Positions 1 through 64,000 of a stretch of 64,000 bases of DNA are shown here, piece after piece. The stretch covers positions 1 through 64,000 of the forward strand of contig CAXXVO010000006.1 in the NCBI GenBank assembly GCA_963422645.2, in the 5' to 3' direction. The notes under the pieces were generated by a model. The model worked only from the letters and a program-made list of their open reading frames with translations, had not been told where the DNA came from and searched no databases. Source of the DNA: Alphaproteobacteria bacterium. GTDB taxonomy: Bacteria > Pseudomonadota > Alphaproteobacteria > UBA828. Made by a program: the position numbers and the translations under genes. The stretch's first letter is position 1. Each line of letters begins with the position of its first letter.

Positions 1-1868
1 GCTGCTTCTTCCGGGCCGTGTCGGGCGATGCGGTTGCGCAGGCGGCCAAGCTGGCGGTCGAGGCGATGGATTGCCTTGTCATAGGCCCGCCGCAGCGGGT
101 TGACGACCATGGCGGCGGGATCGAGAGGCTCGAGCTCGTGGGTCGGCAGGGCGTCGAGATTGAACTCGTCACGCATGTACTTGAAGAAGTTCTCCTGCGA
201 CCAGCGCGAGAACATGGCGCCCGCAACCTCAGCCATCGGCTTGTGCGGATCGGTGGTGATCAGCGGCACCTGACGGCCGTTGTCGAGCAGGCGGCGGATC
301 TGGCGCACCCTGAAGCCGTTCGGCAACGTCACCGGCTTCTCAGCCAGCCGCATGGTGGCGCTGCCGTCCGCCGCCGGTCCGTGAATGGGAACGGTCATCG
401 CGCCGAAGTCCTCGGCCGGCCAGTCCTCGCCCCTGAAGTTCTTGTGCCAGGTCAGGCAGGCGACGCCGCGCCTCGCCAGCCGGCGGAACAGATCCGGGCT
501 CCAGCCCTCGCGGTCGAAGACCAGGGTGAGCGCCGGCTGGCCGGGATGCTCGGCGGTCAGGTCCGGCGCCCCGGCGCCAACGATCCCAAGCTCCTGCAGC
601 GCCGGCACCACGTCGGCTTCGATGGCCGCGACCATCTTCGGGTCCAGCGGCTTGTGCAGACAGAGCAGCGGCTTGCCGCCCAGAGCGTTGATCCAGTAGC
701 TGGCGCTCGCCGGCAGGCACAGCTTCTCGCGCGAGACGAAGTGCTTGGGCAAGCGCCCCTTGCGGCCGGAGTAGACCTTGACGTGCCCGTCGATGGCCAG
801 CGTCGCCCAGAGCTCCGGCTCGTCGGCGCCTTGCCAGCGCCTGGCAAGGGCGAGCTGCCACGCCCGCACGCCGGCCTCGTCGTCGGCGATGAGAGCGATC
901 TTGCGGCGCAGCGTCTTGACCTCGGGGCAGCGATCGAGGCCGAGAATGGCGCCCCATTCGCCCGGCGCCTGGTAGCGCAGGCTCTCGGGGTTGCGCACCC
1001 GCGCCAAGGTCATGAAGGCCAGGAAGAGCAGGATCGTAGGCAAGCCGTAATAGCCCTTCGGCAGCAATGGCAGGAGACCGGTCTCGGAGAGAAGACCTTC
1101 CTTCAGCAGGGCCGGCAGGGCGGCGAGCACGCCGCCGAAGCGGACACCGCGGGCGGCGGCGGCGAACTGCGGTTCGACCGGCCCCGCCTGTCCACAACTG
1201 GCCAGAACCCGAGCCGGAACATCGCAAGTCGCACGCCCCATCGGCGCCTGCCGGTCCCGCCGATCGCGCGCGCTGCGATCCGTTTGCGGCTGCGCTTCCA
1301 GCCCCGGCGCCGTCTCCGGCCCCGGGGCACCGGTACTCTCTTCATCGACACGGCCTTCAGGAGCCGCACCCGCGTCAGGCGGCGCAGCCAGCGCTGAGCG
1401 TCCGGGCTCCCCATCCGCCTCCGTGTTGCCGATCAGTCCCTGACGGCGCCACTTGTTGACCGATGGCGCTGACACGCCGAGAACCCGGGCCGCCGCAGAG
1501 CCGCTCAGGCCCGATGCCAGCAACGCCGTCGCCTTCTCCGCCAACTCCGGAGTGAACACCGACGGCCCGCGACCGCGCCGGGGCTTCATGAACCCCGCTT
1601 CGCCCTCGGCCAGGTAGCGCCGTCGTGCGCGCTGCACCGTCGCGCGCGAGACAGCGAAAGCGTCAGCCAGTTCCTGCGGCGAGACCGCGCTGATCGCCGC
1701 GAGGCGGCCGATCCGCAAGAGCATGGCCGTGCGGTCATCGGCGGCGTGGCTGTCAAAGGGAATGAGGTTGGAAAAGTAGGTGAAGGTGTCGTCCGAGATC
1801 AGGACGGCGAAGCAGCTGTTGCCGATCGAGACCGCCTCTGGAGGGCACATTGGGAGGGTACTGGGCAT
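1..1868 (-). CDS. DDE transposase with N-terminal HTH (same family as 38491..40773); 3' end runs off the window
   Basis: Not in the ORF track (no stop in window). Manual translation from ATG at 1868 gives MPSTLPMCPPEAVSIG...LGLDRCPEVKTLRRK...LAIDGHVKVY...LVFDREGWS...RWSQENFFKYMR, matching motifs of the 38491 protein. Confidence 0.9.
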   Translation of the reverse strand, partial: MPSTLPMCPPEAVSIGNSCFAVLISDDTFTYFSNLIPFDSHAADDRTAMLLRIGRLAAISAVSPQELADAFAVSRATVQRARRRYLAEGEAGFMKPRRGRGPSVFTPELAEKATALLASGLSGSAAARVLGVSAPSVNKWRRQGLIGNTEADGEPGRSALAAPPDAGAAPEGRVDEESTGAPGPETAPGLEAQPQTDRSARDRRDRQAPMGRATCDVPARVLASCGQAGPVEPQFAAAARGVRFGGVLAALPALLKEGLLSETGLLPLLPKGYYGLPTILLFLAFMTLARVRNPESLRYQAPGEWGAILGLDRCPEVKTLRRKIALIADDEAGVRAWQLALARRWQGADEPELWATLAIDGHVKVYSGRKGRLPKHFVSREKLCLPASASYWINALGGKPLLCLHKPLDPKMVAAIEADVVPALQELGIVGAGAPDLTAEHPGQPALTLVFDREGWSPDLFRRLARRGVACLTWHKNFRGEDWPAEDFGAMTVPIHGPAADGSATMRLAEKPVTLPNGFRVRQIRRLLDNGRQVPLITTDPHKPMAEVAGAMFSRWSQENFFKYMRDEFNLDALPTHELEPLDPAAMVVNPLRRAYDKAIHRLDRQLGRLRNRIARHGPEEA

Positions 1869-2022
1869 GGTTGAGACCGTGCAATTGGTATCAAATTATA
1901 ATATCAGACCTCGGGCGCGACACCCAGCGAAAAACCGCCTGAAACAACCGAAATGTATCAGAATTCAAGGGGTTCCCGGCACGCTGCCCAGAACAGCCAG
2001 CATCACGAGGTCAGGAAGTCTG
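1..2022 (-). mobile_element. IS element (partial), one end at about 2022
   Basis: Reverse complement of 2008-2022 (CAGACTTCCTGACCT) resembles the TIR CAGAACTCCTGACAT of the related element at 38239. Confidence 0.7.
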
Positions 2023-2073
2023 AGCTTTGTCCCGCGCCCGCGATCTTTCAGGCGCGAGCGGTGCCCCGGACCA

Positions 2074-2600
2074 TGGTGCGGTGCACGGAGGGCGGCGGGG
2101 GCGGCAGGATCGGGGCATGTGGACCGACAGCACACTGGGGGTGGCGGGCGAGAGTGCGGGTGGCGGCGGCGACCGCTTCGCCGCGCGCATCCATGGCCTG
2201 ATCGACCTGCAGCGCGAGGTCGGTGACCAGGCGGCGGAGTGGGCGGAGAGGCGGGGGCCCCGTGCCGGGGATCACACCGCGCGCCTCGCTATTGAGAGCG
2301 TGCGCTCGCTCTTGCTGCTCAAGGTCGCCGAGCTCACCGAGCGTGAGGAGCCGCCTTCGATAGACGAGGTCGCGTATCTCGCCCTTGCGCTCCACCGCAT
2401 CGAAGGCGCCAACAGGCACCGCCTGGCGCGCGAGCAGCAGGCGGTGGGCGAGACTGCTGCCCCTCAGGCCCCGCGCGAGCCCCCTTCCACGCAGGAAATG
2501 AGGGCCCTCCTCGGCCCGGCCATCAAGGAGGCGTTCCACCCCGAACGCCTGGGCTCGAAGCCGTGGGAGCCCTGGCCGGATGCCCCCTCGCCTGCCGAGC
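2074..2600 (+). repeat. Long repeat, copy 1 (inverted relative to about 18435-18960)
   Basis: About 0.5 kb of high nucleotide similarity, e.g. CCTTCCACGCAGGAAATGAGGGCCCTCCTCGGCCCGGCCATCAAGGAGGCGTT in both copies. Confidence 0.9.
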
Positions 2601-2893
2601 CGCAGCCGCCCTTGGACCCGAGCGCCGGGCATTCCGCCCCGGACGCGTCCGTGTCGCAAGGCGAAGAAGAGGCGCGTGACGGGTCCGATCCTGAGGGGCC
2701 GTGCGAGGCGGAGGATCGGGAGCGCGCGCGTGAAGGGCACGATATGGGCCACGCGCGCAGAGCGCATGATGACGTCCACGCGCGCAAAGCGCGCGATGCG
2801 GACGACGTACCGCATATCGCGCGCCCCAATCGCTGGTCCTGGGGCGGCGAATTGTGGCCACCGGAGATCCCCCTCGACCCCTCGCGATGGTGA
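2117..2893 (+). CDS. Orphan phage Mu gp27-like (DUF3486-like) protein with low-complexity C-terminal tail
   Basis: Helical core DRFAARIHGL...GDHTARLAIESVRSLL...IDEVAYLALALHRIE...RE resembles the central/C-terminal part of Mu gp27. A near-identical copy lies at 18375..18917 (-). Confidence 0.55.
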   Translation: MWTDSTLGVAGESAGGGGDRFAARIHGLIDLQREVGDQAAEWAERRGPRAGDHTARLAIESVRSLLLLKVAELTEREEPPSIDEVAYLALALHRIEGANRHRLAREQQAVGETAAPQAPREPPSTQEMRALLGPAIKEAFHPERLGSKPWEPWPDAPSPAEPQPPLDPSAGHSAPDASVSQGEEEARDGSDPEGPCEAEDRERAREGHDMGHARRAHDDVHARKARDADDVPHIARPNRWSWGGELWPPEIPLDPSRW

Positions 2894-2925
2894 GGCCGGG
2901 GTAACGTCCGCTCCGGCCGGACTTG

Positions 2926-3022
2926 CCCGGACTCGTTCCGGGTATCCGGCCATCCACGTGTTCGCCCGGAGCTCGCTGCGCCCGGCTTAGGGAGATGCCC
3001 GGATACCCGGGGCATGTCCGGG
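2926..3022. repeat. REP-like intergenic palindromic element
   Basis: CCCGGACTCGTTCCGGGTATCCGGCCATC pairs imperfectly with GATGCCCGGATACCCGGGGCATGTCCGGG. The CCGGCCATCCACG motif is typical of alphaproteobacterial palindromic repeats. Confidence 0.6.
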
Positions 3023-3218
3023 TTCGACCTTATTGAGCAGAGCGCGCGGCGGAGACGACGGCCGACTCCCGTGTCACATGCCGCGTGCGCGACGCTCCGA
3101 GCGTGCGGGACACCTCACTCGTCCCGCTTGTCCCGCCTGATCCCGGCGAATCCCGCATTAAAATTTGCGTCGCTGTCCCACGAAACGCCAAAGGGGCGAT
3201 CGGCGAAGGGGACGCCGG

Positions 3219-3250
3219 CAAAGAAGAAGGGGGCCGCAAGGCCCCCTCCC
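3219..3250 (-). terminator. Intrinsic terminator of groEL
   Basis: GC-rich hairpin with a TTGC loop followed by TTCTTCTTT, about 30 nt after the groEL stop. Confidence 0.7.
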
Positions 3251-3277
3251 CGTCTCTCTGCGTTGGATGGCGCGGGC

Positions 3278-4942
<1,665 letters not shown>

Positions 4943-4987
4943 CGCCGATCGCTCCAAATTGGATGTCTAACGGGAGAGGGTGTCGAG

Positions 4988-5275
4988 CTACTCGATCACG
5001 CCCATGATGTCGGACTCCTTCATGATCAACAGCTCCTCACCGTCGACCCTGACCTCGCTTCCCGACCACTTGCCGAACAGGATGCGGTCGCCCGCCTCGA
5101 CATCGAGAGGGGTGAGCCTGCCGTCCTCCCCGCGCCCGCCCGGGCCGGCGGCGACAACCTCGCCTTCCTGCGGTTTCTCCTGGGCGGTATCGGGAATGAT
5201 GATGCCGCCCGCTGTCGTTTGATCCTGCTCGATCCGCCGAACCAGCACGCGATCGTGCAAAGGCCTGATATTCAT
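4988..5275 (-). CDS. groES: Co-chaperonin GroES
   Basis: [14 protein letters not shown]...[15 protein letters not shown]. Confidence 0.97.
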
Positions 5276-5333
5276 GCCGTCCTCCGAGACGTGACCATGT
5301 TCAATTCTGCGAGTGCTCCGCCAAGGGCGCCTG

Positions 5334-5360
5334 TTAGCGCTCTCGCGAGTCGAGTGCTAA
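5334..5360. promoter_or_regulatory. CIRCE element (HrcA operator)
   Basis: TTAGCGCTC-N9-GAGTGCTAA, one mismatch to TTAGCACTC-N9-GAGTGCTAA, upstream of groES. Confidence 0.9.
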
Positions 5361-5366
5361 GGCGCT

Positions 5367-5396
5367 TAATAGGGAGGCAGCGCGGCGGTGTCAACA
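5367..5396 (-). promoter_or_regulatory. Putative RpoH-type promoter of groES
   Basis: Minus strand GTTGAC...CCCTATTA, immediately upstream of CIRCE. Confidence 0.55.
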
Positions 5397-5675
5397 GGAA
5401 GGCAGACTGTTCACGGTCTGTACTCCCTAACGCTGGTTTCCTAAATGTTCTACTTTTATTCTCGGCTTCAATTCACTGCTCTCCGCGACCTCAGAGGGGC
5501 TTGCGAACGCTCGAGAGGCTTGGCTGCCGCATCGCTCCACTCGTCGTCTAACTCTGAATTGGCATCGAAGAGATGGAAACTATAGTGTTATGTTAGAGAT
5601 AGTTGTGCGAATGTATTACGGTTATACGTTTTGTAAAAATGGAGCGAAACGGAGCCTGTGCGCCGGGAGGATTGG

Positions 5676-7046
5676 TCAGCGGGCAAGGGCGAGCGAGACG
5701 CCGGGGCGCTGCTCCAGCCGGCCGGCATCCGCCGGGCTGAGGCCGACCCTGAGACGAGCCTCGCCAGCGTCGTCCGCATGCTCCAGGACCTCGCCGTGGC
5801 GGTAGAGCCAGGCCAGAGTCGCGCCGTCGGCATAGGGCACCCGCACCTCGACGATGCGCCGCGCCGCCGTCAGCCGGGCGTCGATGGCCTCCACCAGATC
5901 GCCGATCCCGTCGCCCGTGAGCGCCGAAGCAGCGACGACACTCGGATAATCGGGGCGGCCGTTGCCTCCGTTGACCCCTTCCCTCCCCCGTTCCGCAAGG
6001 CAGGCGCGCTGGCGCGCGTCCAGCAGGTCGAGCTTGTTGAGCACCTCGACGACTCCGGTCCCGAGGCGGTCTTCGAGCCCGAGCTCGGTCAGCACCCTGA
6101 GCACGTCGTCACGCTGCTCGGTGCTGTCCGCATGGGCGCAATCGCGGACGTGCACGATGAGGTCGGCCGCGACCACCTCTTCAAGGGTCGCGCGAAACGC
6201 CGCCACCAGGTCGTGCGGCAGGTCGGAGACGAAGCCCACTGTATCGGAGAGGATGACGCGCTGGCCCGATGGCAGCACGATCCCGCGCATGGTCGGGTCG
6301 AGGGTCGCGAAGAGCTGGTCGCGGGCTGCCGCCGAGGCCCCGGTAAGGCGGTTGAAGAGCGTCGTCTTGCCGGCGTTGGTGTAGCCGACCAGGGCAATCA
6401 CGGGATAGGGGACGCGCTGGCGTGCGGCGCGATGCAGGCCGCGGGTGCGCTTGACCCCGTCGAGCGCACGCTCAAGCCGGCCGATGCGGACGCGAATCTG
6501 GCGTCGGTCGGCCTCGATCTGCGTCTCGCCCGGCCCGCCCACGAAGCCGAGTCCGCCGCGCTGGCGTTCCAGGTGGGTCCAGGATCGCACCAGGCGGCTG
6601 CGCTGGTAGCGGAGCGCGGCGAGCTCGACCTGGAGCCGGCCTTCCCGGGTGCGCGCCCGGGCTGCGAAGATCTCGAGGATGAGCGCGGTGCGGTCGATCA
6701 CCTTGCAGTCCCAAGCGCGTTCGAGATTGCGCTGCTGAACCGGAGTGAGCGCCCCATCCACGACGATCAGGCCCAACTCGTGCGCGGATACCGCGTCCGC
6801 CACCGCCTCCACCCGTCCCGGACCGAAGAGGGTGGCCGGCCGCGGCCTTTGCACGGGCACGACGTCAGCCTCGACGACGTCGAGGTCGATGGCGCGGGCG
6901 AGGCTCACCGCCTCGGTGAGGCGACTCGCGGGCTCCCGCACGCGTTCGCCCGCGTGCCAAGGGGCCGGCGTGCGAGCCAGCGCTGGGTGCAGGATGCAGG
7001 TGCGTTCTGGCGAATTGGCGTCGCTCGGGACGCTTACGCCCACCAC
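5676..7046 (-). CDS. hflX: GTPase HflX
   Basis: GPGETQIEADRR, GYTNAGKTT, DQLFATLDPT, DTVGF and NKLD motifs; follows hfq. Confidence 0.96.
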   Translation of the reverse strand: MVGVSVPSDANSPERTCILHPALARTPAPWHAGERVREPASRLTEAVSLARAIDLDVVEADVVPVQRPRPATLFGPGRVEAVADAVSAHELGLIVVDGALTPVQQRNLERAWDCKVIDRTALILEIFAARARTREGRLQVELAALRYQRSRLVRSWTHLERQRGGLGFVGGPGETQIEADRRQIRVRIGRLERALDGVKRTRGLHRAARQRVPYPVIALVGYTNAGKTTLFNRLTGASAAARDQLFATLDPTMRGIVLPSGQRVILSDTVGFVSDLPHDLVAAFRATLEEVVAADLIVHVRDCAHADSTEQRDDVLRVLTELGLEDRLGTGVVEVLNKLDLLDARQRACLAERGREGVNGGNGRPDYPSVVAASALTGDGIGDLVEAIDARLTAARRIVEVRVPYADGATLAWLYRHGEVLEHADDAGEARLRVGLSPADAGRLEQRPGVSLALAR

Positions 7047-7307
7047 TTAGGTCTCGTCCTCCTCTGCCGGCTCCGCTTCCTGATCGAAGAGCTGAACTGG
7101 CTGAACCGGCATCACCGTCGATATCGCATGCTTGTAGACAAGCTGCGAATGATCGTCGCGTTTGAGCAGGACACAGAAATTATCGAACCAGGTGATGATC
7201 CCCTGGAGCTTGACGCCGTTCACGAGAAAGATCGTGACCGGCATTTTCCCTTTGCGCACGTGATTGAGGAAGACGTCCTGGAGACTGTGGGATCCCTTGC
7301 CAGTCAT
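7047..7307 (-). CDS. hfq: RNA chaperone Hfq
   Basis: LQDVFLN...[10 protein letters not shown]...[11 protein letters not shown]. Start reset to ATG 7307. Confidence 0.97.
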
Positions 7308-7385
7308 GTGTTCCTCTATCCTTGCCTGCCCCCGCCTGCGAGGGGCCGGGCGCCGGGCAAACTCGTGCAAGCATGCCAGCCTTAA

Positions 7386-8066
7386 CTATATGGTGATTCC
7401 CTTCTCCCGCAAGAAGCCATGCAACCCCGCGTGATCGAAGAACTGATGATCCGGCACACGCGGGCAGTCTCCGTCGCGGGGTGGGTCGGCGCTGACGATC
7501 ACGGCGGTACAGCCGGCGTTGCGGGCGCAGGTCACGTCGATGCCCGTGTCGCCAACGTACCACACGTCCGGGCCGGACGAGATCCCGGTGCCGTCGAGCG
7601 CCAGGCTCACGGCCTCCCGCGCGGGCTTGTCCGCGGGCCCGTCGTCGGCGCCCACGATGCGCCCGAAGTATTTGCCCCAGCCGAGCCGAGCCGCTTCCTC
7701 CCGCACCAGGTCCCCCTGCTTGCTACTGACCACTCCGAGCGGGAGACCGTCTCTGTGAAGCGCATCGAGAGTTTGTAGGGCGCCGGCGAGTGGGGTCAGC
7801 CGGTGCAGATGGTGCTCCCGATAGTGTTGGTAAAACAATCGCTCCGCCCGCGCGGCGTCCGCCCCGAAGAGGTCGGGGAACGAGTCCCGCATGGAGCGGC
7901 GCACCCAGGCCTTGGTCTGCTCGAAGGTCCAAGGCTCGCGGCCCAGATCGAGAAAGGTAAGCCGCAGGCTCTCGTGGATGATGTCCCAGCTCTCGACCAG
8001 CGTGTTGTCCCAGTCGAACAGGACGGCACATGGCTTTCTCACTGGTTCCTGCGCCCACCGCGGCAA
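7386..8066 (-). CDS. HAD-family hydrolase
   Basis: FDWDNTL motif I, KP motif, VGDTGID motif. Confidence 0.9.
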   Translation of the reverse strand: MPRWAQEPVRKPCAVLFDWDNTLVESWDIIHESLRLTFLDLGREPWTFEQTKAWVRRSMRDSFPDLFGADAARAERLFYQHYREHHLHRLTPLAGALQTLDALHRDGLPLGVVSSKQGDLVREEAARLGWGKYFGRIVGADDGPADKPAREAVSLALDGTGISSGPDVWYVGDTGIDVTCARNAGCTAVIVSADPPRDGDCPRVPDHQFFDHAGLHGFLREKGITI

Positions 8067-8902
8067 TAGGCCAGGTAGAGATCGCGCAGGCGCAGGGTCA
8101 CGGGCCCTGGCTCCCCGGTGCCGACCGGGCGGCTATCGATGCGAACGATGGCGCGGACGAAGGACGTGGTGCTGGTGAGGAAGGCCTCGGGCGCGGCTTG
8201 CGCCTCGGCCAGCGTGAACGCCCGCTCGACGACCTCGATCCCCGCCTCGTGCGCAAGCCGGATCACCGTCTGACGCGTGATGCCACCAAGAATGTTCGAT
8301 TCGAGGTCTCGTGTGACCACGCGACCGGCATCGTCGACGATCCACGCGTTGGTCGAGGAGCCCTCGGTCACCCGACCTTGCGGATCGACGAACCAGGCCT
8401 CGTAGGCACCCTGCTCGCGCGCCTCCTGCTTGGCCAGCACATTGGGAAGCAGGGAGACCGACTTGACGTCGCAGCGGCCCCAGCGACCGTCCGGAATCGA
8501 GACCACCTCGGCGCCGCGATCGGCCTCTGCCGTTTCGGGCCATTGGACCGGGCGCGCGGTGAGAACCACGGCGCCCTCCGCGTCTTCGGGAAAGGGATGA
8601 TCCCGCGCCGCCGCACCGCGCGTGACCTGCAGGTAGACCATGCCATCGCGCACCCGATTTCGGCGCAGCACTTCTCGGGTCACCAGCTTGAGCGCGCAGC
8701 GCGGGATCGGCAGCTCGATGCTGAGCTCCCGGAGCGAACGTTCCAGCCGATCGAGGTGCGGCTCCTCGTCGATCACGCGGCCGCCGAAGACCGCAGCAAC
8801 CTCGTAGACCCCATCCGAGAATTGGTACCCGCGATCCTCGACATGGACATGCGCCAGGTCGTGGCGCATGTAGCGGCCGTTCACATAGGCGATCCGGGAC
8901 AT
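8039..8902 (-). CDS. dat: D-amino-acid transaminase (class IV PLP)
   Basis: EDRGYQFSDGVYEV, DVKSVSLLPNVLAK, TEGSSTN, ILGGITR. Confidence 0.88.
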   Translation of the reverse strand: MSRIAYVNGRYMRHDLAHVHVEDRGYQFSDGVYEVAAVFGGRVIDEEPHLDRLERSLRELSIELPIPRCALKLVTREVLRRNRVRDGMVYLQVTRGAAARDHPFPEDAEGAVVLTARPVQWPETAEADRGAEVVSIPDGRWGRCDVKSVSLLPNVLAKQEAREQGAYEAWFVDPQGRVTEGSSTNAWIVDDAGRVVTRDLESNILGGITRQTVIRLAHEAGIEVVERAFTLAEAQAAPEAFLTSTTSFVRAIVRIDSRPVGTGEPGPVTLRLRDLYLAYCRGGRRNQ

Positions 8903-8914
8903 GCAAGCCTCCGG

Positions 8915-10291
8915 TCAGAAGAATTCCAGGGACACGGCGAACATCTGCTCGATCTTCTTTACCGCACGGGCCGCCGCCAGCATCACGACCCGGTCATGCT
9001 CCTGAATTACCGTGTGCGGACGCGGAATGATGACCTCGTTGCCACGCACAATCGCGCCGACGATGATCCCGGTGGGAAGCTTGGTCTCGACGAGCGGCTG
9101 GCCGACGATGGGCGAGGTCCCGAGAGCCTCGGCTTCGATGATTTCGGCAGCGCCGTCGCGGATCGACTGCACCGCCAAAATACGGCCGCGTCGAATGCGC
9201 CGAAGGATCGTAGAGACTGTCGATTCTCTGGGGCTGACGGCAATGTCGACGCCGAGACTCCCCATCAGCGGCCCGTAGCTGGATTTGTTGACCAGAGAGA
9301 TCGCAGTTCTGCAGCCGGCACGCTTCGCCAGAAGTGCCGCCAGAATGTTCACCTCGTCGTCGTTGGAGACCGCGATCACCGCCTGGGCCAACCCGATATT
9401 GATTTCGATGAAGATCTCGGGGTCCAGCGCATCGCCCTCGATGACGGTGGCGCGGGAGAGCCGCTCCGCCAGGAAGCGCGCGCGCTCCGGGACCAACTCG
9501 ACCACCTTCACGTCGAGCCCCGGATGACTCTCCTCCAGCTCTTGCGCCAGGAAATAACCAATGTTGCCGCCGCCTACGATGACCACGCGGCGGGCCTCGG
9601 GCTCTTCGTGCCCGAAGACAGCCATGCCACGCGCGACGTGTTCTGAGTCCACGGCGAAGTAGACTTCATCACCAATGAGCATCTGGTCGTCGCCGCGCGG
9701 CACGATGAGACGCGAATCCCGGCTGATCGCAAGCACTATGATGTTGAGGTCGGGGAAGAGTTCTGTGAGCTGGCGGAGCGGCGTGTTGATGATGGGGCAA
9801 CCTTCGTCGCAGCGCACGGCGATGACCCGCAGGCGCCCACCGCCGAAAGGCAGCATGTCCAGCGCACCCGGCACTTGAAGCCGACGCTCGATGGCGCGGG
9901 CGACCTCGATTTCGGGCGAGATAATCTGGTCGATCGGCATATGGTCAGGGCTGTAAAGCTCGGCCCAGGCCGGGTTCAAGTAGCTCTGCTGCCGCACCCG
10001 CGCGATTTTCTCGGGTACGTCGAAGAGCGAGTGAGCGACCTGGCAGGCCACCATGTTGACCTCGTCGGAGTGAGTCACGGCGACGATCATCTCGGCGGTC
10101 TTGGCTCCCGCTTCCTCAAGCACGTCGGGGAGCGACGCGTTACCGACGATCGCGCGCGCGTCCACGGTGTCGGAGAGGCGCTGTACGACTGCACGGTCGC
10201 TGTCGATCACGGTCACGTCGTTCGCTTCATTGGCGAGTTGCCGCGCAATGCTGGCGCCGACTTGACCGGCGCCGCAGACGATAATCTTCAT
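8915..10291 (-). CDS. trkA: Trk K+ uptake NAD-binding subunit
   Basis: MKIIVCGAGQVG and a second GGGNIG RCK domain; 458 aa. Confidence 0.96.
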   Translation of the reverse strand: MKIIVCGAGQVGASIARQLANEANDVTVIDSDRAVVQRLSDTVDARAIVGNASLPDVLEEAGAKTAEMIVAVTHSDEVNMVACQVAHSLFDVPEKIARVRQQSYLNPAWAELYSPDHMPIDQIISPEIEVARAIERRLQVPGALDMLPFGGGRLRVIAVRCDEGCPIINTPLRQLTELFPDLNIIVLAISRDSRLIVPRGDDQMLIGDEVYFAVDSEHVARGMAVFGHEEPEARRVVIVGGGNIGYFLAQELEESHPGLDVKVVELVPERARFLAERLSRATVIEGDALDPEIFIEINIGLAQAVIAVSNDDEVNILAALLAKRAGCRTAISLVNKSSYGPLMGSLGVDIAVSPRESTVSTILRRIRRGRILAVQSIRDGAAEIIEAEALGTSPIVGQPLVETKLPTGIIVGAIVRGNEVIIPRPHTVIQEHDRVVMLAAARAVKKIEQMFAVSLEFF

Positions 10292-11751
10292 GGTCCGTTC
10301 AGTTTGTCGGTACCGGTAGAGGCGGAGTCTGCACCGCCCCTGCCATCTGTACCGTTGCCGTCGTGCTCATGGTTCAGAACGCCGAGCGAGCGCAGCTTGC
10401 GATGCAGCGCCGAACGCTCCATTCCGACAAACTGGGCGGTGCGTGAGATATTGCCTCCGAATCGCCGCACCTGGGCGTGGAGATAATTGCGCTCAAACTG
10501 CCGTCGGGCATCGCGCAGCGACAGCATCATCAGATCGGCTGGACCGGGGAGCGCCTGCGAATTGCCAGGCGGCCGTCTCAGTGCTGTCTGAATCATGTCG
10601 GCACCGATTAGCCCCTTGGCGAGTGCCGGCGCCATGATGAGGAGCCATTCCACGAAGTTGCGGAGTTGACGCACATTTCCGGGCCAGTCGAACGATTGCA
10701 GCGTCGCCATCGCGTCGCTGCCAAACTTATGCGGCGGCACCCCGGCGCTCTCCGCCGCTTGGCGGACGAAAAAGCTCGCCAGTTCCGGGATGTCCTCGCG
10801 GCGGTCGCGGAGCGCTGGCACTTCGATAGGCGTGACAAGTAATCGGTAGTAAAGGTCCTCGCGAAAGCGCCCCTTCTCTATCTCGCGCTCCATGTCGCGG
10901 GTCGTCGCCGCCATCACGCGTATATCGACCTCGATTTGCTGCGTGCCGCCTTCGCGTTCGAAGGTGTGCGCCTGCAGGGTGCGCGCCATCTTTCCCTGCG
11001 TCTCCAGCGGCATGTCCGCGATCTCATCAAAGAAAAGCGTGCCGCCGTGAGCGCGTTCAAACGTGCCGATCTTGCGCGAACCGGTGCCAGTGGGCTCGTT
11101 CCCCTCACTGCCAAACAGCTCAAGCTCCACGTGGTCCGGCCGCATCATCGCGGCGTTGACCACGACGAATGGCCCCGAGGACCGCCGCGAACGGCCGTGA
11201 ATGAGACGCGCGACCACCTCCTTTCCTGCCCCGGCGGGGCCGGTGATGAAGACTCGCCGGTCTGTCGGCGCGGCGCGTTCGGCGATCGTGCGGATCTGCT
11301 TGATGGCAGGCGAGGAGCCGATCAACTCATTCGTCTCGCCGGCGCGCAACTTCAACTCGGCGACCTCGCGCCTCAGTTCTGCCGCCTCCAGTGCGCGCGC
11401 CACCGTGAGCAGCAGCCGGTCGCTGTCGAGGGGTTTTTCGATGAACTCGTAGGCTCCCTTCTTGATGGCAGCGACGGCAGTGTCGATGGTTCCGTGCCCG
11501 CTGATCATGATCACGGGGACCTCGGGATGGCGGTGCATCACCGTCTCCAGAACATCCATGCCGCCGAACTCGCTGCCCTCCATCCAAACGTCGAGGATGA
11601 CGAGCGCTGGCGGAGGCCCGGAGTCGATCGCCTCGAGCGCTGCGGCGCCGTCGGCCGCGTCACGTGGCGCGTAGCCGCCGTCTTCTAAGATCCCGGCAAT
11701 GGACTTGCGGACATAGGGTTCGTCGTCGACGATCAGAATATCGCGGGCCAT
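10288..11751 (-). CDS. ntrX: Response regulator NtrX (REC-AAA+-Fis HTH)
   Basis: Receiver domain, GPAGAGKE, GGTLFFDEI, degenerate GAFTGA region, GNISRTAQFVGMERSALHRKL. Confidence 0.93.
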   Translation of the reverse strand: MARDILIVDDEPYVRKSIAGILEDGGYAPRDAADGAAALEAIDSGPPPALVILDVWMEGSEFGGMDVLETVMHRHPEVPVIMISGHGTIDTAVAAIKKGAYEFIEKPLDSDRLLLTVARALEAAELRREVAELKLRAGETNELIGSSPAIKQIRTIAERAAPTDRRVFITGPAGAGKEVVARLIHGRSRRSSGPFVVVNAAMMRPDHVELELFGSEGNEPTGTGSRKIGTFERAHGGTLFFDEIADMPLETQGKMARTLQAHTFEREGGTQQIEVDIRVMAATTRDMEREIEKGRFREDLYYRLLVTPIEVPALRDRREDIPELASFFVRQAAESAGVPPHKFGSDAMATLQSFDWPGNVRQLRNFVEWLLIMAPALAKGLIGADMIQTALRRPPGNSQALPGPADLMMLSLRDARRQFERNYLHAQVRRFGGNISRTAQFVGMERSALHRKLRSLGVLNHEHDGNGTDGRGGADSASTGTDKLNGP

Positions 11752-14015
11752 CTGCTCTCACCCTCATCTGGCGTGAGGTGCTCGATCCCGGTCGCGGCGA
11801 AGACGAGCGTGACACGGGCGCCGCCTTCTGTCCCGTTCTCCAAGTTCAACCGGCCACCGTGCTCCTCGATGATCCTCCGCACGATGGCGAGTCCGAGACC
11901 CGTACCGTCCGCGCGGTTCGTGACATAGGGTTCCGTCAACCTGTCGCGGAGTTCGACGGGCAGTCCCGGCCCGTTGTCCTCGACTTCCAGCCGCCAATGC
12001 CCGTCGACTTCGCGCACCGTGATGACGATGCGCCCTGCCGCGCTGGCGTCGGGTTCCCGAGTCTCGATCGCCTCAATGGCATTCTTGAGTACGTTGGTGA
12101 GTGCCCGGCCGATCTGACGAGCGTCGCAGTAGAGATGCACGTCGTCGCCGGGGCGCTCGATCTCGAAGGCGATCTCCGGACTCGCCAAACGATGCAGAGC
12201 GACCGCCCGCTCCACGATGTCGGTCAGTTCCACCCCTTCAATCACCGGCGCCGGCATCCGCGCAAATGACGAGAATGCGTCGATCATTTGACGTATGTCG
12301 CCGACCTGGCGGACGATGATGTCGGTGCAGTCCTCAAACACGTCGGGTTGTGAGCTTATCTCGCTGAGATACTTGCGCTTGAGCCGCTGAGCCGAGAGCT
12401 GGATCGGGGTTAGGGGGTTCTTGATCTCGTGGGCGATACGCTGGGCGACATCGGCCCACGCCGCTCGCCGCTGCGCCGATACCAGCGCGGTAATGTCGTC
12501 GAATGTGACGACAAAGCCGTCTATCCGGCCATCGGCCCGTTCCGTCACGATGCGCACGAGCAGGGTGCGGCGGCGCTCGCCCCGGACCAATTGGACCTGA
12601 TCTTCGACCAGGGGATGAGCCTGCGCCCGCGCCCCGACCAGGAGTTCAGCCATCTCGGGAATTGCATCTTCAAGTGCATGGCCCGAAAGGTCGCCTCTGC
12701 TCGCGTCGAGCAGCGCAAGCGCGGACGGATTGGGCAGCGTGATCCGTCCGTCCGCGTCGAGACCGATCACGCCGGCCGAGACGCCGGCGAGCACCGCCTC
12801 GGTAAATCGCCGCCGCTCATCGAGCTGGAGGTTGGCGTCCTGCAAGGCCTGCTGCTGGCTGTGGATCTGGCCGGTCATGCGGTTGAAGGCGCGGCTGAGC
12901 GAGCCGATTTCGTCGTCGTGCGGAGGTTCGGTGACGCGCGCCGTTAGCTCGCCGGCGCGGACCCGGTCCGCGGCAGCGATGAGGCCGCCAATCGGGTGGG
13001 CGAGGCGGTTGGCAAAATTGAGCCCCAGCCACACCGCTGAGAGCAGGACCAAGAGGGCAACCAGGATGAAGATCATCACGAAGGTGATCTGGATACCGTA
13101 GCGCTCATCCTCGAGACGCTGATAATCCCTCATCACGGCCTGAATCTGGCGTGTGTGATCGACCACTTGGGGTTGCAGGGACCGCGCCACATAGAGATAG
13201 GCGTTGGTGAAACCGCCGAGCTTGATCAGCGCGCGTGCACGGTCGCCGTCACCCGGCAGTATCACGAGACGGCCCTCCGCCGCGGCGTTCATGGCCCACT
13301 CGGGCATCGGCTCGACTTCCGCGGCGAAGCCCGGCTCGTTACGGGCCAGTATGTCGCCGTTGCGGCGGAGTACGACCGTATCGGTCAGCGAAAGACCCGC
13401 GGCGGTTTCGTTCAGCAGTCGGGGAAGGAGCTGCGGCTGCCGCGCGAGATGGACGGCCTGACCGTTGAGCTGCAAGGCCGCAGCCAGGGAGCTGATGCGA
13501 ATGCTGTCGGTTTGTTCATGCACGTAGGTCTCTGCCACAACCAGCGAGCGGTTTAGCGCGCTCGAAACCTTCTCGCTGAACCAGGACTGCATCCCGAAGT
13601 GCAGAAAGAGTGCGGAGAAGACGGCGACAACGATTGTCGGTGTCAAGGCGACAAGGCTGAATAGCGCGGCCATGCGGATGTGCAGGCGTGCGCCTGCTGC
13701 CCCACGGCGGCGCTCGATCCAGAGCTTCACCAGGTGCGAAGCCACAAGGGCACCGAGCGAGAGCAGCAACACCAGATCGACGTTGAGGAGGATCAGGATG
13801 ATCTGCGGATCGGGCGGGAAGGGTGCCGATCCGCTCATCGTGACGTAGGTCATCGCGCCCGAGGCCACCGCGGCACCGGCGAGAGCGATGGCGAGCAGGC
13901 GCGGGAGTTCGCGGCGGCGCGCCCACGCCGCAAGCCGCTGACCGAGCGAGGCGCCGGCGGCCCCGCGGGCGACACCCCCGGCGGTTTCGGTTTCGATCAG
14001 CGCCTCGTCAGCCAT
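11733..14015 (-). CDS. ntrY: Sensor histidine kinase NtrY (HAMP-PAS-HisKA)
   Basis: TM helices, AWADVAQRIAHEIKNPLTPIQLSA, DNGPG and GTGLGL boxes. Confidence 0.94.
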   Translation of the reverse strand: MADEALIETETAGGVARGAAGASLGQRLAAWARRRELPRLLAIALAGAAVASGAMTYVTMSGSAPFPPDPQIILILLNVDLVLLLSLGALVASHLVKLWIERRRGAAGARLHIRMAALFSLVALTPTIVVAVFSALFLHFGMQSWFSEKVSSALNRSLVVAETYVHEQTDSIRISSLAAALQLNGQAVHLARQPQLLPRLLNETAAGLSLTDTVVLRRNGDILARNEPGFAAEVEPMPEWAMNAAAEGRLVILPGDGDRARALIKLGGFTNAYLYVARSLQPQVVDHTRQIQAVMRDYQRLEDERYGIQITFVMIFILVALLVLLSAVWLGLNFANRLAHPIGGLIAAADRVRAGELTARVTEPPHDDEIGSLSRAFNRMTGQIHSQQQALQDANLQLDERRRFTEAVLAGVSAGVIGLDADGRITLPNPSALALLDASRGDLSGHALEDAIPEMAELLVGARAQAHPLVEDQVQLVRGERRRTLLVRIVTERADGRIDGFVVTFDDITALVSAQRRAAWADVAQRIAHEIKNPLTPIQLSAQRLKRKYLSEISSQPDVFEDCTDIIVRQVGDIRQMIDAFSSFARMPAPVIEGVELTDIVERAVALHRLASPEIAFEIERPGDDVHLYCDARQIGRALTNVLKNAIEAIETREPDASAAGRIVITVREVDGHWRLEVEDNGPGLPVELRDRLTEPYVTNRADGTGLGLAIVRRIIEEHGGRLNLENGTEGGARVTLVFAATGIEHLTPDEGESRWPAIF

Positions 14016-14048
14016 CGCCTCTACCGCCTGCCCCGTCGCGACCGGATC

Positions 14049-14408
14049 TCAGCCTGCCGCCTCGCCGCCGGACGGACCGTAGAACGCAACCCAGACGTAG
14101 AGGTCGTCGCTGAAGTCCTCGAAGGCGTGCCGCACACCGGCGGGCACGAACAGAACGTCACCCGGCTGAAAGGGATGGCTCTCGGGGCCATTGCGAAAGG
14201 TTCCCCGGCCGCTCATGACCACGTAGACCTCGTCCTGGTCGTGGGGTTGCTGCGTGTCGGTCCCGCGCGGCGCATAGAGGCCGACTCGAAGCGTCCCGCG
14301 CGCGATCAGCTCGGCATAAGGCCTCCCGCCCGCCGGAGCCTCGGCGAGAGCCGCCACCGCCTGGGCCAACGTGATCTGGCCCGGAGCATCCATCGGGTTC
14401 TTGCTCAT
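14049..14408 (-). CDS. Cupin-domain protein
   Basis: QQPHDQDEVYVV...PGDVLFVPAGVRHAF. Confidence 0.85.
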   Translation of the reverse strand: MSKNPMDAPGQITLAQAVAALAEAPAGGRPYAELIARGTLRVGLYAPRGTDTQQPHDQDEVYVVMSGRGTFRNGPESHPFQPGDVLFVPAGVRHAFEDFSDDLYVWVAFYGPSGGEAAG

Positions 14409-14453
14409 GCAGTCTTGAACCTCGCTCTCCGCCCCCCGGGTCAGAGCAGTCCG

Positions 14454-14861
14454 TCAGCTGCCCTCGTCCCACACCCAGGCGATCTGCTCGGTGTCCTCAT
14501 ACGCCTGCCAATGGGCGATGGCACCGTCCTTGACGCGGAAGTACCAGGCGGTCTCCTGATGCAGGAGGCGCCCGGTATTCTTGGCGGCCGAGGTCTCGTC
14601 GATGAGCACCATCACGTGCTCGCCTTCGCCGAATATCAGCTGCACCGTGTGATCTCGAATGTCGAGCAGCGCCCCGATCGCGAGAAAGCACTGCTTGATC
14701 GGCTCCCGTCCCTGCCAGCGGCCCGCCCAAGCCACCTTGAACGAGCCTGGCAGGACCACCACCGCATCCTCGGCCAACAGGCCCATCATGGTCTGGCCGT
14801 CGCCGCCCTTGATTGCGGCCAGGAACTGCCGAACGACACTCTTCGCTCCGTCGTCTGACAT
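14454..14861 (-). CDS. NTF2/SnoaL-like protein
   Basis: VVRQFLAAIKGGD...LLAEDAV...VKDGAIAHWQAYEDT pattern. Confidence 0.82.
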   Translation of the reverse strand: MSDDGAKSVVRQFLAAIKGGDGQTMMGLLAEDAVVVLPGSFKVAWAGRWQGREPIKQCFLAIGALLDIRDHTVQLIFGEGEHVMVLIDETSAAKNTGRLLHQETAWYFRVKDGAIAHWQAYEDTEQIAWVWDEGS

Positions 14862-15047
14862 GGTCGTCTATCTCCCTGCCTTGCTTGCCGGTTCGTCCGT
14901 CTCCCCGGCCGTCTAAGGCGCCCGCCCGTGCGGCAAGCATCCCTGCCACCTCACCGGCCATAATGGTGACGTCCACCCATATTGCACCCCTGCCCTGGTA
15001 CTGTATACAGAGCCGTCCCGCACCCCCGCGCCGCTGAGATGCCCCGC

Positions 15048-15248
15048 ATGGCTGGAATTTCCGACGATCTCATCACCGCCCAGGCCTTGGCGGCGGGGCG
15101 CAAGCCGCCGAGCGCGGAACGCGCGGCGGCCCTCGCCGCCGCCCTAGAGCTGATGGTGCAAGCAGCCGACGACGCGGCTTCCGGGCTCGCCTTCGAAAGC
15201 GAACCCGCGCACATCGCAACCGCCATGGACGAAACCGCGGCGTGCTGA
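15048..15248 (+). CDS. Small helical protein directly upstream of the amidase (possible GatC/AtzG-like partner)
   Basis: 66 aa; its stop lies 1 nt before the amidase ATG; C-terminal FESEPA motif. Confidence 0.55.
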   Translation: MAGISDDLITAQALAAGRKPPSAERAAALAAALELMVQAADDAASGLAFESEPAHIATAMDETAAC

Positions 15249-15249
15249 G

Positions 15250-16662
15250 ATGAGCGACGACATCCACCTCTTGAGCCTGGTCGAGCTCGCCGACGCCATC
15301 GCAACACGCGAGCTCTCGGCGGTCGAGGTCATGACGGCGACCGTCGCCCGTGCCGAGCGGCTTCAGCCGGTGCTCAACTGCTTCATCTCCCTGCAGGGGG
15401 AGGCGGCGCTGGAGAGCGCGGCGGCAGCCGATGCCGCGCTTGCGCGGGGCGAGGCAGCGGGCCCGTTGCAGGGCGTGCCGCTCGCCCACAAGGACATGTT
15501 CTACCGCGCGGGCCACGTCACCACCTGCGGCTCGCGCATCCGCAGGGACTTCGTGCCCGACCACGGCAGCACCGCCCTCGCCCGCCTTCACGGCGTCGGC
15601 GCGATCTACCTCGGCGGGCTCAACATGGCGGAGTTCGCCACCGGCCCGACCGGCCACAACGAGCACTGGGGCGACTGCCGCAACCCCTGGAACCGGGATC
15701 ACATCTCCGGCGGCTCGTCGAGTGGCTCCGGCGCCGCGGTCGCGGGCCGCGTGGTCTTCGGCGCGCTCGGCTCCGATACCGGCGGCTCGGTGCGTTTGCC
15801 CTCGGCCTGCAACGGCGTCGTCGGACTGAAGCCGACCAACGGCCTGATCAGTCGCCACGGCATCATGCCCCTCTCCCACACGCTGGACACGGTGGGGCCG
15901 CTCACGCGCACCGTGCGCGACGCGGCGCGGATCGTGAAGGTGATCGCCGGCCACGACCCACGCGACCCGACCTCCAGCAGCCGGCCCGTGCCCGATTACG
16001 AAGCCGCGCTGGCCGACGGCGCCCGAGGCCTCAGGGTCGGCGTGCCGACGAGCTACTTCTACGACCTCGCCACCGACGAGGTGCGCACGCTGATGGAGCG
16101 GAGCCTCGACGTGCTGCGCGATTGCGGCGTCACCGTCGTCGAGGTCCCGGTGCCCGACCTCGAGCGCATCAACAACCTCTCCAACGTCGTGCTCTCCAGC
16201 GAGGCGGCGGCGATCCACGAGCCCTGGCTTGCGGGCCGGCCCGAGGACTACCAGGAGCAGGTGCGCAACCGCTACGAGCCCGGCCTGCACGTGCCGGCGA
16301 TCAAGTACATCCAGGCTCTCGCCGCCCGCGCCGGGCTGCTGCGGGAGTTCGTCGATACCGCTCTCGCCGGCGTCGACGCGCTGCACACGCCGGCCATCCC
16401 CTTCCCCATCCCGACGCGGGAGGAGACCAATGTCGGGGGCGGCGACCGCATGGCCGCGATGGTGGCAGGTCTGAGCGCGTGCACCCGCGCCGCCAACTAC
16501 CTCGGCGGCCCCGGCCTGATCGTGCCCTGCGGCTTCACCGGGAGCGGCCTGCCAGCCGCCTTCCAGCTCATGGGGCGCCCCTTCTCCGAGGCCACTCTCT
16601 TCCGCCTCGGCCACGCCTATCAGCAGGCGACCGACTGGCACACCCGGGCCCCTGACCTCTAA
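15250..16662 (+). CDS. Amidase-signature family enzyme
   Basis: GVPLAHKD, SGGSSSGS and GSDTGGSVRLPS (Lys-cisSer-Ser triad). Confidence 0.95.
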   Translation: MSDDIHLLSLVELADAIATRELSAVEVMTATVARAERLQPVLNCFISLQGEAALESAAAADAALARGEAAGPLQGVPLAHKDMFYRAGHVTTCGSRIRRDFVPDHGSTALARLHGVGAIYLGGLNMAEFATGPTGHNEHWGDCRNPWNRDHISGGSSSGSGAAVAGRVVFGALGSDTGGSVRLPSACNGVVGLKPTNGLISRHGIMPLSHTLDTVGPLTRTVRDAARIVKVIAGHDPRDPTSSSRPVPDYEAALADGARGLRVGVPTSYFYDLATDEVRTLMERSLDVLRDCGVTVVEVPVPDLERINNLSNVVLSSEAAAIHEPWLAGRPEDYQEQVRNRYEPGLHVPAIKYIQALAARAGLLREFVDTALAGVDALHTPAIPFPIPTREETNVGGGDRMAAMVAGLSACTRAANYLGGPGLIVPCGFTGSGLPAAFQLMGRPFSEATLFRLGHAYQQATDWHTRAPDL

Positions 16663-16738
16663 TTCCCGGCCAATGCCGTGCGGGCGGGGCGCGGTCAGCA
16701 CAACTCAGGACTATCTACGGAGGGCGAAAGCGATAGCG

Positions 16739-17125
16739 ATGAAGGCACACGGTACATTCTTCTGGAACGAGCTGATGACCTGGAGCGTCGACAAGGCCAA
16801 GGAATTCTACGGGGAGACCCTGGGCTGGCACTATGAGTCGCACCCGATGGCCGAGGGCGGCACCTACACGCTCTGCAAGGCCGGCGAGGCCATGTCTGCC
16901 GGCATCTTCGAGATGAAGCCGGGCACGGGCTTCGACGGCGTGCCGGACCACTGGTTCTCCTACATCAGGGTGGACGATATCGACGCCCGGCTCGCATGCG
17001 TCGAGGCGGCGGGCGGCGAGATCATGCGCCCGGCCTTCGACGTGCCCGAGGTCGGCCGCTTCGCCGTGGTCAAGGACAGCGCCGGCGCCTTCATCGGCTG
17101 GGTCACCCCGATCGAGGGCGACTGA
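16739..17125 (+). CDS. VOC/glyoxalase family protein
   Basis: HGTFFWNELMT...AKEFYG...WFSYIRVDDID...GRFAVVKD. Confidence 0.9.
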   Translation: MKAHGTFFWNELMTWSVDKAKEFYGETLGWHYESHPMAEGGTYTLCKAGEAMSAGIFEMKPGTGFDGVPDHWFSYIRVDDIDARLACVEAAGGEIMRPAFDVPEVGRFAVVKDSAGAFIGWVTPIEGD

Positions 17126-17143
17126 CGCCTTAGGAGGCGCGCG

Positions 17144-18313
17144 ATCTACGACGCGATCGTCGTCGGCGCCCGCTGCGCAGGCGCACCCGTCGCCATGCTT
17201 CTGGCCCGCAAGGGCCACCGCGTGCTGCTGCTCGACCGCGATCGCTTCCCCAGCGAGATGGGGCAATCGACGCACCTGATCCATCCGCTGGGCGTCGCCC
17301 ACCTCCGTTCCTGGGGCGTGCTGCCCGAGATCGCAGCACGTGCCGCGCCCTTCACCGACTGGCGGGTCGACCTGCACGGCATCGTGCTTGAGGGCGCACC
17401 GCCTGCGGTGGATGGCCATGACGAGTCCTGCGCCCCCCGACGGCAGCTGCTCGACGGCATCCTGGCCGAGGCGGCCGTCGCCGCCGGCGCTGCGTTCCGC
17501 GATGGCACGCGCGCGGTCGATCTGATCGAGGATGGCGGCAGGGTCGCCGGCGTGGTGACCCTGGATCGGGACGGCAGGCGGCACACCGAGCGTGCGCGCC
17601 TGGTCATCGGCGCGGACGGGCCCGGCTCGGTCGTCGCCCGCTGCGCCGGGGCCGAGGAGACCCTCTGCGAGCCGGTCGTGCAGAGCAACATCTGGAGCTA
17701 TTGGGAAGGCATCCCGCTCGACCATGTCAGGCTCTACATCCGCGAGCGCAAGGGCGCCTTCGCCTTCCCCGCGAGCGACGGCACCGTGCTGGTCGCCGCC
17801 AACCTGATGCACGACGAGTTCGTGGCCGCCCGGCGGGCGCGGGAGGCCGCGTTCCACGCGAGGCTCGCCGAGGTCGCGCCCGACCTGAGCGAAATGCTGC
17901 CCGGCGCGCGCCGTGTCGAGGGCTTCCACGCCGGCTGCACGCGCGCCTTCGTGCGCGAGGCCGCCGGCCCCGGCTGGGCCCTGGTCGGCGATGCGGGCAT
18001 GAAGAAGGACCCGGTGACCGCGCAGGGCATCTCGACCGCGTTCCGCTGCGCCGAGATGCTGGCCGAGGCCGCCGACGACGGCCTGAGCGGCCGACGCCCA
18101 CTCGGGGACGCGCTCGCGGCCTACGGCGAGGCACGCGACGCGTGGCTCTTGCCCTATTACCGCTTCACCGCCCAGCTCGCCCGCTTCGCCAGGCCGACCG
18201 ACACGCTGGCGGCCTACTACCGCGCGATCCAGCCCGACCCCGCCGCCACCGCCCGCCTCTTCGGTTGCGTTGCCCTCACTCACTCGCCCGAAGACGTGCT
18301 CCCTCAGGCTTAG
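17144..18313 (+). CDS. FAD-dependent oxidoreductase (aromatic hydroxylase/geranylgeranyl reductase-like); apparent ATC start codon
   Basis: YDAIVVGARCAG Rossmann motif lies upstream of the first ATG (17195); also IGADG and LVGDAG...DPVTAQGI. AGGAGG sits 6 nt before ATC 17144. Confidence 0.8.
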   Translation: MYDAIVVGARCAGAPVAMLLARKGHRVLLLDRDRFPSEMGQSTHLIHPLGVAHLRSWGVLPEIAARAAPFTDWRVDLHGIVLEGAPPAVDGHDESCAPRRQLLDGILAEAAVAAGAAFRDGTRAVDLIEDGGRVAGVVTLDRDGRRHTERARLVIGADGPGSVVARCAGAEETLCEPVVQSNIWSYWEGIPLDHVRLYIRERKGAFAFPASDGTVLVAANLMHDEFVAARRAREAAFHARLAEVAPDLSEMLPGARRVEGFHAGCTRAFVREAAGPGWALVGDAGMKKDPVTAQGISTAFRCAEMLAEAADDGLSGRRPLGDALAAYGEARDAWLLPYYRFTAQLARFARPTDTLAAYYRAIQPDPAATARLFGCVALTHSPEDVLPQA

Positions 18314-18374
18314 TCCCGGGGCCACGGCCGCCCGAGCGACGAGCGCCACCCCCGGTTGCTGAAGAGTCACAGCC

Positions 18375-18917
18375 TCACGGCCACCCCGATCCTTTCCAGC
18401 AGGAAGGGTTGGTCGGCCGGAGTGCGGCGCCGGGCTCCGCAGCCGAGGGGGCATCCGGCCAGTGCTCCCACGGCTTCGAGCCCAGGCGTTCGGGGTGAAA
18501 CGCCTCCTTGATGGCCGGGCCGAGGAGGGCCCTCATTTCCTGCGTGGAAGGGGGCTTGCGCGGGGCCTGAGGGGCAGCAGTCTCGCCCGCCGCCTGCTGC
18601 TCGCGCGCCAAGCGGTGCCTGTTGGCGCCTTCGATGCGGTGGAGCGCAAGGGCGAGATGCGCGACCTCGTCTATCGAAGGCGGCTCCTCACGCTCGGTGA
18701 GCTCGGCCATCTTGAGCAGCAAGAGCGAGCGCACGCTCTCGACGGCGAGGCGCGCTGTATGATCCCCGGCGCGGGGTCCCCGCCGCTCCGCCCACTCCGC
18801 CGCTTGGGCGCCGACTTCCCGCTGCAGGTCGACCAGGCCGTGAATGCGCGCGGCGAAGCGGTCGTCGGCGCTACCCGCACTCTCGCCCGCCGCGCCCGGT
18901 GTGCCGTCGGTCTCCAT
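18375..18917 (-). CDS. Second copy of the Mu gp27-like orphan gene, 3' end replaced or truncated
   Basis: Near-identical to 2117..2600 up to PDAPS-AEP, then diverges. Confidence 0.55.
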   Translation of the reverse strand: METDGTPGAAGESAGSADDRFAARIHGLVDLQREVGAQAAEWAERRGPRAGDHTARLAVESVRSLLLLKMAELTEREEPPSIDEVAHLALALHRIEGANRHRLAREQQAAGETAAPQAPRKPPSTQEMRALLGPAIKEAFHPERLGSKPWEHWPDAPSAAEPGAALRPTNPSCWKGSGWP

Positions 18918-18960
18918 GCCGCGATCCTGACGCGCCCACCCGGCGCCGTACACCGGACCA
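18435..18960 (-). repeat. Long repeat, copy 2
   Basis: Inverted homologue of 2074-2600. Confidence 0.9.
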
Positions 18961-19079
18961 CGCACCTGACGGTTCTAACTATTTGACATAGGGTCGCTTT
19001 CTCTCCTCCACATTGTTGCATCCGGACGGATCCGTCAACTCCAGGTTCCCAGGCTGCAACCGAAACCGAGAGAGGGGAG

Positions 19080-19902
19080 ATGGCCAGAACCGACCTTACC
19101 GACGCCCGCGTCCGCGCGCTCAAGCCCCGCAAGACCGCATACGACATTCGCGACGGCAAGCTAAGGGGGTTCGGCCTCCGCGTGCTGCCCTCGGGCGGGA
19201 AGCGCTTCTTCGTCCACTGCCAGCATCGCGGCGAGCGCGTCTGGAAGATCATAGGCGACGCCGCCTCCATAGATGTCCGCGAGGCGCGATCGCGCGCCGT
19301 GACCATGCTCGCCGCGATCTACCTGGGCGAGAAGCCACCACGCGATCCCGCCGAGACCTTCTTCGAGGCCGTCGCCGAGGCCACGTTCGAGCGCCGCAGC
19401 CGGGTCTGGAAGCCGGGAACGCTGGCGGTGAACCGGGCCTATCTGCGAAGCCAGATCCTCCCGCACTTCACGGGACGGCAGGTCGCCGACATCGACAGCC
19501 GGGACGTCACCAACTGGTTCGCCTCGCTGCGCGCCACCCCGGTCGCCGCCGACCGGTCGATGCCGGTGCTCTCCGTCATCATGCGCGAGGCCGAGGCGAT
19601 GGGACTCAGGCCCGAGGGCTCGAACCCGTGCAAGGCCACGCCACCCCGACCTCGGTCTTTGGTACCGGGTCCGGAAGAAAGCCGGCATCGAGGATGTGCG
19701 CCTCCACGACCTCCGCCACACCGTGGCCAGCCACGCGGTGATGAACGGCGTGCCGGTGCCGGTGGTCTCGCGGCTGCTCGGACACTCCAATGTCCGCATG
19801 ACCCTGCGCTACGCTCATCTTGGGGACCGAGAAATCGAGGCAGCCGCCGAGAGGGTCGGCCAAGCCATCGCCAGGAGAATGAACAGCCAGGACGGAACCT
19901 GA
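19080..19902 (+). pseudogene. Tyrosine integrase with arm-binding domain, internally deleted and frameshifted
   Basis: N-terminal arm-binding/core region ending EGSNPC is joined at about 19640, in another frame, to the C-terminal RLHDLRHT...LLGHSNVRMTLRYAH. The middle of the catalytic domain is missing. Confidence 0.88.
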
Positions 19903-20101
19903 CCGAGCCGTCATCCGCCGGAAGCGCCCGGGAGCACGCTGCGCGACGAGATGCCAATTCGCATCATCATTGAGTACAACTCAACCAGCCTCAAGTAGTG
20001 CGCCTCGACGACCACAACTAATGTTGAACAGTTAGCGTCGCTCAGATCCCATATCGGAAACTGGGTTGGCGACGGGGATTTTTCGAAGAGCGGCGTGACG
20101 C

Positions 20102-20193
20102 TGTTGCTCGGCAAGTGGTTTGCGCGCCTATCGGCGCGATAAGCTATTGAAGCGGCTCGATACCGGGGGGTCCAAGCTGCACGCCGAACAACA
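20102..20193 (+). mobile_element. 92-bp IS21-type MITE, copy A
   Basis: TGTTGCTCGGC...GCCGAACAACA; aligns without gaps to the other copies. Confidence 0.75.
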
Positions 20194-20539
20194 CTCTACG
20201 GCGTGCCGAGAGACGGCTCCCCTACGTTGTCGTTCCTGGCCGATGCGGACGAAAAGCTGAAGCGTCTGGTTCCGGGCAAAGCGAACCGAGCCCGGATTGC
20301 CGGCTCGTCGCGACCCGCCTTCGTGTTTCATTCCGACAATGAACTGACATTCATGCTGGACTCTCGGCAGCCTAGAACGCTTGAGGAGTTCCTTGCGTGG
20401 CTGGAGACAATAGTACCGGGTGGGACCGGTAGGGCGATTGATGAGCTGTCAGCCGGATTTCCCGATCCCCCGGTGCCATTGTTCGTCAAGGCAGCGAACG
20501 GTTGTGTCGGGGTCTCCATGAGCACCAAGACCACCGTTC
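20194..20539 (+). pseudogene. Internal fragment of an unknown gene between two MITEs
   Basis: Open in one frame across the whole interval; lower GC; no own RBS or stop. Confidence 0.45.
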
Positions 20540-20631
20540 TGTTGATCGGCGCGCCAATTCGACGCCGATCGGCGCGCTAATGCGTTGATATTGCATGACT
20601 GTGAGGGGTCAACATTCGGCGCCGGTCAACA
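20540..20631 (+). mobile_element. 92-bp IS21-type MITE, copy B
   Basis: TGTTGATCGGCGC...GCGCCGGTCAACA terminal inverted repeats. Confidence 0.8.
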
Positions 20632-20722
20632 ACTCAAGAGCGCGTAGATTGGACGCCGATCGGCGTGGTGACGCGTTGATTCTCTTCGATTCCGGGGGGG
20701 CAAACGGCGACGCCGAACAACA
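20632..20722 (+). mobile_element. MITE copy C (left end lost), tandem to copy B
   Basis: GCGCGTAGATTGGACGCCGATCGGCG...GCCGAACAACA, very similar to 26678-26769. Confidence 0.75.
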
Positions 20723-21019
20723 ACGAAAACGGCCGCCACCATCCGGTCGGCCGAGGTCTTGTCGAGGGTGACCGGAGAGCGCCATCACCGTATCGAGCGC
20801 CGTCATCCCGAACCACGCGGCGAGCTCGCTCATCCCGATCGCCGTATCCCATTCGCCTCCGTGCAGAAAATTAATTGCTGAATCTCCCCAATGTTGGGGA
20901 CGCGCGGCGGCGCGTGACTCGCCTAATCTTCCATCCATTGCGCATCGGCGTCGCCGGGAGCAGACCCGGCGACGACCGGTGAGCGGTCTATGAGGGAGGG
21001 CGCGCGCCGAAGCGCTTAA

Positions 21020-23178
21020 CCCAGGTTGGCACTTTTTGTGTTCTGCTGTCGTTTATCGCTTTGATATGGCGCAATATTTTTCTCTGCCGATTCCAACATG
21101 GCACTACATTTTGTGAGATTCTGTCAGCTCGTCAGGCGGGTCCTCGTGCGGTGGATGGCGGGGTCAACACCCGCCGCCGAGGAGATTTGGGCGACCTCGG
21201 CGGCCGGGCGCGTGTCCTGGCGGTTGACGATCAAGGTGCCGTCGGTCTGGCGCAGTCGCGTGGTGATCCGCACCCAGGTCCGCATGCCCTCGCGGATCGA
21301 TGCCCAGCACTTGTGGATGCCCCGCGCGGCCAGTCGGGTACGGATCAGATGCACGGCGTGATAGGCCAGCACGGCGATCAGCAGGTGGGCCGCGATGCGA
21401 CGGTCGAGCTGGTGCCAGATCGGGCGAAGGCCGAGCTCGGATTTCAGGCTGCGGAAGGTGGCCTCGATGTCGGTGATGCGCCAGTAGGTCCGCAGGATCG
21501 TCTCGATATCCCAGTCGACGTGGCTGGTGCGCAGCACATAGGCGCCGGCGCCCTCGTCGGCCTCGTCGTATTGCGGCCTGCGCTTGAAGCGCACGGCGGC
21601 GGCGTTGGGGCCGGTTTTCGCCTTCTCGACCGTGACCTCGTAGTGTCTGGCGACGGTGGAGAAGCGCTGCTTGAGACGGCCAATGCTCTCCAGCACCCTG
21701 TCGTAGCGCTTGAGGCGGCCCTTGACCGGCAGGCCGCTATGGAGCCTTTCCAGCGCCGCCTCGAAGCGGTTCCGCCTGAGGCCGATGATCGCGTTCTCGG
21801 CCTTCTTCTTGCCCTCGCTGACGACGTAGAGCCGCGCCTCGCCGTCCTCGCTGGCAAGCCGCCAGGCGCGCACCTCGTGCCGCGCGCTGGTGATCAGCAG
21901 AGCCTCGGGCCCGCCCTCGGGCAGCGGCGGCCTGGCGCCGCGGCTGACCGCGATCCAGTCGTAGCCCTGCTCGCCCAGCCACGCGACGTTCTCCTCGGTG
22001 GCGATGCCCGCGTCCATGACCACCGTGGGCTTCGGCGCCGTGCCGCCGCACACCGCCTCGAGCCTGACCAGCGCGTCCTCCAGCGTGCCCGGCTCGCTCA
22101 CGTTGCCCGGCAGGATCTCGCAACTGCGCGGGAAGCCTGCGCCGTCGAGCGCCAGCGCCAGCGTGATCAGCGGACAGTCGTCGCGCTTCTGCTTGGAGCG
22201 CCCGAACCTGGGAAGCTGGCCGTGGGTGTGGCCGTGGTAGTGGACATTGGTGAGATCGTAAAAGGCGATCGTTTCGGGCAGGTCGAGCAGCGCGCGCTCG
22301 CGGTTGAACAGCTCCCGCTGAATGGCGGCCCGGTGGCGCCAGAGCAGGTCGCCGATGCGGTAGAGCGTCTTGCGCCGCAGCGCCTTGCGGTCGCCCTCCA
22401 GCCCCAGGAGCTCGGCGGTCGCGCTGTCGCGGCGCAGCCAGCGGCTGGTGTCACGCTCGCTGGCGGGATGGACCATCCTGGCGACGATCAGCGCGCTGGC
22501 GATGCGCCCGTCGCGGCCCTTGATATCGAGGCCGTGGAGGATGTCGGCGAAGCCGAGGTCGTCGAGGGCCTTGAGGCACAGGCGCTCGCAGCCGACCGTG
22601 CGCGGGTTCTCGTGCTCCAGGGTATCGAGGTCGACGGTGGCGATGTCGGGCTTGCGCGCCTCTTCCTGTATCGCCTCGGGGCGGAACCCCCTGGCCCTGA
22701 GCTTGGCGACGATGTCCTCGGCTGCGGCCTGCACGTCCGGCGCGGCTTCGAGCAGCGGCGGGCGGCCGTTGAGCAGCGCCTCGGCGAGTCCGGCAACTTC
22801 GCGCCATTTCTCCTTCGGCACCGGATAGTCGGTGCCGAGGTTGAGAAGCGTGCGCTGCCTGACCTTGTCGCCGATGCGCTGCGAGAGCACGAGGCGATGG
22901 CTGCGGACCGGCTTGCCTTCGGTAGTGTGGGTCTTGGTTGCCCTGATGAACATGTCGCCCGGCACGTTTTGGTCGTGGCGGGTTCAGATATGTCGGCTTT
23001 GGTGGTGGGGTCAAGGGAAATCCTGCAAACCCACCATTCCCTGGCACTACAAAGGGAGTTCGAGACGGCAATCGCAAATGTAGGGGCGTGCCCTTCTCGT
23101 CAACGCTATATCTGGTGTGTCAGCCGGAAAAACCTGGCCAATTCGGCCCCGAACAAACGGAAAAAGTGCCAACTTGGG
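21020..23178 (-). mobile_element. IS1634-family IS, TIRs CCCAGGTTGGCACTTTTT / AAAAAGTGCCAACTTGGG, flanked by TTAA
   Basis: 18-bp TIRs with one mismatch; TTAA at 21016-21019 and 23179-23182; internal GGCACTACA motifs near both ends. Confidence 0.88.
21124..22953 (-). CDS. IS1634-family transposase
   Basis: FYDLTN, FGRSKQKRDD, VVMDAGI, IEATFRSLKSELGLRPIWHQ. Confidence 0.92.
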   Translation of the reverse strand: MFIRATKTHTTEGKPVRSHRLVLSQRIGDKVRQRTLLNLGTDYPVPKEKWREVAGLAEALLNGRPPLLEAAPDVQAAAEDIVAKLRARGFRPEAIQEEARKPDIATVDLDTLEHENPRTVGCERLCLKALDDLGFADILHGLDIKGRDGRIASALIVARMVHPASERDTSRWLRRDSATAELLGLEGDRKALRRKTLYRIGDLLWRHRAAIQRELFNRERALLDLPETIAFYDLTNVHYHGHTHGQLPRFGRSKQKRDDCPLITLALALDGAGFPRSCEILPGNVSEPGTLEDALVRLEAVCGGTAPKPTVVMDAGIATEENVAWLGEQGYDWIAVSRGARPPLPEGGPEALLITSARHEVRAWRLASEDGEARLYVVSEGKKKAENAIIGLRRNRFEAALERLHSGLPVKGRLKRYDRVLESIGRLKQRFSTVARHYEVTVEKAKTGPNAAAVRFKRRPQYDEADEGAGAYVLRTSHVDWDIETILRTYWRITDIEATFRSLKSELGLRPIWHQLDRRIAAHLLIAVLAYHAVHLIRTRLAARGIHKCWASIREGMRTWVRITTRLRQTDGTLIVNRQDTRPAAEVAQISSAAGVDPAIHRTRTRLTS

Positions 23179-23509
23179 TTAAGTCGTGACTGACGAAGCG
23201 ACGGGGAAACGGCTTCATGCGATGCGCAGGGACGGCTCGCGCTTTCGGGGCCGCGAGCGGCGTCAAAGGCAGTGGATGCAAACTGGCGGGAGAACGGATT
23301 GCATTCGTAATTGCCAACGCGATCCCGACTTACTCCAGCGCCAGGCGGCGGGCGTTGCCAAGCGTTTGTCAACGTGGCTGTCCGCCCGCCGGATCGCGTA
23401 CCCCACCCCTTCCGCCCTAAGCGCAGCCCGCCTTCAGAACAGCCGATGCCCGGCCGACGCGCGTGCATCGGCTCCCCTCCTTGCGCGAATTCATCAGGAC
23501 CAGTCGATC

Positions 23510-24586
23510 ATGCGCCTCCCCGTTCCGCCTCGCACGGTACACTGGCTCGCAATTGTGCTGTTCTCCGCGTTGGTCGCGTTGCTCGCCACACCCGCACACG
23601 CGCAGACCGACGTCCCGAGCAACTGGCCGCTGATACCGTCGGGATTGAATACCGGCGACGAATTTCGCCTGTTGCTTGCGACGAAGCGGCCCATGCCGGC
23701 CACGTCGAACGACATCTCCGACTACGACGCCCATGTGCAATCTAATATCAGCGAGCGCGGTCACGTCCATATCCAGGCATATGCAGGCAATTTCAAGGTC
23801 CTGGGCTCCACGGCTACGGTCAACGTGCGCAGCCACACCGGGACGACGGGAACCGGCGGCGTTCCCATCTATTGGATCGGAGGGTTGCGAGTTGCGGACG
23901 ACTACGCCGATTTCTTTGACGGATCCTGGGCCAACAAACAGCAGGGCCGGTATCAGGACAGCTCTCGCATCTCGGGCAGCAGCCGCAACCAACTCCTTTG
24001 CACGGGCACGGCGGATGACGGCACGACGACGACCCTTCCTCTCGGCGGCGCAGACCCGGACGGCGACGGAGTCTCCGAATGCACCGCGACGACGATCAAT
24101 ACCACGACCGCCACGCTGAGCGGCAGGGCCAGAGATACGAGCGACTCGCCCCGCTATCTGGCGCTTTCCGGGGTCTTTCGCGTTGCCGCCGCCCCCGTCG
24201 TGCTCATCGAGAGCGTCGAAATCACTTCCGATTCCGGCGGCGACAAGGACTACGAGGCGGGAGACGAAATAGAGATCACCGTGACGTTCTCCGAAGCGGT
24301 CGCGGTCACCGGAACACCCCGCCTGAAGATCAAGCTGAACGGGACGAGAATGGCCGAGTATGTCGGCTCCGGCAGCACTGCGGCCGATCTCGTGTTTTCC
24401 TACACGGTAACGGACAGGGATTACGATCTCGACGGAGTCAGCCTGCCCAGCAACGGCCTTCGACTCAATGGGGGAACGATCAAGAGCCAGGCCGACGGCA
24501 CCGACGCTCTGCTGGATCTCACCGCAGTACCGGGCGGCCCGGCATACCGTTACGTCGACCCGCCCACGTGGGAAGAAATTTCGTAA
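23510..24586 (+). pseudogene. N-terminal part of a large secreted/surface protein, truncated by IS remnants
   Basis: Signal peptide ending AHAQ; VPSNWPLIPSGL-GDEFRLL domain; Ig-like module YEAGDEIEITVTFSEAV...FSYTV. The sequence switches to IS-like DNA at about 24530. Confidence 0.7.
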
Positions 24587-24990
24587 CTGCCCAGGTTCTT
24601 GCTGTGAAAATTCTCTGGGATAAGGGCACAACGCTACCCACGCGACGCCCGTGTGCTCCTCTGGGGTCGCCGGGTTTCACAGCTCACGATGCCCCTCTTG
24701 CGGACTGCGACCGGTAAGCTACCCCGATGTGGCCCGAAGTCCGCCCGCGCGACGGGCACCGATTTTCATTCTATGGGGTGGTCCAGCACGGCGTCGACCA
24801 TGATCGTTTATGAGAATGGCTCCGCTGTTGGAGAACCCGTGCCAGGTGAGCTTACGCGCACTTGACGGTGGCGATGAGCCGATCCGATGGGCTGGTCAGG
24901 GCTTCGATGATATTCCAGCCCTGCTTTCTGGCGGTGGTGATGACGCTGCGCAGGATGGCGAAGTTCTCGGCCCCCTGCGCGGACCAATGG
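24583..24990 (-). mobile_element. IS66-family remnant (transposase C-terminus plus one end)
   Basis: GAENFAILRSVITTARKQGWNIIEAL* and terminal GTAACTGCCCAGG. Confidence 0.7.
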
Positions 24991-25349
24991 CATTCATTTG
25001 GCGCGAAGATTGTTCCGGGGTTTTTTTGGTGGTGTCGTAACGAGTTGATTTCTTGTGTGGATTGTCGGTCTCGGCGTTTCCCGCACGAGGGGGATTGACC
25101 GGCGGCGTGTGCTTTGGCACACTGTGGCTGTCCCCCTGTCAGTGGAGCCGGCCCATGGACCCCCGCATCACCGCGCTGAAGTCGACGACCTTTTTCGGCA
25201 GACGTCTGACCCGCCGGCAGATTGCCGACATCCAGGAGACGGTGGCGCTGTTTCCGGCGATCAGCCGCAACGAGCTCGGGCACACGATCTGCGAGCATTT
25301 GAACTGGCGCGCGCCGAGCGGGCGGAACCGTGTCGCGGTCTGCCTGCGG
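24991..25349 (+). mobile_element. Left-end remnant of a DUF4338/IS4-like element, cut by a MITE
   Basis: ORF MDPRITALKSTTFFGRRLTRRQIADIQETVALFPAISRNELGHTICEHLNW stops abruptly at MITE copy D. Confidence 0.55.
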
Positions 25350-25441
25350 TGTTGTTAAGCGCGCCAAACTGACCCCCACTAATCAAACTAAAACAATGAG
25401 TTAGAGCGCCGACCGGCGGGGAACTGTCGCGCTTAACAACA
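25350..25441 (-). mobile_element. 92-bp IS21-type MITE, copy D (reverse orientation)
   Basis: Perfect 14-bp TIR TGTTGTTAAGCGCG / CGCGCTTAACAACA. Confidence 0.85.
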
Positions 25442-25477
25442 TACAGGCTGCCGTTGCCGATGCTCCAGCCAGACGCC

Positions 25478-25760
25478 TGACCTGTCCCCAGCGACCGGTC
25501 CAGTTCGAATGTGAGTGCCTAGACGGTTTGGACTTGCCCCCGATGTTGGACCGCCGGATGCGAGAAAATCCCGGCTCATTTGCTTCAGGGCGGGCATGCC
25601 GATCCTGAGGCCCTGGCTAGTTCGATCAGGGCTTTCTGGCCGATCGAGCTATGCGGACGGAACTCATTGCAATCCCTTCGCCACGCCTCGCACCGGGATT
25701 GCGCATCTTCCAGACTCAGTGACCTGCCCCGGCGAAACCAAGGCCCCTCGCTTCTCTTCT
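25478..25760 (-). mobile_element. IS3-family remnants (ends and OrfB C-terminus)
   Basis: SLEDAQSRCEAWRRDCNEFRPHSSIG; TGACCTGTCCCC and TGACCTGCCCC end motifs. 25478-25548 resembles 38149-38218. Confidence 0.7.
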
Positions 25761-25947
25761 GAAAGCCTTGTGTCCGCGATGAGTGTGAGGCCAAGCGTAC
25801 CTACGAAATAATCGATTGCCTCTTGATAGTCTGGGATCAAATTCGTAACAGCTCAATCGTCGCCGTCGAAATTCGTTGAGGTCACGAAAATCCCGCCCCC
25901 CGTGGTTGACGAGGGGCGGTTAGCACTAAGAGCCGGTGGTGATCGGC

Positions 25948-26337
25948 TTATTTGATTTCCAGGGCCGAGGTGAGCAAATTGGCACAGGCCTCAGCCACAT
26001 CGCTGTCCGGCTCCAACCCGCCGGGGAAAGTTGCCCAGCCGGCTTCTATCAGATGGCTGTCGCGTTGCCACGATTTGACCGCGGCGAGATTAGCGACCAT
26101 GCCATTTTCGGCATTGGCCGCCTCCTCGAATTTCGCGGCGCAAATCGGGGCCAGAGCCTGGACCGTTGCTGCTTGCGCCGCCGCTTCGGCGTTCTTGGTG
26201 GCAGTGCTACCGAGAAGCAATACACCCGTAGCAAAGCCGATGATCAAGGTGGCAGCCACACCCACCACTAACCCTTGCAAGAGACGTGTCGGAGATTTTC
26301 CATCAACATATGAAGATAAGAATGAAGGCTTTCGCAT
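25948..26337 (-). CDS. Conserved hypothetical membrane-anchored protein
   Basis: N-terminal TM helix, ALAPIC..KF and GWATFPG motifs, GAGAGG RBS; hairpin at about 25893-25920 downstream. Confidence 0.7.
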   Translation of the reverse strand: MRKPSFLSSYVDGKSPTRLLQGLVVGVAATLIIGFATGVLLLGSTATKNAEAAAQAATVQALAPICAAKFEEAANAENGMVANLAAVKSWQRDSHLIEAGWATFPGGLEPDSDVAEACANLLTSALEIK

Positions 26338-26485
26338 GGGACATCCTCTCCCATATCGAGAGCGGAATGTTCCACTCTACCACGTTCACCGTAGCAGGCA
26401 TGTCCCTCTCTTGCTAGGCGACCTGAGGTGGCCCCGGAAAATCGGACCGATCGCTAAGGTGCATTCCACCGCCTGACGGAGGAAA

Positions 26486-26677
26486 TGGGATGGACGCCTC
26501 CCTCCCCCTCATGTCCGTCGGCCGGCGGGTTGAGTTGGCCCCTCACGGGCCGACGGCATCAAAGTGCCAAGTGTGAAGAGAAAGCTCTTCGTGGGCAAAC
26601 CGGAGGGCCCAAGATGAAGACTTTCAGAACGGTCGTCGGCGTGGAGACGGCGAAACGGGTGTTCCAGTTGCACGGGG
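26486..26677 (+). mobile_element. IS110/IS1111-type left-end remnant, cut by a MITE
   Basis: ATGGACGCCTCC...GACGGCATCAAAGTGCCAAGTG leader, GGAGG RBS, then MKTFRTVVGVETAKRVFQLHGV. Confidence 0.7.
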
Positions 26678-26769
26678 TGTTGTCTAGCGCGCAGATTGGA
26701 CGCCGATCGGCGTGGTAAGGCATTGATTCGCGTCGATTCCAGGGGGTCAAACGGCGATTCCGAACAACA
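26678..26769 (+). mobile_element. 92-bp IS21-type MITE, copy E
   Basis: TGTTGTCTAGCGCG...CCGAACAACA. Confidence 0.8.
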
Positions 26770-27116
26770 GCCCAGACCCTGGCAGTCTAACCGCGAGGCG
26801 CCGACTGCGGGCAGCGGCGGCAACTCGGCCCTCGTCTGTGGAGCCAACGCGCCGCACCGTCTATCCATATATTCCACGCGATCCCGGCAAGACCGCCATA
26901 CACCCGATTTTGCGGTCCTAAGGACCCGTCTAGGGGTGTGTACATTCGTCGTGATTGGCGCGGATCAACGTGCGGGACGCTTGCGTTCCGGGCGCGGCAA
27001 TCGACTGGTTCTCCACATTCAACACCTACCCCGGGGCAAGGAGCCGAGGCTATCCTGCCGCTCGGAGCGTCAGGGCCGCAACTGCATCTAGTCTTGGACA
27101 CTTTGGGAGTGATGAC

Positions 27117-27773
27117 ATGACGACGCGAAGGCTGGTCCTCTGGGGCGCCGGCACGATGCGGACCCACCGCACGCTCTGGCTCGCGGAGGAATTGGGCCTC
27201 GACTACGAGCACCGTCCGATCGGCCCACGAACCGGCGAGACCAAGACCGAGGAATTCCTGGCGATCAACCCGCGGCACAAGATCCCGGCGATGGTCCACG
27301 GCGATATCTGCCTGACCGAGAGCGCGGCGATCATGACCTACATGACCGAGACCTTTCCGGTGCCGGATCACGTCCATGTGCCCGACGACGCGCTCGGGCG
27401 GGCGCGGCTGCTCGAATGGTGCTTCTTCACCATGAGCGAGCTCGACGCCAACGCAATCTACAGCATCCGGCGCCACGGGGACCTGGTCCAGGAATACGGC
27501 GCCTCGCCGATCGCCGTCCGCGCGGCGATCGAATATTTCGACCACCAGCTCGAATGCATGGAGGAAAGGATCGCCGGCGCCGGCCCCTTCCTGATGGGGG
27601 CGAAGATCAGCATCGCCGACATTCTCTTCATGTCCTGCCTGGATGCCGCCGAGCACTACGAACTCGCCTTGCCGGACTACCTGCGCGACTACCGCATCCG
27701 CATGCGGACGCGTCCGGCTTACGCGGAGACATATCCGCGGAACTATGGCGGGCGCAGCGCGCCGGAGGTCTGA
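27117..27773 (+). CDS. Glutathione S-transferase family protein
   Basis: EFLAINPRHKIP, LTESAAI, ISIADI. Confidence 0.92.
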   Translation: MTTRRLVLWGAGTMRTHRTLWLAEELGLDYEHRPIGPRTGETKTEEFLAINPRHKIPAMVHGDICLTESAAIMTYMTETFPVPDHVHVPDDALGRARLLEWCFFTMSELDANAIYSIRRHGDLVQEYGASPIAVRAAIEYFDHQLECMEERIAGAGPFLMGAKISIADILFMSCLDAAEHYELALPDYLRDYRIRMRTRPAYAETYPRNYGGRSAPEV

Positions 27774-27776
27774 GCC

Positions 27777-28979
27777 ATGCCCGGCCCGCTCGACGGCGTC
27801 CGCGTTATTGATCTGACGACCATGGTCTCGGGGCCGGTGGCGACCATGATGCTCGCCGACCAGGGCGCCGACGTGATCAAGATCGAAGCGCCGGCCGGCG
27901 ACATCATGCGGCACTACGGTGTCGTCCACCGCGGCATGTCCGCCACCTTCCTGTCCTGCAACCGGTCGAAACGCTCGCTCTGCGTCGACCTCAAGACCGC
28001 AGACGGTCTCGCCATCGTGCGCAAGCTCGCCACGACCGCCGACGTGCTGGTGCAGAACTTCCGGCCCGGCGCGATCGAGCGCATGGGCCTCGGCGAGGAC
28101 ATCGTTCGCGAACTCAAGCCCGACATCGTCTTCGTCTCGATCAGCGGCTTCGGCGAGTCGGGGCCCTATGCGCACCAACGGGTCTACGATTCAGTCATCC
28201 AGGCGCTTTGCGGACTCTGCGACATCCAGACCGACAACGAGACGGGCCGTCCGCACATGGTGCGCACCATCGTCCCCGACAAGACGACATCGCTGACCGC
28301 GGCGCAGGCGATCACGGCGGCGTTGTTCGCGCGCGAACGCACCGGCAAGGGCCAGCACGTCCACCTCGCCATGCTCGACACCATGGTCGCCTACCTGTGG
28401 CCCGAGGCGAGCTCGCCGCTCACCTTTCTCCAGAACGAGCAGGACCCGGCGCAGGAACAGGCGGGGCCCGATCTGATTTTTCGGACTGCGGACGGCTACA
28501 TCACCGCGGCGGCCGTCACAGACGCGGAATGGGCGGGAATGTGCCGCGCCTTCGGCCGCGAGGAGCTGATCCTGGACCCGCGCTTCACAACCGCCGCTGC
28601 GCGCGGCCACAACCGGACCGAGCGGCGGACGATCATGAACCGGGAGATTGCCACGTGGCCGACGGCGGAAATCCTCGCGCGTCTCGAGCGCGAGATCGTG
28701 CCCGCCGCACCGGTGCTCAAGCGCGGCGAGGTGATCGCGGACGCCCAGGTGGTTCAGAACGGGATCATCGAGGTCCGCGAGGACCGCGATCTCGGCCCGG
28801 TGCGCCAGCCAAGGCCGGCGGCCCGTTTCGCCGAAACCCCGGCCGAAATCCGGTCTATCGCGCCCTGGCTCGGCGCCGACAACGCGACGATCCTCGAAGA
28901 GCTCGGCTACGACGAAGCGGACATCGCGCAGCTCGCCGAAGACCGGGTGGTGCATCGGCGAGAGCCTGAGACCATTTAG
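27777..28979 (+). CDS. CaiB/BaiF family III CoA-transferase
   Basis: PLDGVRVIDLT, LADQGADVIKIE, NRSKRSL, NFRPG. Confidence 0.94.
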   Translation: MPGPLDGVRVIDLTTMVSGPVATMMLADQGADVIKIEAPAGDIMRHYGVVHRGMSATFLSCNRSKRSLCVDLKTADGLAIVRKLATTADVLVQNFRPGAIERMGLGEDIVRELKPDIVFVSISGFGESGPYAHQRVYDSVIQALCGLCDIQTDNETGRPHMVRTIVPDKTTSLTAAQAITAALFARERTGKGQHVHLAMLDTMVAYLWPEASSPLTFLQNEQDPAQEQAGPDLIFRTADGYITAAAVTDAEWAGMCRAFGREELILDPRFTTAAARGHNRTERRTIMNREIATWPTAEILARLEREIVPAAPVLKRGEVIADAQVVQNGIIEVREDRDLGPVRQPRPAARFAETPAEIRSIAPWLGADNATILEELGYDEADIAQLAEDRVVHRREPETI

Positions 28980-29530
28980 CCGCTGCTGTTGGAAGCTCTC
29001 GTGCGCATCTTGGCGTGGCGGCGGAGGTCGGGCCAGCCATACGCACACTCGCTGAGGACGACGCCGTGGAACGGCTCCTCGCGCGTCGCGATGAGGGTGC
29101 CGCCCATGGCCTCGTAGAAAAAGCGAGCCGGGTTCCCCGCCAAGACCCAGACCAGGGCGCTCCGACAGCCGGCGGCCGAGAGTGCCGAGAAGAGCGCGCC
29201 GAGCAGACCCCGACCATAACCGCCACCCTGACGATCCGGCAGGACGTAGAGCGTGTAGACCTCCCCGTCATAGGGCAGGTTCGTCGGCCGCGCACGGCCG
29301 GCATTGGCGAAGCCGACGATGCATGAGTCCGGTGCCTCGGCCACGCGCGTGATAGAGTCCGCCCGGGTGTCGCGCAGAATCCCACGCCAGCTCTCGATGT
29401 GGCTCGTGCGGGACAGGCCCAGAAGCGTCCGATCGGGGATCAGCCCGGCATAAGTGTCACGCCACGTCTCGACCTGGATGTCGGCGATCGCGGAGGCGTC
29501 CGATAGACACGCTGGTCTGATCCGCACCAT
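28976..29530 (-). CDS. GNAT acetyltransferase
   Basis: LYVLPDRQGGGYG, NPARFFYEAMG. Confidence 0.9.
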   Translation of the reverse strand: MVRIRPACLSDASAIADIQVETWRDTYAGLIPDRTLLGLSRTSHIESWRGILRDTRADSITRVAEAPDSCIVGFANAGRARPTNLPYDGEVYTLYVLPDRQGGGYGRGLLGALFSALSAAGCRSALVWVLAGNPARFFYEAMGGTLIATREEPFHGVVLSECAYGWPDLRRHAKMRTRASNSSG

Positions 29531-29659
29531 GATCCCCGGATAGCACAGGCGACCGCCGATGCGAACGCCGCGGACAGGCCGGGCCCGGGTCCCACCGGCT
29601 CGTGAGTCGCGGCCTTCGGACTGAGCGCGAATTCCCTCAACGCCAGCGATCTGTGAGCA

Positions 29660-29958
29660 GTTTGGCGGAAGAGCCGATAGTCGCGCCAGAAGTTATCCGT
29701 TGTCAGAAACAGGAATACACGTCCACCCGACTGGTTTCCAATCGCACCGTTCTGCCGTTCGCCTTTCGCTTTGGCCAGAAGAAGAGATGTGCCGGTCCCT
29801 GGCAAAACCAAGACCCATCGCTTCTCTCCTGAAAGCCTCGTGTCCTCGATAAGTGTGAAGCCGAGCGTACTTACAAAATAATCGATCGCCTCTTCATAGT
29901 CTGGAACCAAAATCGTGACGGCTCTAACAGACCTCCGAGGGATGTCGGATTCTGTCAT
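29660..29958 (-). pseudogene. Truncated VOC family gene
   Basis: VPDYEEAIDYF...KRWV...GNQSGGRVFLFLTTDNFWRDY, then similarity is lost; lower GC. Confidence 0.7.
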
Positions 29959-30140
29959 GTCCGTTTCCCGATTGTTTCAGGGATAGGTACACCCCTACAG
30001 TCGATCGGCTGTTCGCACTCATTCTCCCACGGCGCCGACCCGGCCGGCGGGGGCGAATGCGTGTTGCGGGCGTGTGGCGGTCATTTCTCTCGTGCGGTCC
30101 GATGAGTCAGTCGCCCCCCGCCGGCCCTGCCGCTTCAAGT

Positions 30141-30503
30141 CTAAGCGCCGGCCGGCACCCAGCGGGGCAGCGGCGTGCCGCCGCAATAGTGATTCTCTGC
30201 CGGGTTCTCGCGGAACACGACATAGATGTCGGCGGCATCGACGCCCATCGTATCGTTCAGGATTTCGGCAATGGCGTCGACCAGCGCCTTCTTGCGTTCC
30301 GGCTCGCGGCCCGGCCGCAAATCGACTTCGACCAGTGGCACGCCGTCGCCGATCTCGCCGACCACCTCGCGCACGGCGACATAGTCGTACTTGGTCTGCT
30401 TGGGGGCGAGGGTCCTGAGCACCGCCGCCTTGACCGCAATGCGGATGGATTCCTGCGTGGCTGCGGGTGTGCCGGCGGGGACTTCGACGCGAATGACGGG
30501 CAT
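30141..30503 (-). CDS. Tautomerase/MIF superfamily protein
   Basis: Met-Pro start, two beta-alpha-beta units, GRxxExKKAL. Confidence 0.85.
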   Translation of the reverse strand: MPVIRVEVPAGTPAATQESIRIAVKAAVLRTLAPKQTKYDYVAVREVVGEIGDGVPLVEVDLRPGREPERKKALVDAIAEILNDTMGVDAADIYVVFRENPAENHYCGGTPLPRWVPAGA

Positions 30504-30641
30504 CGGCGGGGGCTCCTTTTGTAGACGTCAGAGTTGAGTGCGATCCGCTCTTCGAAACATCGTGTTGCCTGGGCTCGAACGCGAACTCAACCCCGGCGAG
30601 AACTCCTTGCCGGGCCGGGATGATGGGATATCCCGGACGAT

Positions 30642-31364
30642 TTACGGCGCGACCAGGAGACGGCCGGTTACGCCGTGGCGATCGATCAGACGGGCGACGA
30701 GACCACTCGCCTTGGCCTCTTCGACGAAGGCGGCCAGGAAGGCGGCGGCCGCACGGTTGGTCGTTGCGGTGCCCACCGCCTGCCGCACGGCCGTGAAGCG
30801 GCCGTCGAGATTCCGCGCGCCGGGGAGTTTGTCGGCGTCCGCGATCAAACCGGGCCTGAGGCCGGCGAGCGCGTCGAGCTTCTCGTTCACGAAGAGCTCG
30901 AAGGCGGCCGCAAGACCCTTCGCGCGTACCAACTCGGCGTGCTTGAGATGGCGCGTGAGGTACAGGTCATAGGCGCTCCTGTCCGACACCGCGATGCGGA
31001 TGCCGGGGCTGTCGACGTCGTCGATCACAGCGAGGGAGCTGCCCTCGGGAACCATGTAAGTCGCCTCGATCTCGACGTATGGCGGAGAGAACGCGATCGT
31101 CTTCGCCCGCGCGGGCTCCGCGGCGATGAGGCCGATGTCCCAGAGATCCCGTCCCGCCGCATCGGTGAGCTCCCCAGGCGACGCGAAGGTGACATAGGAG
31201 ACCGCGACACCCAACCGATCGGCGAGCGCGAGCGCCATGTCGGGCGCGACACCGATCGGATCGCCCGACGATGCCCTGCCCGTCACCAGCAGGAAGTTGG
31301 ACAGGTTGATCCCTGCGCGCAGGGTGCCGCTCGGTGCAAGCTCGGAGAGGATGTCTTGGTCCAT
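30642..31364 (-). CDS. ABC-type substrate-binding domain protein (family 3)
   Basis: LAPSGTLRAGINLSN, FSPPYVEIE, SAYDLYL. Confidence 0.85.
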   Translation of the reverse strand: MDQDILSELAPSGTLRAGINLSNFLLVTGRASSGDPIGVAPDMALALADRLGVAVSYVTFASPGELTDAAGRDLWDIGLIAAEPARAKTIAFSPPYVEIEATYMVPEGSSLAVIDDVDSPGIRIAVSDRSAYDLYLTRHLKHAELVRAKGLAAAFELFVNEKLDALAGLRPGLIADADKLPGARNLDGRFTAVRQAVGTATTNRAAAAFLAAFVEEAKASGLVARLIDRHGVTGRLLVAP

Positions 31365-31468
31365 GATCGACGAGGCTCTGCAGGGGTCGGATGAATTCCT
31401 AGCCAGGGGGGCTCCGTTTAGCCAAGTCTCAAGGTCGTCCTGCGCTTGTCCGATTGCAAGGCAAACGA

Positions 31469-33295
31469 TCAGGATGCCCGCGCGTGCGCCCGTGCGGCGC
31501 GCCGGCGGGCATGAGGGTCGAGCAGGCGCTTGCGAAGGCGGATCGACGCCGGCGTCACTTCCAGCACTTCGTCGTCCGCGAGATAGGCCAGCGCGATCTC
31601 GAGCGGCATCGGCCGCGGCGGGCTCAGGCGCACGGCATTGTCCTTGCCGGCAGCCCGGATATTGGTCAGCTGCTTGCTCTTCAGCGGGTTGACGTCGAGG
31701 TCCTGCGGCCGCGTGTGCTCGCCGACGATCATGCCGCCGTAGACAGGCATCCCCGGCTCGACGAAGAGCGCCCCCCGCTCCTCCAGGTTCCAGAGCGCAT
31801 AGGCGACCGCTCTGCCCTCGGCGCTTGAGATGAGCACACCGGTCTGCCGCCCCGGAAGCGGCCCCTTGAAGGGCGCGTAGCCGTGAAAGAGCCGATGCAT
31901 GATCGCCGTGCCCCGGGTCACCGTGAGCAGCTCGCCGTTGAAACCGATCAGGCCGCGCGAGGGGCCGTGAAAGAGAGCGCGGAGCTTGTCCCGTCCCGAG
32001 GGCCTGAGCTCGATCAGCTCCGCGCGGCGCTCGGCGAGCGCGGTCACCACGTCGCCGACGAAGGCTTCGTCCACATCGATCTGGATTTCTTCGATGGGCT
32101 CGAGCGGCGCGCCACCCTTGGGGTCTTCGCGCATCAGCACCCGCGGGCGGCCGATGGAGAGCTCGAAGCCCTCGCGACGCATCGTCTCGATCAACACCGC
32201 GAGTTGAAGCTCGCCGCGGCCGGCGACCTCGAAGGCGCCGTCCTCCGCCATGCCGTTCACCTGGATCGCGACATTGCCCTCGGCTTCGCGTGCGAGGCGT
32301 GCTGCGATCATGCGTGAGGTGAGCTGCGTTCCCTCGCGTCCCGCGAGCGGCGAGTCATTGATCGAGAACACCATTGCGATCGTCGGCGGGTCGATCGGCT
32401 CGGCCGGGATCGCGGCGCAGTTCCCGGAAGCAGCGACGGTGTCCGCCACCGAGGCGGTCTTGAGGCCCGCGAGCGTCACGATCTCGCCGGCCCCTGCATG
32501 CTCCACCGGGATTCGCTCCAGCCCGCGTGCGCGTAGCAACTTGGTGAGGCGGGCGACCTCGACCACGCCGCCGTCCGCGCCGAGCACTGTCACGGTCTGG
32601 TTCGCCTCCATCTCGCCGGAGAGCACGCGGCCGCTCACCAGCCGCCCGAGAAAAGGGTCGGCCTCAAGCAGACTGATCAACATGCGGAAGGGTGCATTCC
32701 GATCCGTGGCAGGCGCCGGCACGTGCGCGATGACGGTTTCGAAGAGCGGGGTCATGTCAGCCCCGGCGGCGGCCGCATCGCGCGAGGCCCAGCCGTCGCG
32801 CGCGGAGCTGTAGACGAGGGGGAAGTCGAGCTGCTCCTCGGTCGCGCCCAAGGCGTCGAACAAGTCGAAGACCGCTTCGTGCACGATCTCGGGCCGGGCG
32901 TCCGCGCGATCCATCTTGCTGACGGCCACGATCGGCCGCAGGCCGAGCCGGAGCGCCTTGTCGACCACGAATTTGGTCTGAGGCATCGGACCCTCGGCCG
33001 CGTCCACCAGGACCAGCACGCCGTCGACCATGCCGAGCACGCGTTCGACCTCGCCGCCGAAGTCTGCGTGGCCGGGGGTATCGACGATGTTGATGCGCAC
33101 GCCGTGCCAGTCGATCGCGGTGCACTTGGCCAGGATCGTGATGCCGCGCTCGCGCTCGAGTTCGCCGCTATCAAGGGCGCGCTCCCGCATCGGCTGGTTC
33201 GCCCGCACCGTGCCGCTCTGGCGCAGCAGAGCGTCGACCAGGGTCGTCTTGCCGTGATCGACGTGGGCAATGATGGCAATGTTGCGCAGGTCCAT
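31469..33295 (-). CDS. typA: Translational GTPase TypA/BipA
   Basis: [55 protein letters not shown]. Confidence 0.97.
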
Positions 33296-33506
33296 GGCCG
33301 CGCGGCACTCCTTCGCTGCGGTGGGTGCAGTCGATGGAGACGCGCCCTCCCGGATCGGGATGTCGGTTATATAGCAGACGCCACGCAGATCGACAGTGTC
33401 GGGCGGAATCGGGACGGTCGAACCCTGGCACCCTGCCGCAAGACTCCTGGCATTGGCGCGAATAGAGTGAATTGCCGTGGGTTCGGGGGATCGGGGCGAG
33501 GTTGTG

Positions 33507-34718
33507 ATGCGAGGCAGTGCCGGCAAGCCGCTGTCGTGCCTTTCCAACCGGGCTGCCAGAAATCTGTTCCTGGACCGGCACGGCCTTGGGCGCCCGCCGC
33601 AGGGAGAAGGTCTCACAGGGCTGATCGAGCGGCTCGGCTTCGTCCAGATTGACAGCATCGCCACGGTCGAGCGCGCCCACCATATGATTTTGGCCTCCCG
33701 GCGCAGAAGCTACCGGCCGCAACAGCTCGACGACCTGCTGGAAGGGCGGCGAACTTTGTTCGAGCACTGGACCCACGATGCGTCGGTCATCCCCATGTCG
33801 TTCTATCCCCATTGGCGGCTGCGCTTCCGCCGCGACGCCGAAATGTTGCGGGCGCGCTGGCGAAAATGGCGCCGGGCAGGGTTCGAGGAGCGTCTCGACG
33901 AGGTGCTGGAGCGCATCCGCGAGGGCGGACCCGTCATGGCGCGAGAGCTCGGCGGCGGCCGACGGCGTGACGTATCCGGTTGGTGGGACTGGCACCCGTC
34001 GAAGACGGCGCTGGAGTTCCTCTGGCGCACCGGCGCGCTCGCCATCGACCGGCGCGAGGGGTTCCAGAAGGTCTTCGACCTGGCCGAGCGCGTGATCCCG
34101 GCCTCCTTCCGCGCTGCCGTGCCGGACGATCGGGAAACGCTGGACTGGGCATGCGCGAGCGCGCTCGACCGGCTCGGCTTCGCTTCCGCCCGAGAGATCG
34201 CGGCCTTCTGGGACACGGCCTCCCTCGACGAGGTGCGGTCCTGGTGTGCCGCCCGGGACGCCGGCGAGCTGGTCGAGGTCGCGGTGGAAGGCGCGCGGCC
34301 CGGCGAGGCTCGCCACCTCTTCGCGCGTCCCGACATAAGCGAGCAGGCCGAGCGGGCGCCGGAGCCACCAGCCGGAGTGCGTGTGCTCAGCCCCTTCGAC
34401 CCGCTGCTGCGCGACCGCAAGCGCGCCCAATGGCTCTTCGGCTTCCGCTATCGCATCGAGATCTATGTGCCGGAGGAAAAGCGCGAATACGGCTACTACG
34501 TCTTCCCGCTGCTGGAGGGCAACAGGCTGGTCGGGCGTATCGACATGCGCCGCCGGGAGGGCCGGCTCAGCGTGCGGGCGCTCTGGCCCGAGCGCGGCGT
34601 GCGCCTCGGCAAGGGGCGGCTCGACCGCATCGGGCGCGAACTCGACCGCATCGCCCGCTTCTGCGGCTGCGACGGCCCGGTGTTCGAGAAGGGATGGATC
34701 AGGGAGAGCCGGGAGTAG
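33507..34718 (+). CDS. YcaQ/AlkZ-like winged-helix DNA glycosylase (crosslink repair)
   Basis: GFVQID (QxD), FEHWTHDAS, LSPFDPL, YRIEIYVP..KREYGYYV. Confidence 0.88.
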   Translation: MRGSAGKPLSCLSNRAARNLFLDRHGLGRPPQGEGLTGLIERLGFVQIDSIATVERAHHMILASRRRSYRPQQLDDLLEGRRTLFEHWTHDASVIPMSFYPHWRLRFRRDAEMLRARWRKWRRAGFEERLDEVLERIREGGPVMARELGGGRRRDVSGWWDWHPSKTALEFLWRTGALAIDRREGFQKVFDLAERVIPASFRAAVPDDRETLDWACASALDRLGFASAREIAAFWDTASLDEVRSWCAARDAGELVEVAVEGARPGEARHLFARPDISEQAERAPEPPAGVRVLSPFDPLLRDRKRAQWLFGFRYRIEIYVPEEKREYGYYVFPLLEGNRLVGRIDMRRREGRLSVRALWPERGVRLGKGRLDRIGRELDRIARFCGCDGPVFEKGWIRESRE

Positions 34719-34788
34719 CGGGCGCCGTCCGGGCCTCTACGAAGCCCGCTTCATGGTCCCGTTAGGTCTGATCGCATGAAGGGTCGGA

Positions 34789-34856
34789 GCCGATCGGCGC
34801 GCTAATCCATTGATCTTGCTGCATTGCGGCGGGTCGAAGAGGCGCGCCTAACAACA
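34789..34856 (+). mobile_element. MITE copy F (left end lost)
   Basis: GCCGATCGGCGCGCTAATCCATTGAT...GGCGCGCCTAACAACA. Confidence 0.7.
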
Positions 34857-34921
34857 CCCATGGCTCAATCGCCCGCGAACGCGATCAATCGCCCGCAGAC
34901 GAGTGCTCCCAGCCAGCAAAC

Positions 34922-35149
34922 CGTTGAGAGGATGGCGTGACCGATCAAGCGGGCGCGCGGGGCATCCTTGAGCAGGAACCCGTGGGTCCAGCACAGAGCG
35001 AGCGTCGACAGAACCCCGACCGCAATGAAGGCCAGCTTGAGCTGCAGGAATCCCACGCCACTGTATTCCTGGGCCCGGACCGAGAAGAGCAGCGGTCCCG
35101 TGAGCAGGGCAAGGATCAGCCCACCCGCCGCAACGGGGGCGAGCACCCG
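34922..35149 (+). repeat. 228-bp target-site duplication, left copy
   Basis: Identical by eye to 37073-37300. Confidence 0.92.
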
Positions 35150-35271
35150 CCTGACTTCGACGGTTGGGCCGGATTTTGGCTGATCTCCCGTCTGGAGTTT
35201 TCTGCAAAGACAATGACTTAGAAGTTGCGGTGCGGTCAAGCCGCTTTGTAGTGCCTAGTAGGTATATGTGG

Positions 35272-35300
35272 TTGTCGATACCCCCGCCGCGCGCTACACT
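35272..35300 (+). promoter_or_regulatory. Sigma70-like promoter, probably giving a leaderless transposase mRNA
   Basis: TTGTCG-17 nt-TACACT, 6 nt upstream of the GTG start. Confidence 0.55.
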
Positions 35301-35306
35301 TTCCCC

Positions 35307-36962
35307 GTGTTCGTTCGCATCAAGACCACGCCCAACAGCCCGCGACGCTCGGTCCAGCTCGTCGAGGCCGTGCGCGACGGCGGCAAGGTCCGACAGCGCA
35401 TCGTTCGCCACATCGGCGTGGCCATGGACGAGGACGAGCTCGAGCGCCTGAGGCAGCTCGGCGAGTACGTCAAGGCGAAGCTGGAGGACCAGCGCCAGCC
35501 TTTGCTGTTTGCGCCCGAGAAGATCGCAGACCAGGTGATCCGCGTCGGACGCCAGGGCGACGGCAAGCAGGAACTCCCGGTCGATCTCAAGCAACTCGAA
35601 GAGGAGCAGCGCCTGATCACTGGCGTCCACGAGGTCTACGGCGAGATGTACCGCCTGCTGGGCCTCGATGCGCTGCTGCCGCGATCGCGCTACCGGGCCT
35701 CGCACGACGCGCTGTTCCACGTGGTGATGGCACGCATCGCCAACCCCGACAGCAAGCGGGGCAGCGTGCGCCGGCTCGAGGAGGACTTCGGCGTGAGCCT
35801 TCCCCTTGAGAAGGTCTACCGCATGATGGACCAACTCGGCGCGACCGTGATCGAGCGTCTGCGCACGCAGGTGGGCGAGGCGAGCCGATCGCTGCTGCCG
35901 GAGCCGGTCGCGCTCCTCTTCTTCGATTGCACCACGCTCTACTTCGAGACCGCGGTTGAGGACGAGCTTCGCCAGCACGGCTTCAGCAAGGACGGCAAGC
36001 ACAAGGACTCGCAGGTCCTGCTGGCATTGATGGTGACGCGCGAAGGGCTGCCGATCGGCTACGAGGTCTTTCCCGGCGCCACCTACGAGGGGCACAGCCT
36101 GGTCCCGGTCTTGCAGGACATGCAGCGCCGCCACCAGGTGGAGCGCACGGTGTGCGTGGCCGACCGGGGCATGCTGAGCGCCGACAACCTCGACGCCATG
36201 GACACGATCGGCGGCGAGTACGTCGTCGGCGCGCGGCTGCGCAAGCTGCCGCTCGCGCTGCGGAAGCAGATTCTCGACCCGGGCACCTATGCCCCGCTGG
36301 AGGGCCCGGAGAAGCGCCGGGTCGGCGAATGGGAGCACAAGGGCCGGCGCCTGATCGTCGTCTTCTGCCCCGTGCGCGCGCGCACGGACGCACACGAGCG
36401 CCGCAAGCAGGTGGAGCGCCTGCTCGACAGGCTGGCCCGCAGCGACAATCCGAAGGAGCTGCTCTCCAATCACGGGGCGAAGCGCTTCATCGCCGTCGAG
36501 GGCGAAGCCCGGCTCACGGTGAACCCGGAGAAGATCGCCGAGGCCGAGCGATGGGACGGGCTCGCCGGCGTCATCACCAATCTGCGCGACGCCAGCGTCA
36601 CCGAAGTGATGTCTCACTACCACGGGCTCTGGCAGGTCGAGGAGAGCTTCCGGATCACCAAGCACGACCTGCGGGTGCGCCCCATCTGGCACTGGAACCC
36701 GGACCGGATCCGCGCCCACATCGCCATCGCCTTCATGGCCTTCGCCTGCGTCCGCCACCTCGCCTACCGCGTCGCCATCCAGAAGCGGCGGATGTCCCCG
36801 GAAGTCATCCGCTCCGCCCTCGTCCACCGCCAATGCTCGGTCCTGCGCTGCCGCCAATCAGGCAACCGCTACGTCATCCCCTCCAAGCCGACACCGGCGG
36901 CGGAACAGATCTATGCGACCATGGGGCTGCCCCTGACGATCACCCCGTACCAGCTCGACTGA
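35307..36962 (+). CDS. IS1634-family transposase
   Basis: FFDCTTLYFE, GFSKDGK, VADRGMLS, LWQVEESFRITKHDLRVRPIWHW. Confidence 0.93.
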   Translation: MFVRIKTTPNSPRRSVQLVEAVRDGGKVRQRIVRHIGVAMDEDELERLRQLGEYVKAKLEDQRQPLLFAPEKIADQVIRVGRQGDGKQELPVDLKQLEEEQRLITGVHEVYGEMYRLLGLDALLPRSRYRASHDALFHVVMARIANPDSKRGSVRRLEEDFGVSLPLEKVYRMMDQLGATVIERLRTQVGEASRSLLPEPVALLFFDCTTLYFETAVEDELRQHGFSKDGKHKDSQVLLALMVTREGLPIGYEVFPGATYEGHSLVPVLQDMQRRHQVERTVCVADRGMLSADNLDAMDTIGGEYVVGARLRKLPLALRKQILDPGTYAPLEGPEKRRVGEWEHKGRRLIVVFCPVRARTDAHERRKQVERLLDRLARSDNPKELLSNHGAKRFIAVEGEARLTVNPEKIAEAERWDGLAGVITNLRDASVTEVMSHYHGLWQVEESFRITKHDLRVRPIWHWNPDRIRAHIAIAFMAFACVRHLAYRVAIQKRRMSPEVIRSALVHRQCSVLRCRQSGNRYVIPSKPTPAAEQIYATMGLPLTITPYQLD

Positions 36963-37072
36963 CCGCCGACGAAACCCGGCCCGGTCTCGCAGCGCCGCCG
37001 GATGTAGTGCCTGGCCGGAAATGAGAACCGGCCAATTTCAAATACTTACGCGAATCAACCGTCGAAGTCAGG

Positions 37073-37300
37073 CGTTGAGAGGATGGCGTGACCGATCAAG
37101 CGGGCGCGCGGGGCATCCTTGAGCAGGAACCCGTGGGTCCAGCACAGAGCGAGCGTCGACAGAACCCCGACCGCAATGAAGGCCAGCTTGAGCTGCAGGA
37201 ATCCCACGCCACTGTATTCCTGGGCCCGGACCGAGAAGAGCAGCGGTCCCGTGAGCAGGGCAAGGATCAGCCCACCCGCCGCAACGGGGGCGAGCACCCG
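37073..37300 (+). repeat. 228-bp target-site duplication, right copy
   Basis: Identical by eye to 34922-35149. Confidence 0.92.
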
Positions 37301-37504
37301 CACCACCGCCTCGCGAGAGATGCCGCGCCACACGTCTAGAAGCCGCAGGTTGAGCGGAACGACGGACCCGATCAGCAGGGCGATTGCAAAGATGTGCGCG
37401 GCGTTGACGGCGGCATAGCCCCAACGGGAACCCCGCAAAGCCTGCGCCAGGGCCGTCCCCTCGAGCGCCGCGAACAGGGCCTCCAAAGTCTCAGTCGCGC
37501 CCGG

Positions 37505-38130
37505 CGTTCCTGGAGACCCAGGTCACCGGCCGCACGCCCTTCGATGATTTCCGCGACGCCTTGGCGCGCGACGATGCGGCCAGTCGGGCCCGCTATCCCG
37601 CCGCTGCCGCGCGCGGCCTGCGCCTCTTCATCGGCCGGGGCAACTGCGCCTTCTGCCATTTCGGCCCGGCCTTTACCAACGGCGAGTTCGCCGATGCCGG
37701 CGTGCCGCATTTCGTCGAGCCCGGCCGGGTCGATCCCGGCCGGCACGGCGGCATTCGCAAATTACGCCAGAGCCCGTACACCCTACTGGGCCGCTTCAAC
37801 GACGATGCAGGGCGCTCCACCGCCGCCAAGACCCGCTACGTTGACCTGCGCCAAAGCAACTTCGGCGAGTTCCGGGTGCCGGGCCTGCGCAACGTCGCGC
37901 TCACCGCGCCCTACATGCATGCCGGCAGCCTCGCGACGCTCGCCGACGTGGCCCAACACTATTCGACGCTCGACGAGGAACGGCTGCACGCCGGGGGTGA
38001 ACGGATTCTGCGCCGCCTGGACCTGAGCGCGCGCGAACAGGCCGATCTCGTCGCCTTTCTCGAAACGCTGACGGAAAAAGAGCCGCTCCACGAATTGGTA
38101 AAGAAAACCGGCAACGCTGTATGCCCATAG
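37505..38130 (+). pseudogene. C-terminal fragment of a diheme cytochrome c peroxidase/MauG-like protein
   Basis: TPFD, GLRLF, CAFCH, FRVPGLRNVALTAPYMHAG; the N-terminal heme domain is absent. Confidence 0.85.
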
Positions 38131-38238
38131 TCAAGGCCCGACCCCAGGTGACAAGCCCCCACTGATTGGTCCAGTTGGAATATAAGTGCACTGATGGTTG
38201 GACTCGCCCCCGATGTTGTGTTGTTAGGCGCGCAGTTT

Positions 38239-40797
38239 CAGAACTCCTGACATTACGCTGGTAAGTGATTGAATCATTGAGAATGTTTTGGGAACCGCCG
38301 GCCGACCTTCGTAATGTCAAGTGTTGAGGCGAAAAGATGCGGGACGAGCGGCAGAAAGAAGCGGTCAGAATAGCAGGGTATTCCAACTAATGTCAATGAT
38401 ATGGGCGCTGTAAAGGGGCCTCGTAGTGAGCAGCCGAACTCGCTTACAATGCGCGGCAAAGGGGCACAACGCGGTTCAGGAACATAGCCGATGCAGCTTC
38501 AGTTTCCGCTGTGGCCGGAAAACGCCATCGTCATCTCCGAGACGCTCGCAATGGTCGAAGAGGACGGAAGGGTCGTCTTTTTCAACAGCGCGGGCCCGAT
38601 CTTCACCTATGCCGAAGACGATGCCCTCGGGAAACGCCACGCAATGGCGATGCTCACTGCACAGCGTCTGGTCTCAGCCGAAGCTCTGGCAAGGGCGATG
38701 GGTGTCAGCGGGCAGACCGTCCGGCGCAATCGTGACAAGTATCTCGACGGTGGGCTGGAGGCGCTCATCGCGAAGCCGCGTCCAAGAAAAGGATACAAGC
38801 TGGCCGGGGCCGAGCTCACCCTGGCACAGGAGCTGCTCGACGCAGGTGCGAGCGTGTCGGCAACAGGGCGTGCCGTCGGGGTCTCGGAAGGGTGCGTCAG
38901 GGCGGCGATCAAGACCGGCAAGCTGGTGCGGCCGGGCAAGCGGACGGCGCGAGGAGGCAAGGGTGCCGGGCCGGCGCAGGGTTCGGTTGCAGCTGCACCG
39001 GCGCCGGGCGCTCAGCGAACGGAAGCGCCGGTATCGTTGTCGCTCCCACAGGGCATCCTGGAGACCGGGCCGGGACCGTCGCTGCGTTCGGCGGCGGATG
39101 CGCAGTGCAGCGCCGGTGTTGCCGTCAAGCGGATTGAGGAACGGACTCTGGCGATGGCCGGCCGCCTGACGGAGGCGCCGATGCAGGTGCAGGCGGCGGA
39201 AGCGGTGCCGGGAGCCGGTGTGCTGCTGGCGCTGCCGGCGGTGCTGGATCAGGGCCTGTTCGCGGCCGGCGAGCAAGCCTACGGCCATCTCAAGAAGGGC
39301 TTCTTCGGTCTGTGCAGCGTGCTGTTGTTGCTCACCTTCATGGCGCTGCTGCGGATACGCACGCCGGAGCAGCTCAAAGCCCATGCGCCGGGCGAACTCG
39401 GCCTGCTGCTCGGCCTCGACCGCGCGCCGGAGGTGAAGACCTTGCGCCGCAAGCTCGCGGAAATCGGCGCCATGGGCAAGGCGCGCCACTTCGCCGATGC
39501 GCTGGCCCGGCGTTGGGCGCGCCCCGAGGCGCTGGGCTATCTCTATGTCGACGGCCATGTCCGGCCCTATCATGGCCGCAAGTACAAGATCCCGAAGACC
39601 TGGTCGCCGCAGCGTCGGCTGTGCATGCCGGCGACCTCCGATACCTGGGTGAACGACGCGCAGGCGCAGCCCTGGTTCTTCGTCACCGCCGAAGCCAATG
39701 ACGACCTGCTGTCGATGCTTGAGAACGCGGTTCTCCCGAAAATCCGCGACGAGGTCGGCGCCGGGCCGCGGCCGACCGTGGTGTTCGATCGCGGCGCCTG
39801 GAGCCCGGCTGCCTTCCAGCGCTGGTCGATCGCCGGCTTCGACATCATGACCTATCGCAAGGGTCGCTACGCCCCCTGGCCACAGCAGGACTTCGTCACC
39901 GTTGTCGATCCGAGCGGCCGGCAGAAGGCAGGCAAGCCGATGACCTGGAAGCTGGCCGAAAAGCCGCTCGCGCTCAGCACCGGGGGCGGTGACTCTCTGA
40001 CAGTGCGCGAAGTTCGCAGGCTATGCGACAACGGCCACCAGACCTCGATCGTGACCACGCGCACCGACCTGTCGACCGGCGCCGTCGCCGCCCGGATGTT
40101 CGCGCGATGGCGGCAGGAGAACTACTTCAAATACATGCGCCAGGAATACGCCCTCGACCATCGGTGCAGCTATGCCGCAGAAGCCGCAGACCCCGGCCGC
40201 CCGATGGCAAATCCTCAGATCAAGGCTCTGGAGAAAAGCCGGAAGATCGTGAAGAAGGCGCTCGACAAGCTTCGCATTCGCTACGGCGAACTGCGCGACC
40301 GGAAGCCGAGCGATCCGGACCTGCCGGACATCAGGGAATGGATCGGCGAGTTCGACCGTATCCTCAAGGAGATCCGGGCCGGGAAGAGAGCCTTGCCGAA
40401 GAAGGTGTCGGCCAAGACCGTGATGGACGAGGCGGACATCGTTCGTCTCGAGATCGAACGCAAGCGCTTCACCGACCTGATCCGCATGATCGCATACCGC
40501 GCCGAGAGTGCGATGCTGCCCATGATCGCACCGCTGTTCATGCGCGATGCCGAGGAGGGCCGCACTTTCCTCAAGGCGGTCTACCAGCTTCCGGCCGACA
40601 TGATCCCGCGACCCGAACGACAGATACTCATCCTCCGCTTCCACTCCATGGCCAACCCGCGATTCAACCGCGCTCTCGCTCATCTCTGCGAAAATCTCAC
40701 CGCCGAATCGCACCTCTATCCGGGAACGCAACTCCGATTCGTCTTCCAGCCCCCGGCTCTTTCCGCCATTTGAAATTGCACCATGTCAGGAGTTCTG
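38239..40797 (+). mobile_element. Complete IS with 15-bp TIRs and 5-bp TSD (AGTTT)
   Basis: CAGAACTCCTGACAT / ATGTCAGGAGTTCTG; AGTTT at 38234-38238 and 40798-40802. Confidence 0.92.
38491..40773 (+). CDS. 760-aa DDE transposase with N-terminal HTH domains
   Basis: YVDGH, VVFDRG and RWRQENYFKY (D-D-E), enclosed by the TIRs. Confidence 0.9.
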   Translation: MQLQFPLWPENAIVISETLAMVEEDGRVVFFNSAGPIFTYAEDDALGKRHAMAMLTAQRLVSAEALARAMGVSGQTVRRNRDKYLDGGLEALIAKPRPRKGYKLAGAELTLAQELLDAGASVSATGRAVGVSEGCVRAAIKTGKLVRPGKRTARGGKGAGPAQGSVAAAPAPGAQRTEAPVSLSLPQGILETGPGPSLRSAADAQCSAGVAVKRIEERTLAMAGRLTEAPMQVQAAEAVPGAGVLLALPAVLDQGLFAAGEQAYGHLKKGFFGLCSVLLLLTFMALLRIRTPEQLKAHAPGELGLLLGLDRAPEVKTLRRKLAEIGAMGKARHFADALARRWARPEALGYLYVDGHVRPYHGRKYKIPKTWSPQRRLCMPATSDTWVNDAQAQPWFFVTAEANDDLLSMLENAVLPKIRDEVGAGPRPTVVFDRGAWSPAAFQRWSIAGFDIMTYRKGRYAPWPQQDFVTVVDPSGRQKAGKPMTWKLAEKPLALSTGGGDSLTVREVRRLCDNGHQTSIVTTRTDLSTGAVAARMFARWRQENYFKYMRQEYALDHRCSYAAEAADPGRPMANPQIKALEKSRKIVKKALDKLRIRYGELRDRKPSDPDLPDIREWIGEFDRILKEIRAGKRALPKKVSAKTVMDEADIVRLEIERKRFTDLIRMIAYRAESAMLPMIAPLFMRDAEEGRTFLKAVYQLPADMIPRPERQILILRFHSMANPRFNRALAHLCENLTAESHLYPGTQLRFVFQPPALSAI

Positions 40798-41079
40798 AGT
40801 TTGGGCGCCGATCGGCGTGGTAAGGCGTTGATTCTCAGCAATTCTGAAGGGTCAAAGGGCGATACCGAATAACACCCCGACGACGAGTGGACGAGATACA
40901 AGATGGGGGGGGATTCTCTCGACGCACGTCATGCGAAATGAGTGATTGTGCGGCGATTGGGTACGATCCCGTCCGTTCGGATAGCACTCTAGGTCTCGCG
41001 ACGCACACGGCATATGCTGCGCCGCCGGCCAAGGCGGCGGCGGTCGGCCGCAAGAGCAAGAGCGAGGGAACGATCAACA

Positions 41080-43134
41080 ATGAATGACATGTCGAGTGCG
41101 GCCGTTCGCGTCGCATGTGATGTCGGCGGCACGTTCACCGACGTGTGCGTCCTGGACGAAGCGACCGGCCAGATGCGCGTCGCCAAGACCCCAACAACGC
41201 CCGACCCCATCGACGGCGTGCTGGAGGGCATCAAGGCCGGCGGCGTCGACCTCAAGGACATGGTGCTCTTCGCTCATGGCACCACGCTCGCCACCAACGC
41301 GCTGATCACGCGCAACTTCCCGCCCGCGATCATGGTCACCACCAAGGGCTTCCGCGACGTGATCGAGATCCGCCGCGGCACCCGAGACGACCTCTGGGAC
41401 ACCTACAAGGAGATGGCGCCGCCCTACATCAAGCGCCGCGACCGTCTGGTCGTCACCGAGCGCATCGACTACAGCGGCACGGTCATCGAGCCGGTGAACG
41501 AGGCGGAGGCGCGGGAAGCCGCGCGCATCATCAACAAGCGCGGCGTGAAGACCATCGCGGTCTGCTTCGCCAACGCCTTCGCCAACCCCGAGAACGAGCG
41601 CCACATGCGCGACATCCTCGAGGAGGAGGTTCCCGGTGCGTCGATCTCGCTTTCCAGCGAGATCATGCCGGAGATCTTCGAGCACGAGCGCTTCTCGACG
41701 ACGGTGGCCAACGCGGTGCTCGCCCCCGTCGCGGGCGAATACGTGACGCGCCTCGCTACGCGGCTCCGCGAGGGCGGCTACGACGAGGACATTCTGCTGT
41801 TGCATTCCGGCGGCGGCGTGATGACCGAAAGCACGGCGTCGAAGTTCGCGGCCCGGCTCGCCGCCTCGGGCATCGCGGCGGGCGCGATCGCGAGCCGCTT
41901 CGTCGCCCAGCTTGCGGGCTACGAGAACTCGATCAGCCTCGACATGGGCGGCACCAGCACCGACGTCTCGCTCTGCGACCGGGGCAATCTGCGGGTCACC
42001 ACCGACTGGTACGTGCAGTACGGCTATCCGATCTGCTTCCCCAGCATCGAGGTGCTGACCATCGGCGCCGGCGGCGGCTCACTCGCCTGGATCGACGGAG
42101 CGAACTCGCTCCGCAACGGGCCGCAGTCGGCCGGCTCCATGCCGGGGCCCGCCTGCTACGGACGGGGCGGCGTGGAGCCCACCAATTCCGACGCCAACAT
42201 CGTCCTCGGCCGCATCAGCGACCGGCTTGCCGGCGGCGCCGTCACCCTCGACCGCGCGCTCGCCGAGGAGGCCATCAGGCGACGCGTGGCCGACCCGCTT
42301 GGGCTCACGGTGCAGGAGGCCGCGGTCTCCATCCTCCAGGTGGCGAACGCCAACATGGCGGACGCCGTGCGCCTGGTCTCGATCCGGCGCGGCTACGACC
42401 CGCGCGACTTCGCGCTCACCGTGTTCGGTGGCGCCGGGCCGCTCCATGGCGTGGCGCTGGCCCGCGACCTCTCGATCCCGACCGTGCTAGTGCCGCCGAA
42501 CCCCGGCGTCACCTCGGCGCTCGGCTGCCTGCTGGTGGATATCAAGCACGACATGTCGCAGATGTATCTGCGCTCCACCGATGACGCGAAGATCGAGGAA
42601 ATCGAGCAGACCTTCAGCGCGCTGGAGGACGAAGGCCGCCAGCGGCTTCTGCACGAAGGCGTCACCGAGGACCGGATGCAGTTCCAGCGCGTCGTCGACA
42701 TGCGCTATCTGGGCCAGTGGCGCTCCATGTCGATTGCGCTCGCCGCGGATGCGAACTCGCTCGACGCTGCGATCGCCCAGTTCCACGACGAGCACGGCCG
42801 CGAGCACAACTATTCCAGACCCGACGCGCCGGTCGAAATCTATCGCCTCACCGTCACCGCCACAGGGCTCTCGCAAAAGGCCGAATTCGCCAAGGAGGAG
42901 ATGGACCACTCGGCGCCGACGCCTGAGACCGAGCGGCTCGTGGTTTTCGACGAAGATCCTGAGCCGATCATGACCCCGATCTACAACCGCGACGGTCTGC
43001 ACGCAGGCGCAGTCGTCGAAGGGCCGGCGATCATCGAGCAGCTCGACTCCACGGTGCTGGTGCCGCCGGGTCTCAAGGCCGAGGTCGACCCCTGGCACAC
43101 CATTGTCATGCACATTCCGCAAGACGAGAGCTGA
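41080..43134 (+). CDS. Hydantoinase A/oxoprolinase family ATP-binding subunit
   Basis: DVGGTFTD, HGTTLATNA, DMGGTSTD, IGAGGGS, GPQSAGSMPGPACY, FGGAGPLH. Confidence 0.95.
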   Translation: MNDMSSAAVRVACDVGGTFTDVCVLDEATGQMRVAKTPTTPDPIDGVLEGIKAGGVDLKDMVLFAHGTTLATNALITRNFPPAIMVTTKGFRDVIEIRRGTRDDLWDTYKEMAPPYIKRRDRLVVTERIDYSGTVIEPVNEAEAREAARIINKRGVKTIAVCFANAFANPENERHMRDILEEEVPGASISLSSEIMPEIFEHERFSTTVANAVLAPVAGEYVTRLATRLREGGYDEDILLLHSGGGVMTESTASKFAARLAASGIAAGAIASRFVAQLAGYENSISLDMGGTSTDVSLCDRGNLRVTTDWYVQYGYPICFPSIEVLTIGAGGGSLAWIDGANSLRNGPQSAGSMPGPACYGRGGVEPTNSDANIVLGRISDRLAGGAVTLDRALAEEAIRRRVADPLGLTVQEAAVSILQVANANMADAVRLVSIRRGYDPRDFALTVFGGAGPLHGVALARDLSIPTVLVPPNPGVTSALGCLLVDIKHDMSQMYLRSTDDAKIEEIEQTFSALEDEGRQRLLHEGVTEDRMQFQRVVDMRYLGQWRSMSIALAADANSLDAAIAQFHDEHGREHNYSRPDAPVEIYRLTVTATGLSQKAEFAKEEMDHSAPTPETERLVVFDEDPEPIMTPIYNRDGLHAGAVVEGPAIIEQLDSTVLVPPGLKAEVDPWHTIVMHIPQDES

Positions 43135-43156
43135 CGCAGAGAGCGAGGAGAAGAAG

Positions 43157-45172
43157 ATGAGCAAGAACAGAGAAGGCTACACGCTCGACCCCGTGACCTT
43201 CGAGGTGCTCAAGAACGCCTACGTCAACATCGTCGACCAGATGGCGGAGCAGATCTTCCGCACCTGCTACTCCTTCGTGATCTGGTCGCGGGACTTCTCG
43301 TCCGCGATCTGCGATACCGAAGGCAACACCGTCATGCAGGGCTCGGGCGATATCGCCGCCCACGTGGGCACGCTGCACTACACGGCACAGGCCGTGATCA
43401 ACAAGTTCGGCGACGACATCCACCCCGGCGATACCTTCGTCGTGAATGATGTCTACCAGGGCGGCACCCACTTCAACGACACGCGCATCGTCCGCCCCAT
43501 CTTCTACAAGGGCATCCACCTCGGCTTCTCCCAGGCCAACGGACACTGGGCTGATGTCGGCGGCGCGGTGCCGGGCTCGTTCAACGTGAGCGCGCTCGAC
43601 CACATGGCCGAGGGGCTCCGCATCACGCCGGTCCGGGTCTACAGCAAGGGCCAGTACCTCTCCGACGTGGCCGAACTGATCGCCAACAACACCCGCGCAC
43701 CCGCCGACATCATCGGCGACCTGCAGGCCCAGGCCGAGGCCTGCAACGTCGCCGAGCGTGAGGTCTGCCGGCTCTGCGACAAGTACGGCGTCGACGTGAT
43801 CCAGACCTCCTTCGCCGAGGTGCAGGACTACGTCGAGACGCTGACCCGCCAGCGCATCGCCAAGCTGCCCGACGGCGTGTGGGAGACCGAGGACTACATC
43901 GACGTGGACCCGGTCGCCGGCGAGGGGCTGATCCCGATCCGCATCAAGATGACCATCGACGGCGACAGCGTGCACTACGATCTCTCCCGCTCGCATCCGA
44001 CGACGATCTCGACCTTCCTCAACTGCTGCTACGGCGGCGCGTTTGCGGCGATCGTCGCCGGCACCAAGATGCAATCGCCCGATATCCCGTTGAACTCGGG
44101 CTTCTACCGGGTGGTCACCGTCGATCTCGGGCCGTTAGGAACTGTGGTCAACGCGGACTGGCCCACGCCGGTCGCGGGCTTCTGCTCGGGCCCGTTCGAG
44201 AAGATCATGAACTCGGTGTTCGAGCTCTGGGCGGAAATCTTGCCCGAGCGCGCCATGGCCTGCACCTTCAACCTCGAGTACCTGCTGATCGGCGGGCGCG
44301 ATGGCCGCAAGGAGGATCGCCCCTACTTCATGTGGTACGACTGGATGGTGGGCGGCTGGGGCGCGCGCAACGGCCGCGACGGCTGGGGGGCGACCGGGCC
44401 GGTCTTCGGAGTCCAGCTCGGCACGCAGCCCTTCGAGGGGCAGGAGCGGCTCGCCCCGGTGCTGACCACCGGCCACGAGCTCATCGTCGATTCCGGCGGA
44501 CCCGGCAACTCGCGGGGCGGCCTCGGCGTCGAGAAGGGCGCGATCCTGACCAAGGCGGAGCGCTCGGTCGTCTCCTACTGCTGCGACCGCGAGCGCTCGG
44601 TGACCTGGGGCCTCTGGGGCGGGCTGCCGTCGATCCCGCACGGCGTCTGGGTCAATCCCGGCACCCAGGGCGAGCGCTACCTGGGCTCGATCTTCTCGGG
44701 TGTGCCGCTAGAAGCCGGCGACACCGTGACGCGGCCGTCCGCCGGTGGCGGCGGTCTCGGCGATCCCCTTACTCGCGACCTCGAAACGGTGTGCGAGGAC
44801 GTGGCCGACGGCTACGTCTCCATCGAGCGGGCCAAGAAGGACTATGGCGTCGTGATCTGTGAAATCGATGCCGATCTCGCGGAATACGAGGTCGACGAAG
44901 CGGCGACCGAGGCCGTGCGCGAGCGTATCCGTGCGCAGCGCCACGGTTTGCTCGACGTGGATGCCGAAGACATCGCGGCCAAGTACCGCAGCAAGGAACT
45001 CGACGCACTCGACCTGGTCCGCCAGTACGGCGTGATCGTGGACTGGGGCACCGGCGAGCTCCTGCCCAACACCACCCGCCAGTTCCGCGACATGTTGAGG
45101 CGCCGGACTGCGGCCCATTGGGAGGTGCCGGGCCAGGCGCGCAACGAGCAGCCGACGCTCCGCGTCGCCTAG
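43157..45172 (+). CDS. Hydantoinase B/oxoprolinase family subunit
   Basis: DPVTFEV, RDFS, NDVYQGGTHFND, HWADVGG, DSGGPG..RGG, GGGGLGDP. Confidence 0.95.
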   Translation: MSKNREGYTLDPVTFEVLKNAYVNIVDQMAEQIFRTCYSFVIWSRDFSSAICDTEGNTVMQGSGDIAAHVGTLHYTAQAVINKFGDDIHPGDTFVVNDVYQGGTHFNDTRIVRPIFYKGIHLGFSQANGHWADVGGAVPGSFNVSALDHMAEGLRITPVRVYSKGQYLSDVAELIANNTRAPADIIGDLQAQAEACNVAEREVCRLCDKYGVDVIQTSFAEVQDYVETLTRQRIAKLPDGVWETEDYIDVDPVAGEGLIPIRIKMTIDGDSVHYDLSRSHPTTISTFLNCCYGGAFAAIVAGTKMQSPDIPLNSGFYRVVTVDLGPLGTVVNADWPTPVAGFCSGPFEKIMNSVFELWAEILPERAMACTFNLEYLLIGGRDGRKEDRPYFMWYDWMVGGWGARNGRDGWGATGPVFGVQLGTQPFEGQERLAPVLTTGHELIVDSGGPGNSRGGLGVEKGAILTKAERSVVSYCCDRERSVTWGLWGGLPSIPHGVWVNPGTQGERYLGSIFSGVPLEAGDTVTRPSAGGGGLGDPLTRDLETVCEDVADGYVSIERAKKDYGVVICEIDADLAEYEVDEAATEAVRERIRAQRHGLLDVDAEDIAAKYRSKELDALDLVRQYGVIVDWGTGELLPNTTRQFRDMLRRRTAAHWEVPGQARNEQPTLRVA

Positions 45173-45189
45173 ATACCGCCCGTCGTCCC

Positions 45190-45879
45190 GTGAGCGTCGT
45201 CCTGGTCACGGGCGCCGATCGCGGCATCGGCAACGCGCTCTGCTGCGCCTGTCACGCGCGCGGCGACGACGTAATCGCGGCCTGCCTGGGTGACTCAGAC
45301 GAGCTGCGGGCTCTGGGGATCCGGGTGGAGCCCGGCGTAGACGTGACCTCCGACGAGGCGGTGCGGGGCTTCGCCGGCAGGCTCGCGGCCACCGGCACGG
45401 TCCTCGATCTCTTGATCAACAATGCCGGGATTGCGGAGCGGGACTCGCTCGGCGCGCTCGACTACGACGCCATCCGGCGGCAGCTCGAGGTCAACACGCT
45501 GGGGCCTCTTCGCGTGACCGAGGCGTTGCTGGGCCGCCTCACGCCGGGGTCAAAGGTCGCCTTCATCACCAGCCGGATCGGCTCGCTCGGCGACAACCAA
45601 TCGGGCGGGCTCTACGGCTACCGCATCTCCAAGTGCGCCGCCAACATGGTGGCGGTCAACCTCGCCCACGATCTAGCGAAGCGGGGCATCGCCGCCGTGG
45701 TCCTGCACCCCGGCATGGTGGCGACCGCCATGACCTTCGACGACGAGCGCCATGAGGCCCGTCCTCCCGAGGATGCCGCCGCCGCCCTGATCGAGCGGAT
45801 CGATCAGGTGGAGCGGGTGGAGCCCGGCACACCGCCCGCCTTCTGGCACGCGCCCGAGCGCACCATCATCCCGTGGTGA
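45190..45879 (+). CDS. Short-chain dehydrogenase (CsgA-like)
   Basis: TGADRGIG, NNAG, YRISK, HPG. Confidence 0.9.
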   Translation: MSVVLVTGADRGIGNALCCACHARGDDVIAACLGDSDELRALGIRVEPGVDVTSDEAVRGFAGRLAATGTVLDLLINNAGIAERDSLGALDYDAIRRQLEVNTLGPLRVTEALLGRLTPGSKVAFITSRIGSLGDNQSGGLYGYRISKCAANMVAVNLAHDLAKRGIAAVVLHPGMVATAMTFDDERHEARPPEDAAAALIERIDQVERVEPGTPPAFWHAPERTIIPW

Positions 45880-45921
45880 GGACGCCGAACGGAGTGCGCG
45901 CCGCAGTATCGGGGACGAGCC

Positions 45922-46030
45922 CCCACCTCATCCCGGCCCTCTCCGACCCCGAGGGCGGAGAGGGAGAGCAGGCTGGTCGAATTGCGTTCCCCCTCCGCCC
46001 TTCGGGGGGAGGGGGACAGGGGGAGGTGGG
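45922..46030. repeat. REP-like palindromic element between convergent genes
   Basis: CCCACCTCATCCCGGCCCTCTCCG...GGGGGACAGGGGGAGGTGGG with nested hairpins. Confidence 0.7.
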
Positions 46031-46069
46031 ATTCGGAGTGTGCGTGCCCCACTCTTCGGCGCGCGCTAC

Positions 46070-47059
46070 TCAGACATCCAGGCCGAGGCTCCGATGGAAG
46101 GCCTCGACGGCGGCGAGGGCAGCGTCGGCCGCGTCGTCCTGCTCCGGCAGGGCGCCGCAGTAGGCGGAGACTGCCTCGCGCGCGATCGGCATCCACTTCT
46201 CGATCCAGCCGCTGAGAACGGAAGCGTTCGCTTCGTTTTCCAGCGAGAACGCGACGAGGGCCGCGCTCCAGCGCCGCGAGCGCTCGCTGTCCCGCATCTG
46301 GTTGTCGGCCAGCAGCCCGAGCAGCCCGTCGTCGAAGCGGCGCCCGATGCGGCCGAGCTGCCGGTGCGCTTCGTCCGCAGCCGGCTTCGCCACCAGATTG
46401 AGCGCCACGAAGTGCTCGCCCCAGTCGTAGGTGGCGAGGGTCTTCTCCAGCAGCGCGCGAAAGCCCTGCCAGGCGGGCTCCTCCTCCCAGGTCCGGCGCT
46501 CGGTCGTCCCGAACCCGCGCGAAGGATGCGCCCGCTGAAGCTCGCGCGCGCGGTAGGCGCAGCGCGAGAGCCAGCGGAACTCGTCGCCGTCCTGAAAGCC
46601 GGCGCAGGCCGTGATCGTGCTCGCCGGCGCGATCTGCACCAGATAGGCCGCGCCCATCTGCAGCGCCATCTGCAGGAAGCGCCGGGGCGTGTAGAGCCGC
46701 TCCAGCACGTCGAGCCACGCGTCTGACAGCGTCGCGTCGTGGCCGATGTCGTTGTGCTCGTCGAGCAGGCCGTCGACGTACTGCTCCTGCTGGTCCTGAA
46801 TCCGCGTATAGACTCGGTAGATCATCTCATCCGGATCGCGGAAGCCTTCCCAGTCCGGATGCTGCAGCGGGCTCTCCGAGACGTTGCGCTTGTAGAACTC
46901 GTTCATCCCCAACAGCGGCGCCGGCGAAAGCTCGTAGGCCTGGTCCGGGTGCCGCGTGCGGGTCTGCAGGTTGGTGGTGACGACTTCGTACTCGCTCGGC
47001 CGCCGCCTCTTCTTGGCGAGGCCGCTCCACGTCTTCATGCCTTTGACTTCGACCGTCAC
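46070..47059 (-). CDS. Soluble diiron monooxygenase beta subunit (TmoE-like)
   Basis: KTWSGL..RRRPSEYEVV, WEGFRDPD, APASTI, YDWGEHFVALNLV. Confidence 0.93.
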   Translation of the reverse strand: MTVEVKGMKTWSGLAKKRRRPSEYEVVTTNLQTRTRHPDQAYELSPAPLLGMNEFYKRNVSESPLQHPDWEGFRDPDEMIYRVYTRIQDQQEQYVDGLLDEHNDIGHDATLSDAWLDVLERLYTPRRFLQMALQMGAAYLVQIAPASTITACAGFQDGDEFRWLSRCAYRARELQRAHPSRGFGTTERRTWEEEPAWQGFRALLEKTLATYDWGEHFVALNLVAKPAADEAHRQLGRIGRRFDDGLLGLLADNQMRDSERSRRWSAALVAFSLENEANASVLSGWIEKWMPIAREAVSAYCGALPEQDDAADAALAAVEAFHRSLGLDV

Positions 47060-47070
47060 GGTACTGCCCC

Positions 47071-47364
47071 CTAGCGTGCGACGAACCGGATGCCGTCCGG
47101 CTCGGTGCGAATGAACCCTGCGAAGCTCGGCATGTTCGACTCGATGTCGCCGAGGGTGACGGTGCGGCCGAGCACGTCGCCCACCGTCTCGAAGCGCACG
47201 AAGCACTCGTCCGCGACCTTGATCCTGATGTAGGACGCGTGGGTCTCGGTGATGACCTCGCATCCCTCGTTGTCCTCCTGGATCGCTTCGACCACCGCGT
47301 CCGCGATATCGCCCGCGCGCATCACGGGACCCACGAGATTGCCGGCGTCGTCTGCCGTCGTCAT
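47071..47364 (-). CDS. SDIMO effector/coupling protein (TmoD/MmoB-like)
   Basis: NLVGPVMRAG, EDN, LGR, SFAG motifs; GAAGGAG RBS. Confidence 0.92.
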   Translation of the reverse strand: MTTADDAGNLVGPVMRAGDIADAVVEAIQEDNEGCEVITETHASYIRIKVADECFVRFETVGDVLGRTVTLGDIESNMPSFAGFIRTEPDGIRFVAR

Positions 47365-47390
47365 GCTCGACTTCTCCTTCGGAAACGCGT

Positions 47391-47651
47391 TCAGCCGGCG
47401 CGGTAGATTTCCACGGACTCCATCTCGACGAAGCCGGCATCGGCGATGGTGAGATGGTCGGGTAGCGGGTCTTCGCTGCCCTGCACCCTCACCTTGAGAA
47501 CTGCATCGGGCGGGAAGGGCGCCACCAGGACGCCCGCGACCTGGTCCGCGACCTTCCCGGCCAGCACCGCCATGGTGTCGCCGGTGTCGAAGACCTGCAC
47601 CTTGTAGCCGTAGTCGCCTTCGAGCAGGACGGCGAGCGGGATATCGGCCAT
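47391..47651 (-). CDS. SDIMO gamma subunit (TmoB-like)
   Basis: 86 aa, P...EGD...VDT-DTM-like pattern; directly follows the alpha subunit. Confidence 0.85.
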   Translation of the reverse strand: MADIPLAVLLEGDYGYKVQVFDTGDTMAVLAGKVADQVAGVLVAPFPPDAVLKVRVQGSEDPLPDHLTIADAGFVEMESVEIYRAG

Positions 47652-47660
47652 TGCGCCCCC

Positions 47661-49181
47661 CTACTCGGCCGCCGCCGCGCGCGGCACGTCGTAGCCGTCG
47701 ATCCACTGATAGTCGTAGCCGCAGACGCCGCGCTCCTCGAAGCTCTGGCCCATGTACTCGTAGAACCCATCGGGGCCCGGCGGCACGGTGCCGTCCAGCA
47801 ACCGGTCGATGATGCTGCGATGCCCCTGGTAGCGGGCGGGCTCCAGCTCGAAGACCCACTTGCAGGGCTCGCAGCAGAAGTGATAGCGCCGGCCTTCGTG
47901 GTCGAGGTGGAAGTCCGTGGCGTTCCATGTGCGCCCGTTCACCTGCCGGCCGACGCCCGCGATCCCGGTCACCTCCAGTCCGCACATGTTGCAGATCAGC
48001 GGCGGAACCACCGGCACCGTCTTCTCGAAGCGGCCCTCGCGGATATTGTCGATCACCATGTCCCAGCACTTGCCGTAGGTGTCGTTCCAGCCCGGATACT
48101 TCTCCTCCAGCCAGTCGCGTTCGGCCGGCGAGACGCAGGCGATGGGCCGCCACCACTGGGTCGCGCGGTAGACGTAGATACCGATCTGCTGACAATGGTG
48201 GAAGGTCTCGATATCGTGCAGGAAGTAGTCCCAGTACCAGGGCAGGTCGAGGCCCAAGGCCTTGATGTTGCGGCCGAACTGATCGACCACCCATTCGTGC
48301 ATGAACTCCTTGAGCGAATGCTCGCGAAACTCCAGCGGCGTGTAGTAGTCCATGGAGATGCCGCTCAGCGCGGAGAACTGCTTCCATATGCGCCAGAAGC
48401 CGATGTCGATCAGCTGCTGCGCCTCCGCCTTGCGCCCGTTCTCGATCATGATGCTGATGAGCGGCGTGCCGATCTGTGCGTGCCGCGCCTCGTCGGTCTG
48501 GATGCTTTGCAGCATGGTGGCGAAGGTGTGATCGCCGGCCTTCGCCGCGTCCGCAGAGAGGCCGATGAATTGCAGATTGGTAAAGCCCTGCTCAAAGGCG
48601 AAGTTGGTCATAATCGCGGCGCTGATCGCATCGCGGGTGTGCTCGACGTCGTCCAGCGCGTGGCGCAGGCTGATGATGATCCAGTTCTCGGTCTTGGACG
48701 ACTTATGCGCCCAGTCGAAGACGCGGTCCTGCTTGATGAACTCGTAGGCGAAATACATCTGGATCTGGCCGTGACGCATTTCGTCCAGGGTGCCGAAGGT
48801 CGCCATGTTGCGCATCCCCGGCGCGCGTGAGAACCGGGTCATGCGGGCGAAGGCCGACGCCGAGTGGAACTCGGCGAAGCCGATCGGGCTGAAGTGCAGC
48901 GCGAGCAGGGCCTTCCAGTGCGGCGTGGTGTTCTTGAAGTAGTCCGCCCGTGCCAGCGCCGACTTCACCGAATAGGCGCCGATGTCCTTATCGCGCTGGG
49001 TCTCGACATAGTCCCGGTAGCAGACCTTGTAGGGCTCGTCGAAGGTCTCCCACTGCTCGACCGGAATCCCGAAGGGATCGCTGAGTTCGGGCGGGAAAAT
49101 CTCCTCCTCGGCGACGTAGCCGGGAGTCCAGTTGGTATCCCGCGTGAGGTCGTACCATTCGTGCATCTCGAGCAGCGCCAT
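47661..49181 (-). CDS. SDIMO alpha subunit (TmoA-like) with C-terminal YHS domain
   Basis: WYDLTRDTNWTP, RNMATFGTLDEMRH and SIQTDEARHAQIG (two DExRH motifs), WLEEKYPGWN, YHFCCEPCKWVF. Confidence 0.95.
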   Translation of the reverse strand: MALLEMHEWYDLTRDTNWTPGYVAEEEIFPPELSDPFGIPVEQWETFDEPYKVCYRDYVETQRDKDIGAYSVKSALARADYFKNTTPHWKALLALHFSPIGFAEFHSASAFARMTRFSRAPGMRNMATFGTLDEMRHGQIQMYFAYEFIKQDRVFDWAHKSSKTENWIIISLRHALDDVEHTRDAISAAIMTNFAFEQGFTNLQFIGLSADAAKAGDHTFATMLQSIQTDEARHAQIGTPLISIMIENGRKAEAQQLIDIGFWRIWKQFSALSGISMDYYTPLEFREHSLKEFMHEWVVDQFGRNIKALGLDLPWYWDYFLHDIETFHHCQQIGIYVYRATQWWRPIACVSPAERDWLEEKYPGWNDTYGKCWDMVIDNIREGRFEKTVPVVPPLICNMCGLEVTGIAGVGRQVNGRTWNATDFHLDHEGRRYHFCCEPCKWVFELEPARYQGHRSIIDRLLDGTVPPGPDGFYEYMGQSFEERGVCGYDYQWIDGYDVPRAAAAE

Positions 49182-49250
49182 TCGATCGTCTCCCTGGTCG
49201 GTACCGGGCGATGCGGGCAGCGCCCCGGTGGCGCCGCCCGCACTCCAACC

Positions 49251-50291
49251 TTACCCGCCGAGCGCGTCCTTGAGGATCGAGCAGTCGATCCCCTCTGCCG
49301 ACTCAACCGTCTGGGTCATCAGGCCGAAGGTCAACCACCACTTGTTGGTGAGCTCCCAGTGGTCGGTGAGCTGGCCATTGCGCTGGCCGAAGGGCGGCTC
49401 GCCCTCGGCAACGCCGCAGAACTGCGCCGATTCCTCCAGACTGTACATATAAAGCGTGCCGTCGTCGGGGTTGTTCACACCGCCGAGGATGGGCTCCACG
49501 TCGGGCACGCCCCACTGTAGCACCTCGGCGATCATCGCGTTGCCCTCCGTCGGATTCTCGCGCCACCACTCGACCGCGTCGTAGCGGGCCTTGGTCACCG
49601 CCACCAGCAGGTCGCGATGCTCCGCGATGAACGCATCGGAGACGAATATGGCGTCGGCGATCAGGCCCTCCTTGAGCCAGTATTCCTCGCCGGAATGGCT
49701 CATCTGGCGCGAGCCGGCGAGCTCGGCCAACACCTGCGGGCCGTAGGGGTCCCACAGCTCGGCGGCGGAGAGCTGGCCCGAAATCATCGCGGCGGCCGCG
49801 GCATCCGGGAAGAGGTTCACCATCTCCACCTCGTCCCACTTGATGCCCTGCTGCTCGAGCCAGATCGCCATGTAAATCTGCGACAGCCCGCCTTCGATGA
49901 CGCCGACCTTCTTGCCCTTGAGGTCCTCGGGCGAGGCGATCTCCGGACCCACGATGATGCGGTCCGAGCCGTTGCCGAGATTTGTGAGGCCGAGCAGCTT
50001 CACCGGCATGTCTTCGGCGAGCGCAATGGGGCCGAACTCGATGGTGCTGGTCACGATGTCGATCTGGCCGCTCGCGAGGAGGCCCATGCTCTGCACCGGA
50101 TCCTCGATGATCGATATCTCGAGGTCGACATTCTCCGGCAGCATGCCTTTCGCCTGGGCGATGTGGAGGAAGCCGTACCCCGGCCAGCTGAAGTGCGCGA
50201 CCCTGACGGTGTCCTTTGCGCTCGCGGCACCGGCGATGCCGAGCGCGAGCGCGCAGGCAGCCAGTGTCATGATGGATGTTCGCAACAGCAT
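49251..50291 (-). CDS. ABC substrate-binding protein (NitT/TauT/SsuA type)
   Basis: Signal peptide, SWPGY, DLKGKKVG, WDPY. Confidence 0.9.
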   Translation of the reverse strand: MLLRTSIMTLAACALALGIAGAASAKDTVRVAHFSWPGYGFLHIAQAKGMLPENVDLEISIIEDPVQSMGLLASGQIDIVTSTIEFGPIALAEDMPVKLLGLTNLGNGSDRIIVGPEIASPEDLKGKKVGVIEGGLSQIYMAIWLEQQGIKWDEVEMVNLFPDAAAAAMISGQLSAAELWDPYGPQVLAELAGSRQMSHSGEEYWLKEGLIADAIFVSDAFIAEHRDLLVAVTKARYDAVEWWRENPTEGNAMIAEVLQWGVPDVEPILGGVNNPDDGTLYMYSLEESAQFCGVAEGEPPFGQRNGQLTDHWELTNKWWLTFGLMTQTVESAEGIDCSILKDALGG

Positions 50292-50334
50292 GTTGGTTTC
50301 TCCCTTTCCGTGTGTTTGACCGTGGAGGCGGGCC

Positions 50335-51180
50335 CTAGCTGACCCGTCCCCGAATCTCCTCGCGCATCATCGCGTAGAGCCGCCGCTCCATGTCCACGTA
50401 GCCCGGATGCACGAGCATCTCCTCCTTCTTGCGGAAGCGGCAGCCTTCCTTGAACGCCATCGGGAGGTCGGCTTTGATCCGCCCCGGCTGGCGTGTGTAG
50501 AAGATGATCCTGTCGGCGAGGTAGATCGCCTCCTGGATGTCGTGGGTGACAACCACCACCGTCTTGTTCTCGCGCTCGATGATCTCGATGATCATCTCCT
50601 CCATTTCCCAGGTGACCTGGGCGTCGAGCGCGCCGAAGGGCTCGTCCAGCAGCAGCAGCGCCGGATTCTGCGCCAGCGTGCGCGCGATGGAGACGCGCTG
50701 CTTCATGCCGCCGGAAAGCTCGGCCGGATAGGAGTTGGCGAACCCCTCCAGATGAACCAGCTCGAGGAAGTGCTCGGCGCGCGCGCGCCGCTCCGCCTTC
50801 GAGAGACCCTGGAGCTTCAGCCCGTACTCGATGTTGGCCCGCGTCGAGAGCCAGGGGAAGGAGGTATAGGCCTGGAACACCATGCCGCGCTCAGGCCCCG
50901 GCCCCAGGATTGGCCGACCGAACATCGTCACGTCCCCGCGCGAGGGGTATTCGAGCCCCGCCATCAGCCGCAGCATGGTCGTCTTGCCGCAGCCCGACGG
51001 GCCGATCATCGCCGTGACCTGATTGGCGTGGACGTCGAAGGAGACATCGTCGAGGGCGATCACGCTCTCCTTCAGGTAGCTCTTGGTGACCCGGTTGGCG
51101 CGGAAGGGCGGCGCACCCTCTATTGGGGCGTTCGCACCCGTCTGTGCCTCCGCCCTTCGCCCAAGCCCGAACACCGCCAT
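50335..51180 (-). CDS. ABC transporter ATPase
   Basis: GPSGCGKT, LSGGMKQR, LLLLDEPFGALD. Confidence 0.95.
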   Translation of the reverse strand: MAVFGLGRRAEAQTGANAPIEGAPPFRANRVTKSYLKESVIALDDVSFDVHANQVTAMIGPSGCGKTTMLRLMAGLEYPSRGDVTMFGRPILGPGPERGMVFQAYTSFPWLSTRANIEYGLKLQGLSKAERRARAEHFLELVHLEGFANSYPAELSGGMKQRVSIARTLAQNPALLLLDEPFGALDAQVTWEMEEMIIEIIERENKTVVVVTHDIQEAIYLADRIIFYTRQPGRIKADLPMAFKEGCRFRKKEEMLVHPGYVDMERRLYAMMREEIRGRVS

Positions 51181-51191
51181 CCCGCCGCCTC

Positions 51192-52066
51192 CTAGCGCCT
51201 GACCCGCAGGTACGGGAAGAAAATCCGGCTGGCGATGCGGAACGTGATGTCGGTCAGCACACCAAGTACGCCGATGGTGAGAATGCCGCCCATCATGATG
51301 TCGACATGGAGGAAGCGCGCGGCCCGCATCATCACCGCGCCGATACCGTCGGTCGCCACGATGATCTCCGCGATCACAAGATAGGTCCAGGCGACCGCGA
51401 TCATGTTGCGCATGGAATCGAGGATGGCGGGTGCTGCAGCGCGGAAGGTGATGCCCACCACCTGCCGCCGCTTGGCCCCCATGGTGAGGCCGGACTCGAC
51501 CAACTCGCGCTGGACCGCGAGCGTGTTGTCGAGGATCAGCGCCACGAGAAAGAAGAAGCAGCCGAGGAAGAGCAGCGCCATCTTGGCGAAGTCGGTCGGC
51601 CCGAACCACACCAGCAGGAGCGGCGCGAAGGAAGCCGCCGGCAGATAGCGCCAGCCCCCGGTGGTGGGGCTGATGAGCGCGCGCGCCTTGACGAAGCAAC
51701 CCATGAAGACGCCGAGCGGCACGGCGATCAGGCTGGCGACGAAGAAGCTCGCATAGATGCGATAGAGGCTGGTGCCGACGTCGGCGATGAAGTTCTTCTC
51801 GGCGAAGAGAAAAGCCATTTCGACCACCACCTGCTCGACGCTGGGCAGGAAGCGCTGCTTCTCGTCCGGCGTGACGTAGTGGGCGACCTCCCAGACGGAA
51901 AAAAAATGATGACGCCGATGACCCCCAGCACCACGGCGCGTCGCTGCGTGAGCGAGCCGAGCACTTCCAGGAAGGGTTGGCGCGGCGGCTTGAAGACGGG
52001 CGCGGCTTCGCCCGGATGCGTCATCGCATCGGACGGCGGCGTGCCCCCGGCGTGCCCTTGGGCCAT
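51192..52066 (-). pseudogene. ABC permease with a frameshift in an A8 tract (51899-51906)
   Basis: The first TM helix VVLGVIGVIIFF is in one frame and SVWEVAHY...ESGLTMGA...AWTYLVIAE in another. Confidence 0.8.
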
Positions 52067-52115
52067 TCATGTCATCCCGGAGGCCGGCGGTCATGAGCGG
52101 AGCGCCCTGCCCGCA

Positions 52116-53351
52116 TCATTCGTCCACCACGGCGATCGCCTCGACCTCGATCAACAGGTCCTCGAAGGCGTAGCCGTCGACGCGGACCGCCGTCGCCGCC
52201 GGCCCGAGCGGCGGGAAGTAGCGGCGCCGCACCTCGGTCATCTTCTCCCAGTACTCCGTGGGCGAGGCGCCGCCGTCGTCGTACTGGTAATAGGTGTTGA
52301 GCTTGACCATGTCGCTCATCTCGGCGCCGGCCTCCTTGAGCACCGCGATCAGGCTCTCAAACACGTTCTCGGTCTGCTTGGCGATATCGCCGGGGCCGAT
52401 GGTCCGCCCCTTCTGGTCGGCGGAGATTTGCCCGCCGGCGAAGACGACATTGCCGACCCGCCAGCCCTGGGAGAAGGGCACCGGCATGCTCCAGTCCCAG
52501 TGGCCCTGCGGCATGATGCGCCGACGCTCCTGGCCGAGATGCGCGATGCCTTCAAGCTGGATCAGCTCCCCCGGATTGGAGAAATCCTTGACCCTGAGCC
52601 CGGTTCCGGCGGGCCCCGGGTTCGGCAGGTGCTCCATGCGCACCCGGGTCAGCGATTCCCAAAAATCCGTGACGTCGTCGCCCCTGCTCTCCTGCCGGTA
52701 GTAGGTGTTGAGGCGCAGGAGATCGTCCATAGAGGCGCCGGCCTCGGCGAGGACGGCCGCCATGCCGTTGAAGCAGTTGCGGGTCTGCGCCGCGATGTCG
52801 CCGGCATCCCGGAGCGAGCCGTCCCCGTTGAGCGAGCGCTGGCCGCCGACGAAGACCCAGTCGCCCGCCTGCCAGCCCTGCACGCAGGCGATGCCGTTGC
52901 CGCGCGACCAGTGGCCCTCGGGCATGAGCGGGCGCTTGTCCGCACCCGCCACGGCGAACGCGTCGATCTCCAGAAAGAGCCCCTCGTAGGCGAGGCCGGA
53001 GACCGGCGTCTCGGTCGTGACCGGTCCAGGCGCCCTAAAGTACTCGGCCTGCACCGCGTCGATCCGCCGCACGATCTCGGCCGCCGGCGGGCTCTCCTCG
53101 TCGACCACGTAGTAGACGTTCTGCTTCACGACGTCACCGAAGTCGGCGCCCGCCTCGCGCAACACGCGGCCGATGAATTCCATGATGTTGCGGGCCTGGG
53201 TCTCGATGTCGCCGCCGACCGTGCGACCCTTCTCGTCCGCCGAAATCTGGCCGCCGACAACGACGAGGTCTCCAAGCCTCCAGCCCTGGGAGAGCGTGAC
53301 CGGCATGCTCCAGTCCCAATGCCCGGCGGGCATGATACGGCTCTTGCTCAT
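52116..53351 (-). CDS. Protein of three tandem Rid (YjgF/RidA-fold) domains
   Basis: Three repeats of MPxGHW...QGW..G..V..GGQ, each about 135 aa. Confidence 0.9.
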   Translation of the reverse strand: MSKSRIMPAGHWDWSMPVTLSQGWRLGDLVVVGGQISADEKGRTVGGDIETQARNIMEFIGRVLREAGADFGDVVKQNVYYVVDEESPPAAEIVRRIDAVQAEYFRAPGPVTTETPVSGLAYEGLFLEIDAFAVAGADKRPLMPEGHWSRGNGIACVQGWQAGDWVFVGGQRSLNGDGSLRDAGDIAAQTRNCFNGMAAVLAEAGASMDDLLRLNTYYRQESRGDDVTDFWESLTRVRMEHLPNPGPAGTGLRVKDFSNPGELIQLEGIAHLGQERRRIMPQGHWDWSMPVPFSQGWRVGNVVFAGGQISADQKGRTIGPGDIAKQTENVFESLIAVLKEAGAEMSDMVKLNTYYQYDDGGASPTEYWEKMTEVRRRYFPPLGPAATAVRVDGYAFEDLLIEVEAIAVVDE

Positions 53352-53389
53352 GGCGGCTCGTCTCCCCTTTTCTTCTTATGCGTTGGCCG

Positions 53390-54043
53390 CTAACGGCTCT
53401 TGCGCCCGGCTGCCTTGCCGCGGCTGTTGCCGGCGCCGAGCGGCTGGTCCCACTTGAACAGGCTCTTGTAGAGGCCTAACCCCATCATCGGCTCCACCTG
53501 GGCGATGTCGTCCGAGCCGTAGCAATGGGCGTCGAGAAAATCGCGCAGCTCGTCGGGCGAGCCGCACACCACCTCCGCCAGCAGGTCGAAGCGCGCGGCG
53601 ACGCGCATGACGTAGACGACCTCCGGTCGATCGCGGAAGTGGGACGCCACCTCATGAGCGCTGGCACCGCGGGCGACCTTGATGCCGAGCATCGACCAGG
53701 CCGTGTAGCCCAGCGCCAGCGGGTTCACCACGGTGATGAAGTGAATCAGGTTGGCCTTGTGCATCTGGCCCACACGGGAGCGCACGGTTCCCTCGGAGAC
53801 ACCGAGCTCGCGAGCGATCGAGGAGAAGGGCATGCGGCCGTCCTCCTGCAGCAGGGCGACGATCTCCCGGTTTAGCCCCTCGATATGGGGGATCGACGAA
53901 TAGGCAACCGCATCGCCCTGCAGGTCCGCCATCCCGATCTGGCGCAGGCCCATGACCGGCGCGGGCTCGGCTTCGGCCAGCGCGCGGAGCCGAGGCTCCC
54001 GGCTGCTCCCTTTCCCCTGCGAAGGTGGTTTCGAGGCGCTCAT
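53390..54043 (-). CDS. Lrp/AsnC family transcriptional regulator
   Basis: LQEDGRMPFSSIARELGVSEGTVRSRV HTH followed by a RAM domain. Confidence 0.92.
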   Translation of the reverse strand: MSASKPPSQGKGSSREPRLRALAEAEPAPVMGLRQIGMADLQGDAVAYSSIPHIEGLNREIVALLQEDGRMPFSSIARELGVSEGTVRSRVGQMHKANLIHFITVVNPLALGYTAWSMLGIKVARGASAHEVASHFRDRPEVVYVMRVAARFDLLAEVVCGSPDELRDFLDAHCYGSDDIAQVEPMMGLGLYKSLFKWDQPLGAGNSRGKAAGRKSR

Positions 54044-54150
54044 GCCGCCCTCCAGTGCGGTCAACGGAATCCCGCTCCGCGAACGCCCAAGTCTGCCGAA
54101 ATCCTCGTGAGACTCTAGTTGTCCTCTAGTAATCCGTCAACGCAAGCCTT

Positions 54151-54181
54151 CGAATCCACGAATTTCGTAAACTTGGATTCG
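54151..54181. promoter_or_regulatory. Candidate operator in the divergent promoter region
   Basis: CGAATCCA-N15-TGGATTCG inverted repeat overlapping the palindrome ACGAATTTCGT. Confidence 0.4.
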
Positions 54182-54860
54182 CTCTATGCCGCGTGTAAGG
54201 TCGCGGCAATGGTTGCTGCGAGGAGGGAGGCGTCTGGTTCGCGACCATGGACGAGATTGCGCGCCACGTTCGCACGTGCATCGACGACGGCTCGTGGAAG
54301 CCCCGGGTCAAGCAGATGCCCTACTACGACGGCCGCATCCCTGAGTGGGAGCCGCAGGAGGCCGCTGCAGCCGCGGAGTAACGCTGACACGCAAATTGCG
54401 TTATCGGGAGGCCGGAATTACGAGGTGCACCCATGACCGACACGCCTGAGAGCACTGAATCGGAGCCGGCGACCGCGGCGAAACCTCCTCCGAATCGAGG
54501 CTTCCCGAGCCCCTTCGAGCTGCCCACGCCCGATGGCGCCGAAGGCTGGGAGGAGCTTTATCCCTACTATTGCCTGATCAGCGACGAACGTCGCGAGATG
54601 GAGGAGGGAAAGTTCTGGTTCTTCGACGGGATGCACAACCCGGAACCGCTCTATCCCTTCGACACCATCATGACCGAGAACTGGTGGGTGGCTGCCAGTC
54701 AGATGGCGAGCCGGGTCTGGCCCATTCCGGTCGCCATGGGCATCGATCAGCGCTTGGTCAACGGTTACATCTACGTCAGCCCCAACAGCGTCACCGACCC
54801 TGACCAGATCGCCGCACGGCACGAGCACTTCGCCCGCCGCGCCGGCCACTATTTCGAGAA

Positions 54861-55911
54861 ACCGCTTATGCACATGGCTCCGGTCGCGAGAGTTTGCCAC
54901 CAGATGTTGAGGTTGAGGTTAGGGCGGGAGAACGGGTAGAATGTTGCCTATACGTTCCTGCCGACGGAGCCACCACATGAAACAGGTCGCCGACAGCCTC
55001 CTCGCCTTCCAGCACATGTTCCCGGACGATGACGCCTGCGCCGCCTGGCTGATCGAAATGCGCTGGCCGGACGGCTTCGTCTGTCCCGCGTGCGGCCATG
55101 AAAAGGGATGGGCGCTGCGCAGAAAAGCACACACCTTCGAGTGCGCCGGCTGCCGCCGGCAGACCTCGGTGACGGCCGGGACGATCCTGCACGCCAGCAA
55201 GCTGCCGCTCACCGTCTGGTTCTGGGCCGCCTACCTGATGGCGACCCACTCCAACGGCATCTCTGCCCTGCAGCTCCAGAAACAGCTCGGTATCGGCTCT
55301 TACCGCAGCGCTTGGCTGCTCGCCCACAAGCTGCGCGCCAGCATGGTCGACCCCGAGCGCAACCCGTTGTCGGGCCTGGTGGAAATCGACGAGGCCAGCC
55401 TTCCATTCCGGACCAAAGACGATCCTCCCACCGGAGGGCAAGGACGCAGCCACGACGGCAAGATGCTCATCGTCGGCGCCATCGAACTGGGGGATGGAAC
55501 CATCCCGGGCCGCCTGCGGCTGGCCGAAATCTCCTCCTACGGCGCCGCCGACCTCGGACACTTCGTCGAAACCGCCGCCGATCCCGACGCCATCGCGAAA
55601 ACCGACGGCTGGTCCGGCTACGCTGCGGTCCCCGCCGATCGCCACAATGTCCATGTCGTCGGGAAGACCGCCGCTCACCTCGTCCTGCCGTGGATCCACC
55701 AAGTCTTCTCCAACCTCAAAGGATGGGCGCGAGGCGTCTACCACGGGCTGCGCCGCAAGCATCTGCAGGCCTATCTCGATGAGTTCGCCTTTCGCTTCAA
55801 CCGCCGCAAAACCCGCCACGCTGCTTTCCGCTCGCTCTTCCGCATCGCCACCAATGCAAAACCCCTTACCTACAGCATGTTGATCGAACCGGAGCCATGT
55901 GCATAAGCGGT
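54861..55911 (+). mobile_element. IS1595-family IS
   Basis: Perfect 24-bp TIR ACCGCTTATGCACATGGCTCCGGT; 8-bp TSD TTCGAGAA (54853-54860 and 55912-55919). Confidence 0.95.
54977..55906 (+). CDS. IS1595-family transposase
   Basis: Zn ribbon CPACG...CAGC, VEIDE, KTDGW, YLDEFAFRFNRR. Confidence 0.95.
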   Translation: MKQVADSLLAFQHMFPDDDACAAWLIEMRWPDGFVCPACGHEKGWALRRKAHTFECAGCRRQTSVTAGTILHASKLPLTVWFWAAYLMATHSNGISALQLQKQLGIGSYRSAWLLAHKLRASMVDPERNPLSGLVEIDEASLPFRTKDDPPTGGQGRSHDGKMLIVGAIELGDGTIPGRLRLAEISSYGAADLGHFVETAADPDAIAKTDGWSGYAAVPADRHNVHVVGKTAAHLVLPWIHQVFSNLKGWARGVYHGLRRKHLQAYLDEFAFRFNRRKTRHAAFRSLFRIATNAKPLTYSMLIEPEPCA

Positions 55912-56057
55912 TTCGAGAATTGGGACGAGATCTACGCCAACTGGACAAAACAGTCATGGTCCCCGCGGTTCTGAGCCACCCCGTGGCATGAAACAGGAGC
56001 GGTTCGGCTGACGTTTTCCTTGCGCTTGCACCCATTTGCCGTGTCAGGATGGGTATT

Positions 56058-56240
56058 GGCGGAGGTGGGGACGTGTGAGCGTCGTTATATCGGTGACGTA
56101 GTTCCCGATGACAAAACTGCTTCCGGCGGCCGGCTCCGCACCCCGTATTGTACCCGGCCCGTGGCCGTGGACGCGCGGCAAATTGCACCGCACCCGCTCG
56201 TCGGATGCGTGTTCTTCCGACCGCTGTCCCCGCCTCCACC
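56058..56240 (+). ncRNA. Candidate IS110 bridge-type structured RNA in the left non-coding end
   Basis: 15-nt closing stem (56058-56072 with 56226-56240) enclosing internal hairpins, upstream of the recombinase gene. Confidence 0.5.
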
Positions 56241-56302
56241 GTGGCGATGCCACGGCGTGATCGTACGCCGCCGTGGCGAGAGCGCAAATGAGGAGGAAGG
56301 CG

Positions 56303-57553
56303 ATGAAGACGGAAGGCTTGCACGTCGTCCGGCCGCGCGCGGCGGGTCTGGACGTGCACAAGATGGAGATCACCGCGACGGTTCGCCTCTGTGAGGGCGA
56401 GGGTGAGCCGGTGGTGGAGACGCGCTGCTTCGGCACGCTGCCGAGCGGTCTGGAGGAGATGGTCGCGTGGCTGACCGGTCACGGCGTCGAGGCTGCGGTG
56501 ATGGAAGGGACCGGGGTCTACTGGCAGGCGCCCTTCGCGGCCCTGGAGGCGGCCGGGCTCGAGGCGATCCTGGTGCATGCGCGTCAGGTGAAGCAGTTGA
56601 AGGGGCGCAAGACCGACGTGGCGGACAGCGTGTGGCTGGCCTGCGTGTGCCAGTTCGGGCTCTGCACGCCTTCCCACGTTCCGCCTGAGCCGTTCCGGGA
56701 GCTGCGCGCACTGAGCCGCCAGCGCCGCGTCCTGGTCAGGCAGCGCTCCGCCGTGCGCAACCGCGTGCAGAAGATCATCGACCGCGCCGGTGCGCGCATC
56801 GGCGGCATCCTCTCCGACGTCTTCGGCGTCAACGGCCGGAAGATCCTCGACGGCCTGGCGCAGGGGACGGCGCGCGAGGTCATCCTCGCCTCGCTCACCA
56901 GCCACGTTGCGAACAAGCTGGAGGGGCTCGGCGAGGCGCTCACCCTGAGCCTGGGCGACAACGACCGCTTCATGCTCAACGACCTGCTGGAGGAGCATGA
57001 CGCGCTTGAGGCGCGCATCGCGTCCTACACCAGGAAGATCGACGGGCAGATGACACCGTGGGAGGAGCAGCTCCGTCTGCTGACCACCATCCCCGGCATC
57101 GACCGCACCGCCGCCTCGACCATCCTCATCGAGATCGGCCCCGACATCGGCGTGTTCGCCTCCAAGGAGCACTTCGCCGCCTGGGCCGGGCTCTGCCCCG
57201 GCAACAACGAGAGCGGGGGCAAGCGCCGCAACGCACGCACCCGCATGGGCTCCAAGACCCTGCGCGCCTGCCTCGTCGAGTGTGCCCACGGCGCGGCCCG
57301 AACCAAGGGGTGCCAGTTCGAGGCTCATCACCGCGCCCTCGCCGCCCGGCGCGGCTACAAGCGCGCCATCGTCGCCGGCGCTCACAAGATGCTGCGCATC
57401 ATCTATGTGGTGCTCAAGACCGGCAGGCCCTACTACGACCGCACGGCCGACTACGACGCTCTGATGGTCAAGCGCAACGCTCCTCGGTGGATCCGCATGC
57501 TCCGCCGCTACGGCTACATCGAGCCCGTAGGCGCGGAACTCAAGGCCGCCTGA
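56303..57553 (+). CDS. IS110-family recombinase (DEDD + Ser)
   Basis: GLDVHK, MEGTG, KTDVADS, TIPGI, NESGGK; AGGAGG RBS. Confidence 0.95.
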   Translation: MKTEGLHVVRPRAAGLDVHKMEITATVRLCEGEGEPVVETRCFGTLPSGLEEMVAWLTGHGVEAAVMEGTGVYWQAPFAALEAAGLEAILVHARQVKQLKGRKTDVADSVWLACVCQFGLCTPSHVPPEPFRELRALSRQRRVLVRQRSAVRNRVQKIIDRAGARIGGILSDVFGVNGRKILDGLAQGTAREVILASLTSHVANKLEGLGEALTLSLGDNDRFMLNDLLEEHDALEARIASYTRKIDGQMTPWEEQLRLLTTIPGIDRTAASTILIEIGPDIGVFASKEHFAAWAGLCPGNNESGGKRRNARTRMGSKTLRACLVECAHGAARTKGCQFEAHHRALAARRGYKRAIVAGAHKMLRIIYVVLKTGRPYYDRTADYDALMVKRNAPRWIRMLRRYGYIEPVGAELKAA

Positions 57554-59140
57554 GCGGCCCGCATCTCGTCAGCCGGCTACGCGGGACCGCTTCGGACCAC
57601 ATCGGGGAAGTCCACCGCTCGTCTCCGCCGCGCCGACCCTGGCGGTCTCAGCCAACGCCGTGACCTCGGGGTTGGAGCGTCACCGCGCGTCCCTCGCCAG
57701 AATCTGTTTCACGGCAAAAGCGAAAGACTGCATCGCGCGCCTGACCGAGATCGAGTTCCGTCCACTACCGGAGCTGGAGCCCGAGCAAAACGTCTTCGGC
57801 CATCGCGGCGTCTACTCCTCCCACGACCTGCTCAGCGCCTACAACCGGCTGATCGAGAACATGCTCGAGATGGGCTCCTACCATTTCGAGATGCTGAACC
57901 TCGGCTACGGCGCCTACCTGACCTTCCGCGACTTCTGCCAGCAGGCGTTCTCCGGAATAACCGACCGCACGCTGACGCAAATCGTCTGCGGCATCGACAA
58001 TCTGCTGCTGCGGCCGGACGACAAGGTCCGTGAGCTGGCCGAACTGGCGGTTGAGCGAGACCTCGCTGACGTTGTCCTGCAGCACGACGACCCGGACGCG
58101 ATGCTGACCGCCATGGCGAAAGCGGACGGCGGGGACGAATGGCTGGAGGCTCTCGAGGCCGCCAAGGAGCCGTGGTTCCACTTCTCCACGGGCATCGGCT
58201 ACGACCATTCCGATCCGGTGTGGATTGACGACCTGCGGCTGCCCTTCATCGCGCTGCGCGGCTATGTCGAAGCGTTGCAGAGGGGCGAGGACATCCGCCG
58301 CCCACTTGAGAAGCTGCTGGCGGAGCGGCAACGGGTGACGGAGGAATACCGCGCACTCCTGCCCACCGATCAGGACCGCGAGGCCTTCGACGGCCTGCTG
58401 ACGCTCACCTGCAAGGTCTTCCCCTACGTCGAGGATCACAACTTCTACGTCGAGCATTGGCATCACACGATCTTCTGGTCGAAGGTGCGGGAGCTCGCCG
58501 ACGTCTTCGTCGCGCACGACTTCTTCGACGACCGCGAAGACCTCTTCTACCTGCATCGCCACGAGGTCTACGACGCGCTCTACGATCTGCTGATTGGCTG
58601 GGCCACGGGCACGCCGCCGCGAGGCGAAGTCTACTGGCGGCCCATCGTCGAGCGGCGACGGCGCATTCGGGACTCGCTCTGCAAGTGGACGCCACCGCCG
58701 GCATTGGGAACCCCGCCGTCGGTCGTCACCGAGCCCATCACCATCATGCTGTGGGGCATCACCGAGAAGACGATCGAGGAGTGGCTGGGCGTCGACCCCG
58801 CCGCCGGCGGCGATGTCCTGCGTGGCGTGCCCGCTTCCGCCGGCAAGGCGACCGGGCCGGCCCGCGTGATCACCCGCTCGGAGGACCTCTACAGCGTCAA
58901 CGAGGGTGAGATCCTGGTCTGCCGGATCACGGCGCCGAGCTGGGCGACGGTCTTCTCCCGAATTGGCGCGGCGGTCTCCGACGTCGGCGGCATGATGGCT
59001 CATACCGCGATCATCTCGCGCGAGTACGGGCTGCCCGCCGTCGTCGGCGTGGGCTTTGCCACGGCGACGATCCAGACCGGCGACCGGGTCGAGGTCGACG
59101 GCAACGAGGGCACGGTGACGGTTCTGGAGAGAGCCGCGCC

Positions 59141-60238
59141 GTGACCGGCGATCCCCACATTCTGTGGCTGGATCAGGAGGGCGCGCCGGACAACCCGCTG
59201 CTCGGCGGCAAGTTCGCGAGTCTCGCCGAGATGACGGCGGCGGGCTTCGCCGTGCCCCCTGGGTTCGGCGTGACCACCGCCGCCTATCGCGCCTTCATGG
59301 CCCACGCGGGCCTCGATGGTAAGGCCGCGTTTGTGCGGGAGGCCGCGCGCCGCAAGGCGCTCGCGGACATCGGGAGCACGCGCGCGCGGCTCGTGGAGGT
59401 CATTGGCGCGGCCCCGATGCCGGAGGAGCTGGAGACGGCGATCCGACGCAACTACGCGATCCTTGAAGAGAGGACGGGCCGGGCCGCTGTGCCGGTGGCT
59501 GTGCGCTCCAGCGGCGAAGCGGAGGACCTGGCCGATGCGAGCTTCGCCGGCCAGTACGACACCTATCTCTGGGTCACCGGCGCCGTTGCCGTGCTGCGGC
59601 ATGTGCGGGCGTGCTGGGCCAGCATGTTCGGCGACGCGGCCCTCTCCTACCGGGCCGGCGGCGGCGACGGGGCGGCCGAGGGCAACTACGGCATCTGCGT
59701 GGGCGTTCAGCAAATGGTTGAGGCGCGTGCCGCCGGCGTCATGTTCACCCTCGACCCCTTGAACGGCGATCGCTCGAAGATCGTCATGGAGGCCTGCTGG
59801 GGCCTCGGCGAGGGCGTGGTCAAGGGCGACGTGACGCCGAGCCGCTTCACCGTCGACAAGGTGACGCTGGAAATCGTCCAGCGAGAGATCGTGCCGCAAG
59901 CGGAGGAATACCGCTTCGATACCGCCTCGGGCGCGGTGAGATTGATGCCGCTCGCGCCTGAGCGAGCGCGCGCAGCCTGCATCGAGGACGCGGAGGCGCT
60001 CGCGCTGGCCCGGCTCGCCAAGCGGATCGAGGGGCATCGCGGCGCGGCGCAGGACATCGAATGGGCGATCGGCCCGGACGGCGAGGTGCGAGTCCTCCAG
60101 GTCCGGCCCGAGACGGTGTGGAGCCAGCGAGAAAGCGCCGGCCTCGTCTCTGAAAGCAGGAGCGCGGTCGGGCACGTGCTCGCCAGGCTCTCGGGCGGCC
60201 GGGTGGCGACGGCGAACCCCGGACAGAGAGACCGGTGA
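59141..60238 (+). CDS. PEP/pyruvate-binding dikinase N-terminal protein (PpsB/CreI-like ATP-grasp)
   Basis: GGKFASL, VPPGF, VAVRSS..EDL..ASFAGQYDTYL, WGLGEGVV, QDIEWA, LQVRPET. Confidence 0.92.
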   Translation: MTGDPHILWLDQEGAPDNPLLGGKFASLAEMTAAGFAVPPGFGVTTAAYRAFMAHAGLDGKAAFVREAARRKALADIGSTRARLVEVIGAAPMPEELETAIRRNYAILEERTGRAAVPVAVRSSGEAEDLADASFAGQYDTYLWVTGAVAVLRHVRACWASMFGDAALSYRAGGGDGAAEGNYGICVGVQQMVEARAAGVMFTLDPLNGDRSKIVMEACWGLGEGVVKGDVTPSRFTVDKVTLEIVQREIVPQAEEYRFDTASGAVRLMPLAPERARAACIEDAEALALARLAKRIEGHRGAAQDIEWAIGPDGEVRVLQVRPETVWSQRESAGLVSESRSAVGHVLARLSGGRVATANPGQRDR

Positions 60239-61107
60239 AGAGCGCCGACTTCGCCTACCACCGCCCGGACGATATCGCGGAAGCGGTGCGCTATCTGCGG
60301 GATTACGACGGCTCCGCACGTGTCCTGGCCGGCGGCCAGAGCCTGATGCCGATGATGAACATGCGGCTCTGGCGCCCGGATGCTCTGATCGACATCAACG
60401 GGCTCACTGACCTCGCCCAGTTGACAGTCGAGGGGGACGAGACTCGGATCGGCGCGCTGGTCCGCTACAGCACGCTTGAGTTCTCGCCCCTTGTCGCGGA
60501 GCGGCTGCCGCTCATCAAGGCGATGGTGGCCTTCGTCGGCGACCGCCAGGTGCGCAATCGCGGCACCATCGGGGGCAGCTTGGTGCAGGGCGACCCGACG
60601 GGCGAAATGCCGCTCGGCTGCCTGGTGCTCGGCGCGACAGCCAGCGCCCTCGGGCCGTCCGGCGCGCGCACCATCGCCATGACGGAGCTCTACGAGGGCG
60701 CCTACGCCACCACGCTCGCGCCCGACGAGGTGCTGACGCAGATCCGCTTTCCCCCGCATCCGCCGCACTTCGCCTTTCGCGAGTGCTGCCGACGGCACAA
60801 CGATTTCTGCGTGCTCTCGGTGGCGGCGGCCGGTCACATCTCGGACGACGGCCGCTGGAGCGAACTTCGCATCGGGCTCGGCGGAGTCAACGACACGCCG
60901 GTTCTGGCCGAGGCCGGCATGGCTCTTCTCGACGGAAGTCGCCTCGACGACACCGACATCGCCGCGACAGGCGAGGCTGCGCTCGACGCCATCGACCCGC
61001 CCGACGATATCCGGGGCTCGGCCGAATACCGCGCCCACCTCGTGCCGCTCTACGTCGCGCGGGCGTTGCGCGACCTGCGCGCCTCGGCGCAAGCGGCCGC
61101 GCGATGA
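60235..61107 (+). CDS. Mo-hydroxylase FAD-binding medium subunit
   Basis: LAGGQSLMP, QVRNRGTIGGSL, DDIRGSAEYR. Confidence 0.93.
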   Translation: MKSADFAYHRPDDIAEAVRYLRDYDGSARVLAGGQSLMPMMNMRLWRPDALIDINGLTDLAQLTVEGDETRIGALVRYSTLEFSPLVAERLPLIKAMVAFVGDRQVRNRGTIGGSLVQGDPTGEMPLGCLVLGATASALGPSGARTIAMTELYEGAYATTLAPDEVLTQIRFPPHPPHFAFRECCRRHNDFCVLSVAAAGHISDDGRWSELRIGLGGVNDTPVLAEAGMALLDGSRLDDTDIAATGEAALDAIDPPDDIRGSAEYRAHLVPLYVARALRDLRASAQAAAR

Positions 61108-61610
61108 AATATCGCCACGAGTTCCGCGTCCGGGAAAGCGGCGACAAGGTCTGGCGCTTCTTCGAACAGCCGCTGGAGGTCGCGCGCTGCATGCCGGGAG
61201 TCGAGGAGGTGGAGCCAGTGGAAGGCGAGGACGACAGCTATTCCGTCCGCGCGACCCAGAAACTCGGACCCATGTCGACGACCCTCCAGGCCAAGGTGCG
61301 CATCACCGAGCGCGTCGCCGGCGCGCGCATCGCCTTCACGGCGACCGGCAAGGCGGTGCGCGGCGCGGTCGGGAATTTTCGGGCGCAGAACGTGGTGACG
61401 CTCGCGCAGGCAGGAGGCGAGACCTGCATCGCGGTGGAGGGCGAGGTCGCACTGGCCGGCGTGCTCGGCACCGTCGGCAGCGCGGTAGTCAACAAGCACG
61501 CCGCGAAGGTGACCGCGGAATTCGCCTCCAACCTGGAGCAGGCGCTCTCGGCCGCCGACGAGCCGCGCGCCGGACACCGGCCCGAGGAGACTGCCGTTGA
61601 GCGGCAATGA
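61104..61610 (+). CDS. SRPBCC (CoxG-like) subunit
   Basis: VW.FF..P..VARCMPG pattern; translationally coupled to its neighbours. Confidence 0.88.
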   Translation: MKYRHEFRVRESGDKVWRFFEQPLEVARCMPGVEEVEPVEGEDDSYSVRATQKLGPMSTTLQAKVRITERVAGARIAFTATGKAVRGAVGNFRAQNVVTLAQAGGETCIAVEGEVALAGVLGTVGSAVVNKHAAKVTAEFASNLEQALSAADEPRAGHRPEETAVERQ

Positions 61611-62106
61611 GCTGGCCTTCGCTTTCCGCCTGAACGGCGAGGCGGTATCGGCCGAGGCGCCGGCCCGCATGCACGCGGCCGACTTCCTGCGCCATCGCCT
61701 GGGCTGGACCGGCACCCACGTCGGCTGCGAGCAGGGCGTCTGCGGCATGTGCACGATCCTGGTGGACGGCGCCGCGATCAAGTCCTACCTGATGCTCGCC
61801 GTGCAGCTCGACGGCGCCGAGGTGAGAACGGTCGAAGCCCTGGCCGAAGGCGACCGCCTGAATGCGGCGCAGGAGGCCTTCAAGCGGCACCACGCGCTCC
61901 AGTGCGGCTACTGCACGCCGGGCTTCCTGATGCTGGCGGAAAGCCTGAAGGCCGGCGGCCGGGTGCTCTCCCGCGCCGAGATCCGCGAAGAGCTCGCCGG
62001 CGTCCTCTGCCGCTGCACCGGCTACGAGAACATCCTGCGCGCAGTGGAGGACTATCTGGGCGCGGACCGGGCCGCAGAGCCGCCCGGCGGCGAGGAGTCG
62101 GAATGA
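61597..62106 (+). CDS. Mo-hydroxylase [2Fe-2S] small subunit (one ligand Cys replaced by Tyr)
   Basis: GCEQGVCGMC...KSY(C)L, QCGYCTPG, CRCTGY. Confidence 0.9.
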   Translation: MSGNELAFAFRLNGEAVSAEAPARMHAADFLRHRLGWTGTHVGCEQGVCGMCTILVDGAAIKSYLMLAVQLDGAEVRTVEALAEGDRLNAAQEAFKRHHALQCGYCTPGFLMLAESLKAGGRVLSRAEIREELAGVLCRCTGYENILRAVEDYLGADRAAEPPGGEESE

Positions 62107-64000
62107 GGGCTCCGCGCCAGAGCCTCATCGGCGCCTCGCTCCCGCGCAAGGAGGACGATCGCCTGCTGCAAGGCGACGGCCTCTTCACCGACGACGTGCA
62201 ACTGGCCCACCAGCTGGAGATGGCGGTGGGCCGCTGCCCCTTCCCCCGCGCTGCGATCGGTGCGATCGACGTGGCTCAAGCCCGCGCCCTCCCCGGCGTC
62301 AGGCACATCCTGACGGGCGCCGGCGTGCGGGCCGCGAGCGAGCCGCTGACGGTGTTGCGGCCGGTGCCCGGCGCGCCCCTGCTGCCCTACTACGCGCTGG
62401 CGGGTGAAGAGGCGATCCACGAGGGCCAGCCGGTGGTGAGCGTGGTGGCGACCAGCCGCGCCATTGCCGAGGACGCGCTGGAGCTCATCGACATCGACTA
62501 CGAGCCGTTGCCGCATGTGACCGACACGCTCGGCGCGCTCGCCGACGACGCGCCGGTGCTGCATCCCGAGACGCTGCCGTCCAACCTGCTGACCAGCAAC
62601 GTGGACCGCGCCGGGGAGCCGGAGAGCCGCATGGCTGCGGCCCCGGTCGTGGTCGAGGGACGCTTCCACGTGAACCGGGTGAGCGCGCTCCCGATGGAGG
62701 CGCGCGGCATCGTCGCCCATTGGCGTGCCGGCGCCCGCGCGCTGGAGGTCTACGCCTCTACCCAGACGCCGCATCTGATCCGGCAGCAGTTGGCGGAGTG
62801 CCTGCCCCTCGACGAGGGGTGCATTCGGGTCATCGCCTCCGATGTCGGCGGCGGCTTCGGCATGAAGCTCGGCCTCTATCCCGAGGACGTGCTGGCAGCG
62901 CTGCACGCCATGGCAATCCGGCGTCCGGTCAAGTGGATCGAGGACCGCCTGGAATTCTTCCGCGCCAGCACCCAGGCGCGCGAGGCCGTGCACGACCTTC
63001 GCATCGGTGCCGAGGCCGACGGCCGCATCGTCGCGGTCACCAACCAGTACACCACCGACCTCGGCGCCTGGAACTCGACCTACGGCTCGGCGCAGCTCTC
63101 GAGCGTGGTCTTCACCGGCCCTTACAAGGTGGCCGATGCGGCGGTCGAGCGCCGCGTCGCGCTCACCAACAAGACGCCGGTCGGGGCCTATCGCGGCTAC
63201 GGCCAGCCGGAGGTCAACTTCGCCCTGGAGGTGTTGCTCGACCGGCTGGCGCGCCGGCTCAAGATCGACCCGCTGGAGCTAAGGCGACGGAACTTGCTCC
63301 GGCCGGAGGACCTGCCCTGGACCACGCCGAGCCGCGCGGTCTACGACAGCGGCGATTACCTGAAGACCCTGCAGCTGGCCGCCGACGCGGTCAATTACGA
63401 CGCCCATCGCGCCGGCCGCCGCGACAACCGGGGCGACGAGCGCCTGACGGGTATCGGCTTCGCCTCCTTCGTCGAGCGCACGGGCTATGCCAGCGCGCGC
63501 TTCCTCGCAGGCCGCGGCTCCCGCTTCGGCGCCCACGAGAGCGTGACCTTGCGGGCCAACCGCTCCGGCGGCATCGACCTCTACACCGGGGTCTCCACCT
63601 TCGGCCAGGGCAGCGAGACGGCCTTCGCCCAAGTCTGCGCCGAGGTCTTCGGCATCGACTACGAAGCCATCACCGTCCATGCCGGCGACAGCGGTGCATC
63701 GCCGCTCAACACCGGCGCCTTCGCCTCACGCACCCTGATCGCGGCTGCCGGCGCCATCCGCGAGGCCGCGGACGCGCTGCGCAACAAGACCCTCCGCATC
63801 GCGGCCATGGTCCTGCAATCGACTCCGGGCGCGCTGGAGGTGAGCGGGCGCGCCGTGCACGTAGCAGACGAACCCGGCCGCACCGTGCCGCTCGCCGACA
63901 TCTTCACCCGCGCGATCATCGGGCAGGGAATTCCGGAAGACGAGGAGCCGGGCCTGGAGGCGGCCGCGCACTTCGAGCCCACGCATGCGTCGTTTTCCTT
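62103..64000 (+). CDS. Xanthine-dehydrogenase-family molybdopterin large subunit (partial, runs off the window)
   Basis: Manual translation: RKEDDRLLQG, DVGGGFGMK, GAYRGYGQPE, GQG, GAFASR. Confidence 0.92.
   Translation, partial: MRAPRQSLIGASLPRKEDDRLLQGDGLFTDDVQLAHQLEMAVGRCPFPRAAIGAIDVAQARALPGVRHILTGAGVRAASEPLTVLRPVPGAPLLPYYALAGEEAIHEGQPVVSVVATSRAIAEDALELIDIDYEPLPHVTDTLGALADDAPVLHPETLPSNLLTSNVDRAGEPESRMAAAPVVVEGRFHVNRVSALPMEARGIVAHWRAGARALEVYASTQTPHLIRQQLAECLPLDEGCIRVIASDVGGGFGMKLGLYPEDVLAALHAMAIRRPVKWIEDRLEFFRASTQAREAVHDLRIGAEADGRIVAVTNQYTTDLGAWNSTYGSAQLSSVVFTGPYKVADAAVERRVALTNKTPVGAYRGYGQPEVNFALEVLLDRLARRLKIDPLELRRRNLLRPEDLPWTTPSRAVYDSGDYLKTLQLAADAVNYDAHRAGRRDNRGDERLTGIGFASFVERTGYASARFLAGRGSRFGAHESVTLRANRSGGIDLYTGVSTFGQGSETAFAQVCAEVFGIDYEAITVHAGDSGASPLNTGAFASRTLIAAAGAIREAADALRNKTLRIAAMVLQSTPGALEVSGRAVHVADEPGRTVPLADIFTRAIIGQGIPEDEEPGLEAAAHFEPTHASFS

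Follow-up and report, generated by a model that had tools for sequence, protein, structure and literature searches.

The right part of a 64,000-nt stretch of DNA (the window: positions 1 to 64,000 of the forward strand of contig CAXXVO010000006.1, assembly GCA_963422645.2, Alphaproteobacteria bacterium; GTDB Bacteria; Pseudomonadota; Alphaproteobacteria; UBA828) contains a mosaic locus that is partly decayed in the source genome. At a probability of roughly 0.45, a little short of even, three separable modules make up a composite catabolic island here, and in intact relatives they would form a single route for an aromatic compound that is imported, polar, and probably nitrogen-containing.

The HydA, HydB, and SDR genes on the plus strand converge on a minus-strand operon for a monooxygenase, a transporter, and a Rid protein. 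A kinase and Mo-hydroxylase arm lies on the plus strand to the right of the Lrp/AsnC gene and extends beyond the 64-kb window, and the contig (C7) was read further. The features are as follows.

38491-40773, plus strand: transposase (Pfam Transposase_29), left bound of the island
41014-43134, plus strand: HydA, ATP-binding subunit of an ATP-dependent lactamase-family enzyme (Pfam Hydantoinase_A, Hydant_A_N, Hydant_A_C)
43103-45172, plus strand: HydB, hydrolytic subunit (Pfam Hydantoinase_B)
45118-45879, plus strand: SDR, short-chain dehydrogenase (Pfam adh_short); true start probably near 45190
46070-47068, minus strand: TmoE-like hydroxylase beta subunit (Pfam Phenol_Hydrox)
47071-47346, minus strand: TmoD-like effector protein (Pfam MmoB_DmpM)
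47391-47651, minus strand: TmoB-like small subunit (Pfam TmoB)
47661-49181, minus strand: TmoA-like diiron hydroxylase alpha subunit with a C-terminal YHS domain
49251-50291, minus strand: periplasmic binding protein, NMT1/SsuA/TauA type
50335 to about 51135, minus strand: ABC transporter ATPase
51192-52094, minus strand: ABC transporter permease
52116-53351, minus strand: 3x-Rid, three Rid domains in one chain (three Pfam stretches)
53390 to about 53902, minus strand: Lrp/AsnC regulator
54119-54436, plus strand: scar ORF of 105 codons, the remnant of a polysaccharide-deacetylase gene that has lost about 760 nt
54433-54860, plus strand: PpsA-like PEP-utiliser, N-terminal fragment (NCBIfam PRK08296 positions 7-126)
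54861-55912, plus strand: IS1595-type element with perfect 22-bp terminal inverted repeats (transposase 54941-55906)
about 55946 to 57718, plus strand: IS110-type element, ends placed to about 3 nt (transposase 56273-57553)
57719-59144, plus strand: PpsA-like PEP-utiliser, C-terminal fragment (Pfam PEP-utilizers; PRK08296 positions 134-608)
59141-60238, plus strand: PpsB-like ATP-grasp subunit (PPDK_N)
60235-61107, plus strand: CoxM-type Mo-hydroxylase FAD subunit (Pfam)
about 61113 to 61610, plus strand: CoxG, a separate SRPBCC subunit of about 165 aa
61597-62106, plus strand: CoxS-type 2x[2Fe-2S] subunit
62103-64000 in the window, complete at C7:64475, plus strand: CoxL large subunit
C7:64486-65160, past the window: HD-type phosphohydrolase gene
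C7:65228-69100, past the window: second CoxM-S-L set

The gene content listed in an earlier sequence-only reading was confirmed by Pfam. The locus is, however, not the single clean divergent unit around the Lrp/AsnC regulator that was described there, the PEP-utiliser gene being split. The PpsA-like gene is broken by two separate insertions. Its fragments are 2.86 kb apart with the IS1595-type and IS110-type elements between them, and the C-terminal fragment carries the swivel-histidine motif GGMMAHTAII. The IS1595-type element stands between the two copies of its duplicated 8-bp target, TTCGAGAA (54853-54860 and 55913-55920), and the approximately 25 nt between the two elements (55921-55945) are kinase-gene sequence. 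The same gene is unbroken in L002, L004, L012, and L039 (L denotes loci and G genomes). Between Lrp and the kinase arm, most relatives have a gene for a polysaccharide deacetylase; it is absent here and in L012. Since the kinase gene is disrupted, the route proposed below cannot run in the source genome as written.

Conservation of the complete arrangement does not extend beyond the window's genus, and full synteny was found at 5 of 49 loci (L002, L003, L004, L012, and L039), all with a TmoA identity of at least 94%. Eleven genomes of this genus have both arms; 10 of them have the arms on one contig at a distance of 6-9 kb, and the eleventh (G001) has them on separate short contigs. The confinement of full synteny to one genus weakens the sequence-only reading, and so does the separability of the arms. 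In G025, which belongs to another genus, both arms are present on different contigs, and the kinase arm is flanked by the housekeeping genes hemC, hemD, gpsA, and pirin. The monooxygenase arm occurs alone in G002, G015, G016, G018, and G028, and the kinase arm occurs without it in G013.

Co-occurrence was counted in family f1 (37 genomes including G000), with at least 75% identity defining the TmoA clade. The clade and the kinase were found together in 14 genomes, the clade only in 6, the kinase only in 1, and neither in 16; the kinase arm was therefore present in 14 of the 20 genomes with the clade versus 1 of the 17 without it. In the sole kinase-only genome (G013), a truncated Rid3 gene and a deacetylase gene still stand beside the kinase arm. 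These counts overstate the case because close kin are not independent, and the signal is only modest at the genus level, where all four kinase genera fall among the 5 TmoA-clade genera, of 10 genera. Since six genomes have retained the monooxygenase arm but not the kinase arm, the former functions, or at any rate survives, on its own.

The TmoA-like subunit has all 6 iron ligands, scored 618 and 600 bits against the ToMO and T4MO alpha subunits, respectively, and belongs to a distinct clade of 20 rows (support 100/99) with the signature S107, E180, H181, T192, N193, and Q198. Of the 20 clade rows, 19 share S107, E180, H181, and T192 (the deviations are A180 and L192 in L010 and L192 in L015); the corresponding residues in ToMO and the other clades are A, M, M, and L or V. 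We take positions 107, 176, 180, and 192 to form the substrate pocket, as in ToMO and T4MO. Genes for 3x-Rid, a deacetylase, and nucleobase-type transporters are associated with the clade. A 3x-Rid gene was located within 10 kb at 17 of the 21 loci with a TmoA identity of at least 60% versus 0 of the 28 loci below 60%, and genes for a deacetylase, CobW, an M20 hydrolase, an NCS1 or NMT1 transporter, and 3x-Rid are near the distant clade loci. Judged from sequence, the polar clade residues together with these neighbouring genes argue against a plain hydrocarbon role. The Lrp/AsnC gene accompanies the monooxygenase arm in L009, L010, L045, G025, and G028, all without an adjacent kinase arm. No ferredoxin or reductase gene for the monooxygenase was found in the locus, in agreement with the surrogate partners called for earlier; a Rieske TmoC is encoded elsewhere on the contig (C7:106973-107275) and a TmoF-like reductase on another contig (C3:141282-142340).

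The 3x-Rid protein, whose architecture is named in PMC4433059, has Ala at the position of the RidA catalytic Arg in domain 3 (alignment to PH0854 and YabJ), and the catalytic arginine is also missing from domains 1 and 2, as read by eye. The best solved match of the NMT1-type binding protein was TauA, at 45 bits only, and its match to 3ix1, a pyrimidine-precursor binder, was weak (28 bits).

The kinase pair, the four Mo-hydroxylase subunits, and the HD protein constitute a self-contained seven-gene module. CoxL has an AYRGYGQ motif but not the cysteine of CO dehydrogenase. Its best solved relative is quinoline 2-oxidoreductase (504 bits), so the Mo enzyme does not stand far from the N-heterocycle hydroxylases with which the sequence-only reading had linked it. 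The HD gene follows CoxL in 6 of 6 genomes examined (G009, G013, G024, G025, G036, and the source genome). Residues H33, H59, D60, H86, H120, and D135 are invariant or nearly so among the 68 members of the HD family, 46 of which are matched by Pfam HD. The HD-like protein of the source genome matches DUF4202 only (E = 0.0017), and the top fold matches (model pLDDT 89) are HD hydrolases, with weak Foldseek E-values of 0.013 and above.

The arrangement of a kinase pair 5' of a four-subunit Mo hydroxylase with a separate SRPBCC subunit matches the 3hpd core, as far as the available part of its description goes (bioRxiv 10.1101/2020.01.08.898148), and the likeness of gene sets claimed earlier stands. 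According to the same partial source, maleamate-pathway genes accompany 3hpd, whereas none was found beside either arm here, and HpdA3 has a signal and a membrane segment, whereas the window's CoxG has neither and is devoid of a C-terminal membrane extension. The source genome gave one weak M29-like match only (23.8 bits, below the cut-off, between IS66 copies), and the surroundings of both arms yielded no genes for ring cleavage or later steps. A genomic precedent for a monooxygenase-then-kinase logic is a plasmid of Rhodococcus ruber, on which TmoABCDEF adjoins a P450, kinase, and HD set of cre-like type (by annotation only). The Cre system follows a protect-oxidise-deprotect logic. In 3hpd, the sequence of phosphorylation, oxidation, and dephosphorylation is a still unexplained requirement.

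The top NCBIfam match of HydA was the caprolactamase CapA (524 bits, under the cut-off of 1000). Against solved relatives, HydB scored 289 bits with CapB (6yra_B), 283 with N-methylhydantoinase, and only 68 with acetone carboxylase, and the metal-site residues D, H, D, and H of CapB, as given in the available part of PMC8453981, align in HydB. In G025 and L010, the place of HydAB after the monooxygenase arm is taken by a second type that is not orthologous (71-82% identity mutually and 30-37% to the window's pair), and HydAB is absent beside this arm in L005-L007 and L009. The SDR, whose top NCBIfam match was IsoH (271 bits, under the cut-off of 350), adjoins TmoE in L001-L007, L012, L039, G002, G009, G018, and G025. 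More distant TmoA-clade members have a deacetylase and an M20 hydrolase instead of the SDR and HydAB.

The genes, the limits of the modules, their pattern of conservation, and the decay in the source genome are observed, whereas all chemistry, the class of substrate, and any coupling of the modules in intact relatives are inferred. Module 1 would comprise Lrp, the arginine-less 3x-Rid, a TauT/NitT-type ABC importer, TmoABDE, and the SDR, in relatives together with a polysaccharide-deacetylase-type hydrolase; it would import a compound and then hydroxylate it, ferredoxin and reductase for TmoABDE being presumably supplied in trans. In module 2 (the PpsA/PpsB-like kinase, CoxM/CoxG/CoxS/CoxL, and the HD phosphohydrolase), the kinase would phosphorylate the new ring hydroxyl, the Mo enzyme would add a second oxygen, and the HD phosphohydrolase would then take the phosphate off, in keeping with the logic of the Cre system. 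HydAB, as module 3, may act as an ATP-dependent lactamase on a cyclic amide that arises downstream, opening its ring. It is plausible that a polar and probably nitrogen-containing aromatic is processed by one pathway.

It is quite possible, though at odds clearly below even, that the modules are functionally unrelated, having been assembled in an IS-rich accessory region in one genus's ancestor and acting on different substrates. The confinement of full synteny to close relatives inside the genus, the separate contigs and housekeeping flanks in G025, the occurrence of either arm alone, the tolerance here of two IS insertions and the deacetylase deletion, and a genome rich in IS elements and paralogues all speak for this. 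Such gene neighbourships are also less remarkable than the window suggests, because the source genome has some 30 pairs of HydA/HydB paralogues and some 14 paralogues of CoxL. On the other hand, 14 of the 15 kinase-arm genomes in the family have the TmoA clade and the 15th retains Rid3 and the deacetylase, PpsAB- and CreHI-type kinases take precisely hydroxylated arenes, the monooxygenase-kinase pairing recurs on the Rhodococcus plasmid, and two HydAB types share one position. An ordinary toluene-, alkene-, or isoprene-type hydrocarbon oxidiser with an IsoH-like dehydrogenase is highly improbable, despite the TmoA scores, the IsoH match, and a GST and a family III CoA-transferase 17 kb away. 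An ABC importer and 3x-Rid, neither of which has a role for volatile hydrocarbons, stand at the start of the operon, polar residues occupy the presumed pocket, the clade's neighbours are amidohydrolases and nucleobase-type transporters, the IsoH score is under its cut-off, and glutathione-pathway genes are absent from the operon.

The sequence-only reading favoured a pyridine-type route, in which an imported substrate is 3-hydroxylated, an HpdA orthologue with the kinase yields a 2,5-dihydroxypyridine-like lactam, and the ATP-dependent lactamase opens the ring. This specific route is quite improbable; the 3hpd-like architecture, the proximity of CoxL to quinoline 2-oxidoreductase, and the weak match to 3ix1 suggest it faintly, and they are opposed by the lack of maleamate-pathway genes beside the arms, the differences between CoxG and HpdA3, the broken kinase gene, and the loss of the Rid catalytic arginine. 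To our knowledge, no ATP-dependent lactamase is known for aromatic pyridones. In the available part of PMC8453981 these enzymes act on saturated cyclic amides (lactams, hydantoins, and oxoproline), and in that of PMC8313251 T4MO-type enzymes on pyridines are reported mainly as N-oxidisers; opening of a dihydroxypyridine lactam found no support here. It is unlikely, too, that the left arm alone converts a cyclic amine to a lactam, the kinase/Mo arm being a separate matter. The monooxygenase would then hydroxylate the carbon beside N of a saturated N-heterocycle, the SDR would oxidise the carbinolamine to a lactam, HydAB would produce the amino acid, and the Rid and deacetylase proteins would deal with imine or amide side products. 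The SDR beside TmoE across the genus and in G025, the two HydAB types converging on the SDR, and the HydB metal site and closest relatives are consistent with this, and the acidic E180, should it line the pocket as presumed from ToMO, would fit a cationic amine. However, the reading is purely inferential, and we know of no characterised diiron monooxygenase of this group that hydroxylates the carbon beside N of saturated N-heterocycles. Moreover, distant clade members have other hydrolases in place of the SDR and HydAB, and the Rid domains lack the imine-deaminase arginine.

The source genome abounds in IS elements and paralogues. About 20 identical copies of the IS1595-type transposase and more than 50 of the IS110-type transposase were found in it, and several near-identical copies of the Transposase_29-type transposase lie elsewhere in the genome. 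As weak evidence for a single route, contigs from four RNA libraries of four studies lie on the TmoA/B/D/E, transporter, Rid3, and PpsA sequences of relatives. Each of the four contig sets joins 54852 to 55912, corresponding to an IS-free kinase gene, although RNA libraries can contain DNA.

Pfam and NCBIfam scans confirmed all the gene classes that the sequence-only reading had named at this locus. That reading, which claimed a pyridine-type catabolic island joining a diiron monooxygenase, a kinase-coupled Mo-hydroxylase and an ATP-dependent lactamase, was partly confirmed in its observation and partly supported in its interpretation. The genome (G000) comprises 5.9 Mb in 23 contigs, the window being C7:1-64000, and the locus is made up of the following features.

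41014-43134, plus strand: HydA, running toward the minus-strand operon (Pfam, NCBIfam)
43103-45172, plus strand: HydB, running toward the same operon (Pfam, NCBIfam)
45118-45879, plus strand: SDR, running toward the same operon (Pfam, NCBIfam)
49181-47661, minus strand: TmoA, then TmoB, TmoD and TmoE (TmoE ends at 46070)
Between the Rid gene and TmoA, minus strand: ABC permease, ATPase and NMT1/SsuA-type binding protein, in that order
53351-52116, minus strand: three-domain Rid protein, first gene of the minus-strand operon
53390-~53902, minus strand: Lrp/AsnC gene, upstream of the operon on the same strand
Right of the Lrp gene, plus strand: PEP-utiliser, PPDK_N, CoxM, separate CoxG/SRPBCC, CoxS and CoxL, in that order
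54861-55912: IS1595-type element with perfect 22-bp inverted repeats and an 8-bp target duplication
~55946-57718: IS110-type element, the second insertion in the PpsA-like gene

CoxL is complete in the contig, extending to 64475, and is followed by a gene of ~224 codons, a second CoxM-S-L set and two transposase genes. The genes from Lrp leftward to the SDR are referred to below as the monooxygenase arm and those from the kinase genes rightward as the kinase arm.

TmoA aligned end to end with the alpha subunits of ToMO (1t0q, 618 bits) and T4MO (3dhg, 600 bits), and all six diiron ligands (E104, E134, H137, E197, E231 and H234 in ToMO numbering) were present in the window's protein and in all 52 aligned rows. 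Genes for the beta, TmoB and TmoD partners accompany that of the alpha subunit (Pfam Phenol_Hydrox, TmoB and MmoB_DmpM), and TmoB, TmoD and TmoE stand in the same order as in ToMO and T4MO. The operon differs from those systems in being without the Rieske ferredoxin TmoC and the NADH reductase TmoF, and in that the enzyme sits among the genes of an importer and a three-domain Rid (3x-Rid) protein. Neither TmoC nor TmoF was found in the window or in clade members with a TmoA of at least 75% identity, and between TmoB and TmoD there is no room or ORF for them. The sole TmoC-like gene of G000 (C7:106973-107275) is part of another monooxygenase set, a rearranged one at C7:106.6-109.3 kb, and a candidate TmoF-like reductase in trans is located at C3:141282-142340. 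This second toluene-type set is split: TmoA2-B2-C2-D2 lies at C7:106607-109347 (locus L051) and is followed by a BolA gene, and the beta gene is on another contig (C9:6071-7162, L053) beside an IS66 transposase.

Maximum-likelihood analysis of the 52 TmoA rows placed the window in a 20-row clade (support 100/99) that spans Alpha-, Beta- and Gammaproteobacteria. The window's TmoA has S107, L176, E180, H181 and T192, whereas ToMO has A, M, M and L at positions 107, 180, 181 and 192. S107, E180, H181 and T192 are common to 19 of the 20 clade rows, with A180 and L192 in locus L010 and L192 in L015, and the other TmoA clades in the alignment carry apolar residues at these four positions. We take positions 107, 176, 180 and 192 to be the substrate pocket of ToMO and T4MO (A107, F176, M/I180 and L192, all apolar); a literature search on the ToMO pocket residues yielded nothing useful. 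At these positions, the apolar pocket of four-component group-2 soluble diiron monooxygenases was not found in the window's enzyme.

The clade is also set apart by its neighbourhood. A 3x-Rid gene was present within the fetched flank of 16 of the 20 clade rows versus 0 of the 32 rows outside the clade; among the other four, L001 is truncated by its contig, which begins 301 nt ahead of TmoA, the Rid of L016 is a single-domain protein, and none was seen in L008 and L011. The more distant clade members, at 60-64% identity and with the isolates Zavarzinia aquatilis and Pusillimonas caeni among them, possess TmoABCDE, with TmoF in some, together with 3x-Rid, a polysaccharide-deacetylase-type gene, a CobW GTPase and an M20 deacylase. 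For transport they have an NCS1 nucleobase-type permease or, alternatively, an NMT1-type ABC system. Such a neighbourhood suggests a polar substrate rich in nitrogen, of which the ring or amide bonds would then be hydrolysed, and not a hydrocarbon. This clade of toluene-type diiron monooxygenases looks built for polar nitrogen compounds. The binding protein of the window gave only weak matches to TauA, SsuA and ThiY among solved structures, and these provide no clue to its ligand.

The first gene of the operon encodes three tandem Rid domains (Pfam finds three stretches), which is the architecture of 3x-RidA proteins, in which three Rid domains fused in one chain presumably form a covalent trimer (Niehaus et al. 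2015, PMC4433059, in the available part of its text). The window's protein differs from 3x-RidA in that the RidA arginine is absent from all three domains: in domain 3, an Ala aligns with the Arg of PH0854 and YabJ, and domains 1 and 2 have Thr and Gly at the matching motif (read by eye). The missing residue corresponds to R105 of RidA, which we assume to be the catalytic arginine. The usual partner of this 3x-Rid, a polysaccharide-deacetylase-type gene, has been deleted in the window. In most relatives this gene lies between the Lrp and kinase genes; ~760 nt are missing in the window and in L012, and a 105-codon ORF (54119-54436) spans the deletion scar. A paralogous 3x-Rid (52% identical) encoded at C9:235717-237876 (L054) adjoins a polysaccharide-deacetylase gene, an amidohydrolase and an ABC permease, and has no monooxygenase nearby; therefore, the Rid-deacetylase pair recurs on its own. 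A literature search returned no report linking a diiron monooxygenase, a deacetylase and RidA.

The kinase arm forms a seven-gene module of a PpsA/PpsB-like kinase, CoxM, CoxG, CoxS, CoxL and an HD-type gene. The swivel-histidine motif is present in the PpsA-like subunit, and CoxM, CoxG, CoxS and CoxL are separate ORFs. The closest solved relative of CoxL was quinoline 2-oxidoreductase (504 bits), ahead of a form-II CoxL (475 bits) and of 6-hydroxypseudooxynicotine dehydrogenase (381 bits). The loop of the window's CoxL is AYRGYGQ and has no cysteine such as the one that presumably binds copper in CO dehydrogenase. On account of this loop and of the best match to quinoline 2-oxidoreductase, a carbon monoxide dehydrogenase was rejected as the identity of CoxL.

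The gene 3' of CoxL is kept at that place in all five relatives compared (genomes G009, G013, G024, G025 and G036), and its family has 411 representatives at E <=0.001. In a 68-member alignment of this family, H59, D60, H86 and H120 were invariant and H33, E121 and D135 nearly so (H33 and D135 in at least 90%). Pfam HD was detected in 46 and DUF4202 in 65 of the 68 members, and the window's own protein matches DUF4202 only (E = 0.0017). The best solved matches of its structural model (pLDDT 89) were HD-superfamily hydrolases, with weak E values from 0.013 and TM scores of 0.5-0.66. Based on the conserved ligands and the predicted fold, the gene is read as encoding a putative HD-type phosphohydrolase.

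Two other loci carry a PpsA/PpsB-like pair in different company. On a Thermomicrobium roseum plasmid, from a distant phylum (NC_011961.1, 752835-774223; L058), an Lrp/AsnC-domain gene, the kinase pair and a three-subunit enzyme of the xanthine-dehydrogenase family occur together, with no annotated SRPBCC subunit. On a Rhizobium leguminosarum plasmid (NZ_CP125638.1, 594570-619976; L055), genes for a biotin carrier, a biotin carboxylase, a hypothetical protein, a HAD hydrolase and an acetoacetate-CoA ligase come after the pair, and the set could be a kinase-coupled carboxylation module.

The sequence-only reading had equated the kinase arm with the gene set of the 3hpd cluster of Ensifer adhaerens HP1. 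According to the available part of the preprint (bioRxiv 10.1101/2020.01.08.898148), this cluster encodes a four-component hydroxylase, HpdA1A2A3A4, with a separate SRPBCC protein, and orf9 (PPDK) and orf10 (PEP-utilising) at its 5' end are genetically required for hydroxylase function by a mechanism left unexplained; HpdA3 has a signal peptide and a transmembrane segment after its SRPBCC domain (aa 138-233). As far as that part describes the cluster, the core matched. The likeness is one of gene architecture, namely a PEP-utiliser and PPDK-type pair directly 5' of a four-subunit Mo hydroxylase with a stand-alone SRPBCC, and the same kinase-then-hydroxylase order was found in G009, G013, G024, G025 and G036. 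Several other features differ. The window's CoxG is short, ending ~19 residues past the COXG domain without the signal and membrane segment described for HpdA3, and here an HD phosphohydrolase gene lies 3' of CoxL. In addition, one kinase gene is disrupted by IS elements in G000, whereas HP1 is described as requiring both, and the module is without the contiguous maleamate-pathway genes. Searches of the window, of C7:62-82 kb and of the surroundings of the arm in G025 and G013 detected none of the latter (2,5-dihydroxypyridine dioxygenase and others), and a PF02073 search of G000 gave one M29-like match, below the cut-off and located between IS66 copies. Among 400 other genomes of the class, three PpsB-like matches were obtained at E <=1e-70 (41-45% identity), and no Cox genes were present in the stretches fetched around them. 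The plasmid matches included no Ensifer record. A literature search returned, beyond the 3hpd preprint, no report linking 3-hydroxypyridine, a dikinase and molybdenum. A kinase-dependent Mo hydroxylase has 3hpd as its one genetic precedent, and the putative phosphohydrolase after CoxL provides a testable mechanism for it, in which the substrate would be phosphorylated, hydroxylated and dephosphorylated.

In the Cre system for 4-cresol (CreHI kinase, CreJEF P450 and CreD phosphohydrolase), which the 3hpd preprint cites, a split PEP-synthase-like kinase tags the ring hydroxyl, oxidation takes place elsewhere on the molecule, and the phosphate is removed. By analogy, the kinase arm could phosphorylate a hydroxyl, oxidise elsewhere and dephosphorylate, with a Mo hydroxylase in the place of the P450; the adjoining toluene-type monooxygenase would supply the hydroxyl. 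A cre-like cluster of P450, kinase and HD genes adjoins TmoABCDEF on a Rhodococcus ruber plasmid (annotation only). The R. ruber protein shares only 44-46% identity with the PpsA-like fragments of the window, and the HD proteins are barely alignable (E = 0.003).

HydB was closest to the caprolactamase subunit CapB (6yra, 289 bits) and to N-methylhydantoinase (7hk5, 283 bits). The window's pair shares with the ATP-dependent lactamases CapAB, HyuAB and OplAB the two-subunit HydA/HydB architecture, and HydB conserves the CapB metal-site residues as listed in the available part of PMC8453981. The pair differs from CapAB in scoring far below the NCBIfam caprolactamase cut-offs (524 and 335 bits versus 1000), with no equivalog-level match. 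An acetone/propane route consisting of monooxygenase, SDR and acetone carboxylase was rejected, since HydB scored 68 bits against acetone carboxylase versus 289 against caprolactamase. The pair is one of ~30 paralogous HydAB pairs in G000. Its orthologues are located 3' of the SDR in L001, L002, L004, L012, G002 and G009, and in G025 and L010 this place is taken by a second, non-orthologous HydAB type, whose two representatives share 71-82% identity with each other and 30-37% with the window's pair. The best evidence for a tie between the lactamase and the monooxygenase arm is the presence of two HydAB types at one place. The loci of the paralogue clade of the second monooxygenase showed no HydAB. 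Another HydAB pair is found ~8 kb from the second monooxygenase in G000; IS66 and Transposase_29 genes intervene, and the proximity was treated as chance. No report linking a soluble diiron monooxygenase, N-heterocycles and a hydantoinase was returned by a literature search.

The PpsA-like gene is intact in relatives and is split in G000 by the IS1595-type and IS110-type elements. An ORF without a Pfam family (54433-54939) corresponds to positions 7-126 of PRK08296 (NCBIfam, ~605 residues) and the "PEP-utiliser" ORF (57660-59144) to positions 134-608, and in four close relatives both pieces form one continuous gene. The 2.86 kb between them consists of the two IS elements and ~25 nt of kinase-gene sequence, and because this remnant lies between the elements, there were two separate insertions. 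These were recent, since numerous copies of each transposase elsewhere in G000 are 100% identical. The proposed route therefore cannot run as written in G000, where the locus records a recent loss of genes through IS elements in a chromosome very rich in them. All large contigs carry identical IS110-type, IS1595-type and Transposase_29 genes, which number in the dozens, and genes are interrupted; the window itself has transposases at 1-1895, 21124-22983, 35262-36962 and 38491-40773. Elsewhere in G000, copies of the IS110-type element found in the kinase gene are arranged head to tail, in tandem arrays of 2 to 5 with a period of ~1768 bp (C11:48438-56789, C16:27502-32315, C10:44926-49740, C8:170027-173072 and 728253-731299, and C5:476694-479740). 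This very high transposase load fits ongoing IS expansion.

The conservation of the two arms was examined in 49 loci, obtained by a scan with TmoA over one genome per species, and in whole-genome searches of 60 relatives, two sets that share the one-genome-per-species collection and are not independent, as kin are not either. The whole arrangement without IS elements was found at 5 of the 49 loci (L002, L003, L004, L012 and L039; TmoA 94-97% identical). In G025, a member of another genus, the arms are on different contigs and the kinase arm lies among hemC, hemD, gpsA and pirin genes. In the family, which is represented by 37 genomes including G000, the TmoA clade (at least 75% identity) and the kinase occur together in 14 genomes and neither in 16. 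Six have the TmoA clade without the kinase (G002, G010, which is 62% complete, G015, G016, G018 and G028), and one, G013, has the kinase without the TmoA clade; there a urease operon flanks the kinase arm, which adjoins the deacetylase and a truncated form of Rid3. Within the window's genus, 11 genomes have both arms, and in 10 of them a distance of 6-9 kb on a single contig separates the two. The contigs of G024 and G036 end close to the kinase gene, and G024 has no deacetylase or Lrp in the 1.3 kb beyond it. A kinase near the monooxygenase in L014 was rejected as a relative of the module, being a pyruvate phosphate dikinase fragment (NCBIfam, 534 bits).

This pattern of conservation shows that the arms are separable modules, as would be expected if they were unrelated neighbours in an accessory, IS-rich region, the main rival explanation and a quite possible one. 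In the same survey, none of the family genomes searched had the kinase arm without also having the monooxygenase clade or a remnant of it. The most likely account, at a probability of roughly 0.45, is a composite island with modules that cooperate in intact relatives. In such an island, a compound would be imported and hydroxylated by the diiron enzyme, the kinase would phosphorylate the new hydroxyl, a Mo-dependent hydroxylation would follow, the HD protein would remove the phosphate, and a cyclic amide would be opened later; the R. ruber plasmid is a precedent, by annotation, for the first two steps. The specific route of the sequence-only reading, from pyridine via 3-hydroxypyridine and 2,5-dihydroxypyridine to the lactamase, shares its kinase and Mo hydroxylase core with 3hpd; with no maleamate-pathway genes in the stretches searched, it is improbable. 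A broader proposal, tentative and rather unlikely as a whole, is that the TmoA clade starts an undescribed aerobic N-heterocycle route in which, in this family, the kinase tags the hydroxyl, the Mo hydroxylase oxidises next to the ring nitrogen, the HD phosphatase untags it and the ATP-dependent lactamase opens the ring. If this were true, the phosphate-handle cycle would also explain the kinase requirement of 3-hydroxypyridine dehydrogenase.

The three modules are of known but biochemically unexplained types, and their joining is a variant specific to this lineage; two enzyme pairings without worked-out biochemistry meet at this locus. New and open to testing are the presence of an HD phosphatase within the kinase-Mo module, the signature of polar residues shared by the monooxygenase clade, and the co-occurrence of the two arms across the family, which supplies a short list of intact relatives for testing whether the monooxygenase feeds the kinase-Mo module. 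Contigs of four RNA libraries from four studies, two of them labelled sponge metagenome, showed 90-99% likeness to the monooxygenase, transporter, Rid3 and PpsA sequences, and all four libraries have a contig joining 54852 to 55912, that is, an IS-free kinase gene. Such libraries may carry DNA and the contigs show neither expression level nor operon structure, and they are a weak sign that intact relatives are active in these communities.

Elsewhere in the window, glutathione S-transferase, family III CoA-transferase, GNAT and tautomerase genes are located at 26955-30527, the first two being, we presume, gene types of isoprene clusters. The SDR at 45118-45879 is nearest to IsoH (NCBIfam) and lies 17 kb from these genes. 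In addition, a small islet of cupin, SnoaL-like, amidase, glyoxalase-fold and FAD-monooxygenase genes (14049-18313) lies between two Mu Gp27-like ORFs (2024-2893 and 18375-18974) and may be another mobile catabolic cassette.
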